Notes: a model not told the origin generated them from the sequence alone. Shown: positions 1 to 64,000, counted from the stretch's first letter. The stretch is DNA of 64,000 nt from Bacteriovoracaceae bacterium (GCA_048270185.1 JBLWTJ010000001.1:160001-224000), one strand, 5' to 3'. A program made the numbers and translations.

Positions 1-2
1 TT

Positions 3-1835
3 GCTAAAACTTATCCTGATGCCGGACTTTCACTTCTAGATTTCAAGCTTTCAGAAAAAAGTAATAATAAGATTATTCACGATTTATACATGTTAAAGCC
101 TCAGATCATTTACGTCGATGTCGATGAAAAAGATCCTAAAGGTAGTGAGCTAGGTATGCTTTTGAAGCGTATCAATTTCTTTAGTCGAATCCCTGTCGTG
201 GCACTTGTTAGCGATTTAAAACAAGTAAAAAAATTAATATCTGTGCACTTTGACTTCGTCTTTGTTAAAGGGGTTGAAACTCATGATGTTGTTCACCACC
301 CGTATAAATTAATTCGGCCAGAGGATGCTGTCTCAGGAGAGTTTGCTCTTGCGAAACTCTCGGATGACATTAAGCTCAAAGAAATTGCTCGTGTAGGTTA
401 CTATGGATTAAGTGCCATGCATGTCGAGGCCAATAATCTCTTAGCTGAAAATACTGTTGTTGAGATTGAGCATGCACTTGATAAAAATCAGATGGCCACA
501 AATTACTTTGTAACACAGAAGATAGGTGACAATAATGTTTACTATGGGGCACGCCACTGGATTGACTTTGAATACCTCTTTGTTGATCCTGCAAAGAAAG
601 AAGATGGAAGCTTTAGCCTAAATGTTGAAGATTTGAATGAAGATACACTTAATAAGAAGGTCATGATTGGCCGGACATTTAAGAAATGGGTCAATGAGAA
701 CTCTTCTTATGGCTCAAGAAAGCGCACAAAACTCTTAATGATCGATCCTGATATGCATTACTTTCAAGAGAGTGATAAGATGATCGATAGTTATGATTTC
801 GTCTTTAGAGTAAATGAGAAATTCAATAATGAATATAAGTATATCGAACGTATTAGGCCTGATATCATTGTTTATTGCTTTCCTGATCCAAATGTTCATG
901 CTCAGGAGGATCAGGTAGAGTTAGAGGAATCCTCAAAAGAAACTAAGACACAAGATTTAAAAAATGAGCTGGATGTCGATACTCTCAAGCAAGAAGCTAA
1001 GAAAATCGAATCAATTGAAGAAGCACAAGATGCTATCTTGAAAGATGCAATCGTACACTTGAAGAATCTTGGCCCAGAGGCTCCATATTTAATTATATTA
1101 AATTGTAAGTCGTACACTTCAATTTCATTTCAACAGAAGTTTAATTATCCTCATGCTCTTGTTAATCCTTCGCGTATTGGAATGAATGTTTTAGCGCAGA
1201 TGATTCATCAGTTAGAAGAAAAGCGTTTAGAAAAAGAAACTTTGGATATTAATTCAAAGATTGCGGCCTTGCGAAAGAAAGACCCAATGAAGTATGCAAA
1301 AGTTAATCGTACTTACTTTGATCCTCCAAAATACTTTGTCAGTAAGAAGTCTGATTTAAGCCACGCTCTGATCTTACGAGACGCAAAGCTTAAGGAAATT
1401 TCTGAATCGATTTGTTTTTTCACAATTGATGAAGAAATTAGTTTTGGAAATTACTACTTAACCCACCCGTTTAATTTTGCCGTTAAAGTAGTTCCTCATG
1501 AAGGTAAGGATAATGTTAAAGAAGGTGATTCTTATAAGTATCTAGGACTTATCCATGCAATTGGTGAAAAAGAAAAGATGCGCCTTAGACAATTTGTAAA
1601 TGATATCTACACTCAGCATAAGAAAGAACAAAGAGAGCAAGAAGAACAGGCCTTAAAAGAGGCCAATGAGAAGTTCTTGCTTGATAAGAAGAAAGCTCAA
1701 GCCGAAGCTCAAACCGAAGCTCAAGAAGACGCCTCTCAAGAAGAGACAAGTACTGAGGGTAATGGGGAAGTAAAGGTTGTAGAAGAGAGCTCCAACGATC
1801 TCGATACCGCTATGAAAGAATTAGATAAAGAGTAG
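3..1835 (+). CDS. Hypothetical protein, 5'-truncated; degenerate receiver-like and PilZ-like segments, acidic C-terminal tail
   Basis: Frame is open from base 3 (AKTYPDAG...) into the 90..1835 ORF. Receiver-like stretches (KLLMIDPD...IRPDIIVY) and a PilZ-like DAKLKEISES segment are weak resemblances only. Confidence 0.6.
   Translation, partial: AKTYPDAGLSLLDFKLSEKSNNKIIHDLYMLKPQIIYVDVDEKDPKGSELGMLLKRINFFSRIPVVALVSDLKQVKKLISVHFDFVFVKGVETHDVVHHPYKLIRPEDAVSGEFALAKLSDDIKLKEIARVGYYGLSAMHVEANNLLAENTVVEIEHALDKNQMATNYFVTQKIGDNNVYYGARHWIDFEYLFVDPAKKEDGSFSLNVEDLNEDTLNKKVMIGRTFKKWVNENSSYGSRKRTKLLMIDPDMHYFQESDKMIDSYDFVFRVNEKFNNEYKYIERIRPDIIVYCFPDPNVHAQEDQVELEESSKETKTQDLKNELDVDTLKQEAKKIESIEEAQDAILKDAIVHLKNLGPEAPYLIILNCKSYTSISFQQKFNYPHALVNPSRIGMNVLAQMIHQLEEKRLEKETLDINSKIAALRKKDPMKYAKVNRTYFDPPKYFVSKKSDLSHALILRDAKLKEISESICFFTIDEEISFGNYYLTHPFNFAVKVVPHEGKDNVKEGDSYKYLGLIHAIGEKEKMRLRQFVNDIYTQHKKEQREQEEQALKEANEKFLLDKKKAQAEAQTEAQEDASQEETSTEGNGEVKVVEESSNDLDTAMKELDKE
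1693..1725 (+). repeat. 12-bp tandem repeat (AAGCTCAARCCG, about 2.7 copies) encoding AQAEAQTEAQE
   Basis: aagctcaagccg aagctcaaaccg aagctcaag read directly. Confidence 0.75.
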
Positions 1836-1947
1836 CTGACCAATACACTCTGACATATCCTATAAAAGATTCTCTTCTTTTCTTACATTCCATGATTTAT
1901 TTTTAAGCCTCCATTAGAATAAAAGAATATTTTCATGGAGGAAGATA

Positions 1948-3159
1948 ATGAGAAATCTAATATTAGCAGTGATGCTATTGGCATCGAGTAATCTACTCGC
2001 ATCTAATTTACAAAACTTCAAAGATAGATTCAGTTTTAAACGTGACGATAACGGAAAGCTTATTGCTGTTCATGACGCTTCGATTAGAACGAAATTTAAG
2101 TTCTCTGAATACGTTGATTTTATCAAGCGCTCTATTCTTAATGAGCAGGCCCTAATGGCCAGTAGTGGTTTAAGCGGTAATTATGAGTCAGATGTTGAAG
2201 GTCTTTTTGTAACAGGAAATGGATTTTTAGGAAATGATTTCCAAACTCAAAAAAATGTAAAAAGAGTTGTTCGTTCGATGCGTGCATTTGAGGGAATTGA
2301 CTTCAATGCTGTTTTTGAAAGTAGTGAATTTAAAGAGCTTATGAATGAATTTGGCTCTAAAATTAAAGAAGCTTTTTACTATATTGATCCTACAATTATT
2401 GCAAAACCAGATATCGCAACTTTCTACTACCGTAAGAATGTTACATATAAAATTGTAAACTGGGCCCTTAATCAAGCTAGAAAACGTATCTCAACTGTTC
2501 CTGCTTTAAATACGGCTTTCTATGTAATTACTGAAGTTGAAAAACTATTTAGAACAAGAAGATTCTATCACCAAAATTTACTTCTTCATTACTTAGAGAC
2601 TGCTAGTCCAGAAGAGTTAGGGCTTACAAAAGAAGAAGCTGATTTAATTTTTTCTTCAATTTATGAGTCAAGAATTGATTGGATTGCATTTTGGGAATCA
2701 AGTAGTGCAAAACTTAGTTGGCCAACTTATGGAACTTCAAAGTTTTATGCAGAATTTAGAATGGCCACAAATCGTCTGAGACAATATAAATCAAAATATA
2801 GTGAAATGGGCGAGAGATTAAATTATGGTTTCCAAGAAGTAACAATCGATGGTGAAAGAGTTATCGTTAATCTTTTTGATGGTAACCATACATTCGATAA
2901 GTCTCCAGCTGTTGCTTACTCATTTGACCGTCCAAGAAGAGTTAAGAGATTAAGAAGTGTATTAACTCTAGCAAGTCTTGGCCTAAGCTTTGTACCACTT
3001 CCTGCAATTATTAAGGATAATGTTGATAGCTTCATTAAGTCATATTACAAAGAACAACAGATCACAGAAGGTGCTCTTGTTGGTTACTTTGAAATGAATG
3101 GGGATCAATTTATGGTTGATGAGATTCGTAAACAGTATTTAAATCCATTTGATTTTTAA
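1948..3159 (+). CDS. Secreted hypothetical protein
   Basis: 403-aa ORF, GGAGG RBS, signal peptide MRNLILAVMLLASSNLLA. Confidence 0.8.
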   Translation: MRNLILAVMLLASSNLLASNLQNFKDRFSFKRDDNGKLIAVHDASIRTKFKFSEYVDFIKRSILNEQALMASSGLSGNYESDVEGLFVTGNGFLGNDFQTQKNVKRVVRSMRAFEGIDFNAVFESSEFKELMNEFGSKIKEAFYYIDPTIIAKPDIATFYYRKNVTYKIVNWALNQARKRISTVPALNTAFYVITEVEKLFRTRRFYHQNLLLHYLETASPEELGLTKEEADLIFSSIYESRIDWIAFWESSSAKLSWPTYGTSKFYAEFRMATNRLRQYKSKYSEMGERLNYGFQEVTIDGERVIVNLFDGNHTFDKSPAVAYSFDRPRRVKRLRSVLTLASLGLSFVPLPAIIKDNVDSFIKSYYKEQQITEGALVGYFEMNGDQFMVDEIRKQYLNPFDF

Positions 3160-3185
3160 AATACAATAAATAAATTGCAATGACT

Positions 3186-3215
3186 AAAAGGCCCTCTAGT
3201 AAGAGGGCCTTTTTT
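3186..3215. terminator. Bidirectional intrinsic terminator
   Basis: AAAAGGCCCTCT-AGTA-AGAGGGCCTTTTTT between convergent genes. Confidence 0.85.
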
Positions 3216-3217
3216 AT

Positions 3218-4726
3218 TTAAGCAGTTCTTTGAATTTTAATCGTTGTGATAATAATAAATATCGTTTGAACGGCAAAGAATGTTCCTAGAAAAATAGCTC
3301 CACCTTGAGAGAAACCGTAAGAATGAAGTCCTGTTGCAAGGATGTAGTTAACACCAAACCATGCCATCATAACACTCATAAACGCTGCTGCAACAAGTGT
3401 GGCAAAGCGAGTATTGGTAATCCAGTTCGTGTACTTTCCATGTAGTATGGCCATATAAATACATAGAACAATCAGTGACCATGTCTCTTTTGGATCCCAT
3501 CCCCAAAAGCGTCCCCAAGAGTAATCGGCCCATACTCCACCAAGGATAATACCTGCTGCAAGCATGATATTACCGTACTTAAGTGTCGTATAGATTAGGT
3601 CATTATAATATGTTTCATCAGCTTCAGAGAAGTCTGAGAAGGCCCTTTTAAAGAGAATCGTATTGGCCAGAATCCAGCTTAGAGCTAGTGCTCCATAGGA
3701 CATGATAATTGTTGTTACGTGTGTACTGAGCCAGAAGTTATCTCTAAGAACTGGTACTAGAGGACTGATTGATGGAGATACCATATTTGTCGCAAACGTA
3801 ATCATCATAAGTGTACAAAGGTTGTAAGCAAGTCCCATGTAGAGATAAGTTTTTTCATTTTTTAAGTGACCTATAATCATTGAGAGAACAAGTCCACCGT
3901 AGCCCGAGAAGATAACTGTCTCATACATATTTGTAATAGGTGCGCGTCCCGAAATATAGACTCTTAATGCAATATAGATTGTTTGAACAATTACAGTAAG
4001 TGTTGCAAGTCCTAGTGAAATATAGAACTTCTTAAAAAGAACTAATGCTGCTAGGCCAATGAGTGTGAGTGCAAAAGCAATACGTGTAAGTTGTAATTTA
4101 TCAAAGAGGAATTCAGTTAAGTACTTATCTCCCTCTATTTGAATATAGTCTGTCTTTGCTTGTTTAAATGCGTCTTGAAATGGAGTTGTTGAAGTTTGCG
4201 CAAACTTATCAACTCTTTCTTTTGTTAGAAAGTCTGTTACGGGAATCCAATTGATTGACTTGTCTGCTTTGAGGGGGATTTGCCAATTGGTTCCACCAGT
4301 AATGTCGTTGTAGAGTTGGATTTTTGAAAGAAGTCGTCCAAGCTCCTTCTTGTAGCCAGATTCTACTTTCTCTTTTTGATAGGCCATGCGGATAGTGACA
4401 TTATGGTCAACTAACTCTTCAAAATCCATTTTCCCATCACTATCAAGTAGGGACTTAGCATCTTTATGCTCGATCTTTGTCGCTATTTTAAAAGGCGTTT
4501 CAAGGCCAAATGCTTTCGCACTTAATAGACAGAATGTTTCGACACTTGTGTGACCTTTTACGGCCTTCTTTCCTGTTAAGTGACCAAGAACTTCCTTCGC
4601 ATGAACTGATAATGGCTTAACTCGTCCATCCTGCCTGATAGGCATTTTTCCCATATCGTTATGGCAGAAATTTAAATTAGCATAAGCACTCGTTACAATA
4701 AAGAAACTTAGAATTAGTTTAAGCAT
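3218..4726 (-). CDS. ccsA: Cytochrome c biogenesis protein CcsA/ResC (system II) with N-terminal periplasmic extension
   Basis: WWD motif WADYSWGRFWGWDPKETW, GRAPITNMYE, WLSTHV, GLHSYG. Start placed at MLKLIL (4726); the ORF track starts at 4750. Confidence 0.9.
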   Translation of the reverse strand: MLKLILSFFIVTSAYANLNFCHNDMGKMPIRQDGRVKPLSVHAKEVLGHLTGKKAVKGHTSVETFCLLSAKAFGLETPFKIATKIEHKDAKSLLDSDGKMDFEELVDHNVTIRMAYQKEKVESGYKKELGRLLSKIQLYNDITGGTNWQIPLKADKSINWIPVTDFLTKERVDKFAQTSTTPFQDAFKQAKTDYIQIEGDKYLTEFLFDKLQLTRIAFALTLIGLAALVLFKKFYISLGLATLTVIVQTIYIALRVYISGRAPITNMYETVIFSGYGGLVLSMIIGHLKNEKTYLYMGLAYNLCTLMMITFATNMVSPSISPLVPVLRDNFWLSTHVTTIIMSYGALALSWILANTILFKRAFSDFSEADETYYNDLIYTTLKYGNIMLAAGIILGGVWADYSWGRFWGWDPKETWSLIVLCIYMAILHGKYTNWITNTRFATLVAAAFMSVMMAWFGVNYILATGLHSYGFSQGGAIFLGTFFAVQTIFIIITTIKIQRTA

Positions 4727-6362
4727 TCTTTTCTCCTGTTGCTCCCTCAAGTCCTAGCATGTCACGTGTTTTCTTTTTTGGCCTATAATTTAGGTAATAG
4801 TGCCAAATACAGCCTAGAACGAGTAGGAGAGATCCTAGATATTTAATCCATCTACCTTGATCAAGATTCACTGAGAATGTTGAGCTGTAGGCACCTGTCT
4901 CAGGGTCCTGAGAATAAGATGCCTGGTAGAAAGTAAACCCATCGTGTTTGAGTGGGTTGTTCATATAGACATGATGTGGTGTTGTTTCACCATTTGTATA
5001 AAGATTAACAAAACTTTCGTAACTTGCCGGTCGATTTGTCCCTGGATCCTTATCCATCTTAAAGCGAGTTAGAGTAAATTCAAAAGGTAGAAGAAATGAT
5101 CTCTTCGTTAAATAGATATTTGTTTTTACCCCGTCAATAAGAACAGAGACAGGCTTATCATCTGTTAGCCAATATTCTTTGTCTCTGACTTGAACTCTTG
5201 CCGCTCTTGTCATTCCTTTGACCAGTCCTCCATTTTGTTGAATTGGAAGTGTCGCAAAAGGAACCATTGTCGGAACAAGATCATCTTCATGCTTTAATAG
5301 TTTTAAGGTAAAGCCCATCCAAGGTAAGTCCATTTCATTCTTTTCATTAAATTTTTGGGATACCCATTTCTTTTCCTGTTTGTCATAAAAAGACGCACTT
5401 TCTCCAAATAGAAAAAGGTGAGCTTTTTCTAGGAATAAGTTTTTAGAAAAGACTCTAATTGGTGCGTTCATGGCCGGTTTTAATTCTTGATCTAAGGCCC
5501 ATGGACTTAAGTCTGGCAGGAATGAGTAGACGCTACCTTGATCCTTGATAACAAAGAATCTTTTGTCTGTTGCAGTTTTCTCGACCTTTATACCCTTGTC
5601 TTCTGTTGTAAAGCATTCTGAAGATCTTGAGTCCCATAGTATTAAGCCGCTTTCGCTTGGTTTACTAAAACATGGAGCTAGTGTCTTTGGAAGATAAGTT
5701 ATGCTTAGAAGGCCCATTGAGAGAGAGGCTTCAAAGTCAAATGCTTCTGGGTGTAGACTTAGAGTGAAGTCTTGGGCGACATTATCATTTGAAATAATGT
5801 AGCTTGATGAGTGAGCATTATCTGAATCTTTATTGTCTTTTGCTGGAAGCCATGTGAGCTTCTTATCGGCAAATGGAATATAGTTTTGAATCTCAACTTC
5901 TTTGTATCGTACGTTGACGTCAGTAGAGAATGCGGCATATGGCAGAGGAAGGATTGCTCTGGTATTTTCTTCCGGACGTGTAATCTCGATTACATCTTCA
6001 TTTAAGACAACTTGTCTCGATGGATTCATCGGGTTTAAGTTAATTGTCCCATCAATACCTGCAATATAAGTTACAAATGAACCAATTCCAATGACGATTA
6101 AACCTGTGTGAATTGTATAGAAACCATAGAGTCTTTTTTTTACTGGAAGTCTAACAAAGGCCGCAAAAAGTATACTTAGTCCCATAAAGAATTGGATGGC
6201 CATAAACCACCACGTTTTATAGATCACACGTGAAACAAAATCAGTACCGTAGTAACTTTCAATAAAAGTCCCCACGACCATGGCCAGTGTAAATAATGAA
6301 ATAATGAAAACTGCAAACTTCATTGAGCCGATCGAACGCTCAAATTTCTTATAATCAATCAT
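4719..6362 (-). CDS. resB: Cytochrome c biogenesis protein ResB/CcsB family
   Basis: N-terminal TMs with GTFIES and a conserved His (IHTG), MNNPLKHDGFTFYQASY, C-terminal TM; adjacent to ccsA. Confidence 0.85.
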   Translation of the reverse strand: MIDYKKFERSIGSMKFAVFIISLFTLAMVVGTFIESYYGTDFVSRVIYKTWWFMAIQFFMGLSILFAAFVRLPVKKRLYGFYTIHTGLIVIGIGSFVTYIAGIDGTINLNPMNPSRQVVLNEDVIEITRPEENTRAILPLPYAAFSTDVNVRYKEVEIQNYIPFADKKLTWLPAKDNKDSDNAHSSSYIISNDNVAQDFTLSLHPEAFDFEASLSMGLLSITYLPKTLAPCFSKPSESGLILWDSRSSECFTTEDKGIKVEKTATDKRFFVIKDQGSVYSFLPDLSPWALDQELKPAMNAPIRVFSKNLFLEKAHLFLFGESASFYDKQEKKWVSQKFNEKNEMDLPWMGFTLKLLKHEDDLVPTMVPFATLPIQQNGGLVKGMTRAARVQVRDKEYWLTDDKPVSVLIDGVKTNIYLTKRSFLLPFEFTLTRFKMDKDPGTNRPASYESFVNLYTNGETTPHHVYMNNPLKHDGFTFYQASYSQDPETGAYSSTFSVNLDQGRWIKYLGSLLLVLGCIWHYYLNYRPKKKTRDMLGLEGATGEKNA

Positions 6363-6457
6363 TGTTAATTTGCCCTTTAGGTTTGTTCAAGTGATAGCAC
6401 ACTCGATAAAGTCAGGCTATGAAATTAACTATTTTTCATGTCAACTCTTTGTAAACT

Positions 6458-7150
6458 TTAGGCTTTTATGAACAAGTAAAGAAGATAGACGATAGAGTAA
6501 AGAATGAGTTGATGCGTTACGTAAATTATAAATGAATGCTTTCCTAGAAATTGAATCCATCTAAGTATTGGCCATTGAGGATAGTCAATTTGATGCCATT
6601 TCAAATGGAAGAAAGTAATGCCAAGTAGGGAGAGTGATACCCAGGGAAAAATTGCAATATAATCCATTGAGGCATGCTCCATTTGAGGAAATGGAATGGC
6701 ATAGGGAGATAACTCGAGGCCTAAAATGATGATTGCCAAGACAAGGCAAGCCCACGGCCTATTTCTAAGTGGTGTTATTAGTATTGTTGAAAAGAAAATA
6801 CAGTGAAGAGTTCCAAAGTAAATCCAATTCTTTGGAAACATAAAATAGGTCGATACTGAGATAATGATGGCCGCAATACCTATCTTTAATAATCTGAAGT
6901 TATAGGCTTTAAAGTTGATCTTAGACGGGTGGGCCATACAGATTGAGACACCAACTGAGAACATAAAGAGGGTAACAATCACTCTTGGAAGATAGAACCA
7001 AAAGCCAGGCCTAAAGAATTCCACATCAACAAAACCAAAGGTATCTAAATCGTATGTAAAATGAAATATGATCATTAAAATAACTGCAATACCGCGTAGT
7101 AGGTCAATTAGATGAAATCGTTTAGTTGTGATTGTATTTTGTTGTGTCAT
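6458..7150 (-). CDS. DUF1624 / heparan-alpha-glucosaminide N-acetyltransferase-like membrane protein
   Basis: RFHLIDLLRGIAVILMIIFHF, FGTLHCI, LGKHSFIIYVTHQ. Confidence 0.8.
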   Translation of the reverse strand: MTQQNTITTKRFHLIDLLRGIAVILMIIFHFTYDLDTFGFVDVEFFRPGFWFYLPRVIVTLFMFSVGVSICMAHPSKINFKAYNFRLLKIGIAAIIISVSTYFMFPKNWIYFGTLHCIFFSTILITPLRNRPWACLVLAIIILGLELSPYAIPFPQMEHASMDYIAIFPWVSLSLLGITFFHLKWHQIDYPQWPILRWIQFLGKHSFIIYVTHQLILYSIVYLLYLFIKA

Positions 7151-7244
7151 AATTCATTATTTTATCATAGTTGTTTTAGGCTGGGTACGCTGTAGTCATT
7201 TGAGGACTTAGCTGTTATCTTATTGTTCTATAAATAAGGATAAT

Positions 7245-7859
7245 ATGGAAATTTCAACAAAGGCCAAAGAATTTATTAAGGGAATTGATACAAGTAAGTT
7301 TGGTCAATATATTTCACCTTTATACTTCGATTCAAGCTTCATGAGTAGTGAAGAGAATGCAGTTGCAAAGAAGGCCCTAGTGTATAGTGCTCTTTCAATT
7401 GTTGCCAAAATCGGTTCACAAGGTCTTTTTAAGATAACTTTTAGAGAAGCAGAAAGCTTTCTGCGAGATGATCCAAGAGAGTCGGCCTGGCCAGGAGTAC
7501 TTGATCTAAAGAAGTGGTTTGAAACAATTTTCTTACAGATACAACGTGAGTACCTGGATAATTTATTAATGAACAATAAAGTCGAATTATGTAACTGGGA
7601 AGAGCTAACTCTGCGTCAAAGAATCGATCAAATGCAAATTATTGTTGAGAATATCAATTCTGCCCTTGATGAGTTGGCCATAGGAAATATTGCACTATTT
7701 AGTGTGGAAGAAAACGAAATAACTTTAGAGGATATGACACAGTTTGTAGGCCTTAGGCCTCTAAGTGCTAATGAAGTTAAAGAACTTGTATTTGAATGTT
7801 TGGCCAAGTATATAAACTTTAGTTGTCAAAGCAAGAGGATAAAATTAGTTGCGCAGTGA
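7245..7859 (+). CDS. Hypothetical protein (weak NifU-like resemblance)
   Basis: 204-aa ORF with AAGGA RBS. Confidence 0.6.
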   Translation: MEISTKAKEFIKGIDTSKFGQYISPLYFDSSFMSSEENAVAKKALVYSALSIVAKIGSQGLFKITFREAESFLRDDPRESAWPGVLDLKKWFETIFLQIQREYLDNLLMNNKVELCNWEELTLRQRIDQMQIIVENINSALDELAIGNIALFSVEENEITLEDMTQFVGLRPLSANEVKELVFECLAKYINFSCQSKRIKLVAQ

Positions 7860-7957
7860 TTGTTAAGCAGTTAATATTATAGAGCTATACGATTAAGAAA
7901 ATTAAGAATTATAAATATCATACAAAATAACTAAAATATAAAGAAAGAGGAATAAAA

Positions 7958-8260
7958 ATGAAGTCTATCGCCCTAGCACTTATCACACTTGGCGTATTTT
8001 CAATGAGCAATGTTCAGGCTCAAAGCGTATCAAATGGTAAATCACTTTATGGTAAATGTGTACTTTGTCACGGTGCTGATGGGTTAGGTAAGAAGTCTCA
8101 AAATGCTCCTCGTTTAGCTGGTCAGTTTGACTGGTATATTTATTCATCACTTGTTCAATTTAAAAATGGTGAAAGAACAAACGCAGTTATGTTACCATAT
8201 ATCAAGAATCTGAAAGATTCAGATTTCAAAGATCTTGCAGCGTATATTTCTACTCTTTAA
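7958..8260 (+). CDS. Class I monoheme cytochrome c (c553/c4-like)
   Basis: Signal peptide, CVLCH heme motif, PRLAGQ, distal Met in NAVM. Confidence 0.92.
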   Translation: MKSIALALITLGVFSMSNVQAQSVSNGKSLYGKCVLCHGADGLGKKSQNAPRLAGQFDWYIYSSLVQFKNGERTNAVMLPYIKNLKDSDFKDLAAYISTL

Positions 8261-8306
8261 GGTCATAACAAAAGTTATATTAAAACTTATTTACTAGGAA
8301 GGAATC

Positions 8307-8768
8307 ATGGTAAAGGCCATTACATTAGGCGAGTTAAGTTTTGAGTCAGTTTCATCTCAAAAAAGTGTTAAAGACGTTTACGACTACAATGTCGAGGCTT
8401 TCTCTGATAGCCCTGATTTTAAGTGGACACTAGACGATATTAAGAAAGAGTTATCAGATGGATGGCAACTTTACTCTGTGAAGTTATCTAGTGAAATCAT
8501 CGCGGCCGCTTTCGTTAAGAAAGAAGGCGATAAGCTTCTTTGTAAGAATACATCAATTAAAATGCAACATAGTGGAAGTGGTTTTTCACATCGTATAATG
8601 GACTTCTTTGAGCAAGCAGCTCGTGAGTTTAAAGCGAAAGAAATTGTTCATTTTTGTTCAATTGATAATTTCAGACAATATTCTTTAAATGAAAGTCATG
8701 GTTATCAAAAGACTTCACGTCGACTTGGCAATAATGGCCATACGACTGAATGGATTAAACAACTTTAA
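8307..8768 (+). CDS. GNAT family N-acetyltransferase
   Basis: Motif A-like QHSGSGFS and motif B-like DNFRQYSLNESHGY; 153 aa. Confidence 0.7.
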   Translation: MVKAITLGELSFESVSSQKSVKDVYDYNVEAFSDSPDFKWTLDDIKKELSDGWQLYSVKLSSEIIAAAFVKKEGDKLLCKNTSIKMQHSGSGFSHRIMDFFEQAAREFKAKEIVHFCSIDNFRQYSLNESHGYQKTSRRLGNNGHTTEWIKQL

Positions 8769-8774
8769 GTTTAT

Positions 8775-9275
8775 CTAATTTGATTCAACAGGATAAAATC
8801 TTGTTGTTAGGGGAGACTCGTAATGAGTCTTTCCCCAACTCTTTTCAATTCGTCCACTTTTGTTATCAACTAGAATTTTAAATGATCTTCTAAAGCCTTC
8901 TTTATTGTAGTTAACGGCGTAGATACTTTTCTCTGTTATTTTTAATCTCTTAAGTATTTTAAAATCACTTTGTGCTAGGGTTGGGACAGCACTTTTAACT
9001 TTATCAATTACTTTTATATCTTCTTTCGTTAATTGAATTGCAACTACCTTTGCTATATCATTTGATCCTTTTGTCGTCGGTGCCGAATGATTGGAAACTG
9101 AAGCAATATGTCTGTGATTATGTTTCTTTTGAACTGGCCTAAATTTCTTCTTAGGCGCATCTTCGCCCTGATGAATTTGATAGTCATGCTTCGCTGTGCT
9201 CTCTTGGGTTTGATATGAAGAAATAATAAATAAACCTGATATGAGAATACTTGCTACAACAATATACTTTTTCAT
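8775..9275 (-). CDS. Membrane-anchored or secreted protein with PepSY-like C-terminus
   Basis: N-terminal hydrophobic segment; YAVNY...FKILVDNKSGRI resembles the PepSY pattern Y.V...VDA.TG.I. Confidence 0.55.
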   Translation of the reverse strand: MKKYIVVASILISGLFIISSYQTQESTAKHDYQIHQGEDAPKKKFRPVQKKHNHRHIASVSNHSAPTTKGSNDIAKVVAIQLTKEDIKVIDKVKSAVPTLAQSDFKILKRLKITEKSIYAVNYNKEGFRRSFKILVDNKSGRIEKSWGKTHYESPLTTRFYPVESN

Positions 9276-9286
9276 ATGGCCTGGCC

Positions 9287-11671
9287 CTATTGTTCAATTG
9301 TAAAGTTAATCGTTAAAATATTAAATGGTCTTTCTCCAGCATACTCAAAGTCTTTGTAGTCATCATAGTAAGTTTGAGCGTTACCGAATATACTTGTCGT
9401 TGTTGGTGTATTTAAGTCGTGATAACAATCTTCACAATTTGAGAAAGTCATTCTCAAACGACATGTTACTTCTGTTCCTAGTGGAAGGTTCTTATTAATT
9501 TCAAAGAACATAATATTTGAATCAGTAAATACTGGTGTACCTGATTCATCTGTTAGTGATTCTTGCCAATTAGATTTTGGTAACATGAAAGGAACATTTT
9601 GAGTGTTAGCACTTGGAATTGCTTTTACAAAGCAATTATTAAGTTCTTCTTGAGTGCGTGTCTCGCTGTGGCCAAGACAGTCTTTTTCAAGAAGTCCAAT
9701 ATCAGTTTTCATCTTCTTTAAGAATTCGTGTTGATTAAGAAGCTTAGAGCTTGTTCCATCATTATAAGTAAGCATACACACTGGCATGATACGTCCAGTA
9801 TCCTTATAGTTTGAAGCCGTTACAGCATCACAAACGCGTCCACCTTGAGAGATTGAAGGAAAATTATCACTTAAGTTAGAGCATGGTTTTCCTTCTTCCA
9901 TATGGGCCCAGTCTGAAGCAATAACACGTGCTCCGGCCATAATTGAATTTGAATTATTGTAGATATTTGCAAAGATACCTACAATTTCACCAGGTGAAAC
10001 CTTTCCGTTTCCATTATTGTATTGAGCATCGACGTTTACGACTTCGTCAAGATCCATATTATTGTTGATGGTCTGATAAATAGAGCTTCTAACGTCAAAG
10101 ACATTAATTGCACTATAAGCAGATCGAGTATCTTTCACTAATAAATTCTTATTAATTAATTCAGACTTTTTGCGATTAAGTTGATTAACTGGTTGGTTAA
10201 CAACAGATGTCAGTGAATTGTAGTCTGTATTATAACTTCTAAATAGAAGTAGTCCGTAAGAGTCAAGTAGTGCTTCAAGATCATTTTGTGTAAACTGATT
10301 TAATGAGCATATATTTTGTGTTGAAATTGTGATCTTGAAAATATTACGAGCAAGGGCCTGAGAAAATCTTCTAAAATTAATCGGGTTTACTGATTTAACC
10401 CATTCGGTTGCATAATCGATATCGAGATTAATTTGATTTGTATATGAATCTTTACCTTGAGCAGATAAGTCACCAAGCTCGGATAATGTCTCAGTAAGTG
10501 TATAAAAGACCAGCTTCTTTGCATTTTCTAAGTCACCTGTACAGCTTGTACTTAACTGTCTAGTTAGAGCAACAAGGAAGTGGCTAATGATTTGTCCATC
10601 AAGGTGAATATCGTCTTCTGCTTGAGAAGTTCCTGTCCAAATATTATACCCTAAGTAATCAGGGTAGCTTAGGCGTGAGTCTTCATCTGTAGAGATTCCT
10701 GAAATGTGTGAATCATCATCTTCAGAAATCGGACGTGAAGCTTGAGCAAATTTTCCTAAGGCCCATTCACCCATGTGAGTGCGGCCATTAACAAAGTAAG
10801 AAAAATAGTCTGCAATTCCTTCATTTAATGAATAGGCTTCGTCGTGTCCAAAGTATCCAAGACGACTTTCTTCAATACAGCTGGCACCACATGAAGACGC
10901 GTAGTAAGAACGGTTTCTTAAGTTAATTAAACGATCTACAATTGTATGCCCGAATTCATGATAAATTACAGATGGATCCTGTGCCATTTTTATATTCTTA
11001 TATCCTTGAAGATAACCAAGTGAAATAAGAAAATTTGTTGGATCAAACATGGCATTATTCTTAAGGGAAGAATCCGCAAGGACAACTAGCTTTGAGTTAC
11101 TTAGTTGTTTCCAGTAGCTTCCATATGTATTTGTCGTGAAAGGAACTGAAGTTGTGTAACCAATTGTAGAATTTGTTGCGTGAAGTGCGTCTGCATAGTT
11201 TTGCATAAAATCGAGATACTTATCTAAAATCTTTGAGACGTGATAGTAAGCATTAATTTGTAAGAACTCTGTGTCCGTTACAGGAAAGGCCCATTGTCTT
11301 TCTGGATTGTGAAAAGGGGAGATCCCTGCATCTTCAGTTACCTCAAGACAATCTCCGATTAAGCTACATGTCTTCGTTAGGTACTCGTGGCCAGTAATGT
11401 AGACAGGTGAACGAGTAATAAGAGTTGATAGATCTGTTGACTCCGTTGCCACATCACCACTAAGAACAGTAGGGTTTGCAGCTAGAACTCGGCCGTAATT
11501 AGCATTTACTGTATCCTTTGTATTTGCTAGTGCCGCTCCTGTTGAGCTATCTCTTGAAGATTGGGCCGGCTCGACGATACATGAAGTTGTAAGAAGCCCT
11601 AGTCCAAGAATACACACCATGGACTTCACTATATTTAATTTTTTTTGTGCTATACGTACCGCTTTATTCAA
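9287..11671 (-). CDS. Lipoprotein zinc metallopeptidase (gluzincin, M4/M36-like) with Cys-rich C-terminal domain
   Basis: TTG start with GGAGG RBS, lipobox LTTSC, NAYYH, NNAMF, HEFGH (10946-10960), LNEGIADYF, DIHLDG. Confidence 0.8.
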   Translation of the reverse strand: MNKAVRIAQKKLNIVKSMVCILGLGLLTTSCIVEPAQSSRDSSTGAALANTKDTVNANYGRVLAANPTVLSGDVATESTDLSTLITRSPVYITGHEYLTKTCSLIGDCLEVTEDAGISPFHNPERQWAFPVTDTEFLQINAYYHVSKILDKYLDFMQNYADALHATNSTIGYTTSVPFTTNTYGSYWKQLSNSKLVVLADSSLKNNAMFDPTNFLISLGYLQGYKNIKMAQDPSVIYHEFGHTIVDRLINLRNRSYYASSCGASCIEESRLGYFGHDEAYSLNEGIADYFSYFVNGRTHMGEWALGKFAQASRPISEDDDSHISGISTDEDSRLSYPDYLGYNIWTGTSQAEDDIHLDGQIISHFLVALTRQLSTSCTGDLENAKKLVFYTLTETLSELGDLSAQGKDSYTNQINLDIDYATEWVKSVNPINFRRFSQALARNIFKITISTQNICSLNQFTQNDLEALLDSYGLLLFRSYNTDYNSLTSVVNQPVNQLNRKKSELINKNLLVKDTRSAYSAINVFDVRSSIYQTINNNMDLDEVVNVDAQYNNGNGKVSPGEIVGIFANIYNNSNSIMAGARVIASDWAHMEEGKPCSNLSDNFPSISQGGRVCDAVTASNYKDTGRIMPVCMLTYNDGTSSKLLNQHEFLKKMKTDIGLLEKDCLGHSETRTQEELNNCFVKAIPSANTQNVPFMLPKSNWQESLTDESGTPVFTDSNIMFFEINKNLPLGTEVTCRLRMTFSNCEDCYHDLNTPTTTSIFGNAQTYYDDYKDFEYAGERPFNILTINFTIEQ

Positions 11672-11720
11672 CTAGGCCTCCTATGCCTCTTGTCTTAAAA
11701 TCATTTTTGCAACTGAAGGG

Positions 11721-14700
11721 TTATTGGATAATCCCATCAGAAGCGATATCGCGTTGGATCTTCTCCATTAGGCCAGGAATTAGGCCCTTAGATCCATATT
11801 GTGAGCCATTAATGGCCGCACATGCTGTTCCGTTATACTTTTCCCCAATATCATTCCACTTATCTTGGATACCAGGGTTTAATGCAATTCTTACTGTTGA
11901 AGCAGCTTCACTAATACCAAGGGCCGCAAGTGGATTCTTTTCGAAGTCTTTCTTTGCATCTTTTATACATTTGTCATAACTTTTTTGATAAGTTTCAACT
12001 AAGTTTATTTTTTCTGGATCACTTTCTGCGGCAGTTAGTTTTTCAGATTGTACCGTACAATTTGTATCCGCATACGACTGTGAACTCATATTGACTGCCT
12101 GACAGATAGACTTACCTGGATAAGTTCCACCAATATTGTCATTGGCCGAATTAATCGCAACATAGTTTGAGATATTAATTAGCTCCTGTGAGTTAAGCTC
12201 CTTGCTTATGTCTTCAGGAATATCACCATCTGGTTTCTCAAGGTACTTCTTAACTTTCTCTTTGATCTTAGTATCTGAAATAGCATCAAGAATATTAGTT
12301 CTAAGCTTTGTTAGAAGACCTTTTGTACTTCCTGAACTTGCACAAGTATTTTTAAAAAGCCTTGTCTTATCTTCTTCATCCATATCATTTGATAGGGTCC
12401 CTTCTTGATTTGCGCTTGCACAAAGGTTAGCGTAGTCATTAATTTGATCGTAGATATAAGTATTACTTCCGCCACCAAAGGATGCTGGTCCTCGTGATTG
12501 AGCTCTTAGTACTGAAGCGATTTCAACAGCGTCACCGTAGAGCTTTTCTGCTGAGTTTTCACCGTCACAACCTGGCCCTGGACCTTGTTCCTGTAATCCT
12601 CTTAGTTTCTGGCAGAATGCATACTGCTCATTTCTATTTTCCATTGCTTGTTCAGAAGCGACTTTGCGAGCTTCAGCTTTTGCCTTCTTTGCTTCAGCAA
12701 TTGCACTGTTACAGTCTGTAACAAATTTTTGCCATTTTGCAATTTCTGTTTCTTCTGCATTATTTTGTTCAGCAATTTTTTGTTGTAGATATTCTTTTTG
12801 TTTTCCAAACCAAGCGTCTAGGTTTCCTTTGAAATTTTCAACATTTCCATTCACTGCATTCATCATATCTGCCATGAAAGCAGCAGGATCTTTCTTAAGT
12901 AGAAGTCCTTTAGCTAGGTTTTCATCAGCAGGTTGATCCATATTGATCGTCTTATCAAATTGTAGACCTGTCATCGGGGGAACCCCAAGGGCAGTCACTT
13001 GTGAAGAAGTTAAATTTGGAAACATCTTCTTATATAGTCCATTTGCTACGGCCGTCATATCCATTTGAACTTGCGCAATCATCGCTTTTGCTGCATCTTC
13101 TGCTTTTTGCATTTCTGCATTATAAAGATCAGACTTTTGCTTTAGTTCATTTGTTTTGGCCGTCACCATATTTGCAGTGAATTCACTACATGTAGCTAAG
13201 TTTTCTGAACAAGCTGCAGCTTGAGTTACACAAAATGATTCAGAGCCTGTGTCATAAACACCACCGCTTTCACATTTATTAAGCTCAACTGATTGACCAT
13301 CACAATTATAGATTAGTTCATCAATCTCGGCCATGATACTACCTTGGCCGTCTGATGCGATTGTTCTTTTGGCAAGATCTTGTAATTCACTAGCTTCTTT
13401 TTTTAGCGCTTTTGCTTCTGAGCGGTAAGTTTCAAGTTTTGCAACATCACCGGCCGGCTTTAGGTCACCATTAAAGATGGCCGTACACTCATTCTTTAAA
13501 TCACTGTAGTAAGCAGAAACTGTTTTTGAAACACTTTTTCCTGAACTATTTGTAACAGTCATTCTGATATTATCATCTGCAATCGAGTTAACAGTACGAT
13601 CAAGAGAAGTGATTGAAGTTGGTGAGTTAAAAGCTTGTCCTGCAGCTCTTTGGAAGTTATCAAGAACGTCACCGTTACTTCCAAGTTTTACGTGGTTAAA
13701 TGATTTTAGAGAGGATTGAAGAGTCGTTGAGTAAGCAGCTGCATTACTTCCTGTCATACAATCGAGAATAAACTTCTCTCTAAATGAATCTTCAGACTTT
13801 GAAGCGAGACGGTCAACTTTAATCATAAAGCTTGGGTCATCAAATGCCGGAAGGTCTGCATCGCTTACACCAAGTGCCGTTAACATCTTCTTAACTTTTT
13901 GAAGTTTTGAAGTAGTATTCTGAGCCGCAAAAGTTCTTGCTTTTGAAAATAGGTTAGAAAATTTCGATCCTTTAAATAGATCTTCTCTTAAGGCCTGATC
14001 GTAACCACCAGAAGAAAGTCTTTGAGCTATTTTTCTCTTATCGGCTTCAATTTGATTTCTAATTGAAATGGCCGCATTTCCTCTAAAGTTCTTGGCCTTA
14101 CGATCATCTTCAGACATTTTGTCTTTTAGGCCAACAAGACCAGCGCTACCGATAATCTTATTCACATTATATGCTTCAACACATGAGGCAGGCATTAGCT
14201 TATTAAAATCTGTATTTTTAAAATCTTGACTAATGCTATCACCACCACCATTTAGTAGGGCGTTTAATTCTTTGATATTAATTAGATTCTTCTTTTGAGC
14301 ATCCGTTACTTTCTTTAAGTTGGCTTCATATGCGGCAATCATTTGTGCATACTTTGCTGTTGCAGCTAAGTATGTATCTTCGATTGATTTAAGTCCGTCT
14401 TCTAAACATTGAGCACCTTTGTGCTTATTTTTTCCAACTTCAACATACATATTAAGAACATTATTTCCTAGAGCAAGTGCTTGTTCCGGAATTCTAAGTT
14501 GACCTTGTACTGAACATGATCCGTTCGGTGCAAGAATTGCTTCTGGAGCAATTTGACAACCAAATGCAGGGAAGACATTTGGATAAGCCGTTTTGCTCTG
14601 AGCATCTTTTTGGGCCTTGTTAAACTCTTGCATGGCATAGATCTCTGTTTGTGAGATATTATTTCGTGCCTGCATTTGTTGAGACATTCCACTTACCGTA

Positions 14701-14894
14701 TTGAGTGCTCCAAGAATTGTTTTCATTCCTGAACTTGATGTTGCCTCGGCAAGTGAGCCTGCAAAAGCATTTAATGGTAGTGAAGAATGAATGAGTGTAA
14801 GAGCGAATACGCTGACTTTAACTTTTTTAAAAGAAGAAATATTCTCTTCTTTTCTTAAGTTCTTTTGCACTCTAGCTTTTGTTAACTTTTTCAC
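11721..14894 (-). CDS. Large secreted helical/coiled-coil, Cys-containing hypothetical protein
   Basis: 1057-aa ORF, GTG start with AGGGGA RBS, long signal peptide ending NAFA, Ala/Lys/Gln-rich helices. Confidence 0.75.
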   Translation of the reverse strand: MKKLTKARVQKNLRKEENISSFKKVKVSVFALTLIHSSLPLNAFAGSLAEATSSSGMKTILGALNTVSGMSQQMQARNNISQTEIYAMQEFNKAQKDAQSKTAYPNVFPAFGCQIAPEAILAPNGSCSVQGQLRIPEQALALGNNVLNMYVEVGKNKHKGAQCLEDGLKSIEDTYLAATAKYAQMIAAYEANLKKVTDAQKKNLINIKELNALLNGGGDSISQDFKNTDFNKLMPASCVEAYNVNKIIGSAGLVGLKDKMSEDDRKAKNFRGNAAISIRNQIEADKRKIAQRLSSGGYDQALREDLFKGSKFSNLFSKARTFAAQNTTSKLQKVKKMLTALGVSDADLPAFDDPSFMIKVDRLASKSEDSFREKFILDCMTGSNAAAYSTTLQSSLKSFNHVKLGSNGDVLDNFQRAAGQAFNSPTSITSLDRTVNSIADDNIRMTVTNSSGKSVSKTVSAYYSDLKNECTAIFNGDLKPAGDVAKLETYRSEAKALKKEASELQDLAKRTIASDGQGSIMAEIDELIYNCDGQSVELNKCESGGVYDTGSESFCVTQAAACSENLATCSEFTANMVTAKTNELKQKSDLYNAEMQKAEDAAKAMIAQVQMDMTAVANGLYKKMFPNLTSSQVTALGVPPMTGLQFDKTINMDQPADENLAKGLLLKKDPAAFMADMMNAVNGNVENFKGNLDAWFGKQKEYLQQKIAEQNNAEETEIAKWQKFVTDCNSAIAEAKKAKAEARKVASEQAMENRNEQYAFCQKLRGLQEQGPGPGCDGENSAEKLYGDAVEIASVLRAQSRGPASFGGGSNTYIYDQINDYANLCASANQEGTLSNDMDEEDKTRLFKNTCASSGSTKGLLTKLRTNILDAISDTKIKEKVKKYLEKPDGDIPEDISKELNSQELINISNYVAINSANDNIGGTYPGKSICQAVNMSSQSYADTNCTVQSEKLTAAESDPEKINLVETYQKSYDKCIKDAKKDFEKNPLAALGISEAASTVRIALNPGIQDKWNDIGEKYNGTACAAINGSQYGSKGLIPGLMEKIQRDIASDGIIQ

Positions 14895-14926
14895 TTTAGT
14901 TCCCCTGTCAATTCAATGCTTTATAC

Positions 14927-14953
14927 TTATCGACAATTTAGTAATTTTCTTTA
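14927..14953 (-). promoter_or_regulatory. Putative sigma28 (FliA) promoter
   Basis: Minus strand reads TAAA-N15-GTCGATAA, 33 bp upstream of the 14894 start; consensus TAAA-N15-GCCGATAA. Confidence 0.65.
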
Positions 14954-15134
14954 TTTTATTAAGGAAATCATTCCTGACCTAATAATTTGGTTAAATTTGG
15001 CAAAGTGGAGAAAATAACTCGTTGAATTTATGACTTTGAGGATGTGATTTCAGAGTGTTAAAATAAGTTAAGAATTCAAAAAATTGAAAATTTTAATGCC
15101 AATATTTGTGGCCAACTAACGATTATAGACGAAT

Positions 15135-16715
15135 ATGACTTTCACTTCCAACCGATATTTAAGGATTACGGCCACCATTATTGACCTATGTTTATGCCTT
15201 TTTATCAGTTACAACTTATTAAGTAGTAAGGTTATCCTCTCAATTAGTGATGTTCTATTTAGCGATCAAAATGCGACTTTATCAATAAAGCATATTCATG
15301 TTTATCTCATCACTTATTTCTTCTATTGTTTTTATTGTGGCCTATTCTTTAGCATAACACTCGGTCAAGCAGTATGTGGTATTCGTATACAGGCCGGAAG
15401 TTTTATTCAAAAACGACTGGGGGCGATAATGCGTCTTGCCCTCATGCCACTAAGAATACTTTTTGATATCTTTTCAACTGAAGTTGAATCTAGGTGGTCG
15501 TCAAAAATTTGCGCTTCAAGGATAGTCTACCAATCCAAAGTTATCTCTTACTTAATAGCGACAATAATATGCATCATTGCTATTGGGTTAACTCCATTTA
15601 GCGCATTAATGTATAAGCAACAATTTCTTTCCAGTCAGTATTTTGATTTCGGACTTAAAACATTTGTCGAAGGAGAAATAAGTGACTTTGAATCTTTTCA
15701 AGAAATTGGTGCCAAAACACTAGGCTTTTCTAGTTTTACAAACTTATCAGATGGAAGGTTTAGTATTAGGCCAAGTTTTGAAATTCGAAAGGTTGAATCT
15801 AAGACGATATATCGGCCACTAGTTTCCATATGGGATAAACACTTATCGCTTCGTGGAATATTTAAAATATCATCACGATTTGATTTATATTCGATTATCT
15901 CAAAAACCAGAAGTGAGCTTTTCTTTTTTGATCTCTATTACCCTAAGCTGAGTAAAACTCTTGATTTATATAAGAAAGACGATGGTGACATCTTCTATTT
16001 GGATGCAAGGTCTAGTCTTGAGCTTTTTGAATTAGTATCGAATGCTTTCTTAGTTAACTACAAGACAATACCTACATTATTATTGAAAGGTCATTTTCAA
16101 TTCTTGCCATATTTACAATTAAAGCTGGCCTTAGCTGACTTACTTCAAATAACAGATGATAATTATATCGACTTCATCAAAAGTGGAGAGATGATCTTTG
16201 TTCGTAAGAAAGATTATTCTGGTGAAAATATTATCTATCGTGAGACATTCTTTAGCCTTGGTCAACTCAAACCAATTGTCTACTCAAGTATGTGGGATCG
16301 AAATATTGACAATGATAAGGCGCAAAGTGATTTTGCTAACTCACTATTTTTCAAGGCCCGTTGGGGCAAAGAAGTTGATGATCGTTACCAAACATGGGTT
16401 AAAGAAGAATTACTCAACCCTCTTATTAGCTTCGATCTTATTCAGAGCACTGATCAATCAAAAGAGTATCGTCAGAAGTTTGAGAAATACATTGTTAAGT
16501 TCTATCTTGATGATGCACGAAATGCTTTAGAAAGTGGTGAAGGAGAGTATATTAACACTGTTCGCTCTAGTCTTCAGCGATTTAACCTGGTTTTTCAACT
16601 TGCTATGAAGAAAAATGAAACCTTCTATTCAAAGGCGACAATTAAATCTTTAAATGACATCTTACTTGCTCTAAAATTAAAAGATAAGAAATTATTAGAT
16701 AAAGTAAATAAGTAA
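15135..16715 (+). CDS. RDD-family membrane protein with large soluble C-terminal domain
   Basis: RITATIID start, TLGQAVCGIRI, AIMR motifs and several TM helices. Confidence 0.6.
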   Translation: MTFTSNRYLRITATIIDLCLCLFISYNLLSSKVILSISDVLFSDQNATLSIKHIHVYLITYFFYCFYCGLFFSITLGQAVCGIRIQAGSFIQKRLGAIMRLALMPLRILFDIFSTEVESRWSSKICASRIVYQSKVISYLIATIICIIAIGLTPFSALMYKQQFLSSQYFDFGLKTFVEGEISDFESFQEIGAKTLGFSSFTNLSDGRFSIRPSFEIRKVESKTIYRPLVSIWDKHLSLRGIFKISSRFDLYSIISKTRSELFFFDLYYPKLSKTLDLYKKDDGDIFYLDARSSLELFELVSNAFLVNYKTIPTLLLKGHFQFLPYLQLKLALADLLQITDDNYIDFIKSGEMIFVRKKDYSGENIIYRETFFSLGQLKPIVYSSMWDRNIDNDKAQSDFANSLFFKARWGKEVDDRYQTWVKEELLNPLISFDLIQSTDQSKEYRQKFEKYIVKFYLDDARNALESGEGEYINTVRSSLQRFNLVFQLAMKKNETFYSKATIKSLNDILLALKLKDKKLLDKVNK

Positions 16716-16729
16716 AAACTAGGATTATT

Positions 16730-17527
16730 ATGACTCTATGGATGGCAATAGTTTACGGGATTATTCAAGGCCTAACAGAATTTCTACCTGTTTCAAGCTC
16801 TGGTCACCTGGCCCTGCTTCCATTCTTTTATGACTTTAAGGACCCAGGAATTTTCTTTGATCTGGCCATGCACGTCGGAACAGCTCTAGCTGTAGCCATT
16901 TACTTTCATAAAGAAGTACGTCGTATAGGAAAAAATGCAATCTTCTTTGTCATGCCTAATAAGAAATGTGATGATTTCACAAAGAACTTTATGATCGCGA
17001 CATTTTTTACAGGATTCTTTGCTCTACTGCTAAGGCCCGTGGCCGAGGAATATGGACGCAATGAAATCTTTATTGCTTTCAATCTTGCCTTCTTTGGTAT
17101 TCTACTATTTATCTCAGATCGCATTAGTCGAACAGATAAGACAATGGAGGGCTTTAGAGCTTCATCATCAATTGTCATTGGACTTTCTCAGGTTCTAGCA
17201 ATTTTCCCTGGGGTTTCACGCTCTGGGATTACAATTACAAGTGCACGCTTTCTCGGGCTTTCAAAAGAAGATGCTTCTTCTTTTTCATTTCTCTTGTCCC
17301 TTCCACTAATTTTTGCAGCATTCTTTTTAAAGAGTTACGGATTAATTTCTCACCCTAGTGAGATCAAGTTTGAGGTTCTAAATTGTATTGTTGGAGTTGT
17401 CGTCTCTTTTGGAGTTGGCCTTGCAACGATTCATTTCTTTATGAAGCTTATTCGTAAGATCCAATTTGGATACTTCTTAGTTTATCGCCTGATTCTAAGT
17501 GCTTTAGTCTTTTATCTTGTGAAGTGA
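16730..17527 (+). CDS. uppP: Undecaprenyl-diphosphate phosphatase (BacA family)
   Basis: GIIQGLTEFLPVSSSGHL and FPGVSRSGITI. Confidence 0.95.
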   Translation: MTLWMAIVYGIIQGLTEFLPVSSSGHLALLPFFYDFKDPGIFFDLAMHVGTALAVAIYFHKEVRRIGKNAIFFVMPNKKCDDFTKNFMIATFFTGFFALLLRPVAEEYGRNEIFIAFNLAFFGILLFISDRISRTDKTMEGFRASSSIVIGLSQVLAIFPGVSRSGITITSARFLGLSKEDASSFSFLLSLPLIFAAFFLKSYGLISHPSEIKFEVLNCIVGVVVSFGVGLATIHFFMKLIRKIQFGYFLVYRLILSALVFYLVK

Positions 17528-18481
17528 TTCTTCAATAGTAATAACAGGACTGTGGCCAAAATCATTCTTAGCAGCATTATGTTTAAAGTAGTGAGATGTT
17601 CCCATTTGTAGGGCCACAAATCGCGTCATTGGCGGTTGGCCATCGAATTTTCCAAGCAGACGATAGAACGCTTCAAAGATTGCACCTATAATATAGACCA
17701 TTCTTAATGAGACCTTCTTTCTTAGGGGGTTAACTCCCTTTGCTTCAAGGATATCATTGATGAAGTCCCATAATTTGACCGGTCTTTCTTGGCCAATAAA
17801 GTAGGCCTTACCGCTATTCTTAGCACCAGTACGTAGCTCGTTAAATGCTTTTATATGGGCAAGGGATGCGTTTTCAACATAGTTAATATCAACTATATTC
17901 TCTCCCGTACCAATGATTTTTAGACGGCCAGATTTGGCCCGGGCCACAAGAGTAGGGATGATATTCTGATCTCTTTGGCCATATATGAGGTGTGGCCTAA
18001 TGGATGTTGTAAAGAGAGTACTATCATTAGCATTTAATACATAAGCTTCTGCTATTGATTTGGTACGTGCATAATCATTAAGAAAAACATTTGGATAAGG
18101 GAGGGATTCGTCTCCGTCACAGATCTCTTCCTTTCCAAAAACGACACTTGGGGTACTAGTGTAGATGAGATACTTGATGCCAGCTTTTCTCACTTGATCA
18201 ACTATATTCCTCGTTCCTAGAATATTGATATCCTCGAAGTCTTTTTTGCGTCCCCACATTCCGACTTTGCCGGCCACATGAAATACAGCTTCAATACCTT
18301 CAAGTGCACCAGCTACGTCACTAGCAATTGTTAAGTTACCTCGGCGTGTTTCAATACCAAGCTCTTTTACTTCATCTGTTTCTGAGCGAGAAAAATTGAC
18401 CACTTCATGGCCTTCTTCTAAAAGATCTTTAGCTATATGATATCCAAGAAAACCTGTTGCTCCTGTAACTAGTATTTTCAT
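17504..18481 (-). CDS. oleD: 2-alkyl-3-oxoalkanoate reductase OleD (3-beta-HSD-like extended SDR)
   Basis: GATGFLG, HVAGKVGMWG, YARTK; last gene of the oleABC run. Confidence 0.88.
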   Translation of the reverse strand: MKILVTGATGFLGYHIAKDLLEEGHEVVNFSRSETDEVKELGIETRRGNLTIASDVAGALEGIEAVFHVAGKVGMWGRKKDFEDINILGTRNIVDQVRKAGIKYLIYTSTPSVVFGKEEICDGDESLPYPNVFLNDYARTKSIAEAYVLNANDSTLFTTSIRPHLIYGQRDQNIIPTLVARAKSGRLKIIGTGENIVDINYVENASLAHIKAFNELRTGAKNSGKAYFIGQERPVKLWDFINDILEAKGVNPLRKKVSLRMVYIIGAIFEAFYRLLGKFDGQPPMTRFVALQMGTSHYFKHNAAKNDFGHSPVITIEESLHKIKD

Positions 18482-18483
18482 AT

Positions 18484-20121
18484 TTATTTAAGTTTTCCTC
18501 TTTGGGCCATTAAAGATAAGGCCTTGCGGTCAATTTTGATATTATGTCTGATATCTACTGGAAATTTTGAGCATAGATATATTTCATCTATCACCTTAGT
18601 ATGTTGGTATTGGTTGGCCATGACTTTAAGTTCTTGCTTGAATTTACTTTTATTAAAAACGGCTCCTTTAGGCTCGATTGAAATGGCCGGCCTAATACGA
18701 TTATTTCTTGTTATCCAGATAAGGGCCGATTTTCTAACAAGGGGATGTTTGTTAAAAATTGCTTCAGTTGAAATAGGGTAGTAAGTTGTGGCATGGGCCT
18801 TTACTTGATGGGCACGACGTCCATAAAACCATAGCTTACCTTCTTTATCTATTCTTCCCAGATCACCCATACGATGCCAGAAAGTATCACCATCATAGAT
18901 TTTAGCTTCACGTGTTTTGTCGTTAAGTTCATCTCCATGATAGCGGGCAGTTGCTGTCTTTGTACGAACGATAATTTCACCAACAGTTCCTATTGGAAGC
19001 TGTTTTGTATCTTTAATATCAGCAATTACACCATCAACATCTTTTATAATGCGAATCTCAACACCAGGACAAGGAAGGCCAATACAAGTTCCCGCACCTT
19101 GTGATGTTTCAAATTGAGTATTAGTTAAGATCTCTTTTCCGTTAAAACAGCTGACAGGAAGACACTCTGTTGCTCCATATGGAGTATAAGTATCAGCATC
19201 TTCTCTTTCGAGGTGGGCGATAAGCTTTTCATGCACTTCGTTTCTTACAGGGGCCCCGAACATAACGATATATTTAACAGTCTTTAATGTTTCATTATTC
19301 TTTGCTAGATAATTTCCAACTCTCTCCCAAATGGCAGGTGAGCCTGCTACAAAAGTTGCACCATTATCATTGATATTTTTAATTAATGATTTAGGGTCGC
19401 ATTTTGCTGGTTTACTTGGGTTCATATCCGGGATGACACTTGTCATACCCATGGACATTGTAAAGAATGAAAAAAGAGGGAATCCAGGCACGTCTATATC
19501 TTCTGAAGTCAAACCAAAGAGTTCCTGCAAAGTATCAGTTTGTGTATTAAAGATTTCATGAGTGTATTCAACACCTTTTGGTCTACCTGTTCCACCAGAA
19601 GTGAAGAGGATGGCCGCTAGGTCACTAGGCTCAACCTTTTGTGTTTCAAAAGGCATTTGCTCTTTTTCTTTTAGGGATTTAATTGTCGTAAGGCTTGGGA
19701 AGATCTTGGCCTCAGTCGTAAAGTACTTCTTAATAGATTTAAAACTATCTTTTTTAAACTGTCTTAAAATATGAACAACGTTAACTGCAATGAGATAATC
19801 AGGTGCAGCGTCTTTAATGGCCTTAAATAAGTTCTTAAGTCCCATTCCTGGATCAATTAGAATTGGAATGGCCCCAATTTTAAATAGAGCGAATGTTAGA
19901 GCAGGGAAGTCAAAAGAAGGTCTGACAAAGAGTAATACTTTATCACCTTTAGTTATTCCCTCTTCAACTAGCTTTGCTCCATAGTGAGAGCTAAGATCGT
20001 TAAACTCTTTGAAAGTGAGAGTGTCGTAACGATAGCCACTTCCTTTTCTAATCGGAAATTTTAAGCAAATTTTATCAGGAGTTTTGGTTGCCCAATTCTC
20101 TATTCTATGCGCGATATTCAT
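18484..20121 (-). CDS. oleC: Olefin beta-lactone synthetase OleC (AMP-dependent ligase)
   Basis: FTSGGTGRPKG, TPYGATE, WHRMGDLG, FPVDIRHNIKI. Confidence 0.9.
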   Translation of the reverse strand: MNIAHRIENWATKTPDKICLKFPIRKGSGYRYDTLTFKEFNDLSSHYGAKLVEEGITKGDKVLLFVRPSFDFPALTFALFKIGAIPILIDPGMGLKNLFKAIKDAAPDYLIAVNVVHILRQFKKDSFKSIKKYFTTEAKIFPSLTTIKSLKEKEQMPFETQKVEPSDLAAILFTSGGTGRPKGVEYTHEIFNTQTDTLQELFGLTSEDIDVPGFPLFSFFTMSMGMTSVIPDMNPSKPAKCDPKSLIKNINDNGATFVAGSPAIWERVGNYLAKNNETLKTVKYIVMFGAPVRNEVHEKLIAHLEREDADTYTPYGATECLPVSCFNGKEILTNTQFETSQGAGTCIGLPCPGVEIRIIKDVDGVIADIKDTKQLPIGTVGEIIVRTKTATARYHGDELNDKTREAKIYDGDTFWHRMGDLGRIDKEGKLWFYGRRAHQVKAHATTYYPISTEAIFNKHPLVRKSALIWITRNNRIRPAISIEPKGAVFNKSKFKQELKVMANQYQHTKVIDEIYLCSKFPVDIRHNIKIDRKALSLMAQRGKLK

Positions 20122-20989
20122 TTAAGAAACCTTTGATTTCCTTTATACAATTTTCTTTTTCGTCTTCGATGACGTAGTGACCGGCGTTCTCATAAACGAC
20201 AACCTTATCTTCTGGAAAGATTTCACGCCAACGAGCTAAGAAGTCCATGTTAAAACAGAAGTCTTTTGCTCCCCATAGAAATATCTTCGGACAAGAAAGA
20301 CTTGGTAGCTTCTCTTCGATATCTTGTAATAACTCATATGTCGGATGCTTACTTGATAGAGGAATGTCTTTTACAAATCTTGCTGTCGCAATGCGATTCT
20401 TATAATTATTATAAGGATGAAGGTAGCCTTCTTTAACATGCTTTTTTAATGGTGTTGTTGTTGTCATAAAAGTTGCAGGCCAAGCAAATGCATTAAAGGC
20501 CCTAACCATTGGCTCGCCAATAACTGGTAGCTTACAAAGAGCAATTCTCTTTGGGATGTCAAGTGATCTAAATGCAGCAGTATTTAGATAAATAATTCCA
20601 GTAACATCACTAGGTCTTTGAGTGGCCACTCCCATTCCAATAGCGCCACCCCAGTCATGAACAAGTAGTTTAAATTTTGAAATTTCTAAGTGCTTGAGTA
20701 AGGCAAGAACATTTGAAACGTGTTTTTCGAGTGTATAGGCATAGTCTTGTGGTTTATCTGAAAGTCCACAACCAATATGATCTGGCACAATACAACGATG
20801 AGTTGAACTCAAGGATTTGACAATATTGCGGTAGTAGAAAGACCATGTTGGGTTACCATGAAGCATAATAATGACTTCATCATCTTTACTACCTTCATCC
20901 AGATAGTGGTAACGATTACCTTCAATTTCAATAATATTGCTAGCAAACGGATATTCGCTTTGCCATGTTTGTGTTGTATTCATTACCAA
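20105..20989 (-). CDS. oleB: Beta-lactone decarboxylase OleB (haloalkane-dehalogenase-like alpha/beta hydrolase)
   Basis: HGNPTWSF, HDWGG nucleophile Asp, AGHYVIED; lies between oleA and oleC. Confidence 0.88.
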   Translation of the reverse strand: MVMNTTQTWQSEYPFASNIIEIEGNRYHYLDEGSKDDEVIIMLHGNPTWSFYYRNIVKSLSSTHRCIVPDHIGCGLSDKPQDYAYTLEKHVSNVLALLKHLEISKFKLLVHDWGGAIGMGVATQRPSDVTGIIYLNTAAFRSLDIPKRIALCKLPVIGEPMVRAFNAFAWPATFMTTTTPLKKHVKEGYLHPYNNYKNRIATARFVKDIPLSSKHPTYELLQDIEEKLPSLSCPKIFLWGAKDFCFNMDFLARWREIFPEDKVVVYENAGHYVIEDEKENCIKEIKGFLNEYRA

Positions 20990-22011
20990 GTAACTCCTAG
21001 GACGCTACAGACTAAGCCTGAGCCAATTCCTACTAAGGCGATCTTTGCGCCTTTTTCAATATTCTTATGATCGTTTAATTTTGCTAGAGTAATTGGAAGT
21101 GCAGCTGAGCCTGTATTTCCCAGAGTATCAAAAGTGTCATAAGTTGTATGATTTGCAAGCCCTAATTCTCCTAAGACAATTTCCTTGTGGGCCTTTCCAA
21201 CTTGATGGCCAATGACGTAATCAATTTCTGATGCTTTTAGTTCTGAGGCATCAAAAGTCATCTTTGCAAGAGACTTTCCATACTTCAATAATTCTTCTGA
21301 ATCTGTTTCCATGACAAGTGAGTTTGGGTTTCCATCACCTTGGCATAATTTATTCGCACTTGAATCACTACGATTTGTAATTGAAGTAATTTGCGGTGCA
21401 CTCGGTGCTTCACTCTTATGTGCTAGACAGTAGGCTACACCTGCTGAGCCAATCGTTAAATTGGCAAAGTACTTCTTAACAGACTTTCTTGTAATAGAAG
21501 TATCTTCATTTAAAGTCTTTATTGTATTCTCTAAAAGAGGAGCGCTATTTTCTCCAGAAACAATAATGGCCCTTTTTATGGCCCCTGTCTCAATCATATT
21601 AGCAGCAACTTCCCATGCACTCACCATTCCAAGACATGCATTTGAGATATCAAAGAGCATGCAAGTTTGCGCAAGCTCTAGGTTAGAATGGACAACTGAA
21701 GCTGTTGAAGGTTCTAAGAAATCACGGCAAACACTAGAGTTTATAAGAAGATTTATGTCATTCTTTCTAATGCCTTTTTTTGCAAGCTTTTCGATTAACT
21801 TTTCACCGGCCATTGTTGCAATTGAGCTAGGTCTTGTTGAGTTAGGCCAGAAGCCGCGTGACTTAATTCCAGTCATAAGTTCTAGTCTTCCTTGCGGAAG
21901 TTTTAAGCGAGTATAAAGAGGAGCTAGAAGCTCTTCTAATTTTTCACTTGTTAATACTTCTGGAGGATCAATATAGGCATAGTCTTCGATCACGACATTT
22001 TCATACTTCAT
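20983..22011 (-). CDS. oleA: Acyl-CoA:acyl-CoA alkyltransferase OleA (thiolase/FabH-like)
   Basis: RDFLEPSTA (catalytic Glu), SNACLG (Cys), GHQVG (His), GNTGSA (Asn), GIGSGL. Confidence 0.9.
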   Translation of the reverse strand: MKYENVVIEDYAYIDPPEVLTSEKLEELLAPLYTRLKLPQGRLELMTGIKSRGFWPNSTRPSSIATMAGEKLIEKLAKKGIRKNDINLLINSSVCRDFLEPSTASVVHSNLELAQTCMLFDISNACLGMVSAWEVAANMIETGAIKRAIIVSGENSAPLLENTIKTLNEDTSITRKSVKKYFANLTIGSAGVAYCLAHKSEAPSAPQITSITNRSDSSANKLCQGDGNPNSLVMETDSEELLKYGKSLAKMTFDASELKASEIDYVIGHQVGKAHKEIVLGELGLANHTTYDTFDTLGNTGSAALPITLAKLNDHKNIEKGAKIALVGIGSGLVCSVLGVTW

Positions 22012-22020
22012 ATATATTCC

Positions 22021-23409
22021 TTACTCCATCAGGCCATGTAGGTTGGCCATGGAAATCCCACTAAGCATTGAACCGATGATTCCAAGGAAGCCTTGATCCG
22101 TTCCGCAGAGGTAGAGTCCATTAACTGGAGTTCTTCCGTCTCTTAGTTTATTTGTTGAACCGTAAACACAACCTCTGAAGTGACCAGTGTACCTCTCGAT
22201 TGAATGAGGAGTGAATACATCCTTAAATTTCACATCAAGACTTAGAGTTGGATAGAGGTTTTTTAGAGTTTGTAATGACTGCTCATAGACTAGTTCTTTC
22301 TGTGCTAGATAGGCCTTGCGGTCTGAGTTAACAAGCTCTTTCCACTTTTCATAATTGGCCATATAAGTGAGTCGTATAAGACCTTCATTATTATCATCTT
22401 GAGCAAAATTATTTGGGAAGCAAATAACTGCAGATTTACTATCGATAAAATCAGTCGGTGCACGGTAGTGATAATTTTCCCTCTCGTTATAAAAGAGAAT
22501 GGTATCATTAAGATCAAAGTCCTTTGGCCTTTCGTCAAAGCATAGAATGGTTTCGCAAAAAGTCATGGGCCCGACGTCAATCTTTTGTGCTTCCTGGCCC
22601 TGAGTAATTCTCATCGTTTCAGGATGGCCCATACTTGAGATGACCTTGTCACATTGGAGAACTTCACCATTATCTAACGTCACACTCGTGACCTTGTCAT
22701 TTATTGTATCGATTGAAGAAACACCACTTCTAAAGCGAAGCTCTCCTCCTAAGTCCTTGTACTTATCAAGAAGAAGATTGATAATTTTACGAACTCCACC
22801 ATCAGGCCTTGCAAAACCTTCAAGGTAGATACTCTTAAACATAATTACAAATTGAGAGAAATCCATATCATCTTCCCATGCTGATCCGTAAATCAGAAGA
22901 GGAGCAAAGATCATCTCAATTAGTTTTGAGTCTTTAATATATTTCTTGGCAACATCTTTTGCCATATAGGTTTCATTATTTAGTGCGACTTCGTTGAAGT
23001 CCTTGATATAGTCGACGAATTTCATGAATTCATCGATACTTGCAGGAAATTTCTCTGCGATATCACTTGTTAGCCTTTCAAAATCATTTGAAAAGGTAAG
23101 TGTTGTGTCTGGAAAGATAATCTTTGATTGTTTTTGTTCAATGAGATCTAATTCATTCCAAGGAATTCTAAGTTGCTTTAGAAGTTTAGTAAGAGGCTTT
23201 CCTCTTTCTCCACGAGTTGCATAATTTGTCAGGGCATGTAGACCGACGTCAAAATTTCTCTTTCCGCGGCGGTAGTAGGAGTTGAGCCCTCCAGATATTG
23301 AGTGCTTTTCAAGACAGACGACTTTCTTGCCAAACATTGCAAGTCTGATACTGGCCGCAAGGCCTGACATACCTGCGCCAATTACTACTACATCATATTT
23401 TTGTGTCAT
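22021..23409 (-). CDS. Phytoene-desaturase-like (CrtI family) FAD-dependent oxidoreductase
   Basis: GAGMSGL dinucleotide fold, EKH..GG, FDVGLH, TP...ERYT, LYLCGTDQGFLGIIG. Confidence 0.8.
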   Translation of the reverse strand: MTQKYDVVVIGAGMSGLAASIRLAMFGKKVVCLEKHSISGGLNSYYRRGKRNFDVGLHALTNYATRGERGKPLTKLLKQLRIPWNELDLIEQKQSKIIFPDTTLTFSNDFERLTSDIAEKFPASIDEFMKFVDYIKDFNEVALNNETYMAKDVAKKYIKDSKLIEMIFAPLLIYGSAWEDDMDFSQFVIMFKSIYLEGFARPDGGVRKIINLLLDKYKDLGGELRFRSGVSSIDTINDKVTSVTLDNGEVLQCDKVISSMGHPETMRITQGQEAQKIDVGPMTFCETILCFDERPKDFDLNDTILFYNERENYHYRAPTDFIDSKSAVICFPNNFAQDDNNEGLIRLTYMANYEKWKELVNSDRKAYLAQKELVYEQSLQTLKNLYPTLSLDVKFKDVFTPHSIERYTGHFRGCVYGSTNKLRDGRTPVNGLYLCGTDQGFLGIIGSMLSGISMANLHGLME

Positions 23410-23433
23410 AGATTTTTCTTTTTTTCTTAAGTC

Positions 23434-23456
23434 AAAATAAGGCCACCGAAGTGGCC
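23434..23456 (-). terminator. Intra-operon hairpin after ACP gene (UUCG tetraloop); partial terminator or stability element
   Basis: Minus strand GGCCAC-TTCG-GTGGCC followed by TTATTTT. Confidence 0.6.
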
Positions 23457-23465
23457 GTATTTAAT

Positions 23466-23711
23466 CTACTGAAACTTTGGTGTTAAGTAAGTTACACAAC
23501 TTTCCATTGAAGCTAGTTGTGGGTAGTCTTCTTGAGGAACTTCAATTGAGTGTCTCTTTTTTAGTTCCATAACGATATCAAGGAAGTCCATTGAATCGAG
23601 GTCTAGTTGGTCTCTTAGTGGAGTAGCATCATCAATTGATGTTACATCGTCATCAACAGCGATATCTGCGATAATGTCTACTACATGTTGTCTTACTTCT
23701 TGAGGTGTCAT
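23466..23711 (-). CDS. Acyl carrier protein
   Basis: 81 aa, acidic, LDLDSMDFLDIV phosphopantetheine site, GGAG RBS. Confidence 0.92.
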   Translation of the reverse strand: MTPQEVRQHVVDIIADIAVDDDVTSIDDATPLRDQLDLDSMDFLDIVMELKKRHSIEVPQEDYPQLASMESCVTYLTPKFQ

Positions 23712-23720
23712 AATTTCTCC

Positions 23721-24956
23721 TTATACGTATTTCTTTAGAATTAGCGTTGAATTAATTCCTAGCATTCCAAATGAGTTATTTAATATGTAATTTACTTCTT
23801 TCTTAAGTGGTACATCGAGAACCAACTGATCCATCGCGCACTCTGGATCAATTTCATCGATCTTATGGCATGGGTGTACTAGTCCATCTTCAAAGCTTGG
23901 AAGGTTTCCAGCTAGCTCGAGTGCTCCAGCAGCTCCCATGGCATGACCAATAAGACCTTTTGTACAATTAACTGCAACTGTTGGGTTATCCTTAAAGGCT
24001 TCTTTAATTCCTGTGACTTCTTGGATATCTCCCATCTTTGTTCCAGTTGCATGTAGATTTACAATATCGATATCGTTAATTGAAATTCCTGCTTTCTTAA
24101 TTGCCGCGTGAACACACTCCATTTGTCGTTCTGGGTTAGGAAGAACGAAATCTGTTGCATCACTATTCATATGATAACCAACGATCTCACCGTATATTTT
24201 TGCATTACGTGCGAGGGCATCTTCTAATCTTTCAAGTGTATAAACACAGCCACCTTCTGAGATGACAATACCATTTCGATTATTATCTAGTGGGCGAGAA
24301 GCTCTTGTTTGATCTTCTGGGAAGTCTGCAAGGGCACCTTGTGCTTTAAATGAAACGTGGTTTCCAAATGAGTTAGCCGATTCTGATACTCCACCAGCAA
24401 GGGCGAGATCAACTTCACCAAGCTGTAGCATCTGGACTGCCTGAATTAGTCCCATATTTCCTGCGGCACAAGCTGCACCAATTGTGTAGTGAGGTCCTGT
24501 AATTCCTAGATTTAGTGAAACTTCTCCTGCAGGAGCGTTAGCAACTGTTCTTGGATTATGATGGTGAGTCCAAAGTGAATCATCTTCATTATTATTCTTA
24601 TAGAATTGAAATAATTCCTCTTCAGTTTCAACTGGCCCGTGCTCAGTAATACCTAGATAAATTCCGATGCGAGATTTATCGAGGTTAGCTAGCTCAAGCC
24701 CCGCATCATCAAGGGCTTCTTTAGAGCAGTAAACAGAGATCGCTCCAACACGTGTTCCACGCTTTCTCATTTTACCCTTTTGGTGTTTTCTTTCATCAAA
24801 GTCACATTTACCAACAGGGATTTGTCCTAGGAAGCGAACGTCTTCATAAGTAATTCCTGATTTTTGCTCAAGAAGAGCTGAGCGGTACTCTTTTAAGTTA
24901 TTACCATTTGGTGCTGTAAGGCCAACACCTGTAATCACAACGCGTGATAAATTCAT
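23721..24956 (-). CDS. fabF: Beta-ketoacyl-ACP synthase II-like (FabF family)
   Basis: RVVITGVG, GAACAAG (Cys), LHATGT and KGLIGHAMGAAG (two His), NSFGMLG. Confidence 0.85.
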   Translation of the reverse strand: MNLSRVVITGVGLTAPNGNNLKEYRSALLEQKSGITYEDVRFLGQIPVGKCDFDERKHQKGKMRKRGTRVGAISVYCSKEALDDAGLELANLDKSRIGIYLGITEHGPVETEEELFQFYKNNNEDDSLWTHHHNPRTVANAPAGEVSLNLGITGPHYTIGAACAAGNMGLIQAVQMLQLGEVDLALAGGVSESANSFGNHVSFKAQGALADFPEDQTRASRPLDNNRNGIVISEGGCVYTLERLEDALARNAKIYGEIVGYHMNSDATDFVLPNPERQMECVHAAIKKAGISINDIDIVNLHATGTKMGDIQEVTGIKEAFKDNPTVAVNCTKGLIGHAMGAAGALELAGNLPSFEDGLVHPCHKIDEIDPECAMDQLVLDVPLKKEVNYILNNSFGMLGINSTLILKKYV

Positions 24957-25600
24957 TTACTGACTCCATTATGTTTTTCATTTTCTATTTTGCTGACGAT
25001 ATTTAGGAATGAATTCTTAAGCCCAGACTTAAGGCCACTTTTAATGTGACTAATATCAGTGAGTGAATTCTTTAAAAGCTTTGTTACCATTGGAAATTTT
25101 TCAATGGCCATATAAGGGTTATCAAGTTCTTTGCTGATTGAGATAATAAACTCACTAAGTGAGCGTGCGAAGCGTGTTGTCGTTAGGATATTTGTAATGC
25201 GCTTTTTACGTTTGTCATCATTAATATGTTTTAGCGAATCATTTGTAATATTCTCAAATTCTTCAATGATTTCTAATTCACGCTTTTTTACAATATTAGA
25301 AACTATGTTGATGGCATCATCATTTGCTTCGTGGATCTTCATACGTTTCACACTTGGGTGATCAGTTGAGATAATCATCTTATAAGTAGCAAGAGTTTTT
25401 AAAGCACTTGAGACGGCCGGTTGTGATAGGCCTAGAATTGTCTCGATCTCATCTGAAGCTAGTGGGCGTGGAGAGTAGACTAAAAGGCCAAAGACGGCCC
25501 CTTCGATTCTCTTAAATCCCACCTTAGAAAAGAAGGCTTCATAATGAGGTAGGTACTCAAGAAGCTCTGCTTCGATAATATCAGACTTTTGGTCTTTCAT
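24953..25600 (-). CDS. GbsR/MarR-family winged-helix transcriptional regulator
   Basis: GFKRIEGAVFGLL...PLASDEIETILGLSQPAVSSALKTL. Start placed at MKDQKS (25600) after an AAGGATG RBS; stop overlaps the fabF start (ATGA). Confidence 0.75.
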   Translation of the reverse strand: MKDQKSDIIEAELLEYLPHYEAFFSKVGFKRIEGAVFGLLVYSPRPLASDEIETILGLSQPAVSSALKTLATYKMIISTDHPSVKRMKIHEANDDAINIVSNIVKKRELEIIEEFENITNDSLKHINDDKRKKRITNILTTTRFARSLSEFIISISKELDNPYMAIEKFPMVTKLLKNSLTDISHIKSGLKSGLKNSFLNIVSKIENEKHNGVSK

Positions 25601-25613
25601 TTTTTTATCATCC

Positions 25614-25659
25614 TTATATTTCAAATATAAAATATAAGTAATATTGGATAAGTGGTCAA
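25614..25659 (-). promoter_or_regulatory. Sigma70-type promoter with overlapping palindromic operator for the ole operon
   Basis: Minus strand TTGACC(25659-25654)-N17-TATATT(25636-25631); perfect inverted repeat TTATATTT-C-AAATATAA at 25614-25630. Confidence 0.6.
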
Positions 25660-25796
25660 TATTTTTGAACATTTAATTAGACGCGGGGCAAGGTGCGAAG
25701 TGGCTTCAAATTACCATTTTGGACGAAGTGGCACCTATATTCTTTTCAAACAGTAGCATTATGATACTATTTTTGTCGGAATTATGGGAGAAAAGT

Positions 25797-25812
25797 TGGC
25801 ACGGAACTTGAA
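25797..25812 (+). promoter_or_regulatory. Possible sigma54 (-24/-12) promoter
   Basis: TGGCAC-GGAAC-TTGAA; perfect -24 element, -12 reads GA instead of GC. Confidence 0.4.
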
Positions 25813-25912
25813 CTAGTTTCACTATTCAAAAATTTAAATCAAGAAGATTTAATTTAGTCGAGACATCCATTGCGCTGCAGTGGTTTTTATTTACTGGGGG
25901 AGAGATTTTAAT

Positions 25913-26761
25913 ATGAAGAATTTAATCGTTTTAGCAGCTATCGCTACTTTATTTGTATCATGTGGACGTGGGGGATCATCATCTTCTTCTACTTATGGAA
26001 AGTACACATCACCTTATGTATCAGCTCAAGGATTTGTATCTGCGCTGAATTCTGTTGATCCAAGTTATTATGATTATAATACGCTAGAAAAAGACGAGTA
26101 TGATTCTTTAAGAGAGGGATTCTTTGTTTACTACGATGCAAAGTATGATGAGTTTGTAGGAGTTGATCTTACTTATCTTAGAACTCTTGCTTATTGGGAT
26201 TACTACTCAAATAATCAGGGACTAGCTGATGAGTTCCGTGATGTTCAAGCAGATGATGCTTGGTACTATGATGGTCTAATCGGTGATGGTTGGGGTGAAG
26301 ATTATGAAATCGTTGATTTTACTGGATCATACGATATCAATGGTAACCCTATCTTTGTTGGATTTGACTCTGATATGCTTTACGAAGACGAAGAGCAAAC
26401 AATGGATACAGGTCTAATGGCCGCAGACGATAGCCAACTTGAAATGTTTAATAAAGCATCTCTTTACTCACAAGCATTCAAACTACCTGCTGATAAGGCC
26501 CTATCTCTAGTAACAATGGAGAAGGAAATGGTAAGAATGCTTGAAAATGCACAAAATGGTGAATTACAAGCACAAGATGCTGAAGCAATCGCTAATAATA
26601 TCAAGCACTTTACAGGTAAGTCAGTTGATGAATTCATGGCAGCTAAGGAAGATCTTAATGCTCGTGAAAAGATCATTGATGATGTAGCTGCTCACCTAGG
26701 GACAACAACTCAAAATATTGAAGATGTTATCCTTCCAGAGCTTCTATCAATCGAAATCTAA
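25913..26761 (+). CDS. Tyr/Asp-rich lipoprotein of unknown function
   Basis: MKNLIVLAAIATLFVSC lipobox, purine-rich RBS, Ser linker. Confidence 0.8.
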   Translation: MKNLIVLAAIATLFVSCGRGGSSSSSTYGKYTSPYVSAQGFVSALNSVDPSYYDYNTLEKDEYDSLREGFFVYYDAKYDEFVGVDLTYLRTLAYWDYYSNNQGLADEFRDVQADDAWYYDGLIGDGWGEDYEIVDFTGSYDINGNPIFVGFDSDMLYEDEEQTMDTGLMAADDSQLEMFNKASLYSQAFKLPADKALSLVTMEKEMVRMLENAQNGELQAQDAEAIANNIKHFTGKSVDEFMAAKEDLNAREKIIDDVAAHLGTTTQNIEDVILPELLSIEI

Positions 26762-26795
26762 GTATCTAATAATACTTCAAATACCACACATTAAG

Positions 26796-26818
26796 AGGGC
26801 CTGAATGGGCCCTTTTTT
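26796..26818 (+). terminator. Intrinsic terminator
   Basis: AGGGCC-TGAATG-GGCCCT-TTTTT. Confidence 0.8.
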
Positions 26819-26899
26819 ATTTGTGTATAAAGTGAACACTACGTGAATAACTTTCAAAAAGCCCCATGTGTTCATCAATTATTGCTATTTTGTCTAATA

Positions 26900-29800
26900 A
26901 TGAAGTCGATATTATTGATAATCCTATTCCTAAATCTTGGTCTTAATCTGGTCTTTGCAGCAGATGGCCTGGTTCCTATTAACGGTGAAAGCCTCCCGGC
27001 CGCAGATCTCTATAGTCCTGATTATGGTGCTCTTGATTCCGAGTTTGCATATGAGTTAAAGCAAGAAGGAGTGGACCTCTCACGTCTTAATCCTGTGAAG
27101 TCAAATCTTTGGAACGGTGAGGATAATTTTAAACAATTAAATGAAGATCTAAATCTTCCAATTGATAACGGAGATACTCTAAGTTTTAAGGGCCTCATTA
27201 GCTCCCCTGAAAGTATCCTTAGGTTTAATGCCACTAATGAGAAAGGGACATTTCAAGTTCATCTTTCAAAAACTCTACATACAATTCTTCTAAGAAAGAA
27301 TCTTCTGCGTAAGGCAGGCTTTATTATTCCTTCTTCAAAGTATATGAAAAATCTTAGAATTGAGTTTAATTCACAAAGAGAAAAAGATTTCTTTAAAGAT
27401 GTGGATCTTGTCTCTCAGCTTGGAGCCTCATATAAGAATTGGCTTGTTGAAGAAGGTGATGATTATCTCGTTCTAAAAGATATCTTTGTCAGACTTCCTA
27501 AGGAAGACGACTTCTATGATGTTGCTCTAACTTCAATTAATGATACAAAAGATTTAAGAGCGCTTCGAAGTCTTATTGTTATCTACTCTTACTTAAACTT
27601 AAATGAATCAATTAATAAATTCTCATTTAATTTTTTGAAGATAAAAAATAATAATTTATTATTTGATTATCCAACGGCAACGAATTTCGATGCAACTTAT
27701 GACGATGTTGTGTGGGCCGCACGATTCATTGTAAAGCTTACTCGTCGTGATATTCAAGAAATCGTTCAAACTTCATTCTTTCCTATGCCTGTGGCAAAAC
27801 TACTTGTTGAAAAACTTGTGGCGCGAAGAAATAACTTAATTGAAACTTTAAAACTAGAAGGAGAAATTCTTCCATATGTTAAAGAAGTTAAAGATGAACT
27901 GATTGATAAAGGATTTTTAAAACCACATAAATTTGAAGATTATGCTTCTCAATTTAGCTTTGGAGCATCTGTTGGTCCTCTTGATGATATTCCATCATTT
28001 CTTTTTGGAGAGGCACAATCCTTTGGTTTTAAAGAAATTATGAGCAAACTCAGTGAAAATTTAAGCTTATTCAATCTTAGTGAAGCCAAGGTTAAATGGT
28101 TACAAGAAGATTTTGAGGCCAATAAAGAATTCGCTCTTGAATATTTTGATGAACATGGAGAGTTTCCACCTCTACCATTTTCAAGCTGGAAATCTCCTGT
28201 TGCTAAGGGAAATATTATATTTGGCCGTGACGTTGTTGTAGGGCAAAACTTTGGAACTGATAATTTTGTTCAACTAGCTGATACGATTGGTTTTACAACA
28301 AACTTAGGCCTATTTATTGGATTAGAACGATTTGGTTCTCAACTCGTTGGTGGATCTGTATTTCCTAATATCGGGATTAATACTAGTTATAGTCATGTAA
28401 GACCTGTTGAAGATCTAAAACAGGCCATTAAAACGCCTTACAAGAATATGCTTGTTGGTCTTACATTAAAGAATTTAGAAAAGAAGTTAAGCACTTATAT
28501 TGCTACATCAAAAAATACTGAAATTGATGAAAGTGAAAAGCTGCAAAAACTAAATGATCTCTATAATTCGATATCTGAAAATATCGGTGTAGGGGAGTCG
28601 ATCATTATTTCTACTTCTGTGGTTCCAGATATTACACTTTCTCTAAGTGCTCCTCTGTATGGTGTGGGAAATGGATACGGAAGTATTAGTAAAAAATATA
28701 AAGAACTTTCTCGTATTCATATTACTAGAAAATCAAAGTATATCTTTCATATTTACTATGATGGTGCCAAGGTAAATGAAGTTCGTGTACGTGGCGGATT
28801 ATCGTATCTAATACCTATTATCATGGCCGAAGGTAGTGATATCAAGTCAAAACTTGATATGAAATTATATGAACTAAACCTTGACCCGAATGGAGACGAA
28901 TTAGAGTTTGCTTCTGATGTAGCAAAATTCATATCTCTTTTAAGAGATCGTACAAATGAGGCCATGGGTGAAGAAGATATTCAAGTCTTTAATAAAAGTC
29001 ATGATAAGGCCTTCAATTTTAATTTCTTATTCTTCGTTTCAAAGTCTCTTAAGACGATTACTGAATTATTTGTTAAAGTTAAAGATCAGGTAAACTTAAA
29101 GCTTGTAACGGCCAGTCATGGTGAAATGGATGGTATTAATTTAGCAAAATTAATGCAAAATCTTGGAGCATATGCACTTAAACAATTTGTTGCTGAGTTA
29201 GATGTTAACTGGGATAAGAGCTATATTCCAATGGTTCCTGAAGCAAAACATTATTATCAAAATCCTGGAAAGAGTTTCTTTGGATCTGCGACAACATATG
29301 AGACGACAATTGAGTCTAAGCTTAGAAATCCAGAAGGTGAGATTGTTCTTGATAATATGAATGAACTCTATATGCACTTTAGAAAAACTCATCAGAAGGC
29401 CGTGATGAAGGAAAAGACAATAAAGAAATACCTTAGAAAAGAAAATAAGGCCTTCAATCTTGACCTCTATACTGATGCAGATTCTAAAGATGCTGGTGCT
29501 ATTAATTTTGCAAAGTTAGAAACAAAAATTCATTTCTTTGATAAGGCCGTTAAACGTATTTTTAATATCTCAGGGCGTGAATTAGACTTTATCTCAAGTC
29601 GAATGAAAAAGAGAAATTGTCACAATCGAGAAAATGGTGGGCAGACGATTTCTGGACAGCTTCGTTGTGGTGATCTTGAACCAATTGAAAATAAGCTTTA
29701 CTGGTGTAAGAAATATATTAAGAAAGAAAGATACCATAAGGGCCTAAAGTGCCTTGCTCACGTCGGTCATTATTTTGCTCGCTATATTGATGCTAAAACA

Positions 29801-30016
29801 TTGTTAGAATTCTTTGGCGAAGAGAATATATATGTTGAATCACAATTATCTGGTTACCGAATCAAGAGTGAACTTATGCTTAAGCCTATTATTGGTAATT
29901 CATATGGTAAAGTTAATACTCGTAATTTTGGAGGGCCTGTAAATAAGATGGTTTCTGTCCTTAACCTGATTAAGGCCGAAGTCATGGGGTATTGGTATAG
30001 GGGGACACTGAAATGA
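26900..30016 (+). CDS. Large secreted hypothetical protein (possible degenerate kinase-like N-terminal domain)
   Basis: Signal peptide MKSILLIILFLNLGLNLVFA from 26900; stop overlaps the S8 gene start (ATGA). Confidence 0.75.
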   Translation: MKSILLIILFLNLGLNLVFAADGLVPINGESLPAADLYSPDYGALDSEFAYELKQEGVDLSRLNPVKSNLWNGEDNFKQLNEDLNLPIDNGDTLSFKGLISSPESILRFNATNEKGTFQVHLSKTLHTILLRKNLLRKAGFIIPSSKYMKNLRIEFNSQREKDFFKDVDLVSQLGASYKNWLVEEGDDYLVLKDIFVRLPKEDDFYDVALTSINDTKDLRALRSLIVIYSYLNLNESINKFSFNFLKIKNNNLLFDYPTATNFDATYDDVVWAARFIVKLTRRDIQEIVQTSFFPMPVAKLLVEKLVARRNNLIETLKLEGEILPYVKEVKDELIDKGFLKPHKFEDYASQFSFGASVGPLDDIPSFLFGEAQSFGFKEIMSKLSENLSLFNLSEAKVKWLQEDFEANKEFALEYFDEHGEFPPLPFSSWKSPVAKGNIIFGRDVVVGQNFGTDNFVQLADTIGFTTNLGLFIGLERFGSQLVGGSVFPNIGINTSYSHVRPVEDLKQAIKTPYKNMLVGLTLKNLEKKLSTYIATSKNTEIDESEKLQKLNDLYNSISENIGVGESIIISTSVVPDITLSLSAPLYGVGNGYGSISKKYKELSRIHITRKSKYIFHIYYDGAKVNEVRVRGGLSYLIPIIMAEGSDIKSKLDMKLYELNLDPNGDELEFASDVAKFISLLRDRTNEAMGEEDIQVFNKSHDKAFNFNFLFFVSKSLKTITELFVKVKDQVNLKLVTASHGEMDGINLAKLMQNLGAYALKQFVAELDVNWDKSYIPMVPEAKHYYQNPGKSFFGSATTYETTIESKLRNPEGEIVLDNMNELYMHFRKTHQKAVMKEKTIKKYLRKENKAFNLDLYTDADSKDAGAINFAKLETKIHFFDKAVKRIFNISGRELDFISSRMKKRNCHNRENGGQTISGQLRCGDLEPIENKLYWCKKYIKKERYHKGLKCLAHVGHYFARYIDAKTLLEFFGEENIYVESQLSGYRIKSELMLKPIIGNSYGKVNTRNFGGPVNKMVSVLNLIKAEVMGYWYRGTLK

Positions 30017-32829
30017 TAAGAAGTTTTATATTACTAGTCTCTCTAGTGTTTATATTAAATTCATTTGCATCTGATATTAATTTTGATTCCAGGCAGTGGT
30101 CTGTTTCAAATACGGCCCAAAGCTATAATCGAAAAAACTCAGAGCTAACATATAATACAATCAATGGTATAGAAGGCGTCGATATAAATGATCTGACAAA
30201 AGTTCAAAGGCAATCCCTTGGAGCTAATAAGGCCATTGTTGCTATTATAGACTCTGGTGTTGACATCCATCATCCAGATTTAAAAGATAAAATTTGGGAG
30301 TTTCCTGATTGTATTGGCAAGAGCGAAGAAGAGAGAAAGTCACTTCCATGCTTTGGTATTAATGTTTTAGATAATAATGGTGATGTTTCTGATAAGGATG
30401 GCCATGGAACATTTGTTGCAGGTCTAATTGCGGCAAAACGAGATGGTATCGGGATATCTGGAGTCTTAACTGAAAATGTCAAAATAATGCCTATTAAGGC
30501 CATTACGAATTTTAAAGGCTTCACTTATAATGGAAAAGTAGTCACTAGTTATATTGCTCGTGGTATTATTTTTGCTGTTAATAATGGTGCTAGTGTTATT
30601 AATCTATCGCTAGGAATTCCAAAAGTTGTAGAGACACCACAAGTCGTTAGTGCAATTGATTATGCACTTTCTAAGAATGTAATTGTTGTTGCATCGGCCG
30701 GAAATAATAATAAACGAAAGAATATCTTCCCATGTAATTACAACGGTGTTGTTTGTGTTGGTGGTATTGATATTCAAGGAGAAAAAGTATCGTCATCTAA
30801 TTATGGACAGACTGTTGATATTTACGCTCCAGGTGAAAAGCTTATTAGTACAATTCCTGTTGGTATGGAGTCGACGATTCTTCGTATCGGTAATTATGAT
30901 GTTAAGAATGGTACTTCTTTTGCCATTTCGTATATTTCAGCTTTAGCGGCCGCTCTTAAAATAAAGGGTTCAATTAAAAATAGCTATGACTTTCTATCGA
31001 TTCTTGAGACTTCAAATCGTAATTTCTCAAAAGATGAAATTCTACCTGCTGTCGATTATCAGAAAGCGTTTAATGTAAATCAACTTAGACCCGTTATTCT
31101 TACTAAGAAAATTGATAAAATTGCTATTGAAAAAAAGAATGATAAATTCTTTGCAAGCTTTGAGCTTGAAATTTACCATCCAAACTTTGAAAATGAAATC
31201 TTGGATGATCACATTTGTATAAACTCCAAACAATCAGTACTTCGCGATGATATTGAACTATGTAAGAAGATTAAACTTTCAAATAAGCTAAATAAAGTGA
31301 ATCTCCAGTATGAGCTCAAAGACCTGGATATTGATTCGTGGCAGGAATTCGAAATTAATCTTGTTAAGTCTAGCGTATTAAAAAGTATCGATGTTGAACT
31401 TCTTGCTCCAGTAAAAGTCTCTAAGAAGAAAGTAGTTTCTAAAATCGCAGCGGGTGCAATCCTTAGGATAGCTTCTAATATTAAAGTTTCGCAGTTAAAG
31501 AAAGTAATTGATTATAATGCAACGAAAGAGACACAAGACTATTATGCGCTTAATACGAGATCAAAAAGAAGTATCTTCTATATGAAGGAAGTGGATAATG
31601 AATACTTGCCATCACAGATCATATTTGAAGAAGATATTAATGTTATTAGTCTAATGAAAGTTGATATGAATTTAGACGGAAAACTTGATTTATTTGTATA
31701 TGGTACTTCAAAAGATAATCGAGAATATATTATGGCCTCTTACTCAATGGATGGAAGGCCGCTATTTGGTAAGAATTCGATTTGGCACCTTCAGGCGTCT
31801 CAATTTGGCGCTCTCGATTTCAATCGAGGAAGAGCATACTTTAACTTCATAAGGTCGAATTCAAAAGATTTAGGTGATTTCCTAACTCCACTTGTGAGCC
31901 GAGTTTTCGAGTTACCGCAAGTTGATAATAATACTGACCCAATTGATTACTTAGAAAACAAAGTAAAAAAGAGACCTTATTATTTGATGCCATCAGTTAT
32001 CGATGGAAAGGTTAGGCTACAGATTAGAACGATTGAGTCTTATTCATTTGATGAGAAGTTTAGAAATCTACTTGATCTTGATTATTTCAAGTCCATTCAA
32101 TTCATCTCTTATACAGAACAAGATCGCTTATCGATGAACTCTGGTAGGAGTAAACTTATCTTTGCTGTTGGTGAAGTTAATTATAATCAGTACTATGAGT
32201 TAGAATTTACTAACACAAAAGATTTTACCATAAAAAGAAAGGGAAGAGCTCTTCAGTTACATAAATCTGATATTGCAACTGTTCGCTCAACTCGTGATGG
32301 TGACTTTACTGATGAATTTATGATTACAAGGCAACAAGAGAGAAATAAACTTGCCTTTAAGTTTTCTCATTTAAGAAGAACTCTTCGCTTTGAAAGTGAT
32401 TGGGAAGATCCACTTGCTTCAATCTTAGGTGTATTCAAAGAGGGAAATAGTTACTCGATTTATATTGAAGGACGTTATAATATTCATCTTCTAAAAACAG
32501 ATGGAAATACAATATTAAGTCACTCCGTGACATCAATTAATCGTGAATCAAGTTTTCCTGGTGGTAATTTTTCTCAGTTATTTCAATTAGGTCAGCTTAA
32601 CTCGACAACAGGCTTAATCTATTCTGATATGCAAATGTTATTTGGTGATAGTATTCACCTACTTACAAGTACTGATGGGCTTATTAGTAAAAAACTTAAG
32701 TATAATCTTGCGATACCTAATGACTGTGCACTTCTTGGCCACTCACAGATTAAGTTTGAACAAGAAGTAAGGCTACATTGTTTAGGGCCTGGCAAGTTAA
32801 CGTCAGTTCATTCGATAAAGGTTGATTAA
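30013..32829 (+). CDS. Secreted subtilisin-family (S8) serine protease with long C-terminal extension
   Basis: Triad VAIIDSG / GHGTFVAG / NGTSFA, oxyanion SAGN, signal peptide; one FG-GAP-like DMNLDGKLD motif in the extension. Confidence 0.9.
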   Translation: MIRSFILLVSLVFILNSFASDINFDSRQWSVSNTAQSYNRKNSELTYNTINGIEGVDINDLTKVQRQSLGANKAIVAIIDSGVDIHHPDLKDKIWEFPDCIGKSEEERKSLPCFGINVLDNNGDVSDKDGHGTFVAGLIAAKRDGIGISGVLTENVKIMPIKAITNFKGFTYNGKVVTSYIARGIIFAVNNGASVINLSLGIPKVVETPQVVSAIDYALSKNVIVVASAGNNNKRKNIFPCNYNGVVCVGGIDIQGEKVSSSNYGQTVDIYAPGEKLISTIPVGMESTILRIGNYDVKNGTSFAISYISALAAALKIKGSIKNSYDFLSILETSNRNFSKDEILPAVDYQKAFNVNQLRPVILTKKIDKIAIEKKNDKFFASFELEIYHPNFENEILDDHICINSKQSVLRDDIELCKKIKLSNKLNKVNLQYELKDLDIDSWQEFEINLVKSSVLKSIDVELLAPVKVSKKKVVSKIAAGAILRIASNIKVSQLKKVIDYNATKETQDYYALNTRSKRSIFYMKEVDNEYLPSQIIFEEDINVISLMKVDMNLDGKLDLFVYGTSKDNREYIMASYSMDGRPLFGKNSIWHLQASQFGALDFNRGRAYFNFIRSNSKDLGDFLTPLVSRVFELPQVDNNTDPIDYLENKVKKRPYYLMPSVIDGKVRLQIRTIESYSFDEKFRNLLDLDYFKSIQFISYTEQDRLSMNSGRSKLIFAVGEVNYNQYYELEFTNTKDFTIKRKGRALQLHKSDIATVRSTRDGDFTDEFMITRQQERNKLAFKFSHLRRTLRFESDWEDPLASILGVFKEGNSYSIYIEGRYNIHLLKTDGNTILSHSVTSINRESSFPGGNFSQLFQLGQLNSTTGLIYSDMQMLFGDSIHLLTSTDGLISKKLKYNLAIPNDCALLGHSQIKFEQEVRLHCLGPGKLTSVHSIKVD

Positions 32830-33632
32830 TTGGTAAATGGAAAAAAGAGTGTTGAAACAGAATAGATTTGACACTCTTTTGAGCTACCTTCAGCCTGATC
32901 AAATTCATCAGCAAAGCTTTCTATGAAATCAAGTATCTTCTGTCTTGCTTTTGGTAAATCTTCTCTTTTAACATTAATTAGAAAGTGTTCTAATAAACGG
33001 TTCTCTTTTGGGAGATAGTAGCTATCTGTCGACAATTCACAAATTTCGCGATGTAGAGGGATAAATTGTGATAATTCTAATTTATACTTTGGTGAATATG
33101 ATTCATTAAGATAAATTTTAGATTTTTTGATATCGACAATACCTGAGTTTTTCATCTGCTCAATTATCGTAGGATAGCCCTCACTCGACTGATATTTAAA
33201 TTGCTCATCTGAAATATCTTTTAGACTCTCAAAGTCGCTCCATTTTAGCATCTCTCGTAAGAGTGCCATTTCCCATTTAAATTCAACCTGGCGATCTTGT
33301 TTTTCAACTTCTTGAGTACGTTTTTCGACGATGGCCTTAAATGTTTCGTTATCACCTTTTGAACTCTTCTTGGCCTGAATTAAGGCCATAAAGAAATCGG
33401 CCTCTTTTTGAGTTAATTCAAGATTTTTAATGAGTTTCTTAGTTAGTGAAGGTCCTGGATGTCTTTGACCTTTAAGGATCATTGTTAGACCTGAGACACT
33501 CGATATACCGAGCTCCTTGGCCCACTGGCCAAAAGTGTACTTTCTATCCTGTGCTTTTCTGGCAGCAAATATATCTTCCAGATAGAGACGGTAGTCAATG
33601 TAGCTGAATAGGTCTAAGCCTCTAATATCCAT
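32826..33632 (-). CDS. TIGR02147/DUF4423-type HTH protein
   Basis: FSYIDYRLYL...KYTFGQWAKELGISS..LTMILKGQR and C-terminal IYSVSTLFFPF. Confidence 0.8.
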   Translation of the reverse strand: MDIRGLDLFSYIDYRLYLEDIFAARKAQDRKYTFGQWAKELGISSVSGLTMILKGQRHPGPSLTKKLIKNLELTQKEADFFMALIQAKKSSKGDNETFKAIVEKRTQEVEKQDRQVEFKWEMALLREMLKWSDFESLKDISDEQFKYQSSEGYPTIIEQMKNSGIVDIKKSKIYLNESYSPKYKLELSQFIPLHREICELSTDSYYLPKENRLLEHFLINVKREDLPKARQKILDFIESFADEFDQAEGSSKECQIYSVSTLFFPFTN

Positions 33633-33807
33633 GACATACGTATCGACTACTTTTTTGAATTATTAATTATTTTCACAAATTTTTTGAAAATATTACATAT
33701 GTTAAGTAGATATTATTGAGGAATTTGTTCATAAAGATATTACACACATAGTTGAGCTAATTACACAATTATAGGATAAATACTTATAACTTTCATTAGG
33801 ATTATTT

Positions 33808-34305
33808 ATGCTTAAAATTATCTTCATCTCTATCATTACTGCATTCATTTCCCTTAATTCACAGGCCCTGCTTGTTAATGATGTAACACCATTTACTGGT
33901 GGGAAGAAATACGACTTCACTAAGAAGACAGGATGGGGTGCTAAGACTGGTTGGGGAGCTCGCGAAATTGAAGATCGTGTTAAGCAAATTATTAAAAGAG
34001 ATTATAGTGATCAGTGTTTTGGAGAAAGTTCATATCGTTATATGATACCAACTCAAAGTATTAATATTAACTTCTATGATGTACCAGCTCTGAATAAGAG
34101 AATCTATAAGGAATTGAGTCCACCAGAAGAAAATGAGAGTGATGTTCTCATGCTTAATATTCTTATTTCAAATGATTCAAAGTTTAAGTATCTTTCAAGC
34201 TTTGAAAAATATACGATTAAAATTCGTTATGATGATGTTGCTGACGATATCATAGTTGAATACTTAGATGATCTTGATCGCAATTATATGTCTAATTGCT
34301 ATTAG
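33808..34305 (+). CDS. Secreted hypothetical protein with duplicated KTGWGA motif
   Basis: Signal peptide ending SQA; 18-bp imperfect tandem duplication at 33925-33960. Confidence 0.7.
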   Translation: MLKIIFISIITAFISLNSQALLVNDVTPFTGGKKYDFTKKTGWGAKTGWGAREIEDRVKQIIKRDYSDQCFGESSYRYMIPTQSININFYDVPALNKRIYKELSPPEENESDVLMLNILISNDSKFKYLSSFEKYTIKIRYDDVADDIIVEYLDDLDRNYMSNCY

Positions 34306-35151
34306 TTAGAGCCTAAAGCTCACCCCGGCACCGATGAGAACTCCTCCTATTGAGTCAACAACATCGGTGCTAAGCTCATCCATTGCACTCGATGACATTC
34401 CAATTAAGCCCGCTTGTCCGTAGAAGCCAATACGAGAAAAGGGTGCAATTCTTAAGCGGCCACCAATATCATAACCCCAAGCCGCACCCGCTGATTTTTC
34501 ACTATAGTTACTCTGTTCAAAGTCACCTGTTAGGATAAGGCCACCATAGGCTTCAAGGCTAAAGCTTGTGCGATTAATTAAACGGTATTGATATTGTAGT
34601 TCACCGTAGATACTTCTAATGCTACTAAATGAACTAGAGCCAAATAAGTAGCCAAGAGAAAACTTAAAGCCGTGGCGGCCTTTTGGGTCTCTGTGCTCTA
34701 TTGAGAGATCAACTCGGTTCAAGCTTGGTGCATCTTCATTTGCTTGGGCAATATTGAAGTCTTGCCATTCACTTCCTGCAGAAAAAATAGAGTAATCCAT
34801 TGAGAAATAGCTATTCTCTCTTAATTTCTGCGCATCATTCTTAAATATTGTTTCAACATCGTGGTTGGTGACTTCAGGCGTATGCTCAAGTTTTGAGCCA
34901 GATAAAGTGAAGGTAATATCGTCGGCCTTTATGTAGGCAATTTTACCTGAAACAACAAGAGGTACAATAGTCCCTTTTTTAAGACTATTATCGCCAACTT
35001 TTAACTTTCTTCCGCTTCTTATAAATCCAATTGGCGCAGTAAGCTCAACATCAGCATAGACAATTGTCTGTCTCGACTTTGAGATGGCATATCGATAGGC
35101 GTATGAATTTAAATTGATAAAAGCAAAAATAAATACTAAAAGTTTTCTCAT
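34306..35151 (-). CDS. Probable outer-membrane beta-barrel protein with SH3-like N-terminal domain
   Basis: Signal peptide, alternating amphipathic strands, C-terminal IGAGVSFRL. Confidence 0.6.
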   Translation of the reverse strand: MRKLLVFIFAFINLNSYAYRYAISKSRQTIVYADVELTAPIGFIRSGRKLKVGDNSLKKGTIVPLVVSGKIAYIKADDITFTLSGSKLEHTPEVTNHDVETIFKNDAQKLRENSYFSMDYSIFSAGSEWQDFNIAQANEDAPSLNRVDLSIEHRDPKGRHGFKFSLGYLFGSSSFSSIRSIYGELQYQYRLINRTSFSLEAYGGLILTGDFEQSNYSEKSAGAAWGYDIGGRLRIAPFSRIGFYGQAGLIGMSSSAMDELSTDVVDSIGGVLIGAGVSFRL

Positions 35152-35204
35152 ATATCTATTATAATCAAAATAGAATTTTTGACTAGAATAGTTTAGGGTT
35201 TATT

Positions 35205-36503
35205 ATGAGATTTCCAGGCAAGAGAAGATCAAAACATTATTTCCCAGTTAGTGCAAAAGGAAGACTTTCTTTTGAAACTGACTTCACTCAAAAAGAGAAT
35301 GTCTACATTGTCGGAATTGATCAGTTGCTGGTTGATATTGAAATCGATGCTCCAGCTGAGCTTCTTTCTCAATATGGCCTAAAGCCTGGTGAATCCTATA
35401 TTTTAGATGATGACAAAATCGAGGCCCTTTATCAGAAATGTGTTATGGAGAATCGTATTCTAGGTCAATATGCTGGTGGTGCCGTAGGCAATACTCTTCA
35501 TAATTACTCGGTTTTATCTGATGATCAATCCTTTGCTCTAGGAACTATTTGTGAAACGATCAAAGTAGGGGATTACGCTTTCAAGTATATCTGTAGTACT
35601 TCTTCTAAAGTTGACTTCAGTTACCTTCAACCTTGTAAAGGAAATATGGCCCGTGCCATGTGTTTAATCACTCCTGACAAAGAAAGAACATTTGCCATTG
35701 GTAAAGGTATTATGAATCAGTTAAATGAGGACTTTGTTCCTGCTGATCTTATAAAGAAGTCTAGTGCGCTTTTAATTACAGCATTTCTATTAAGAGATAA
35801 GAGTGCTCCTCTTTATAAGGCCACGATGAAGGCCGTTAAAGTCGCTTGTGAAAATGATGTACCAGTGGTTTTTGCACTTGGAACGAGCTCTCTTATTGAG
35901 AGTGATCCGCTATTCTTTAAAGAATTTATTCGTGAAAACGTTAATGTCCTCGCTATGAATCGCGATGAGGCCCGGGCCTTAATTGGAATTGATGATCCAC
36001 TCTTAGTCGCTAAGGAAGTTCTTGATCTAACAGATTTAGTTCTTGTCACAGACGGTGAAAAAGGTCTTTATATGGGCTCTTGGGCCTGTCGAACGAAGGC
36101 ACGTGAGACAAAGGATACGATTCACTCAAAATCAATTGAAAACTATAATGAATATGAATACTCACGTTCTCAGTTAAAAGTAGACTGTGTTGAGCCGATG
36201 AAAGTTTACTCGCATATTAATCCATTTATGGGTGGACCTGAAAATATTGAAAATACTAATGGGGCAGGAGATGCTGCTTTAGCTGCTATTCTTCATGATA
36301 TTGCGGCCAATGTCTATCATCAAAAACTTCTTCCACATTCAATTAAACATGATGGAAAGTATCTTTCATATTCTTCCATTCACCAACTTTGTAAGTATGC
36401 CAATCGCACAAGTTATGAAGTTCTTAAGCAGAAGTCTCCAAGGCTCTCTCATAATCTACCGGTTAAGGAACAAAGTTTAGAAGAAAGCTATTGGTCAATG
36501 TAA
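35205..36503 (+). CDS. gsk: Inosine/guanosine kinase (PfkB family)
   Basis: MRFPGKRRSKHYFPV N-terminus, VGIDQLLVDIE, AGGAVGNTLHNYSVL, NTNGAGD, LEESYW C-terminus. Confidence 0.93.
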   Translation: MRFPGKRRSKHYFPVSAKGRLSFETDFTQKENVYIVGIDQLLVDIEIDAPAELLSQYGLKPGESYILDDDKIEALYQKCVMENRILGQYAGGAVGNTLHNYSVLSDDQSFALGTICETIKVGDYAFKYICSTSSKVDFSYLQPCKGNMARAMCLITPDKERTFAIGKGIMNQLNEDFVPADLIKKSSALLITAFLLRDKSAPLYKATMKAVKVACENDVPVVFALGTSSLIESDPLFFKEFIRENVNVLAMNRDEARALIGIDDPLLVAKEVLDLTDLVLVTDGEKGLYMGSWACRTKARETKDTIHSKSIENYNEYEYSRSQLKVDCVEPMKVYSHINPFMGGPENIENTNGAGDAALAAILHDIAANVYHQKLLPHSIKHDGKYLSYSSIHQLCKYANRTSYEVLKQKSPRLSHNLPVKEQSLEESYWSM

Positions 36504-36512
36504 GATCAATTT

Positions 36513-37190
36513 CTATGGAAAGAGCTTCTTTCTGATATTTTCTGGGGCCCTTGTGATTGAGCGGCCTACAACCAGATAGCTCGCACCGTTGTCAATAGCA
36601 TCTTGAGGTGTCATAACCCTTACCTGGTCATCACTGCTATCTCCTGTCAGGCGGATTCCTGGCGTTACTTTTGTGAAAGCTACATTAGTGCGATTTTCAA
36701 AGGTCTTAATAATGTCAAGATCTGCTCCTGAACAAACAAGTCCACTTACTCCTGATTTATTAATCATTGTTAGAATTTCTTCTAATGCCAGATTTTTTTG
36801 TCTTCCCCAAATTGATTGAATTTCTTCTTCACTGTGAGATGTTAAAAGCGTTACCGCAAGGAGAGTACACTCAGGGATATAAGTTTGTGCGCTCTCTAGG
36901 GCCTGGGCCATCATTGTTGTTCCACCAGTTGCATGAATCGTTAGAAACTTTATTGGCAGGCCTTTTAATCCTTTAATCGCTTTTGCAACCGTTGTTGGAA
37001 TATCGTGTAATTTTAAATCGAGAAATATCTCAACTTGATAATTTTGAGCGAGGTCACGAATAAGATCATTACCGTATTGTAGGTAGAGCTCAAGCCCTAC
37101 CTTGATAAGTTTAATTTCAGGGTACTCTGACAGAAGCTTTGTAACTTCAACTCTATCCATTCCATCGAGAGCGACAAATGTCTTATTCAC
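36513..37190 (-). CDS. pyrF: Orotidine-5'-phosphate decarboxylase
   Basis: VALD, KVG, FLDLKLHDIPTT, TPGIR, DQVR, VVGRSIT. Confidence 0.95.
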   Translation of the reverse strand: MNKTFVALDGMDRVEVTKLLSEYPEIKLIKVGLELYLQYGNDLIRDLAQNYQVEIFLDLKLHDIPTTVAKAIKGLKGLPIKFLTIHATGGTTMMAQALESAQTYIPECTLLAVTLLTSHSEEEIQSIWGRQKNLALEEILTMINKSGVSGLVCSGADLDIIKTFENRTNVAFTKVTPGIRLTGDSSDDQVRVMTPQDAIDNGASYLVVGRSITRAPENIRKKLFP

Positions 37191-40100
37191 TTAGCATCTC
37201 CTGTAGACTTACTGGCCCAAGTTCACTTGTAATGGTGTAAGTTAATGCCTCAACAACAGCATTGATATTTTCAAGTCTTGTAAAGCATGGAACTGCATAT
37301 TGAATGGAAGCATTTCGAATAAATTCACCATCCGACATTGATCGTCCCTGATTTAGAGGTGTATTTAAAACCATGGCCATATCTTCGTCTTTAATTGCAT
37401 CAAGCATTGATGGATTGTCTCCATTGCTTGATAGCTTGTCGACAATTGTAGCATCCACATAACACTTCTCTTTCAAGAATCTAAATGTACCCTTTGTAGC
37501 ATAGAATTTAAATCCATTGGCAGCAAGTTTCTTGAGGTTTGCAATCAATCTTTCATCGTCTTTATTTGATAGTGATATTAGAATTGATTTCTTATCGAGA
37601 AGATCAGGATAATTTCCAAGGTATGATTTGAGCATGGCCTTATCGAGATTCTTGTCAATTCCTAGTGTTTCACCAGTTGATCTCATCTTTGGACCTAAGA
37701 TGATAGAATCCTGTACGAAGCGGTCAAATGGGAAAGTTGATTGCTTTATAACTTTATATGAGCTCTTTAGTTCCTTAATTGTTTCAATTTCTTCACCAAG
37801 AAGTGCTCTTGTGGCAAGGCCTGCAAGATTGATATCATAGGCCTTTGATAAAAATGGTATCGTTCGCGATCCTCTTGGATTGGCCTCAATACAGTATATA
37901 TCTTCGCCTTTTAGAGCAAATTGAAAGTTAATAGGACCTGTGATTTCCATATTACCTGCCATTTCACTAGCAAGTTGTCTCATCTTTTCAATGATCTCCT
38001 TACTTGCTATTTTTGGAGGTGATATCATTCCCGAGTCACCAGAGTGAACACCTGCGTATTCGATATGTTCACAAATTGTAAAAACAGTATTTCCCTTCTT
38101 ATCTCGAATTAAATCGACATCATATTCAAGAGCATTTGAGATATAGTTTTCTACTTGAAATGTAATCGAATTTTCGTGCAGAGATTTTAAAATTTCTTGT
38201 GGTAGATTCTCGATATCTTCTTGTGATTCAAAGATAAACATACTTTCACCACCGATAACGTAGCTTGGTCTAATGATAACAGGAAAACCAATCTCGGTTA
38301 TTGCATTAATTAAGTTCTTATGGCCTCTTACTTCCTTTGAAGTAGTGTGCGCTAGAGCAACACCTTTGGTTAATTCATCAAATCGCTTCCTGTCTTCAAC
38401 TGCATCAAGTAAATCAAGGCTTGGCCCTAAAAAGTTAAATTTTTGATGCTTACTTCTAAATGGTGCTTCTAGGTGAGCGCGAATATTGATTCCCGTCTGA
38501 CCACTAAATGAAGTGATGACATGCTCTGGGTTTTCAAACGAGAGGATTTCAAATAAATCTTCAGAAAATAGTGGCGTGAGATAGAGTCTGTCCGAACTAT
38601 CGTAGTCAGTTGAAACGGTTTCAGGGTTAGAGTTTAGAAGAATTGACTTAACTCCAACTTCTGCAAGTGTTTTACAGCTTTTTACACAAGAGTAATCAAA
38701 CTCAATTCCTTGTCCAATTCTGTTAGGTCCTGAGCCAAAGATGGCACAGCTTTCTTCTTTAATTGGTTCGACGTCACTATATTGAGTATAAGTCGAATAG
38801 AAGTATGGGGTCAGGGCGTTGAACTCACCGGAACAAGTATCAACGGCCTTAAAGACTGGTCTAATTTTATTTTTAATTCTTAGATCAAGAACGTTTTCAA
38901 TACTTGATTTCGAAAGTAGTGCTAGATACTTATCCGAGAAACCTTCTCGCTTTAAATCAAAGAGTGATTCAGGATTATTAATTATTGTGTTATCGGCCTT
39001 AAGTTGATCTTCATAATCTTTGAAGACAACCATTTGTTCGATAAACCAAGGAGTGATGGCGCTAATCTCATGAATATCCTTTGCTGAAATTCCTGCTCTT
39101 AGTCCCTCTAGTGCCGTAAGAAGTGAGAGTTCTCTTTGATTTTTTAGACGCTGTTTTAGATAGTCGGCCGTCATCGGATACGGTGTTGTCTTTAGCTGTT
39201 CAAGGCTTGGAATCTCAAGTCCTTGCTCTGTTGCCCTTAAGGCCTTCATGAAGGCTTCGTTAAAACTTCCTCCAAGGGCCAAGACTTCACCAACAGATCT
39301 CATTTGAGGGCCTAGGGTTTGCGAGCTTGATGGAAATTTATTAAATGGAAAGATTGGAATCTTCACGGCAACATAGTCTAGTGTTGGCTCAAAGGCCACT
39401 GGTGAGATTCTTGTAATATCATTTAGAATTTCAAAAAGAGTAAGTCCTACCGCAAGTCCAGCTGAAATCTTAGCAATGGGATATCCTGTTGCTTTTGATG
39501 CTAGTGCTGATGAACGCGATACACGTGGATTCATTTCAATTACTACAATATCATCTTCATCCTTAGGATTTACTGCAAATTGAACATTTGCTCCACCTGC
39601 CACAACGTTCATATGCTTGGCAATTGTTAGAGACATGGTTCTGAGATTTTGGTAGCAGCGATCTGAAATTGTTTGGGCCGGTGCTACTGTAATTGAATCA
39701 CCTGTGTGAATTCCACATGGATCGACGTTTTCAATAGAGCAGATAACAACTCCACATCGATTCTTATCAACCATAACCTCAAGTTCAAGTTCCTTCCAAC
39801 CAAGAAGTGATTTTTCCATCGTAATAGGAAATTTAATATCACTTGAAGAAAGTGTCTCTCTTAATTCATCTGTATTATGAACTAAGGCGGCACCCTTGCC
39901 CCCAAGAGCAAAATCACGTCTAATGATAAGTGGAAATTTTACTTTTGAGTCTGCTAGTTCAATTGCATCCTTAAAACTTTGGGCCGTAAATCTCTTTCCT
40001 GATTTATATCCCAGCTTATCGAGTTCTTCAGCAAAGAGTTTTCGGTCTTCAGTTTTCTCAATTGTGTCGATATTGGCACCAAGTAGTGCTACATTGTGAT

Positions 40101-41631
40101 CTTTTAGGAAATTTTCTTTTTCCAAGTCAATACACATATTAAGGGCCGTTTGACCGCCCATAGTAGAGAGTACGGCATCAACTCTTTCTTTTTTTATTAT
40201 TTTCTTAATCGTCTCTTTAGTAATTGGCTCTATATAAGTTCGGTAACTCATTTCCTTATCAGTCATGATTGTTGCGGGGTTTGAGTTTAGAAGAACGACT
40301 TCAAAGCCTAATTCTCTAAGGGATTTCAGTGCTTGTGTCCCACTATAATCAAACTCTGATGCTTGACCAATTTTTATGGGCCCTGAGCCTATTAAAAGAA
40401 TTTTCTTATAAGGAGAGTTTAATTCTCCTTGATGATATTCAGGAATTGCATGAATATCTTCTTTTTTGATTATTTCATTTTTTCCATTTAAGTAATCACC
40501 AATTTCACTAAAAAAGATAAGGGCGTCTTTTGGTCCAGGATTGGCCTCTGGGTGAAATTGTACACTTCGAACTCTTGAGTCAAAGCTTCTAAGTCCTTCT
40601 AGAGAGCGATCAAATAGGGAAGTGAATTCACAAAATAATTCTATTCCAAATTCATTCTCAAGTGCTTTTGTCTTAAAAGATTGTGCATCAATGGCATAGC
40701 CGTGATTCTGACTTGTAATAAGAAGTTCTTTTGTATGATGTGAGAAAACAGGGTGATTGGCCCCTCTTTGTCCAAATGGCAGTTTAATTGTCTCCATCCC
40801 ACAAGCGAGTCCAATTAATTGGTGGCCAAGACAGATTCCACGAATTGGAATATCTGTTTTAAGAAGATCCTTTACTTGTGCAATTTGATCCTTGTGCTCT
40901 TTTGGATCTCCTGGCCCATTTGATAAAAAGACCATCCTTGGTCTAAGTCCTACAACTTCCTGTGCTGACGTATTGTATGGAACAACCACTGTTGGCATTC
41001 CAAGATCTTTTATATAATTAACAATTGCCTTCTTTATCCCATAGTCAATAATGACAATTGGGTTTTCACCTTTTGTGATAACTTGTTTTTCTTTTACTGA
41101 TACTCGTGCTAGATCGTTGCACTCTAGTTGCGTGTTAGAAAAATCTGGTGCAGATTCGCTTGCTGTTATTAGACAGCGATGATCCTTTGACTTACAAGAC
41201 AGATACTTTGTTAATTGCCTTGTATCGATATCACTAATGAGTGGTATTTCACAATTTTCTAGAAAATTATTATATGAGAAATTTCTTGCGATTAAGGTTT
41301 TGGCAACGGGACCTTCATTATTAAGTCTTTGGCCTACCCTTTCGTCATATTCATAATTACCAACATGAGCAGTTGTAAAGATAATGTGCTGGCCAAGAAA
41401 TGATGGATCTGTAGCCGTTTCTTGGTAGCCGGCCATTCCTGTTGTAAATGCAGCTTCACCAAGTATGCCGCCAGTCAGTCTTGGATCATCTTTTGAAATA
41501 TTGATATAGGCTTTGAATTTAGTTTGGTCGGGAAAATGAAGAAAAATAGGAGTTTGTTTAAGAGATTTTTTAAAAAGGAGTTCTTGAGACGTGGAAGTTG
41601 TAACTTCTGTATCAAACTTTGCTTTCTTCAT
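37183..41631 (-). CDS. carB: Carbamoyl-phosphate synthase, fused small (GATase) and large subunits
   Basis: CarA motifs (FTTGMAGYQE..TDPS, SNGPGDP, GICLGHQ, SQNHG, QFHPE) continue in frame into CarB motifs (GSGPIKIGQASEFDYSG, IEMNPRVSRSS, GPNRIGQGIEFDY, MGS-like C-terminus). Start placed at 41631; the ORF track starts at 41694. Confidence 0.93.
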   Translation of the reverse strand: MKKAKFDTEVTTSTSQELLFKKSLKQTPIFLHFPDQTKFKAYINISKDDPRLTGGILGEAAFTTGMAGYQETATDPSFLGQHIIFTTAHVGNYEYDERVGQRLNNEGPVAKTLIARNFSYNNFLENCEIPLISDIDTRQLTKYLSCKSKDHRCLITASESAPDFSNTQLECNDLARVSVKEKQVITKGENPIVIIDYGIKKAIVNYIKDLGMPTVVVPYNTSAQEVVGLRPRMVFLSNGPGDPKEHKDQIAQVKDLLKTDIPIRGICLGHQLIGLACGMETIKLPFGQRGANHPVFSHHTKELLITSQNHGYAIDAQSFKTKALENEFGIELFCEFTSLFDRSLEGLRSFDSRVRSVQFHPEANPGPKDALIFFSEIGDYLNGKNEIIKKEDIHAIPEYHQGELNSPYKKILLIGSGPIKIGQASEFDYSGTQALKSLRELGFEVVLLNSNPATIMTDKEMSYRTYIEPITKETIKKIIKKERVDAVLSTMGGQTALNMCIDLEKENFLKDHNVALLGANIDTIEKTEDRKLFAEELDKLGYKSGKRFTAQSFKDAIELADSKVKFPLIIRRDFALGGKGAALVHNTDELRETLSSSDIKFPITMEKSLLGWKELELEVMVDKNRCGVVICSIENVDPCGIHTGDSITVAPAQTISDRCYQNLRTMSLTIAKHMNVVAGGANVQFAVNPKDEDDIVVIEMNPRVSRSSALASKATGYPIAKISAGLAVGLTLFEILNDITRISPVAFEPTLDYVAVKIPIFPFNKFPSSSQTLGPQMRSVGEVLALGGSFNEAFMKALRATEQGLEIPSLEQLKTTPYPMTADYLKQRLKNQRELSLLTALEGLRAGISAKDIHEISAITPWFIEQMVVFKDYEDQLKADNTIINNPESLFDLKREGFSDKYLALLSKSSIENVLDLRIKNKIRPVFKAVDTCSGEFNALTPYFYSTYTQYSDVEPIKEESCAIFGSGPNRIGQGIEFDYSCVKSCKTLAEVGVKSILLNSNPETVSTDYDSSDRLYLTPLFSEDLFEILSFENPEHVITSFSGQTGINIRAHLEAPFRSKHQKFNFLGPSLDLLDAVEDRKRFDELTKGVALAHTTSKEVRGHKNLINAITEIGFPVIIRPSYVIGGESMFIFESQEDIENLPQEILKSLHENSITFQVENYISNALEYDVDLIRDKKGNTVFTICEHIEYAGVHSGDSGMISPPKIASKEIIEKMRQLASEMAGNMEITGPINFQFALKGEDIYCIEANPRGSRTIPFLSKAYDINLAGLATRALLGEEIETIKELKSSYKVIKQSTFPFDRFVQDSIILGPKMRSTGETLGIDKNLDKAMLKSYLGNYPDLLDKKSILISLSNKDDERLIANLKKLAANGFKFYATKGTFRFLKEKCYVDATIVDKLSSNGDNPSMLDAIKDEDMAMVLNTPLNQGRSMSDGEFIRNASIQYAVPCFTRLENINAVVEALTYTITSELGPVSLQEMLSE

Positions 41632-42604
41632 GCGTGGAATTTCCTTGTGTATTAAATATTTTATTATATCGTGCGCCGATATTATCGTCGCCATTAGTAA
41701 TCATTGCTTCAATAATGGCCATGCGGACATAGATTGAATTTTCAACTTGTTTATGTGCTTTCCAAAGGTTTGAGTTAACAATAGCACTATCAACTTCAAT
41801 CCCAATATTTGCCGGGCCTGGGTGAAAAATTGGGATTTCATATCCTAATTTCTTAATGCGATCTATGTTAATTCCCCAGTCACTATTATAGCTTGTCATA
41901 TCAAATTGATGGCCGTGTCTTTCAGTTTGGATTCTGAGAAGATAAATAGCATCACTTTCTCTTAGACATTGGTCGAGATCAGTCATGACCTTAATATGAT
42001 TTGGAAGATTTTTAGGAATAAATTCCTTTGGTCCACATAAAGTAATTTCAATTCCAAACATTGGCAGTAGATCAATAAGTGAATGAGTTACACGCGAGTG
42101 AGTGCAATCTCCAACGATAGCAATCTTCTTACCTTTTAGATCTCCTGGCCTTTTTACTTTAAATTCTTCCATTAATGTATAGAGATCAAGAAGGGCCTGT
42201 GTCGGGTGTTGATTTGATCCATCCCCACCGTTTATCATCTTAATTGGTGGCCTTTCTTTAAATTCAGTAAGTAGCCCTGAATCCTTTGTTCGCACAATAC
42301 AAATATCAATGCCTTGATAATTCAATGTTAGAAGTGTTTGTTCAAGAGATTCACCTTTTTTAAGAGATGATTTCTCAGCGTCAAAATCAATATGAATACC
42401 TTCAAGTTGTTTGATGGCCATCGTAAATGATAATTTTGTTCTAGTTGAATTTTCGAGAAATGATGTTGCTACAGATATTTTGCGTTTTAGAGGAAGTCTT
42501 GCCGGTGAACCAAGTTTTAGTTCCTGAGATCTTTGGAGGAGTTGCTCAACTTGCTCGCGGTTTAAATCTTCTATTCCTTCCAGAATAGATGGAAATCCAT
42601 TCAT
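41612..42604 (-). CDS. pyrB: Aspartate carbamoyltransferase catalytic subunit
   Basis: FLENSTRT, KGESL, HPTQALLD, HSRV, RIQTER, HPGP. Confidence 0.95.
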   Translation of the reverse strand: MNGFPSILEGIEDLNREQVEQLLQRSQELKLGSPARLPLKRKISVATSFLENSTRTKLSFTMAIKQLEGIHIDFDAEKSSLKKGESLEQTLLTLNYQGIDICIVRTKDSGLLTEFKERPPIKMINGGDGSNQHPTQALLDLYTLMEEFKVKRPGDLKGKKIAIVGDCTHSRVTHSLIDLLPMFGIEITLCGPKEFIPKNLPNHIKVMTDLDQCLRESDAIYLLRIQTERHGHQFDMTSYNSDWGINIDRIKKLGYEIPIFHPGPANIGIEVDSAIVNSNLWKAHKQVENSIYVRMAIIEAMITNGDDNIGARYNKIFNTQGNSTHEESKV

Positions 42605-42700
42605 GACATTCCAGTAGTGCTGAGATACAATATTTTAAAAAAGTGTATTAAATGCAAGGCATCTTGGCCACCAAAAAGATGACTAAAATGACGACTTTTT

Positions 42701-43750
42701 TTGACAAGACCAAAAGAGACTAAAGTGGCTAATTTTACAGCAAATTTTAAAGAAATTCATAATAAGACTCAGCTTGAGGCCCTAAAGAATGAAATCAAAG
42801 GAAATCTCTTTGAATTCCTTGTTGCTAAAGAGATCTCTAGTATAAATAAGATTGAGGCCAACTTTCATCGCAATCTCAATCCATCTTTACTCGCTATGAT
42901 GCGAGATTATGAACTTTGGTTGAGACAGCATGATCGCAATCTCTTATCTAAGCTTCCAGTCCTGGCCAAAGCCTGTGCTGAAAAAATTAATAATCAATTT
43001 GATTGCCCTTTAACTAATATTACTGTTGTAGGAAAATTAAGTGATCACGATATAAAAAACTTCCTTCATGAAGCTGATATCGTTGTTCAAATGGAATCAA
43101 AGGTTATTCCAATTAGTCTAAAACTTGTAAAGTCTGGTGCTAATATTACAACGAAGTCGGCAGGGGCCAAGAGTATATTTCATAAATACTTCAAAGACTT
43201 TAAAGAAATTGACTTCATTCAGAATACATTAAATGAATATATTGACCAAGAATTTGATCGCTTTGCTCGTGGCCTATATGAAAGGCGAGGACTTGATTAT
43301 AATGGACGTTTTGACTCTCTGTGGACTGAAACTCACTTACCGGGAGAATTAGAAGGCAAGGATCGCGAAGATCTTTACTCTCTTTATCGCTCACTCATAA
43401 AGCACTACCATGATATCTTCACAAAACTCTTAGCGCAGGATCAATCTTTATTTATCAGTAGTATTCTTCCTCTAATGGGACTGGGGAATAAAGATGTTGT
43501 ACAGGGGATTTGTTTTTATAAACATGGGAGCTATGATTTGGATTACTCTCACGTCGTAAACTATACAAAAATGAACGATATTAGAATTTGTGCTCTTAAT
43601 CCTGATATATCTTCTTTTAATATCATCATTGGTGAGGATTCTTTACAGATCCGTGTAAAGCCCATGAATAAATTTAGTGCTCCTTCTTATAAGATTAACT
43701 GTTCGATGAAGTTTGCAAAAGACAATGAAAAAAAGGAAAGAAATGTTTGA
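42701..43750 (+). CDS. PD-(D/E)XK restriction-endonuclease-like protein (distant HaeIII-like)
   Basis: KGNLFE helix, EADIVV, IPISLK core, C-terminal LQIRVKPMNKFSAPSYKINC. Confidence 0.55.
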   Translation: MTRPKETKVANFTANFKEIHNKTQLEALKNEIKGNLFEFLVAKEISSINKIEANFHRNLNPSLLAMMRDYELWLRQHDRNLLSKLPVLAKACAEKINNQFDCPLTNITVVGKLSDHDIKNFLHEADIVVQMESKVIPISLKLVKSGANITTKSAGAKSIFHKYFKDFKEIDFIQNTLNEYIDQEFDRFARGLYERRGLDYNGRFDSLWTETHLPGELEGKDREDLYSLYRSLIKHYHDIFTKLLAQDQSLFISSILPLMGLGNKDVVQGICFYKHGSYDLDYSHVVNYTKMNDIRICALNPDISSFNIIIGEDSLQIRVKPMNKFSAPSYKINCSMKFAKDNEKKERNV

Positions 43751-44690
43751 TATCGTACTTTGTCAAAGAGACTATAAAGAAATTAGTAGTATAGCTCAAA
43801 ACTTTTTTGAGGTTCTAGAGTTTAGTGGAGATGAGCAGTTAAAGGATCTCTTAAATGCCAAGAAGAAGGTTCTTCTTGTGACGGCCAAGTCTAGTGTTGT
43901 GCCGGATCTCTTTAATCTCTATAATCAAGCAAAAAATGGAAATTGTGAATATTACTATCTCTCTCGTTTAAATCTCAATCTTGATGAATTAGAGTCTTGT
44001 GAGAAATTCTTCCCGGAAGTAAATGATATAAGTGTCTGCGCTGACTACTATAGCGCCAGCGGAGTTTTCTTTATTGATACAATCGATCCCGTTGGAATGC
44101 CTAATTTTAAAAAAGATATCATGCCAATATTAAAGTCTTATGTTGATTTTAAAGAATACAAGGCCGCACTTTTCCTCGATCGCGATGGCGTTTTAAATAT
44201 TGACCATTCCTATGTTCATAAAATTGATGATCTTGAGCTTGTTGATGGTGCATATGATTTTCTTCTTCATGATTTTAATCGTGAACGCATTAAAATTGTT
44301 GTGACAAATCAATCAGGTGTTTCTAAGGGAATGTTTGAATACCAGGAAGTGGAAAATTTCAATGCTGAGTTGAATAAGTGTTTAAGTCATCTCATTGATG
44401 CCTTCTATATTGCTCCTTTTGAATTTACCAAGGGGGTAGGTCAGTACAAGTATCACTCTTTACTTAGAAAGCCGCACCCTGGGATGATCTTCATGGCCTG
44501 CTATGATTTTCCAATTGATCTTTCAACATCATACTTAGTTGGAGATAAGGCCAGTGACGATCTTAATTATGAACTTCTTCAGACTGTTCATTTAAGTGGT
44601 AAGTATGATCTTTCTCGTTGTAAACGAGTTGCTTCAGATTTTGAAGAAGTAATAAAAATTGCCAGCTTATTGCCAAATAAGACAAATTGA
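43743..44690 (+). CDS. gmhB: GmhB-like D,D-heptose 1,7-bisphosphate phosphatase (HAD IIIA) with N-terminal extension
   Basis: FLDRDGVLN, VTNQSG, RKPHPGM, VGDKASD. ATG at 43743 overlaps the upstream stop. Confidence 0.7.
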   Translation: MFDIVLCQRDYKEISSIAQNFFEVLEFSGDEQLKDLLNAKKKVLLVTAKSSVVPDLFNLYNQAKNGNCEYYYLSRLNLNLDELESCEKFFPEVNDISVCADYYSASGVFFIDTIDPVGMPNFKKDIMPILKSYVDFKEYKAALFLDRDGVLNIDHSYVHKIDDLELVDGAYDFLLHDFNRERIKIVVTNQSGVSKGMFEYQEVENFNAELNKCLSHLIDAFYIAPFEFTKGVGQYKYHSLLRKPHPGMIFMACYDFPIDLSTSYLVGDKASDDLNYELLQTVHLSGKYDLSRCKRVASDFEEVIKIASLLPNKTN

Positions 44691-44722
44691 GTCAAAATTC
44701 CTCTATGTAAAAGGAATTACAT

Positions 44723-45121
44723 ATGAAAATGAACTTATTGGGCCTATTTGGTCTCTTTACTATATTTACTATACTATATCCAAGCTCGGTCTTTGCACGT
44801 GAGCTTAATTCAAAAGAAATCGAACTTGAGTCTAAGGCGCAGCTCTTAAAGCAACTCAATGAAGAGTATGTTTCGCGCTTTGATATTAAGGATCTGCCTT
44901 TATCAAAGTATCTCTCATTTGTTATCTTAAAAAATGGTTGTGCCCCTTTTTATCAAACGATTGAAGAGATTCGATTAGAAGATGAGAGTTTTCCTGATAA
45001 GAGTGCGCAGCTCGATCAACAATATCATCTTTGTCACAAATCAAATATGGCCTTAAAGGAATTTAATCCTGATGATGTCGATTCTTCTGAGACACTACAG
45101 CGCTTAAGCAATGAGCACTAG
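44723..45121 (+). CDS. Small secreted hypothetical protein
   Basis: AAGGA RBS, signal peptide ending VFA, two Cys. Confidence 0.7.
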   Translation: MKMNLLGLFGLFTIFTILYPSSVFARELNSKEIELESKAQLLKQLNEEYVSRFDIKDLPLSKYLSFVILKNGCAPFYQTIEEIRLEDESFPDKSAQLDQQYHLCHKSNMALKEFNPDDVDSSETLQRLSNEH

Positions 45122-46076
45122 TTCTGTTAAGTATAAAGTCTATCTGGTTTCAAGTAATAATCCATATGTAAATTTGGCATTTGAAGATCACCTTCTGCGA
45201 ACTCATATTGCAAGCAAGAGTAATGCTCAGATTCTCATTCTTTGGCAGAGTTCTCCTAGTATTGTGATGGGAAAATTTCAAAACCCATGGCTTGAATGTC
45301 AGGTGGGTAAAGTAAATGAACTTGGTATCAATCTCGTTAGACGCCAAAGTGGTGGCGGCTGTGTTTACCACGACCTTGGTAATATGAATTACTCATTTAT
45401 TAGTCCCAAGTCAGATTACAATAAATCTCGTAATGCAGGGATTATTGTCGACGCTCTTAAGTCACTTGGTATAAATGCTTTTGAAAATGAAAGACATGAT
45501 TTAAGGGTTATTCACGATAATATCGACTATAAAATTTCTGGGTGCGCCTTTAAAGAAACAAAGCATAGTGCTCTTCATCATGGAACACTTCTAATTAATG
45601 CTGATACGGCCCTTTTAAATGAACTACTGCGTTCTAAGTTTAAGAGTGAGGCTGCCTTGGGGGTAAAATCTGTGCGCTCAAGTGTAACAAACATACAAAA
45701 GCTATTACCAGAGCTCACAAAGGCCAAGCTAACTTCGGCCATTATTAAGTCATTTTCGCCAGATTGTGAAATAGTTGAGATATTTGAGCAGGATATTTGT
45801 ATGATCGAAGGAATGCTTACTAAAGTTGAAGAGCTTAAAAGTTGGCAATGGATCTTAGGCTCCACTCCTAAATTTTCTCTTAATGTTGATGGGATGGAAC
45901 TTACTATAAAGAATGCCAGGGTTATTGCTGTCGATCCTCAAACAGACGAATCAGAGACTTTGATCAATTTAGTAATCGATAAGAAATTTTATGAGCAAGA
46001 AGAAAATCAACTAGGACAATTAAGCTCCTATCAGTCCGACTTTATAAATAAATGTTATAATATCCTCTATATTTGA
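45111..46076 (+). CDS. lplA: Lipoate-protein ligase A
   Basis: NPYVNLAFE, GKFQNPWLE, RRQSGGGCVYHDLGN, KISGCAF, HHGTLL, SVRS.V.N. Confidence 0.92.
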   Translation: MSTSSVKYKVYLVSSNNPYVNLAFEDHLLRTHIASKSNAQILILWQSSPSIVMGKFQNPWLECQVGKVNELGINLVRRQSGGGCVYHDLGNMNYSFISPKSDYNKSRNAGIIVDALKSLGINAFENERHDLRVIHDNIDYKISGCAFKETKHSALHHGTLLINADTALLNELLRSKFKSEAALGVKSVRSSVTNIQKLLPELTKAKLTSAIIKSFSPDCEIVEIFEQDICMIEGMLTKVEELKSWQWILGSTPKFSLNVDGMELTIKNARVIAVDPQTDESETLINLVIDKKFYEQEENQLGQLSSYQSDFINKCYNILYI

Positions 46077-46085
46077 TGATTTAAA

Positions 46086-46445
46086 TTGGGGATGAAAATG
46101 CGCGAACGTATCAATCTTATTATCGATGAAACTCTCATTAGTGAGGGAGAAGCAAGTGATTGTATGTATCTTTTAAAGAAGGGATGCCTGGCCGTCTTTA
46201 AGGAAGTTGATGGTGTTCAAAAGCAGATTGGTACAATCTATGAAGGTGAATTCGTTGGGGAAGTTAGCTTTTTAGATAAGAGAAAGCGTTGTGCATCTGT
46301 TAAGGCCATGGTTGAGAGTGAAGTCGAAGTCTTTGATAGTCAAAAATTTCAAGAATTTATCGATTCAAGACCTAAGTGGCTACAAAGTATGATGCGAACT
46401 CTTGCAGATCGTCTACGTTCAACCAATGATAAGATAAAGGTATAA
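46086..46445 (+). CDS. Stand-alone cyclic-nucleotide-binding domain protein
   Basis: EGEASDCMYLL, GEFVGEVSF, RCASVKA; no HTH. True start may be an ATG a few codons downstream. Confidence 0.85.
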   Translation: MGMKMRERINLIIDETLISEGEASDCMYLLKKGCLAVFKEVDGVQKQIGTIYEGEFVGEVSFLDKRKRCASVKAMVESEVEVFDSQKFQEFIDSRPKWLQSMMRTLADRLRSTNDKIKV

Positions 46446-46446
46446 G

Positions 46447-46806
46447 ATGGCAAATCCAACGACAGTCTTTATTAATGAGGGGCAATACTTAATTCGCGAA
46501 GGGGAAGAAAGTAAGGAAATCTATATTCTTGAAGAGGGAACTCTTGGAGTTTATAAAGTTCGCTCAAGTACGGAAGTTAAAATTGGTTCAATCTTTCAAG
46601 GTGAAATGGTTGGAGAGATGAGCTTCTTTGATAATGAGCCTCGAAGTGCAACGATTAAGGCCGAAACAAATGCCAGACTTCTAGTTATTCCATCTGCAAA
46701 GTTTGAACTCTACTTGAAGAAGCAACCAAAGTGGTTCACTGAGCTTTTAGAGACACTCATAGATCGAATAAGAAAGGCTTCCTCAAGAGTTAGACCTGAA
46801 GTTTAA
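46447..46806 (+). CDS. Stand-alone cyclic-nucleotide-binding domain protein (paralog)
   Basis: EGEESKEIYIL, GEMVGEMSF, PRSATIKA. Confidence 0.88.
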   Translation: MANPTTVFINEGQYLIREGEESKEIYILEEGTLGVYKVRSSTEVKIGSIFQGEMVGEMSFFDNEPRSATIKAETNARLLVIPSAKFELYLKKQPKWFTELLETLIDRIRKASSRVRPEV

Positions 46807-47357
46807 TTTGAATTTCTAAGTCTTCTAAAATTTTCAAAATCTTCTCTTGTCACCTCATTGTCATCAATTGAGAGATGATTAAGAATTGGCAGCATGGCAA
46901 GGACTCGAGGAATTTCGCGAAAGCTATTCTTATCAAGATTTATACGTTTCAAATTCTTAAGCCATTCAAATTCATTTGGTAATTCATGCAGGTTATTTCC
47001 TTGTAATTCGAGGCCTTCAAGATTTTCTAGCTCACATATCCAATGTGATATCGAATGTAGGTCACAATAAGCAAGTTTTAAATGTTTGAGTTTGGATGGG
47101 CCATTAATTACTAATTCATTGATATTTGTTATTCCACTTAATTTTAAAATTTCTAATTGATTAAGATTAGTCATCTCAAAGCGGCATGCACTTTGTGCAT
47201 TAATACTTAAATTAGTGAGTTTACTAAGGCTTGCAAGATCTCCCGTAATTGTAATCGGGTGCTTTGCCATAATCTCAAGAAGTCTAATCTCAAGATTTAG
47301 GTCTGTGATCTCATTGATATTGAGATGAGTTTGTTTCTTCGTAGGCTTAACTAGCAT
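46803..47357 (-). CDS. Leucine-rich repeat protein
   Basis: Repeats LENLEGLELQGNNLHELP, LKNLKRINLDKNSFREIP, LNHLSIDDN. Confidence 0.85.
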   Translation of the reverse strand: MLVKPTKKQTHLNINEITDLNLEIRLLEIMAKHPITITGDLASLSKLTNLSINAQSACRFEMTNLNQLEILKLSGITNINELVINGPSKLKHLKLAYCDLHSISHWICELENLEGLELQGNNLHELPNEFEWLKNLKRINLDKNSFREIPRVLAMLPILNHLSIDDNEVTREDFENFRRLRNSN

Positions 47358-47386
47358 ATTCTAATTTTAACACAAATTAGAAATGA

Positions 47387-47731
47387 CTAAAGGTATTGAA
47401 TGAATTTATTATTTTCGTCCACAAGGATCTGCTTTGGATGAATATCTTTCTTATCAGTCATTTGAAAACCAATAATGATAACTTCATGACCTTCATTGAT
47501 AAGATGAGCTGCTGCACCGTTTAAGCAGATTTCTCCTGAACCGCGCTCTCCCTTAATTACATAAGTCTCAAGTCGAGCACCGTTTGTATTTGATACAATA
47601 AGAACTTTTTGTCCTGGCCACAAGTCAACCATCTCTAAGAGCTCTTCATCAATTGTAATTGAGCCAATATAGTTTAGGTCTGCCTGAGTAACACGGGCCT
47701 TGTGAATTTTTGATTGAAGCATTTCGCGCAT
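47387..47731 (-). CDS. panD: Aspartate 1-decarboxylase
   Basis: SKIHKARVT.ADLNYIG/SITID self-cleavage site, NGARLETY, LNGAAA. Confidence 0.95.
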   Translation of the reverse strand: MREMLQSKIHKARVTQADLNYIGSITIDEELLEMVDLWPGQKVLIVSNTNGARLETYVIKGERGSGEICLNGAAAHLINEGHEVIIIGFQMTDKKDIHPKQILVDENNKFIQYL

Positions 47732-47812
47732 ATACGCTTTTTATCAAATAACTTAAGGCCCGCCAACGAAAATTTTTACTAGCGAAACACTTTCATTCTT
47801 AGTCAGTACTTT

Positions 47813-49024
47813 TTATTTGGTTTCAGGTCCTGGAATTCCTAAAAAATAGAGAATTGAGGTCATAGGGCCAAAACTCATATTATTTTGAGCATTTTTACGC
47901 ACAATGTCTTTTGCGTGAAAGGCAATACCGAGTCCTGCTTGAGCGAGCATTGGGAGATCATTTGCTCCATCTCCAATGGCCACAACTTGTTCAAGAGAAA
48001 TTCCTTCTTGCTGAGCAATGAGGTTAACTAAAACGGCCTTTTGTTCAGCATTAACAATTGTCCCTTTTACTTTTCCTGTTAATTCACCGTCTATGATTTC
48101 AAGTTCATTGGCAAAAGCGTAATCGAGGTCTAGTTTCTCTTTTAGGTGATTGGCAAAGTATGTAAATCCCCCTGAGATCAAAGCGACTTTATAACCATAC
48201 TTCTTTACTGTTTTGATAAAGTCTTCTACACCGTCTGTCAGTGGAAGTTTTGCTGCAATGTCAGATAGAGTTGATTCTTTAAGACCTTTTAAGTGGCCGA
48301 CTCTCTCGATTAGAGATTGGTTGAAATCAAGTTCACCGTTCATGGCCCTTTCTGTAATCTCACTGACCTTGGCCCCTATTCCGTGTACATGGGCAAGTTC
48401 ATCGATGACCTCTGCTTGAATGAGAGTTGAATCCATGTCAAAAACGATAAGCCTTTTTGAGCGGCGATAGACATCATCGCGAATGAAGGCAATATCGGTA
48501 CTATGCTCATTGCTAATAGTTAGAAGCTCTGACTTAACTTCATCAAGGCCACTTGGATCTGGCACATCAGTTAAAACTTCAAGGGAATTAAAGCCCTCTT
48601 TTGAAACGTTATCAATACGATAAATATTAATTCCATGATTGGCCAAGGATTGGGCCACATGGGAGATAAAGCCTGCAGAGATTTTCTTTGGTGCAACACA
48701 ATTTAAAATGAAGCTATTATAAGGAGTCTTGTACTTAGTGATCCCTTGAATGATTGAATACTCTAGCCTTAGTCCGAGTTCATGGGCCTCAAATAAGAGG
48801 TCTTTTAGTACTGTTTGATTGCTTGTCTTATCACTACTGATTTTAATAACAAAAGATAGAGATAGAAGATTGTGAGTAATGGCCTGGTTTATATCAGTGA
48901 TATCTGAGTTATTATCATTAATGATCTTCATCAGACGAGCAGTAATTCCTGGCCTATCTTCACCTGATACGGTGATTATTATTTCTTTAAATACTTTAGC
49001 ATTTGTTTGTGAATTATCTTCCAT
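47813..49024 (-). CDS. serB: Phosphoserine phosphatase with ACT domains
   Basis: GEDRPGIT ACT domain, FDMDSTLI, SGGF, GDGANDL. Confidence 0.95.
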   Translation of the reverse strand: MEDNSQTNAKVFKEIIITVSGEDRPGITARLMKIINDNNSDITDINQAITHNLLSLSFVIKISSDKTSNQTVLKDLLFEAHELGLRLEYSIIQGITKYKTPYNSFILNCVAPKKISAGFISHVAQSLANHGINIYRIDNVSKEGFNSLEVLTDVPDPSGLDEVKSELLTISNEHSTDIAFIRDDVYRRSKRLIVFDMDSTLIQAEVIDELAHVHGIGAKVSEITERAMNGELDFNQSLIERVGHLKGLKESTLSDIAAKLPLTDGVEDFIKTVKKYGYKVALISGGFTYFANHLKEKLDLDYAFANELEIIDGELTGKVKGTIVNAEQKAVLVNLIAQQEGISLEQVVAIGDGANDLPMLAQAGLGIAFHAKDIVRKNAQNNMSFGPMTSILYFLGIPGPETK

Positions 49025-49035
49025 GAAAATTCCTT

Positions 49036-49686
49036 TTATTTGCGTCTACTCTTTCTAACTTCTGCAATTTTCTTTAGAAGCCCGAAGGTATAGACCATGG
49101 CAGAGAAAATAGAAAATACAAATGAGACATAAATTAAGATTGTTCCTACTAGTGGATAGGAAAAGCCCCACGGTTTATCCCATGCCATAAGCATTGGAAT
49201 GGCCATCATTTGTAATGTAGTTTTCCACTTTCCGAGATTATTAACACTTACCTTCAATCCTTTTTCCATGGCAAGAAGGCGAAGTGCAGTCATATACATT
49301 TCTCTAAGCACAAGGACAATAACGACGATGACATTAATGCGCTCTAGTGATTGGAGTAGAATAAGAGAAGAGACAACTAAGAATTTATCTGCAATCGGAT
49401 CAAGGAAAGATCCAAAAACTGTAACAATATTTCTCTTTCTTGCGATGTATCCATCAAAGAAATCTGTTACTGAAGCAAGGACAAAAGTCCAAGCAGCAAT
49501 ATAGCCGAGTGTTTTAGTCGTTGCTTGAAAAATATTTTCTTCAAATAGACATAGATATAAAGTCAGACAAATAACAGGAATGAGGGCCACCCTGAAAACT
49601 GTTAGCCTATTAGGTAGATTATCAATCTCCCATTCGCTTAAAATTTCTTTTTCTGTGACACTAATTTGATTTTTATTTTCTGACAT
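49036..49686 (-). CDS. pgsA: CDP-diacylglycerol--glycerol-3-phosphate 3-phosphatidyltransferase
   Basis: NLPNRLT.FR, TDFFDGYIAR...FGSFLDPIADK, GKWKTTLQM. Confidence 0.92.
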   Translation of the reverse strand: MSENKNQISVTEKEILSEWEIDNLPNRLTVFRVALIPVICLTLYLCLFEENIFQATTKTLGYIAAWTFVLASVTDFFDGYIARKRNIVTVFGSFLDPIADKFLVVSSLILLQSLERINVIVVIVLVLREMYMTALRLLAMEKGLKVSVNNLGKWKTTLQMMAIPMLMAWDKPWGFSYPLVGTILIYVSFVFSIFSAMVYTFGLLKKIAEVRKSRRK

Positions 49687-49797
49687 AATTACTCAAAGAA
49701 AGATTTTCCTATTTATTAAACTTTAAACCTTACGGCCATAAACGTCTATAATAATTAACATAAATTCTAAAAAACAAAATAAAGGATAAGTAGTCTC

Positions 49798-50517
49798 ATG
49801 AAGAAGCATCTCAATCTAATCAAAACTGGTCATCAATCTATTGAAAAGCGTGTTTTTCCTCGTTTTCCTTTCAGTTACTTAGTTTTTAAAAGAGATGATA
49901 ACTCGATGAATTATCAAGTTAGAGATATTTCATACGGAGGAATGAGTCTAACTCTCAATGATGAGAGTGAACATGCCAAAATGGAAGATGAATTCTCTGG
50001 TGAGATCCATTGGTATGATCAAAAAGTAAATGTGAAATGCAAAGTGAAGCGTGTTGAAAAAGATAATCTTGGCCTTGAGTTCATTAAGGATGATATCTTT
50101 GATAAAACGCTACTCAACTTCCTGTCTGTTTCTAATGTATCGAGAAATCTAAGGCCAATCCATGAGTACGATGAGCAACTTGAGCTTCCAGTAGGACTTA
50201 AGACATGGCTTCGTTGTGATGGGCCGTTTGAAATCTTTGTTTGGCATCATCGAGATGGAGAAATATCTAAAATTCAAATTCTCATGATGAATTCAATTCT
50301 TGAATGGACTGATGGTGAAGGCCTACAGACTGGGAAAGTATTGAATGTGAGAAGCTCTGACAAGCCACTTACACATGAAGAAGAATTTGAATTCTTAATT
50401 GACTCACCACTAGATCATGAAAAGCTTGATTTTGCTAAAGAGTTAATTAATCACATCCCTGAAAGTTTAATTTCAGAAACTGATCTGCAGTTCTTAACGC
50501 GAAAGATCATTGGTTAG
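49798..50517 (+). CDS. PilZ-domain protein (c-di-GMP receptor)
   Basis: EKRVFPRFP (RxxxR) and DISYGG (DxSxxG). Confidence 0.82.
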   Translation: MKKHLNLIKTGHQSIEKRVFPRFPFSYLVFKRDDNSMNYQVRDISYGGMSLTLNDESEHAKMEDEFSGEIHWYDQKVNVKCKVKRVEKDNLGLEFIKDDIFDKTLLNFLSVSNVSRNLRPIHEYDEQLELPVGLKTWLRCDGPFEIFVWHHRDGEISKIQILMMNSILEWTDGEGLQTGKVLNVRSSDKPLTHEEEFEFLIDSPLDHEKLDFAKELINHIPESLISETDLQFLTRKIIG

Positions 50518-50603
50518 AACCTTTTTATTTTAAAAGGACGCTTTTCAATTGGGAATTAACTTCTTAAAATATAGCTAAATATTTTAAATTAAAAGGATTC
50601 CCA

Positions 50604-51557
50604 ATGAATAGAAATCTCGCTTTAGAATTTGTAAGAGTAACAGAAATGGCCGCTATCAATAGTGCTAGGCTTATGGGACGTGGTGATGAAAAAGCCGCTG
50701 ATCAAGCGGCCGTTGATGCCATGAGAACAATGCTTGACTCAGTTGACTGTAAGGCAACAGTTGTTATCGGTGAGGGAGAGCGTGATGAAGCTCCAATGCT
50801 CTACATTGGTGAAGAAGTTGGCTCTGGTAATGGACCGGAACTTGATATTGCTCTTGATCCACTAGAAGGAACTACTGTTTGTGCAAATGGTGGTTGGAAC
50901 TCAATTGCGGTAATGGCCATTGCTGAAAAAGGTAACTTCTTAAATGCTCCTGATACATATATGGAAAAGATCGCTGTTGGCCCTGAAGGCCGTGGCCTTA
51001 TCAATATTGACGATACTCCAGCAGAAAACTTAAAGAGACTTGCTGAAGCTAAGAAATGTCGTATTCAAGATTTAACAGCAGTTATTCTTGATCGTCCTCG
51101 TCATGAAGAATTAATCAGACAAGTAAGAGATGCCGGTGCTCGTATCCAACTTATTGGAGATGGCGATGTTTCAGCTGCAATTGCTTGTAGTGAACCAGAT
51201 TCTGGTATTGATATTCTCTTTGGTATTGGTGGTGCTCCTGAGGGCGTAATCGCTGCCGCTGCACTTAGATGTACTGGTGGTGACTTCCAAGGAAGATTAA
51301 AACCAAGAAATAATGAAGAAATTGAGCGCGCTAAGAAAATGGGTATTAACGATATTAATAAAGTTTATGCAATTGATGAACTTGCAGCAGGCCCTGTCAT
51401 GTTTTGTGCAACAGGTGTAACGGATGGCCACTTCTTAAATGGTGTTAAATTTAAATCATGGGGAGCGGTGACGGAATCAATTGTTATGAGAAGTCAGTCG
51501 GGTACAATTAGAAGAATAACTGCTGAACACAGATTTGATACTAAACCACGCTACTAA
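50604..51557 (+). CDS. glpX: Fructose-1,6-bisphosphatase class II
   Basis: VIGEGERDEAPML, DPLEGT, YMEK, DGDV, GGAPEGV, ATGVTDG. Confidence 0.97.
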   Translation: MNRNLALEFVRVTEMAAINSARLMGRGDEKAADQAAVDAMRTMLDSVDCKATVVIGEGERDEAPMLYIGEEVGSGNGPELDIALDPLEGTTVCANGGWNSIAVMAIAEKGNFLNAPDTYMEKIAVGPEGRGLINIDDTPAENLKRLAEAKKCRIQDLTAVILDRPRHEELIRQVRDAGARIQLIGDGDVSAAIACSEPDSGIDILFGIGGAPEGVIAAAALRCTGGDFQGRLKPRNNEEIERAKKMGINDINKVYAIDELAAGPVMFCATGVTDGHFLNGVKFKSWGAVTESIVMRSQSGTIRRITAEHRFDTKPRY

Positions 51558-51586
51558 TACATAGTTTAAAACAAGGAAGTTGAAAA

Positions 51587-52015
51587 ATGGCAAAGGCAAG
51601 CCGAACAGAAGTATTTAATGGACCAATTGAAAAGCTTTATAATGTAATTGCTGACTTTGAGTCGTACCCGGAGTTTGTTCTTGGTGTAAATGACATTAAA
51701 GTTCATGATATGAGTGAAACGAGTGGTGTTGTTGAGTATACGATCGATATGATTAAGAAGCTCAACTACAAATTAGATATGAAGCTTTCTCGTCCAACAA
51801 ATGTTGAGTGGACATTTAAAAGTGGTGATCTTTTTAAGACAAATTCAGGTGGTTGGCAGCTTAAGGACCTAGGTGATGGTAAGACTGAGGTAACTTACAG
51901 TCTTGAAATTGAAGTCAAAGGCTTCATTCCTGGTTCTAAGATGATTGTTAATAAATTAACAGAAACCTCTCTACCATCAATGATGAAGAGTTTCTTTGAT
52001 CGAGCGAGTAAGTAA
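51587..52015 (+). CDS. SRPBCC/START (RatA/CoQ10-like) protein
   Basis: LYNVIADFESYPEFV, GGWQL, TEVTYSL. Confidence 0.85.
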   Translation: MAKASRTEVFNGPIEKLYNVIADFESYPEFVLGVNDIKVHDMSETSGVVEYTIDMIKKLNYKLDMKLSRPTNVEWTFKSGDLFKTNSGGWQLKDLGDGKTEVTYSLEIEVKGFIPGSKMIVNKLTETSLPSMMKSFFDRASK

Positions 52016-52338
52016 TGAGCGAAGACCACAAGAGCGATAAGAAAGAAGGTTTACTAGGTGATACGATAAAGAAGGTTGTTTCTATCGGAATCGGTGCGGC
52101 CTTTATGACTGAAGAATCTGTTAAAAAGGTTCTCGAAGATCTTCCTCTACCTAAAGATATCGTCTCAGGTCTATTATCAAATGCTAAGAAATCTAAAGAA
52201 GACTTTATTGAGTCTGTTCGAGGTGAGCTTAGGCACTATCTAAAAACAGTTGATCCAAAAGTAATCATTGAATCTATTCTTGAAGATTATGAAATCAATG
52301 TTTCTTTTAAAAAGAAAAAGTCGAACACAAAAAAATAA
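52015..52338 (+). CDS. Hypothetical protein (phasin-like N-terminus)
   Basis: IKKVVSIGIGAAFMTEE; translationally coupled (TAATG) on both sides. Confidence 0.65.
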   Translation: MSEDHKSDKKEGLLGDTIKKVVSIGIGAAFMTEESVKKVLEDLPLPKDIVSGLLSNAKKSKEDFIESVRGELRHYLKTVDPKVIIESILEDYEINVSFKKKKSNTKK

Positions 52339-52979
52339 TGTCTTCACAAATTAAAGAAAATTATCAAGAAATTGTAACGGCCATTGGAGATAAGAATAAG
52401 CTAATGGCCGTTACAAAATATAGTGATTTTAAAGAAATTAAAACTGTTTACGACCTTGGTCATCGTGACTTTGGTGAGAATCGAATTGAATCACTTATGC
52501 CCAAAGCACTTCAAGCAAAGTCCTTGGGACTTAATGATATTCGCTGGCATTTCATCGGAAATATTCAGTCAAATAAGATTGCAAAAATCTGTGAGGTTCC
52601 AAATCTTTCAAGTGTGCAATCAATTGATTCTCTTAAACACCTAAAGCTCTTTTCCAAAAATCTTAGTTCAACTTGTGACTTCTATATTCAAGTTAATACT
52701 AGTGAAGAGGAACAAAAAGGTGGCCTGTGGCAATTAGATGATGTGAAAAATCTCATTGAAGAGGCCCATAAATTACCAAATATTGTTATCAAAGGGCTAA
52801 TGACCATGGCACAAGCACATGGGCTCGCACCACGTGTCTCGTTTCAAAGACTCGTGGATATAAGGGATGCCATCGATCCATCACTTAAGCTTTCAATGGG
52901 GATGAGTGGTGATATGCATGATGCTCTTGAGCTAGGTAGTGACTGCATTCGCGTCGGAAGCGCTATTTTCAAGTCCTAA
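52338..52979 (+). CDS. yggS: PLP homeostasis protein YggS
   Basis: AVTK, FGENR, WHFIGNIQSNK, QVN, GLMTM, LSMGMSGD, RVGSAIF. Confidence 0.93.
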   Translation: MSSQIKENYQEIVTAIGDKNKLMAVTKYSDFKEIKTVYDLGHRDFGENRIESLMPKALQAKSLGLNDIRWHFIGNIQSNKIAKICEVPNLSSVQSIDSLKHLKLFSKNLSSTCDFYIQVNTSEEEQKGGLWQLDDVKNLIEEAHKLPNIVIKGLMTMAQAHGLAPRVSFQRLVDIRDAIDPSLKLSMGMSGDMHDALELGSDCIRVGSAIFKS

Positions 52980-53138
52980 TTTTTGTATCTTTATTATCTA
53001 ATTTATACACTTCGCATTCTAACATGTTGTAATTATAATAATTATTAGTTTGAACTAATGATAACGCTGGTTGACGTCATTTTATGCGCAATGTAGATGT
53101 TATTTATACGAATTAAAATCAATCTTTTGGAGAGCCTT

Positions 53139-54080
53139 ATGAGCGAAAGAAGAGTACCAGAATTAAGCCTAACATCTTACACACAAGGAAGCGCAAGCGA
53201 CCAAGTTCAATTTGTTGATACATTAATGTACGGATTAAAAGAGTACGGATTTGTTATTCTTAATGATCATACAGTTGATCAAAACAAAGTTGATGAAGCA
53301 TACGATATGGTAAAGAAGTTCTTCTCTCTACCTGTTGAGACAAAGCTTAACTACCAAGGTGAAAACGGTGGCCAACGTGGTTACACTCCATTTGGAATGG
53401 AGCACGCTAAAGATAGTAAGCACCCAGACCTTAAAGAGTTCTGGCATGTTGGGCGTGAGCTAGCTGCTACTTCTCAGTATAAAGGTGTATACCCAGAAAA
53501 TATTTGGCCTGCTGAAGTTGAAGGCTTTAAAGAAAAATTCCTATCTTTATATGAGTCAATGGATGCAACAGCTAATATCTTACTTGAAGCAATCGGAAAA
53601 GGACTTGATGTACCAGAAGGCTTCTTTGCAGATATGGTAAATGATGGAAATTCAATTCTAAGAACAATTCATTATCCACCAACAACAGGGCATGATACAA
53701 CAAATTCAATTAGAGCTGGTGCACACGAAGATATCAACCTTATTACAATGTTAGTAGGAGCGACTTCTTCAGGTTTACAGCTACTAGACCGTGATGGAAC
53801 TTGGCTAGATGTAAGTTCAAAGCCAGGACAACTTGTGGTTGACTCAGGGGATATGATGGCAAGATTAACTAATAATCTACTTCCTGCCACTACTCATAGA
53901 GTAATTAATCCAGATAACTCTGGTGAAGAGAGATATTCAATGCCATACTTCGTGCACCCACACTCGAATGCTTCCCTTGCTTGCCTTGAAAGCTGTATTG
54001 GTGAAGGAAAGAAGTGGGATGACATCACTGCAGGTGACTTTCTAAATCAAAGACTTAGAGAAATCGGTCTTATTAAATAA
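53139..54080 (+). CDS. 2-oxoglutarate/Fe(II) dioxygenase, isopenicillin N synthase family
   Basis: GGQRGY, DLKEF, HEDINL (HxD), THRV, RYS; GGAG RBS before ATG 53139. Confidence 0.9.
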   Translation: MSERRVPELSLTSYTQGSASDQVQFVDTLMYGLKEYGFVILNDHTVDQNKVDEAYDMVKKFFSLPVETKLNYQGENGGQRGYTPFGMEHAKDSKHPDLKEFWHVGRELAATSQYKGVYPENIWPAEVEGFKEKFLSLYESMDATANILLEAIGKGLDVPEGFFADMVNDGNSILRTIHYPPTTGHDTTNSIRAGAHEDINLITMLVGATSSGLQLLDRDGTWLDVSSKPGQLVVDSGDMMARLTNNLLPATTHRVINPDNSGEERYSMPYFVHPHSNASLACLESCIGEGKKWDDITAGDFLNQRLREIGLIK

Positions 54081-54128
54081 GCAAATTACTGGGGAATAAC
54101 CAGGACAACAACACTACGAATATCAAAG

Positions 54129-54157
54129 GCCTCCCTCACTGATGGAGGCTTTTTTTT
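54129..54157 (+). terminator. Intrinsic terminator
   Basis: GCCTCC-loop-GGAGGC followed by T8. Confidence 0.8.
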
Positions 54158-54221
54158 GTTCACCTGTCTAAATTGTGAACACTCTCAAACTTATAATTGC
54201 CTAAATTCATAACATTTATTG

Positions 54222-54237
54222 TGGCATCTCCTTTGCA
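54222..54237 (+). promoter_or_regulatory. Putative sigma54 promoter
   Basis: TGGCAT-CTCCT-TTGCA, exact GG-N10-GC spacing. Confidence 0.6.
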
Positions 54238-54248
54238 TCATGTACCTC

Positions 54249-56051
54249 ATGCAAAACCTTAAGAAGATATCGACAGTGATGTGGATGCTATTCACACTAA
54301 CTCTTTTAAACCTAACATCAGCTCAGGCATCATATGATGTAGCGATTAAGCGTGAAGTTCTAGAGGCCAAGCGTGTATCTCGTAAAGTAATAGGTCGCTT
54401 GAGGCAATTATCTGGTCACAGTAATCAAACTGAGCGCCAGAGGGATTTCGAACAAGCGTACTTCGTTTATCGTAAGATCAATTCTACTATAAGAAAGTTT
54501 CATAAACATGTCCTAAAAAAGGATCGTCTTGGAACAGATGCCAATGGTGAATACAGTGAAGACCAAGTTATAAAGGATCTATCTGAATATATAAATGAGG
54601 TTGCAAATGGCCTTGTCGCATTTGCTGAACTTGATGGATATAAGAAGCTACCATCTTCAAGACGCTTAATGGTGTCTCAAATTGCCGTGACAATAGATAC
54701 TTTAGTTGAGTACCTGAGAGAGGATGATATTATTATTTCTCTACCAAAAGAATTTGATTCATTAGCAAGTACATACCGTCGCCAAGAAGAATTCTTAGAA
54801 AATAAGCAAGAAATTTTAGGTGATTACTTTGATGCTAAAGATGCCTTTGAAGAGGGAATTGAGCAATTACGTGAATTTGTAAAAAAATATATAAAGCGCA
54901 ATCACGGTCCTAATAAGGACGATCATCGCATATATACTAGCGAGTCTTATGACTATATCAATTATCGTCGTCTAGCGCGCAAGCTTGTCAAAGAACTTGA
55001 AGACTTCGACGTTAACTCAACAAAGACTTTTGCAAGCATCTCAGAAAAAGTGTCTAAAATGCAACACTTAGTAAACTTTTCACGAACTAATACAAAAAAT
55101 GCCAAAGTCCTTCTAAATCATGTTAACAAGCTTTTCAATAAGTTTTCTTTAGAGCTGTCTAAAGTTAATTCAAAGATCGTGCACAAGCCGATCCAAGCGA
55201 CTTTAGGTGTTAAAGAAGTTGAGTTTGACTATTACCGTGCAACTCAAGTGTGTTCAATGCTTGGTGGACCGGGAGATATTCTTTTAAGACGAGCTATTGA
55301 AACTGATATTGACCTCTTTGAAGACTTTAGCCCAAGAACTTCAGGGGCCATTAAGTTGGTTGAATTTTTAAAGTTTAACGATCGTCAGCTAGATTTTAGA
55401 CACGCAGAAGTTATTACTGAAATTGAGCGTGATACTAATATTTCGACAGTAGGCTTTTACCCATTAAGTTTTAACTGGGGAAAAGATGAAGAAGATAAGA
55501 TGCCTCCTTTTATTGAAATATCAAAGGGCTATCGCAAATGTCACTCAGATGGTTGTGACACTTATAGCGACTACCGTACTAATTTTGCTTGGCTAAGTAT
55601 TAATGAAAAGACGGCCAAGAAGGTAACAAGAAAGAAGGAGAAGGCCTTAAGCAAGGTAGCAAAGAAGGAAAAATACTCGAAACTAGGTGTTTGTTCTGAC
55701 TTCGTTAACTGGGCCTTTGGCAATGTTATTTCTTCTAATTGGAATCGTATTCCAATACTTAGAAATCTTATTCAGATTATTTACCCTCCAGAAGGGCTTC
55801 AGACTCCAGATAATCTCTACGAGTCTTATAAAACAAATGTGGTGTGTGAAGTAGAAAATAGAAAACTTACATATCCTGAATATGTGAATGCTCACACTTT
55901 AAAAGAGCAAGTGCTTAGAGATCTTAATTCTAAAAATGTTGAGATCAGCACACATGCTAAGAATACTTTAAATAAGTTAATTAAAGAAAATATTATGGAT
56001 GAAGAATTAAACCTAAACTACGACGTAATCAATTTTAAAACTTATAAATAA
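54249..56051 (+). CDS. Secreted protein: helical N-terminal region plus permuted papain-like (NlpC/P60, YiiX/YaeF-type) domain
   Basis: Signal peptide ending AQA; GPGDILL ... RHAEVI ... VCSDFVNWAF ... TPDNL with His before Cys. Confidence 0.65.
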   Translation: MQNLKKISTVMWMLFTLTLLNLTSAQASYDVAIKREVLEAKRVSRKVIGRLRQLSGHSNQTERQRDFEQAYFVYRKINSTIRKFHKHVLKKDRLGTDANGEYSEDQVIKDLSEYINEVANGLVAFAELDGYKKLPSSRRLMVSQIAVTIDTLVEYLREDDIIISLPKEFDSLASTYRRQEEFLENKQEILGDYFDAKDAFEEGIEQLREFVKKYIKRNHGPNKDDHRIYTSESYDYINYRRLARKLVKELEDFDVNSTKTFASISEKVSKMQHLVNFSRTNTKNAKVLLNHVNKLFNKFSLELSKVNSKIVHKPIQATLGVKEVEFDYYRATQVCSMLGGPGDILLRRAIETDIDLFEDFSPRTSGAIKLVEFLKFNDRQLDFRHAEVITEIERDTNISTVGFYPLSFNWGKDEEDKMPPFIEISKGYRKCHSDGCDTYSDYRTNFAWLSINEKTAKKVTRKKEKALSKVAKKEKYSKLGVCSDFVNWAFGNVISSNWNRIPILRNLIQIIYPPEGLQTPDNLYESYKTNVVCEVENRKLTYPEYVNAHTLKEQVLRDLNSKNVEISTHAKNTLNKLIKENIMDEELNLNYDVINFKTYK

Positions 56052-56075
56052 GTTTTAGAGAGAACAAAAGGGAGA

Positions 56076-58496
56076 ATGACAATGAGTAAAAAGAGAAAAC
56101 TATTAATCGCAGCTTTCTTGATGACACAAGCTCCTGCAGTACTTGCAGACTACTACCGTTCATCAATTGAGGGTATTTCTTTAGATGGTACGTACACGCC
56201 AGAAAACCTAAGTAATATCTCGAAAACTGTATGTAAGAAAGTTTATGACGATCCTCAAATGGATAAAGAGCATACTCAAATGTGTGAGCGTGGTGTTCAA
56301 TCAGCTCAACGTATGGCCGCTGTATACGCTGCTGGTGAAGGGACACACCTTGGTTGTGTTGACGGTTACCAACAAGGTGTTTACCGTGGATACAACACAA
56401 CATCTAATCCATCAATTGATGTTTTAAGAGAAGAGCAAAGAGCACTTAAAGGTGTAACTCTTGAAAATGCAGTTGCTCGCGGTAAGGTAAAAGCTTCTAA
56501 AGATTCACGTCACTCAACTGAAGGTGAAATTATTAAGCGCTTTAGAGATAATATTAGATCATCAAGTAATGATTCAATCCAAGCTCCAAGTGATGATTAC
56601 TCTGATATCCTAAAAGTACCTCGTTTTGAAGGTTTCTCAGATGGATATGCTGCAGATGGAAAAGGTGGATCATTCAGTGATGTTATCAACGCTGGTTGGG
56701 TTTCTTCAAGCTCATCAATTAATAAGAGAATCCAAGCTCGTGCAGTAGCAAGACAGTTTGGAATTAACTCAAACCTTTCAGATAAGTGTTCATCAACACC
56801 TATTCTATTTAATAAAGGTCTTCACACAGTATCAATGTGGTCACTATTCTCAGCTTATGGAGAGTATAACTTCAAAGATTACGGTTGGAAGTCAACTTCA
56901 CGTGCATGGACAAAGTTCCAAACATCTGAAGAGCAAGAAGCAATCGCTTTTAGAAATATCCAGGATGTTAAAGAGCAAAAGCAAGTTCAAGATGGTTACC
57001 ACAAGAAAAGTGTAGCAGTTGAGATTGATGAGATCGATCCTGCAACTGGGCAACCAACAGGTAAGAAAGTTGTAAAAAGAGATGCAAACGGAAATATCGT
57101 ATACACTCAAGTTGATGATCTTTCGAGACCAAAATTTAAAACGGTATACGTAACTGTACCTGGTAAATCAGCAAAAGATCTTAAAGCAGTATATGAAGAC
57201 GCATTCTCTGAGTCATACAGAAATCTTGCAAAAGAGCACTTCGGTAAAGCATTCATATCGACGCACACTATGGCCCGTCGTATGGGGGAGGACGCTGGTA
57301 AAGCAGTTGGTCTTATCGTAGCAAGAGACGCAGCTAAGCAACAAGCTTATGATGATGCTTACAAAGCACAATCTGCTGTTTCATTTGCAAAAGAGTACGA
57401 AAACCTATTTAAGACTTCATGGTTTAACAACTTTAACTACTTTGCAAATAACCCAATGGTTGAAATCACTGAGTTTGAACTTGTTGGTGATGGAAATGGT
57501 ATCTTTACTCGTGGTGAAGAACTTAAAGCTAGACTTGGTCTAAACAATCTAGGTCTTAAGTCTGGTCAAGTAAAAGTATCTCTTGATTCTGCTTCATTTG
57601 AAACAGGTAGCTCAAGATCTGACTATGTACAAGCTCCAGCTTCTCTTGGGTTTGACTATGTTTCAAATAAATCACTTGGAAAGCTTAAGGATAGCTTAAA
57701 TGTATTCGATAGAGCAAACCTTGTAATTTCAATTGATGGAACAGATATTAAGAAAGTATACGCTCTTAAAAGCTCTGCTGATAAGACTGTTACGATTCAA
57801 GACGTTGCTCAAATTGAAAAAACAAATGTTGAAGTTACTTCTACGATTGCAGGTGATGCAACAGTTTTCGTAAATGTTCACAACCCATCAAACACAGAAA
57901 CATCATCTTCTGTTGATATTGTTGTAACAACGAACCATGGTCTAACTTTTAGAACAAGTGCAACTGCTCTTAAAGCTGGTGAGTCAAAGAGAATTCCAGT
58001 ACGTGTAACTGGTCTTGATCCACTAGATATCATTAAGAAAGGTGTTGGTGGGACTGCTACTTCATCTGTCGGTGGAAGAGTAATGAACACAGTTAACACT
58101 GGTACTGCAACTGTAAACAGAGCTAAAGAAATCGCTAACTACTTCAATGAAGTACTTATCGGTGGAACTAATAACTTTGGTGACGAAGATAGAGACGGTA
58201 GAACACAAACTTTGATTGATCTAATTCTACGTGAGACAAGCGATATTGCTGATAAGCACTTTGATTGGGATGATTCAAGCGCAGTATCAAGAACAATTCT
58301 TGGTAATATGATGAGAGTTTACAAGGCATCATCTGCAGCAGGAAGAATGACTGACGAAGCTAGAAATATCTACGCTGATCTTGCTCAAGATTTAGAAAAA
58401 GAATACAAAGATGTTGGTGGATACAAAGATTACGTAAAAAACCTAGAAGTATTCAATAAGAAGCTTAAGACTCGTAAGAAGAAAGATCGTAAATAA
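56076..58496 (+). CDS. Large secreted hypothetical protein (helical N-half, Ig/CARDB-like beta domains)
   Basis: AGGGAG RBS, signal peptide ending VLA, LNNLG...VKVSL and VHNPS...VDIVV beta-sandwich patterns, strongly biased codon use. Confidence 0.75.
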   Translation: MTMSKKRKLLIAAFLMTQAPAVLADYYRSSIEGISLDGTYTPENLSNISKTVCKKVYDDPQMDKEHTQMCERGVQSAQRMAAVYAAGEGTHLGCVDGYQQGVYRGYNTTSNPSIDVLREEQRALKGVTLENAVARGKVKASKDSRHSTEGEIIKRFRDNIRSSSNDSIQAPSDDYSDILKVPRFEGFSDGYAADGKGGSFSDVINAGWVSSSSSINKRIQARAVARQFGINSNLSDKCSSTPILFNKGLHTVSMWSLFSAYGEYNFKDYGWKSTSRAWTKFQTSEEQEAIAFRNIQDVKEQKQVQDGYHKKSVAVEIDEIDPATGQPTGKKVVKRDANGNIVYTQVDDLSRPKFKTVYVTVPGKSAKDLKAVYEDAFSESYRNLAKEHFGKAFISTHTMARRMGEDAGKAVGLIVARDAAKQQAYDDAYKAQSAVSFAKEYENLFKTSWFNNFNYFANNPMVEITEFELVGDGNGIFTRGEELKARLGLNNLGLKSGQVKVSLDSASFETGSSRSDYVQAPASLGFDYVSNKSLGKLKDSLNVFDRANLVISIDGTDIKKVYALKSSADKTVTIQDVAQIEKTNVEVTSTIAGDATVFVNVHNPSNTETSSSVDIVVTTNHGLTFRTSATALKAGESKRIPVRVTGLDPLDIIKKGVGGTATSSVGGRVMNTVNTGTATVNRAKEIANYFNEVLIGGTNNFGDEDRDGRTQTLIDLILRETSDIADKHFDWDDSSAVSRTILGNMMRVYKASSAAGRMTDEARNIYADLAQDLEKEYKDVGGYKDYVKNLEVFNKKLKTRKKKDRK

Positions 58497-58513
58497 TAAG
58501 ATCGATAAAAAAG

Positions 58514-58541
58514 AAAGGCCCGCATCTTGCGGGCCTTTTTT
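58514..58541. terminator. Bidirectional intrinsic terminator
   Basis: AAAGGCCCGCA-TCT-TGCGGGCCTTTTTT between convergent genes. Confidence 0.88.
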
Positions 58542-58567
58542 ATTTGGTAATAATTTCTTTTAAAGAA

Positions 58568-59461
58568 TTATTGAGCGTCAACTACTGTTTGACCTGGCTT
58601 GAACCAACATAGTGGTCTTAGACCAGTTTCGAAGTTTTCACTTCTGTTACAAGTACCGATGTTAGCATCGTCCTTTGAAACATCTGTGTAAGCGTCAACT
58701 GTACAAAGTGCACCTTGGAAGTAAGTATCAAGACGACATTGTGGAGCTGGGTGATTGTGATTAGTAGTTGTAACAACTGCTGGATCTGGAGTATCAAACT
58801 TAAGCTCAGTAGTCATGCTTCTTAGCGCTCTAAAAAGGTTAGCTAGTGACATACCTGCCATTGAACCTCTTAAACACATTGCATATTCATTTTCGTTAGA
58901 GAAGTTCTTAGCACATGCTTCAGTAGCAACAGCTGGAACTTCAACTTCACTCATGATTGAAGTGTTGTCATCGTTTTCCATGAATTTTCTTAGACACTTA
59001 GAAGTACCGAAGTAATCAGCTTGACCTTCGTTAGATGCCCATGAAGTACCACCAAACCAGCTAGACTTCTTTGGAGCTCCACCTAGGTGGTGACCAAGTT
59101 CGTGACAAACAACAGTAGCAAATCCGTCTCTAGTGATTGTTTCGTGTCTTGCAAGACCACCAAACATACTAACACGCCAAGTGTTTCCAGACTGTTGAGC
59201 GTAAGCGTTAACAGTTCCGTCTTCCCACTTTCTTTCGATTACTAAAGTTTTACCTCTTTCTGCGATGATTGGAGCATAGATCGCTTCAATTTTATCAATA
59301 ATGTCGTTGAACTCAGTTTCTGAAATTGAGTTAACACTTTTTACATTTGATGGAATCCAAAGATTATTATCTTCAACGATTCCTGTCTTACCGTGCTCGT
59401 CACATGCGAATGAAAAAGTCGATACACATGCAAGTAGTAGAGCTAAAATTCCTTTTTTCAA
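58568..59461 (-). CDS. Secreted zinc metalloprotease (M48-like), Cys-rich
   Basis: VNAYA, CHELGHH, NEGQADYF, HPAPQCR. TTG start at 59461 follows GGAGG and gives signal peptide KKGILALLLACVSTFSFA. Confidence 0.8.
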   Translation of the reverse strand: MKKGILALLLACVSTFSFACDEHGKTGIVEDNNLWIPSNVKSVNSISETEFNDIIDKIEAIYAPIIAERGKTLVIERKWEDGTVNAYAQQSGNTWRVSMFGGLARHETITRDGFATVVCHELGHHLGGAPKKSSWFGGTSWASNEGQADYFGTSKCLRKFMENDDNTSIMSEVEVPAVATEACAKNFSNENEYAMCLRGSMAGMSLANLFRALRSMTTELKFDTPDPAVVTTTNHNHPAPQCRLDTYFQGALCTVDAYTDVSKDDANIGTCNRSENFETGLRPLCWFKPGQTVVDAQ

Positions 59462-59699
59462 ATCAGTCCTCCCTGAAAAAGTATATTGTTGATTTGTTTT
59501 CACTTTTATATTTCCCTTTGTCGGTTTTATGATTTTTCTATTTTGAACACGATATGTCTAAAGCTTTTTTACTCAAACACATAGATGTAAGTTTTTGTTG
59601 GTTTCTGGATGCTGTGTTGTATTAAATAGCTGATATAATGTTTGTGTTAAATTTTTGTTAATTACTTATAACTAATTAAAATTATGGTAGTATTTGGTC

Positions 59700-60182
59700 A
59701 TGAGTAAGAAATTTCTATTACTATTCCTTTGTTCAATAAATCTTGTTTTCGCTCAGGTTGATGACCCGATTATGAAGCAATTTCAGCAAATGCGTGATGA
59801 AATGATGAAGCAAATGCAGGCAACTGATAGCTTTGATGCTGAAATTCAGAAAATGTTTCAACGCATGCAAAAGATGGGACAGATACAAGGGCTACCTGAT
59901 CGCTTCAATAAGACTGTATCAATGGTAGATTATTATTGGAAAGACTCTCAGACTCTAGTTCTGAAAGTTTCCAAAGATGATGAAATCAACGTTGAAGTAA
60001 AGGATGGAATGGTCGTTCTATCTGGGAGTAGGGTATCAAAAAGTCAAAATTCTTTTTCTAAATCCAGCTTTTCTCAATCAATTGAATTACGTCCAGCTCT
60101 TGATTCAACAAAAGTAGATATGTCGATGAAAGATGGGAATATTGTTTTGTCTTTCAAGTTAAAGTCAAATCGACAAATCTAA
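59700..60182 (+). CDS. Hsp20/alpha-crystallin-like protein with signal peptide
   Basis: INVEVKDGMVVLSG, FSQSIEL, MKDGNIVLSF; N-terminal MSKKFLLLFLCSINLVFA. Confidence 0.7.
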   Translation: MSKKFLLLFLCSINLVFAQVDDPIMKQFQQMRDEMMKQMQATDSFDAEIQKMFQRMQKMGQIQGLPDRFNKTVSMVDYYWKDSQTLVLKVSKDDEINVEVKDGMVVLSGSRVSKSQNSFSKSSFSQSIELRPALDSTKVDMSMKDGNIVLSFKLKSNRQI

Positions 60183-60601
60183 GCTGCTATTATTTCACCG
60201 TTTAAGTTCTCCAATATCGAGTATAACTTCTTATTGAAGTCATTTGCATTAAAGGGCTTTCTTAAAACTTCTTCGACATTCATCTTTGAAGCATCGTGTA
60301 TTTTACTTTCATCCAGCTCTCCTGAAATAAGCATTATGTGAGGGTAGTTACGGCCATGCATATCTAGGTGGTAGAGCCTTTCAATATATTTTAATACTTC
60401 TTGTCCATTCATTTCAGGTAGATTTAAGTCGATGACAATTAGATCGAAGTTATCTTCCTCAATCATTTGACAGGCATCAATCCCATTTGTTGCTGTTACA
60501 ACATTTGAAAAGTAGCCGCTGCTTGAGATCAGAGATTTTAGTGATTCAGAAATTCTTTTTTTATCATCCACGATAAGTGCCTTCATATTTGATCCTTGCA
60601 T
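60179..60601 (-). CDS. Single-domain response regulator (receiver)
   Basis: ALIVDD, IDLNLPEMNG, ISG, KPF. Confidence 0.9.
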   Translation of the reverse strand: MQGSNMKALIVDDKKRISESLKSLISSSGYFSNVVTATNGIDACQMIEEDNFDLIVIDLNLPEMNGQEVLKYIERLYHLDMHGRNYPHIMLISGELDESKIHDASKMNVEEVLRKPFNANDFNKKLYSILENLNGEIIAA

Positions 60602-60736
60602 GAATTGGGTTTAACTACACACATATCTTAATTCCAAGGGATGGCCCTTATTACTTAAGAAAGAATAATATTTGTTTAAATAAGGTAACCTATTGTTTTT
60701 ACAGTGCTTAGAAGATGTAAAATTTGAGCCTTAAAC

Positions 60737-60764
60737 TAAAGTATGGGCAAGAATTGTCCGATAA
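60737..60764 (+). promoter_or_regulatory. Putative sigma28 (FliA) promoter
   Basis: TAAA-N16-TCCGATAA ending 7 nt before ATG 60772. Confidence 0.55.
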
Positions 60765-60771
60765 ATAAATT

Positions 60772-61218
60772 ATGAAAAGCTTCGCTATCACAATATTGAC
60801 GTTTATTTTAAGCCTAAGTGTTTTTGCGATTGACGAAAATTACTTTGCTAAAGAAAAATTCGACGTGCCAAAGCGTGATATTTCAGTAATTGCAACGGGA
60901 AGTGGTTTCTTTCCGTCGACAATCACGGCCTTTGTTGGTGAGAAATTACACCTATATGTAACGGCGGCCAGTGAAAGACCAAGTTGTCTTATTTTAAAAG
61001 AACATGAAGTTTATGTTGAGGCGAAGAAAGGTGAAGTTAAAGAAGCTTCATTATTTCTTGATACTCCTGGAAGATTCCAGTTCTACTGCCCATCAGGTGA
61101 AATTAGTGGAACTTTAACAGTTATTGATCATCCACGTGAGCAGGCCAAGAAACAAAAAAGAGAAATTGCTTCTCGCTTAGAGAGGCGAGTAAGGGTTTGG
61201 CGTCCAAGGGACGAGTAG
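60772..61218 (+). CDS. Secreted cupredoxin-like domain protein
   Basis: Signal peptide, GFFPSTITAFVGE, PGRFQFYCP...GTLTV. Confidence 0.75.
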   Translation: MKSFAITILTFILSLSVFAIDENYFAKEKFDVPKRDISVIATGSGFFPSTITAFVGEKLHLYVTAASERPSCLILKEHEVYVEAKKGEVKEASLFLDTPGRFQFYCPSGEISGTLTVIDHPREQAKKQKREIASRLERRVRVWRPRDE

Positions 61219-61260
61219 TATTTAGCGGTCGCCATTCTTATAATTGATGTGTGAGGGATT

Positions 61261-62397
61261 ATGTCTTCAGTATTTACGGATGCTATTAAAAGTTTATTAT
61301 CGCCAATTGGTGATCTTCTTGATGATGAGGGTGTTTCAGAGGTTATGATTAATGGACCTCATGAAATCTTTGTTGAAAAGAAAGGACTTGTGTATAAAGT
61401 TCCAAATCAATTTGAAGATGAAAGCTCACTAATCTCAGCTATGCGTGCGATTGCACAGTCAGTTAATCGAACTATTGATGAAGACAATCCAAGGCTAGAT
61501 GCTCGTCTACCTGATGGCTCTCGTATTCACGTTGTTCTTCCTCCAATGGCAAAGAATGGAACGACTGTGGCCATTCGTAAATTTTCGAAAGAGAGTCTAA
61601 CACTAAAAGACTTAATTGATTTCGGCTCTGTTTCTGATCTTGGTGCAAGATTCTTAGATATATGTGTTTACCTTGGTAAGAATATTTTGGTGTCTGGTGG
61701 AACTGGTTCTGGTAAGACGACAATGTTAAATGTTTTAGGTGGACGAATTCCAAAGACGCAAAGACTTATAATTATCGAAGATGCGGCCGAGCTCCAAGTT
61801 GATGCTGAACACGTTGTAAATTTTGAAACTCGTAAAGCAGACGAGCTTAAGGGTGTTGATGAAGTTACAATTCGTGACCTCGTAATTTCTGCCATGAGAC
61901 TTCGTCCCGATCGTATTATCGTCGGTGAGGTTCGTGGTGATGAAGCACTAGATCTTGTTCAAGTTATGAACACGGGGCATGATGGCTCAATGGGAACAGT
62001 TCACGCCAATAATCCAGTGGATGCATGTACTCGTCTTGAAACTCTATGTTTAATGGGGGATACAAAAATTCCACCTGATGCAGTTAGAAAGATGGTTGGA
62101 AGTGCTCTTCAGGTTGTTGTTCAATGTAGCCGTTATCATGATGGTGGACGCCGAACTTCACATATTTCTGAAGTGCTTGGAGTCGATGTAAACGGTAATT
62201 ATATTACTCGTGACATCTTTCGTTGGGTGCAAACTGGAAAGGATCCTGAAACAGGTAAGTATATCGGTGAAATGGTTCCTTGTAATTATGTACCAAGCTT
62301 CTTTGAGGATATCGTTGTCCACAAGCTGCCATTTCCTAAGCAGAGTTTCTTGGCACCTGATTGGGCCAAGCCATTAGTAAAGAAGAAAGCAGCTTAA
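61261..62397 (+). CDS. tadA: TadA/CpaF-family pilus assembly ATPase
   Basis: EVMING, DARLPDGSR, IRKF, GGTGSGKTT, IEDAAEL, MRLRPDRIIVGEVRG, MNTGHDGSMGTVHAN. Confidence 0.9.
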   Translation: MSSVFTDAIKSLLSPIGDLLDDEGVSEVMINGPHEIFVEKKGLVYKVPNQFEDESSLISAMRAIAQSVNRTIDEDNPRLDARLPDGSRIHVVLPPMAKNGTTVAIRKFSKESLTLKDLIDFGSVSDLGARFLDICVYLGKNILVSGGTGSGKTTMLNVLGGRIPKTQRLIIIEDAAELQVDAEHVVNFETRKADELKGVDEVTIRDLVISAMRLRPDRIIVGEVRGDEALDLVQVMNTGHDGSMGTVHANNPVDACTRLETLCLMGDTKIPPDAVRKMVGSALQVVVQCSRYHDGGRRTSHISEVLGVDVNGNYITRDIFRWVQTGKDPETGKYIGEMVPCNYVPSFFEDIVVHKLPFPKQSFLAPDWAKPLVKKKAA

Positions 62398-62407
62398 ATC
62401 TTGTTTA

Positions 62408-62656
62408 TTAGATATCGACTTCGATACCATCTTCATAGATTTCAACGATAAAGCGATCTTGATCAAGCTCTTTGGTTTTTTCAATGATTTCTTTAATATC
62501 GTCGATTTCAAGCTCTGGTTCGAGCTCCATATCTGCACTAAAGACCTTCGTGATTGCAATACACATCTTAAAATCACTTAAGTCACTGAATTCACTTATA
62601 GGGAATGTTACTTTGTAACCCCCCGAAAACTTGTCTATATCAACATCTATCTTCAT
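62408..62656 (-). CDS. Small acidic hypothetical protein
   Basis: 82-aa ORF filling the gap between genes. Confidence 0.6.
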   Translation of the reverse strand: MKIDVDIDKFSGGYKVTFPISEFSDLSDFKMCIAITKVFSADMELEPELEIDDIKEIIEKTKELDQDRFIVEIYEDGIEVDI

Positions 62657-62847
62657 ATAATTAATTGTAATTACAAAGGTGAAAAAAGCAATATTATTTT
62701 TATTTCGCAGATTCCTGTTGTTCGATCAATATTGTCCAAAGATTAGTGCATACAAAATGAACATGCCCTTGAATATTTTCACTTCACAACAAAATAACTC
62801 GCAGAATTGATAAGATGATCTCGTTGATTAATTAAGAGGGATATTGA

Positions 62848-63723
62848 ATGAAATTAAGTTCTGTTTTTAAAAGTATTTTAACACTTGTCGTAGTTGTTTC
62901 TAGTACACATGCTATTGGTTCTCAAGTGATTCAAGATGATATTAAAGCGATATCATTTGATTTAAAATCAGAGCAGATTTTTACAATGAAAAATTATGCA
63001 AAGGGTGAATATAAGGAATTAGCGTTCACTCGTATTGAAAGACCAAATTTATCTGTAAGCTTGCAAAGATCGGACAAGAAAGCAGCTGAAGTATATCAGG
63101 TTGATATTGATGAGTCCGCACTAACTCTTAAGAAAGAATTATTAAATATCGAACTTAAAAAGAATTCAATTGCAAATATCGGTATTGAAAAAAATCAAAT
63201 TTTAGCAAAATTACAATCTAATAAAGTTATGCTTTCTAAAGTTGACACGGCAAAAATTCTTAAAAAGGCCATGGTTTCTAATTTAAATCAAATTGTTTCT
63301 AAGATTGGCTTCAAAGATCAAACGACTCTTAAGTATGAAATCAAGAGCGCAAGTTTAAGATGCCCAGAGCTATCGGGAAGAATTTTAAACTGTCGTGCAA
63401 AATATGAAATATCAGCAACGATTAAAAATGTTAAAAAGAAAGTAAGCTCTAATCTAATAGAGATTCTTGAAAATTCAAAGGGTAACTTCAATACTCTTGG
63501 TTCTGAAATTGAGATTAATACTTATATCTCAGAGCTTCGTTCAATTAATAAAAAGCTCAACACTCTTGCGGAAAGTGATAGTGCAAAAGCTAATCTAAAA
63601 CAAATCTACGGTATTAAGAAAGATGTTCAATCTGAGATTCTAGACTCATACCAATACACAGCTGTAGCAGGGTCAAGTGCTGTTAAATTTATCGATGGAC
63701 TTCGCCAGAAAGTTTTAAACTAA
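62848..63723 (+). CDS. Secreted hypothetical protein
   Basis: GAGGG RBS, signal peptide ending THA. Confidence 0.7.
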   Translation: MKLSSVFKSILTLVVVVSSTHAIGSQVIQDDIKAISFDLKSEQIFTMKNYAKGEYKELAFTRIERPNLSVSLQRSDKKAAEVYQVDIDESALTLKKELLNIELKKNSIANIGIEKNQILAKLQSNKVMLSKVDTAKILKKAMVSNLNQIVSKIGFKDQTTLKYEIKSASLRCPELSGRILNCRAKYEISATIKNVKKKVSSNLIEILENSKGNFNTLGSEIEINTYISELRSINKKLNTLAESDSAKANLKQIYGIKKDVQSEILDSYQYTAVAGSSAVKFIDGLRQKVLN

Positions 63724-63998
63724 TAGGTAATTTCTTTAAATTTAATAAAGAGGTTAATGACTTCATTTAAAACTTCATTATGAAGACTTGTGAACTTAGC
63801 TTCATAAGCTTTTGCCCCTTCGAATGTCGCACGATTTTCTTTATTTTTAACAATCAGTTCAAGTGCATCATTTGTGAAAGTGAGCTTGATATCTAAGTTG
63901 TAAATAATAACCCTTAAAATGGGATTATCTTCCCATTGGCCATAGAAGATTTTGTAACTAAGGATAGTATTTTCATGATCGATCTTTGATAGTGATTT
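63720..63998 (-). CDS. Partial hypothetical protein (5' end beyond window)
   Basis: Minus frame open from 63998 (KSLSKIDHEN...) to TAG at 63722-63720; absent from the ORF track. Confidence 0.6.
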   Translation of the reverse strand, partial: KSLSKIDHENTILSYKIFYGQWEDNPILRVIIYNLDIKLTFTNDALELIVKNKENRATFEGAKAYEAKFTSLHNEVLNEVINLFIKFKEITY

Positions 63999-64000
63999 CT

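Follow-up and report, generated by a model that had tools for sequence, protein, structure and literature searches.

Over-representation of the palindrome GGCC in Halobacteriovorax and its family, with a possible origin in directional mutation or repair

The palindrome GGCC is over-represented throughout the genome of a Halobacteriovorax, a predatory marine bacterium. This excess is confirmed as a real, whole-genome property at the DNA level that goes beyond codon usage, and it is a graded trait of the family. Its best explanation, to which we give a probability of about 0.55, would be a directional mutation or repair process coupled to an orphan methyltransferase mark, rather than codon usage or site conservation. 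Bacteria normally avoid short palindromes, and upward-driven cases are rare. To our knowledge, such an upward drive is known for CCWGG in E. coli and for the cyanobacterial HIP1, the mechanism of the latter being still debated. Here, a 4-bp word reaches a 3-5-fold excess across a family of culturable predators. Our literature searches returned no published description of this excess.

The window, i.e. the whole 64,000-nt stretch of DNA analysed (36.6% GC), contains 317 GGCC, one per 202 bp, compared with 37 CCGG, 63 GCGC and 40 CGCG. A zero-order model predicts 71.2 GGCC, a first-order Markov model 74.7 and a second-order one 140.2, which gives observed/expected (O/E) ratios of 4.45, 4.24 and 2.26, respectively, and GGCC ranks first among the 256 tetramers by the second-order ratio. 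Such an over-representation had been proposed from hand counts over the first 6 kb, which the program reproduces exactly, and it extends across the window, as detailed below.

Positions 1 to 64,000, no strand: whole window, with 21, 25, 21, 19, 33, 22, 16, 22, 20, 24, 23, 18, 25, 14, 4 and 10 GGCC per successive 4 kb
Positions 1 to 3000, no strand: first hand-counted stretch, with 15 GGCC, 2 CCGG and 4 GCGC
Positions 3001 to 6000, no strand: second hand-counted stretch, with 14 GGCC, 3 CCGG and 2 GCGC
Positions 3186 to 3213, plus strand: intrinsic-terminator-like hairpin, a 12-pair stem followed by a T run, with GGCC in both arms
Positions 16,001 to 20,000, no strand: GGCC-densest 4-kb bin, with 33 GGCC
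Positions 56,001 to 60,000, no strand: stretch poor in GGCC, 4 sites over its 4 kb, with an unchanged GC content (about 0.36-0.38)
Positions 56,076 to 58,496, plus strand: ORF over the GGCC-poor stretch, 806 aa, no Pfam family
Positions 58,568 to 59,503, minus strand: ORF over the GGCC-poor stretch, 311 aa, no Pfam family

The GGCC-poor stretch may correspond to younger or faster-evolving DNA. The hairpin lies between the convergent ORFs 1948..3159 (plus strand) and 3218..4750 (minus strand). It illustrates the presence of GGCC in terminator stems, which had also been pointed out beforehand and is seen in 5 of the 19 terminator-like hairpins at positions 1-20,000 of the window.

A codon-aware null was obtained by 200 synonymous shuffles inside each of the 52 ORFs that the window contains in full. 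The 283 GGCC of these genes compare with 98.2 +/- 7.2 after shuffling (maximum 119), a ratio of 2.88 (z 25.5), so that the excess stays far from 1 under codon control as well as under the trinucleotide control of the second-order model. The original prediction had stressed that sites often occur as GCC after a G-ending codon. This is indeed the main configuration, with 179 nnG-GCC (the hyphen marking the codon boundary), yet enrichment is found in every frame, the other sites being distributed as 72 GGC-C, 32 nGG-CCn and 34 intergenic or gene-edge.

The same picture emerges from the whole source genome (3.35 Mb, 95.9% complete), where 12,131 GGCC are found, one per 276 bp, with O/E ratios of 3.23, 3.15 and 1.97 for the zero-order, first-order and second-order models. 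The excess could be a by-product of coding, through amino-acid composition, the choice of Ala, Gly and Pro codons, codon-pair or tRNA effects, or repeat copies. The predominance of nnG-GCC, which makes up 67% of the coding sites (7,389/11,043), goes in this direction, as does the strong 3-bp periodicity of site-to-site distances, which is codon periodicity only. However, an excess of 2.48 (z 169, 10 shuffles) survives the protein- and codon-preserving shuffle, with ratios of 1.71, 1.77 and 3.16 by frame. Moreover, intergenic DNA is the most enriched (O/E 4.46), the second-order ratio remains high and the flanks of GGCC contain no extended motif. The coding explanation is thus not supported by these tests and looks highly improbable.

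Among the one-mismatch neighbours, GGCT/AGCC is the most depleted: its second-order O/E is 0.41/0.55 for the window and 0.58 genome-wide. GGTC/GACC is at 0.90. In intergenic stretches of at most 600 bp, the O/E of GGCC is 5.33, 3.07 and 1.78 for the zero-order, first-order and second-order models. The intergenic enrichment over the three alternative bases is near-uniform, 3.1-4.3x, at inner and outer positions. This uniformity looks more like natural selection keeping GGCC as a chromosomal mark, which could serve as a strand signal for mismatch repair, for regulatory methylation, or for nucleoid or histone binding; it counts against the preferred reading. The genomic density of GGCC is also close to that of GATC in E. 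coli. The four-fold sites give a different indication. In Ala GCN codons following a G (n=12,010), the third base is C in.612, T in.076, A in.250 and G in.062 of the cases; the corresponding values after a non-G (n=48,370) are.138,.390,.381 and.090. A pure site-selection model predicts.176 for T after G, and T is therefore depleted about 2.3x past proportionality. Regular spacing was looked for and not found, the nearest-neighbour distances being slightly clumped (coefficient of variation 1.135), which also speaks against a selected mark. GGCC density climbs from the origin to the terminus, a gradient for which the preferred reading does not account.

More direct evidence comes from substitutions, which were polarised by parsimony in a 61-kb alignment of three sister species rather than of the source genome (G011 and G004, 92.1% identical, with G009 as outgroup at 86-87%). 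C-to-T changes of the outer C of GGCC are nearly absent (2/672, compared with 18/695 in control contexts, p 4e-4). The reduction is about 10-fold in each of the two sister lineages, the inner C being less affected (0.49x). At four-fold sites, no transition loss of the outer C:G pair is observed (0/239, against 19/322 for controls, p 2e-5), whereas no such reduction is seen for transversion losses (13/239 against 10/322). Conversely, GGCC is created from its neighbours several times faster than expected from controls: 14/222 against 31/2114 for GGC[T]>C (4.3x, p 4e-5), 9/343 against 10/1894 for GGC[A]>C (5x, p 9e-4) and 6/253 against 3/1767 for GG[G]C>C (14x). Taken overall, GGCC words disappear at ordinary rates, 8.2% and 14.7% in the two lineages, the medians for all tetramers being 10.7% and 14.4%.

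Near-zero outer transitions, ordinary whole-site loss and unsuppressed transversion loss together argue for a mutational or repair drive rather than for site selection, which should suppress both types of loss. The raised gains from transversion neighbours would fit selection too, and they go beyond what T:G-specific repair alone would produce, which counts against the preferred reading. On balance, selection for a chromosomal mark appears rather unlikely. Of the two interpretations offered by the original prediction, the functional mark thus receives little support, since spacing is irregular and sites are not specially conserved. The mutational or repair bias fits the raised gains and the nearly abolished outer transitions, its link to methylation being circumstantial.

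A purely chemical or mutational protection has also to be considered, in which a modified or bound outer C would resist deamination and GGCC would outlast other GC-rich words under the strong GC-to-AT mutation pressure of this AT-rich genome, with no mismatch correction involved. It would account for the 10-fold cut in outer C-to-T changes in both lineages and for the weaker effect on the inner C. This includes the G004 lineage, in which transition losses are suppressed and gains are not raised. This explanation nevertheless leaves the 4-14x faster creation of GGCC from its neighbours unaccounted for. Furthermore, a single cytosine methyltransferase was detected, a C5 enzyme, and C5 methylation increases deamination-driven C-to-T changes. 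Protection alone is therefore quite improbable. The G004 pattern indicates that suppression of losses and raised gains can be uncoupled, which counts against the drive, and so does a general AT-to-GC shift in the G011 lineage.

The excess varies within the family. Median O/E is 2.65 in the 36 family genomes sampled and 1.14 in 24 genomes outside, none of which reaches a first-order O/E of 1.5. Members with little excess include G007 (1.29, over 179 kb), G013 (1.61) and G027 (1.61). The source genome encodes one PF00145 C5-methyltransferase (E 1.7e-71; TIGR00675 at 206 bits), with intact catalytic motifs (FSGAGG, PPCQGFS, ENV and QxRxR-like). Full-length relatives of this enzyme are present in 36/36 family genomes and in 2/24 outside, both distant copies only, and an O/E of at least 2 is seen in 27/36 and 2/24, although relatives are not independent samples and low-GGCC members keep the gene. 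Its frame is intact in the three GGCC-poor relatives, so that the enzyme alone is not sufficient. The near-random density of G007, which has the same methyltransferase and MutL, also argues against selection. In 5 of the 9 loci checked, the gene adjoins mnmA with no intervening restriction gene.

The sequence specificity of this enzyme was approached by homology. The target-recognition region (residues 190-310) gave no PDB sequence match at E<=1, M.HaeIII included, and in phmmer searches the alignment to 1dct/3ubt was confined to the catalytic portions, residues 21-198 and 305-361. A HaeIII-type target-recognition domain is thus not supported, the similarity to M.HaeIII being limited to these portions. 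A copy in the relative G018 is 54% identical, with conservation extending across the target-recognition region, and belongs to a cassette with a putative nuclease and Vsr. In Bacteriovorax sp. ICPB 3264, EM-seq detected 5mC 'in a CpGGCC context' (PMC11789641; preprint PMC10634947). In the available text, this is a single sentence, without the exact motif or the methylated base, which the authors ascribe to restriction-modification (PMC11789641); the available supplements contain nothing further on this context. This organism belongs to the same bacterial class and its context contains GGCC, but it represents another genus, and the available part of that report includes no analysis of word abundance (PMC11789641). 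The strongest substitution effect, at the outer C of GGCC, also points towards methylation. The case for GGCC methylation behind the excess in the source genome is circumstantial.

The inventory of repair genes is unusual. Vsr (PF03852), DUF559, MutH (PF02976), an SRA-domain protein and N6_N4, D12 or Dam-type methyltransferases (PF02086) were not found in the source genome, nor was any T:G glycosylase other than the usual Nth, MutY and Ung; a tblastn search using the Vsr of G018 as query gave chance hits only. Across the family, Vsr is present in only 2/36 genomes and MutH in none of the 36. MutS was detected in all 24 family genomes searched, plus the source genome. The MutL endonuclease motifs DQHAxxExxxxE or CPHGRP occur in 0/32 full-length family MutL proteins, whereas 14/16 MutL proteins from non-family genomes carry both. 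In a sister family, MutH is found in 3/3 genomes and the one MutL examined has no motifs. A MutL devoid of these motifs, with neither MutH nor Dam found, means that another nicking signal may be needed, a point which would favour selection for a strand mark.

Several known systems offer partial parallels. Bhagwat & McClelland in 1992 and Merkl et al. in 1992 reportedly found CCWGG to be over-represented in E. coli, and CTWGG/CCWAG under-represented. The CCWGG excess is roughly 1.3x. The Dcm-Vsr system behind it resembles the present case in its C5-methyltransferase without a linked restriction enzyme, in its bias at the level of mismatch correction and in its footprint. The palindrome is indeed up, its C-to-T neighbour GGCT/AGCC is down and GGC[T]>C is favoured, and the G018 homologue is directly beside vsr. 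Unlike Dcm-Vsr, no Vsr homologue is found in the source genome and 34/36 family genomes, the excess is 3-5x, transversion neighbours are converted too and the target of the methyltransferase is putative.

The cyanobacterial HIP1 (GCGATCGC) and alternate iterated palindromes have been explained by a GmC-dependent mismatch-repair ratchet (Elhai 2015, PMC4390886). Like HIP1, GGCC runs through genes and spacers, is over-represented in coding and non-coding DNA beyond codon usage, accompanies conserved orphan methyltransferases and varies in abundance among related strains. The ratchet would preserve site-creating replication errors, so that gains would rise whatever the type of mutation, as observed for GGCC. 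In contrast, HIP1 is an 8-bp word of another phylum with a 15-300x excess (PMC5861425) and a quasi-periodic or regular distribution (PMC13756078), whereas GGCC is a 4-bp word without such spacing, for which the rates of gain and loss come from direct measurement.

In Synechocystis 6803, the orphan M.Ssp6803II makes GGm4CC and GGCC occurs every 185 bp (PMC6604393; PMC6560206; PMC11662147). The same word, an orphan methyltransferase, dense sites and GGCC-free stretches marking foreign DNA are common to both cases, and the regulatory effects reported there (PMC6604393; PMC6560206) would favour selection. M.Ssp6803II nevertheless produces N4-methylcytosine on the inner C, whereas the source genome has a C5 enzyme only; the GGCC counterpart in Anabaena, Alr1052, is a Pfam MethyltransfD12 member (Elhai 2015, PMC4390886). 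The Dam-MutH system is comparable through the motif-less MutL, which co-occurs with MutH in the sister family, the presence of MutS and a density of about one GGCC per 250-280 bp. It differs by the lack of MutH family-wide and of Dam in the source genome, and the signal would consist of GGCC carrying 5mC. The GGCC excess of Synechocystis can be roughly estimated at under 2x.

The preferred reading, methylation-coupled directional repair, has two measurable components: an almost complete abolition of C-to-T (G-to-A) transitions at both outer C:G pairs of GGCC, and a conversion of one-off words into GGCC several times faster than controls. The conserved orphan C5-methyltransferase would methylate GGCC, probably on the outer C, and a mismatch correction tied to this methyl mark would resolve mismatches in sites or near-sites towards GGCC. 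The correcting enzyme would be no Vsr homologue and would work like Dcm-Vsr or Elhai's HIP1 'ratchet', in the setting of a family MutL without nuclease motifs. As the methyltransferase is also found in GGCC-poor relatives, this chain of enzymes is one that we infer. Differences in drive strength between close species could explain the graded excess in the family. A bolder extension, unlikely and put forward very tentatively, would have the usual bacterial marking of the new strand replaced in this family, where MutL has lost its nuclease site and MutH and Dam are missing: a 5mC mark placed on GGCC by the conserved orphan methyltransferase and recognised by a putative nickase would guide repair by MutS and MutL. 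On this view, the excess of GGCC would be a by-product of the ratchet, and the phage-like contigs described below a footprint of counter-selection.

The data already tell mutational drive from site selection. Since close species differ in the strength of GGCC gain and loss, rates are directly measurable, and comparing such species could reveal the gene responsible. If methylation-coupled repair without Vsr holds true, it points to a new mismatch enzyme, and the family-wide loss of MutL motifs without MutH raises the question of how the new strand is nicked. GGCC density also provides a sharp marker for telling native from foreign DNA, both within these genomes and within metagenome bins. The assembly also includes phage-like contigs that are both GGCC-free and CCGG-free, to which the rarity of GATC in some coliphages is a parallel.

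An excess of the palindrome GGCC is confirmed in the window, and it extends to the whole genome and to the family. At 36.6% GC, the window (64 kb; contig C1, 160001-224000) contains 317 GGCC, versus 37 CCGG, 63 GCGC and 40 CGCG. Base composition predicts 71 GGCC, dinucleotides 75 and trinucleotides 140; by the trinucleotide-based ratio (2.26), GGCC ranks above every other tetramer of the window. The hand counts of the original prediction (15 in bases 1-3000 and 14 in bases 3001-6000) proved exact. Over the entire assembly (3.35 Mb, 30 contigs), there are 12,131 GGCC, with observed/expected ratios (O/E) of 3.23, 3.15 and 1.97 under zero-order, first-order (dinucleotide) and second-order (trinucleotide) Markov models, respectively, and GGCC ranks first of the 256 tetramers. 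No published account of a GGCC excess in this family was found in literature searches. At 56001-60000 of the window, only 4 GGCC occur at a normal GC content; this stretch, which may have been acquired recently or be evolving fast, is taken up by two ORFs (806 and 311 aa), neither with a Pfam family.

A codon, amino-acid or trinucleotide artefact is ruled out by the Markov ratios together with synonymous shuffles, in the genome as in the window. Shuffling synonymous codons within each of the 52 ORFs contained entirely in the window (200 rounds) gave a null of 98.2 ± 7.2 versus 283 observed. The genome-wide shuffle (our own ORF calls, 2,966 genes, 10 shuffles) gave observed/null ratios of 1.71 for GGC/C, 1.77 for nGG/CCn and 3.16 for nnG/GCC, the slash marking the codon boundary; in the last frame, two positions are free to vary, and the square of 1.77 comes close to 3.16. 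The excess is also found in intergenic stretches of at most 600 bp (212 kb, 32.6% GC), where 802 GGCC correspond to O/E of 5.33, 3.07 and 1.78 under the three models. As originally noticed, some sites are located inside terminator stems, namely in 5 of 19 terminator-like hairpins of window 1-20000, including the hairpin at 3186-3213. A longer motif or repeat element was considered and rejected: all that the flanks carry is a weak A at -2, mirrored by a T (second base after GGCC), and the hexamers NGGCCN occur near their compositional counts.

The distribution of the excess was examined in 60 sampled relatives, with 20-420 kb taken from each.

GGCC O/E in relatives of the genome under study
Same family; 36 genomes; median O/E 2.65 (1.29-5.07); O/E at least 2 in 27/36; first-order median 2.17
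Other families; 24 genomes; median O/E 1.14 (0.20-2.19); O/E at least 2 in 2/24; first-order median 1.02, with 0/24 reaching 1.5

The GGCC excess is thus a graded family trait. Within the genus, O/E ranges from 3.6-5.0 (G011 and G010) down to 1.29 (G007), the latter value being based on 179 kb in nine contigs, each at 1.0-1.6. A switch of specificity, in which the GGCC-poor relatives would be enriched in some other palindrome, was not seen in any of these low genomes. Two relatives have unusual compositions. G037 (loci L038, L068-L072) belongs to the same order and measures 0.9 Mb at 28.5% GC; it encodes a 41%-identical methyltransferase and has a GGCC O/E of 0.20, a value which is uninformative because all CpG-containing and GC-rich palindromes are strongly depleted there (CGCG 0.04, ACGT 0.14, GGCC 0.20). 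G018 (loci L019, L085, L086), placed in this AT-rich family, has 56-64% GC in its three samples and an O/E of 1.36.

Detailed insights into the origin of the sites were obtained from two sister species other than the genome under study, G011 and G004, compared over a collinear 61-kb block (92.1% identical), with G009 (86-87% identical) as the outgroup and substitutions polarised by parsimony. The outer and inner C:G pairs of the palindrome were considered separately.

Substitutions at GGCC, or at words one base away from it, and at context-matched controls (four-fold, four-fold degenerate codon positions)
Outer C>T; GGCC 2/672; control 18/695; ratio 0.11, p 4e-4
Outer C>A; GGCC 10/672; control 7/695; not reduced
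Outer C>G; GGCC 8/672; control 4/695; not reduced
Inner C>T; GGCC 9/667; control 38/1384; ratio 0.49, p 0.058
GGC[T]>C; near-site 14/222; control 31/2114; 4.3x, p 4e-5
GGC[A]>C; near-site 9/343; control 10/1894; 5x, p 9e-4
GG[G]C>C; near-site 6/253; control 3/1767; 14x, p 2e-4
GG[T]C>C; near-site 9/244; control 74/2852; 1.4x, n.s.
Four-fold outer, transition losses; GGCC 0/239; control 19/322; p 2e-5
Four-fold outer, transversion losses; GGCC 13/239; control 10/322; n.s.
Four-fold outer, transition gains; GGCC 4/11; control 40/1524; p 1.7e-4
Four-fold outer, transversion gains; GGCC 9/177; control 19/2716; p 2.5e-5

As a whole word, GGCC is lost at 8.2% in G011 and 14.7% in G004, the medians for all tetramers being 10.7% and 14.4%. 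Site turnover is thus normal, and the excess results from a high birth rate of GGCC combined with a near absence of outer transitions. In G011, 34 sites were gained and 15 lost, and in G004, 16 were gained and 27 lost; the block holds 227 sites in G011, 196 in G004 and 149 in G009. The strength of the drive toward GGCC therefore differs between two species only 8% apart. The G011 lineage also shows a general AT-to-GC shift, which is allowed for by the context-matched controls. A scan of C>T rates by context, looking for 5mC hot spots, was dominated by codon effects and gave no usable signal.

The same asymmetries can be recognized in the base frequencies of the genome under study.

Four-fold base of Ala codons (GCN) in the genome under study
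After G; C.612, T.076, A.250, G.062; n=12,010
After non-G; C.138, T.390, A.381, G.090; n=48,370

In the mirror case, the four-fold base ahead of GCC is G in.501 and A in.071, versus.063 and.299, respectively, ahead of other G-starting codons. Taken together, these frequencies amount to a 23-33-fold rise in the outer C/T (G/A) ratio and a rise of about 7-fold in C/A. For the inner C (Gly GGN before C), the C/T ratio is up 3.2-fold, with the opposite shift in other codon families. Between genes, enrichment relative to T, A and G (3.1-4.3-fold) is more uniform than at four-fold sites.

Selection maintaining GGCC at its sites, for instance as a functional chromosomal mark, is an unlikely explanation. 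It should suppress transversion losses as well as transitions and lower the overall loss rate of GGCC, but neither effect is seen. A pure site-selection model, in which the alternative bases are kept proportional, predicts a T frequency of.176 after G, versus the.076 seen. The spacing of the sites also argues against it, being slightly clumped (nearest-neighbour coefficient of variation 1.135; gaps above 1 kb 2.9%, versus 2.2% expected from a geometric distribution), with codon periodicity as its sole periodicity. A drive toward GGCC acting at the DNA level is the best reading, and it would most likely consist of a form of mismatch correction linked to cytosine methylation. The closest model is the one proposed by Elhai for HIP1, in which, as outlined in passages of PMC4390886, errors that create a site become methylated and are thereby preserved. 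Under such a model, all types of mutation should show raised gains, which is what the sister species display.

One C5-cytosine methyltransferase is encoded in the genome under study (contig C1, JBLWTJ010000001.1, 546351-547538; 396 aa), between mnmA and a Ppx/GppA-like lipoprotein gene and with no adjoining restriction gene; its nearest named homologues come from Halobacteriovorax species. Full-length relatives (48-89% identical) are present in all 36 family genomes, with distant copies in 2 of the 24 genomes outside, and the gene adjoins mnmA in 5 of 9 loci checked. In PDB sequence comparison, its target-recognition region bears no likeness to any solved methyltransferase. N6_N4 or D12 methyltransferases, the type of the cyanobacterial GGCC enzyme, were not found in this genome; nor were the RE_HaeIII and RE_NgoPII Pfam families, whose absence carries little weight because they matched no control genome either. 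The methylation caller named in an EM-seq study of a Bacteriovorax reports CpG positions only by default, so that a methylated outer C in GGCC would show exactly as GGCCG/CGGCC. Passages of that study describe 5mC "in a CpGGCC context", ascribed by its authors to a restriction-modification system (PMC11789641). This would agree with methylation of the outer C, the position at which the effect is strongest.

The repair background of the family is also peculiar. The sole MutL of the genome under study (C1:1345808-1347472, + strand) lacks the DQHAxxExxxxE and CPHGRP nuclease motifs, both of which are absent from all 32 full-length family MutL (two further copies are truncated by contig ends, and no match was obtained in two genomes). 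Both motifs are present in 14 of 16 MutL outside the family but within the phylum, the exceptions being G041 and G037, whose MutL is short (449 aa) and devoid of them. MutH was found in 3/3 genomes of the sister family to which G041 belongs, versus 0/36 of the Halobacteriovorax family. MutS is present in the genome under study, and a Dam-type enzyme was not found there. Either nicking is performed by another enzyme, or long-patch repair works differently in the Halobacteriovorax family; literature searches retrieved no paper on this MutL feature. A motif-less MutL without MutH or Dam makes methylation-guided correction plausible.

As for enzymes acting on 5mC or on T:G mismatches, Vsr was not found in the genome under study and is present in 2 of the 36 family genomes; the T:G glycosylases found there are the ordinary Nth, MutY and Ung, and SRA-domain readers of 5mC were found in none of 41 genomes. 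In G018, Vsr directly follows a 54%-identical copy of the methyltransferase, conserved through the recognition region, which is itself preceded by a 376-aa ORF of no known family (putative nuclease; L086:11799-12929), and an integrase gene adjoins. This 376-aa form had no match in Pfam, NCBIfam, PADLOC or PDB sequence searches. Cassette-type relatives lie at most 500 bp from extra methyltransferase copies in G025 and G002. The long forms of this ORF family (372-383 aa) stand beside extra methyltransferase copies, once with Vsr and the integrase gene. A short diverged form (301-314 aa), unlinked to the methyltransferase and with an altered candidate PD...ExK motif, occurs only in the genome under study (301 aa; C1:1115708-1116613, - strand) and in five close species, G002, G004, G008, G009 and G011. 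No fold could be identified for the 301-aa protein (AlphaFold mean pLDDT 56; nothing at E<=0.001 by Foldseek against the PDB). The cassette ORF family may be a restriction-enzyme relic, and the 301-aa protein is not a general cause of the excess, because it is missing from other high-GGCC genomes.

Along the chromosome, GGCC O/E rises from origin to terminus, from 2.4-2.9 to 4.2-4.65, in both genes and spacers of contigs C1-C4. The origin was set at dnaA (C4:176699-177190), located at a GC-skew switch, and the terminus at the skew switch near 320 kb of C1; the position of the window, 100-160 kb away from the terminus, explains why it stands above the genome mean. On the 1.45-Mb arm of C1, the coding density falls from 5.0 to 2.6 sites/kb (Spearman -0.23, p 3e-17) and the intergenic O/E from about 6.5 to 4.3. 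In G015 (21 pieces of 20 kb), the gradient has the same direction and is not significant (Spearman 0.23, p 0.31).

Outside the window, 19 small contigs of the assembly (C6, C7, C8, C10-C12, C14-C16, C18-C20, C23-C28 and C30; 5-15 kb each, 147 kb in total, GC 34-37%) carry phage-like genes, including a tRNA nucleotidyltransferase (phrog_2244, E 2e-116), three radical-SAM genes (phrog_1802), a polynucleotide-kinase-like gene and a PBECR5 nuclease. They contain 7 GGCC and 0 CCGG, versus about 160 of each expected from base composition. These contigs probably represent a large phage that was binned together with the genome and has been purged of GGCC and CCGG; the phage collection held no near relative, and a simple scan for CRISPR spacers tying them to the host found no array. 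Contig C22 (5.9 kb) and the end region of C1 (C1:1768385-1774251) share 92% identity, and the final 86 bases of C9 also match the C1 end. The region shared by C22 and the C1 end, located at the end of a contig, is either repeated or variable between strains, and it too has a low GGCC O/E (1.1-1.7).
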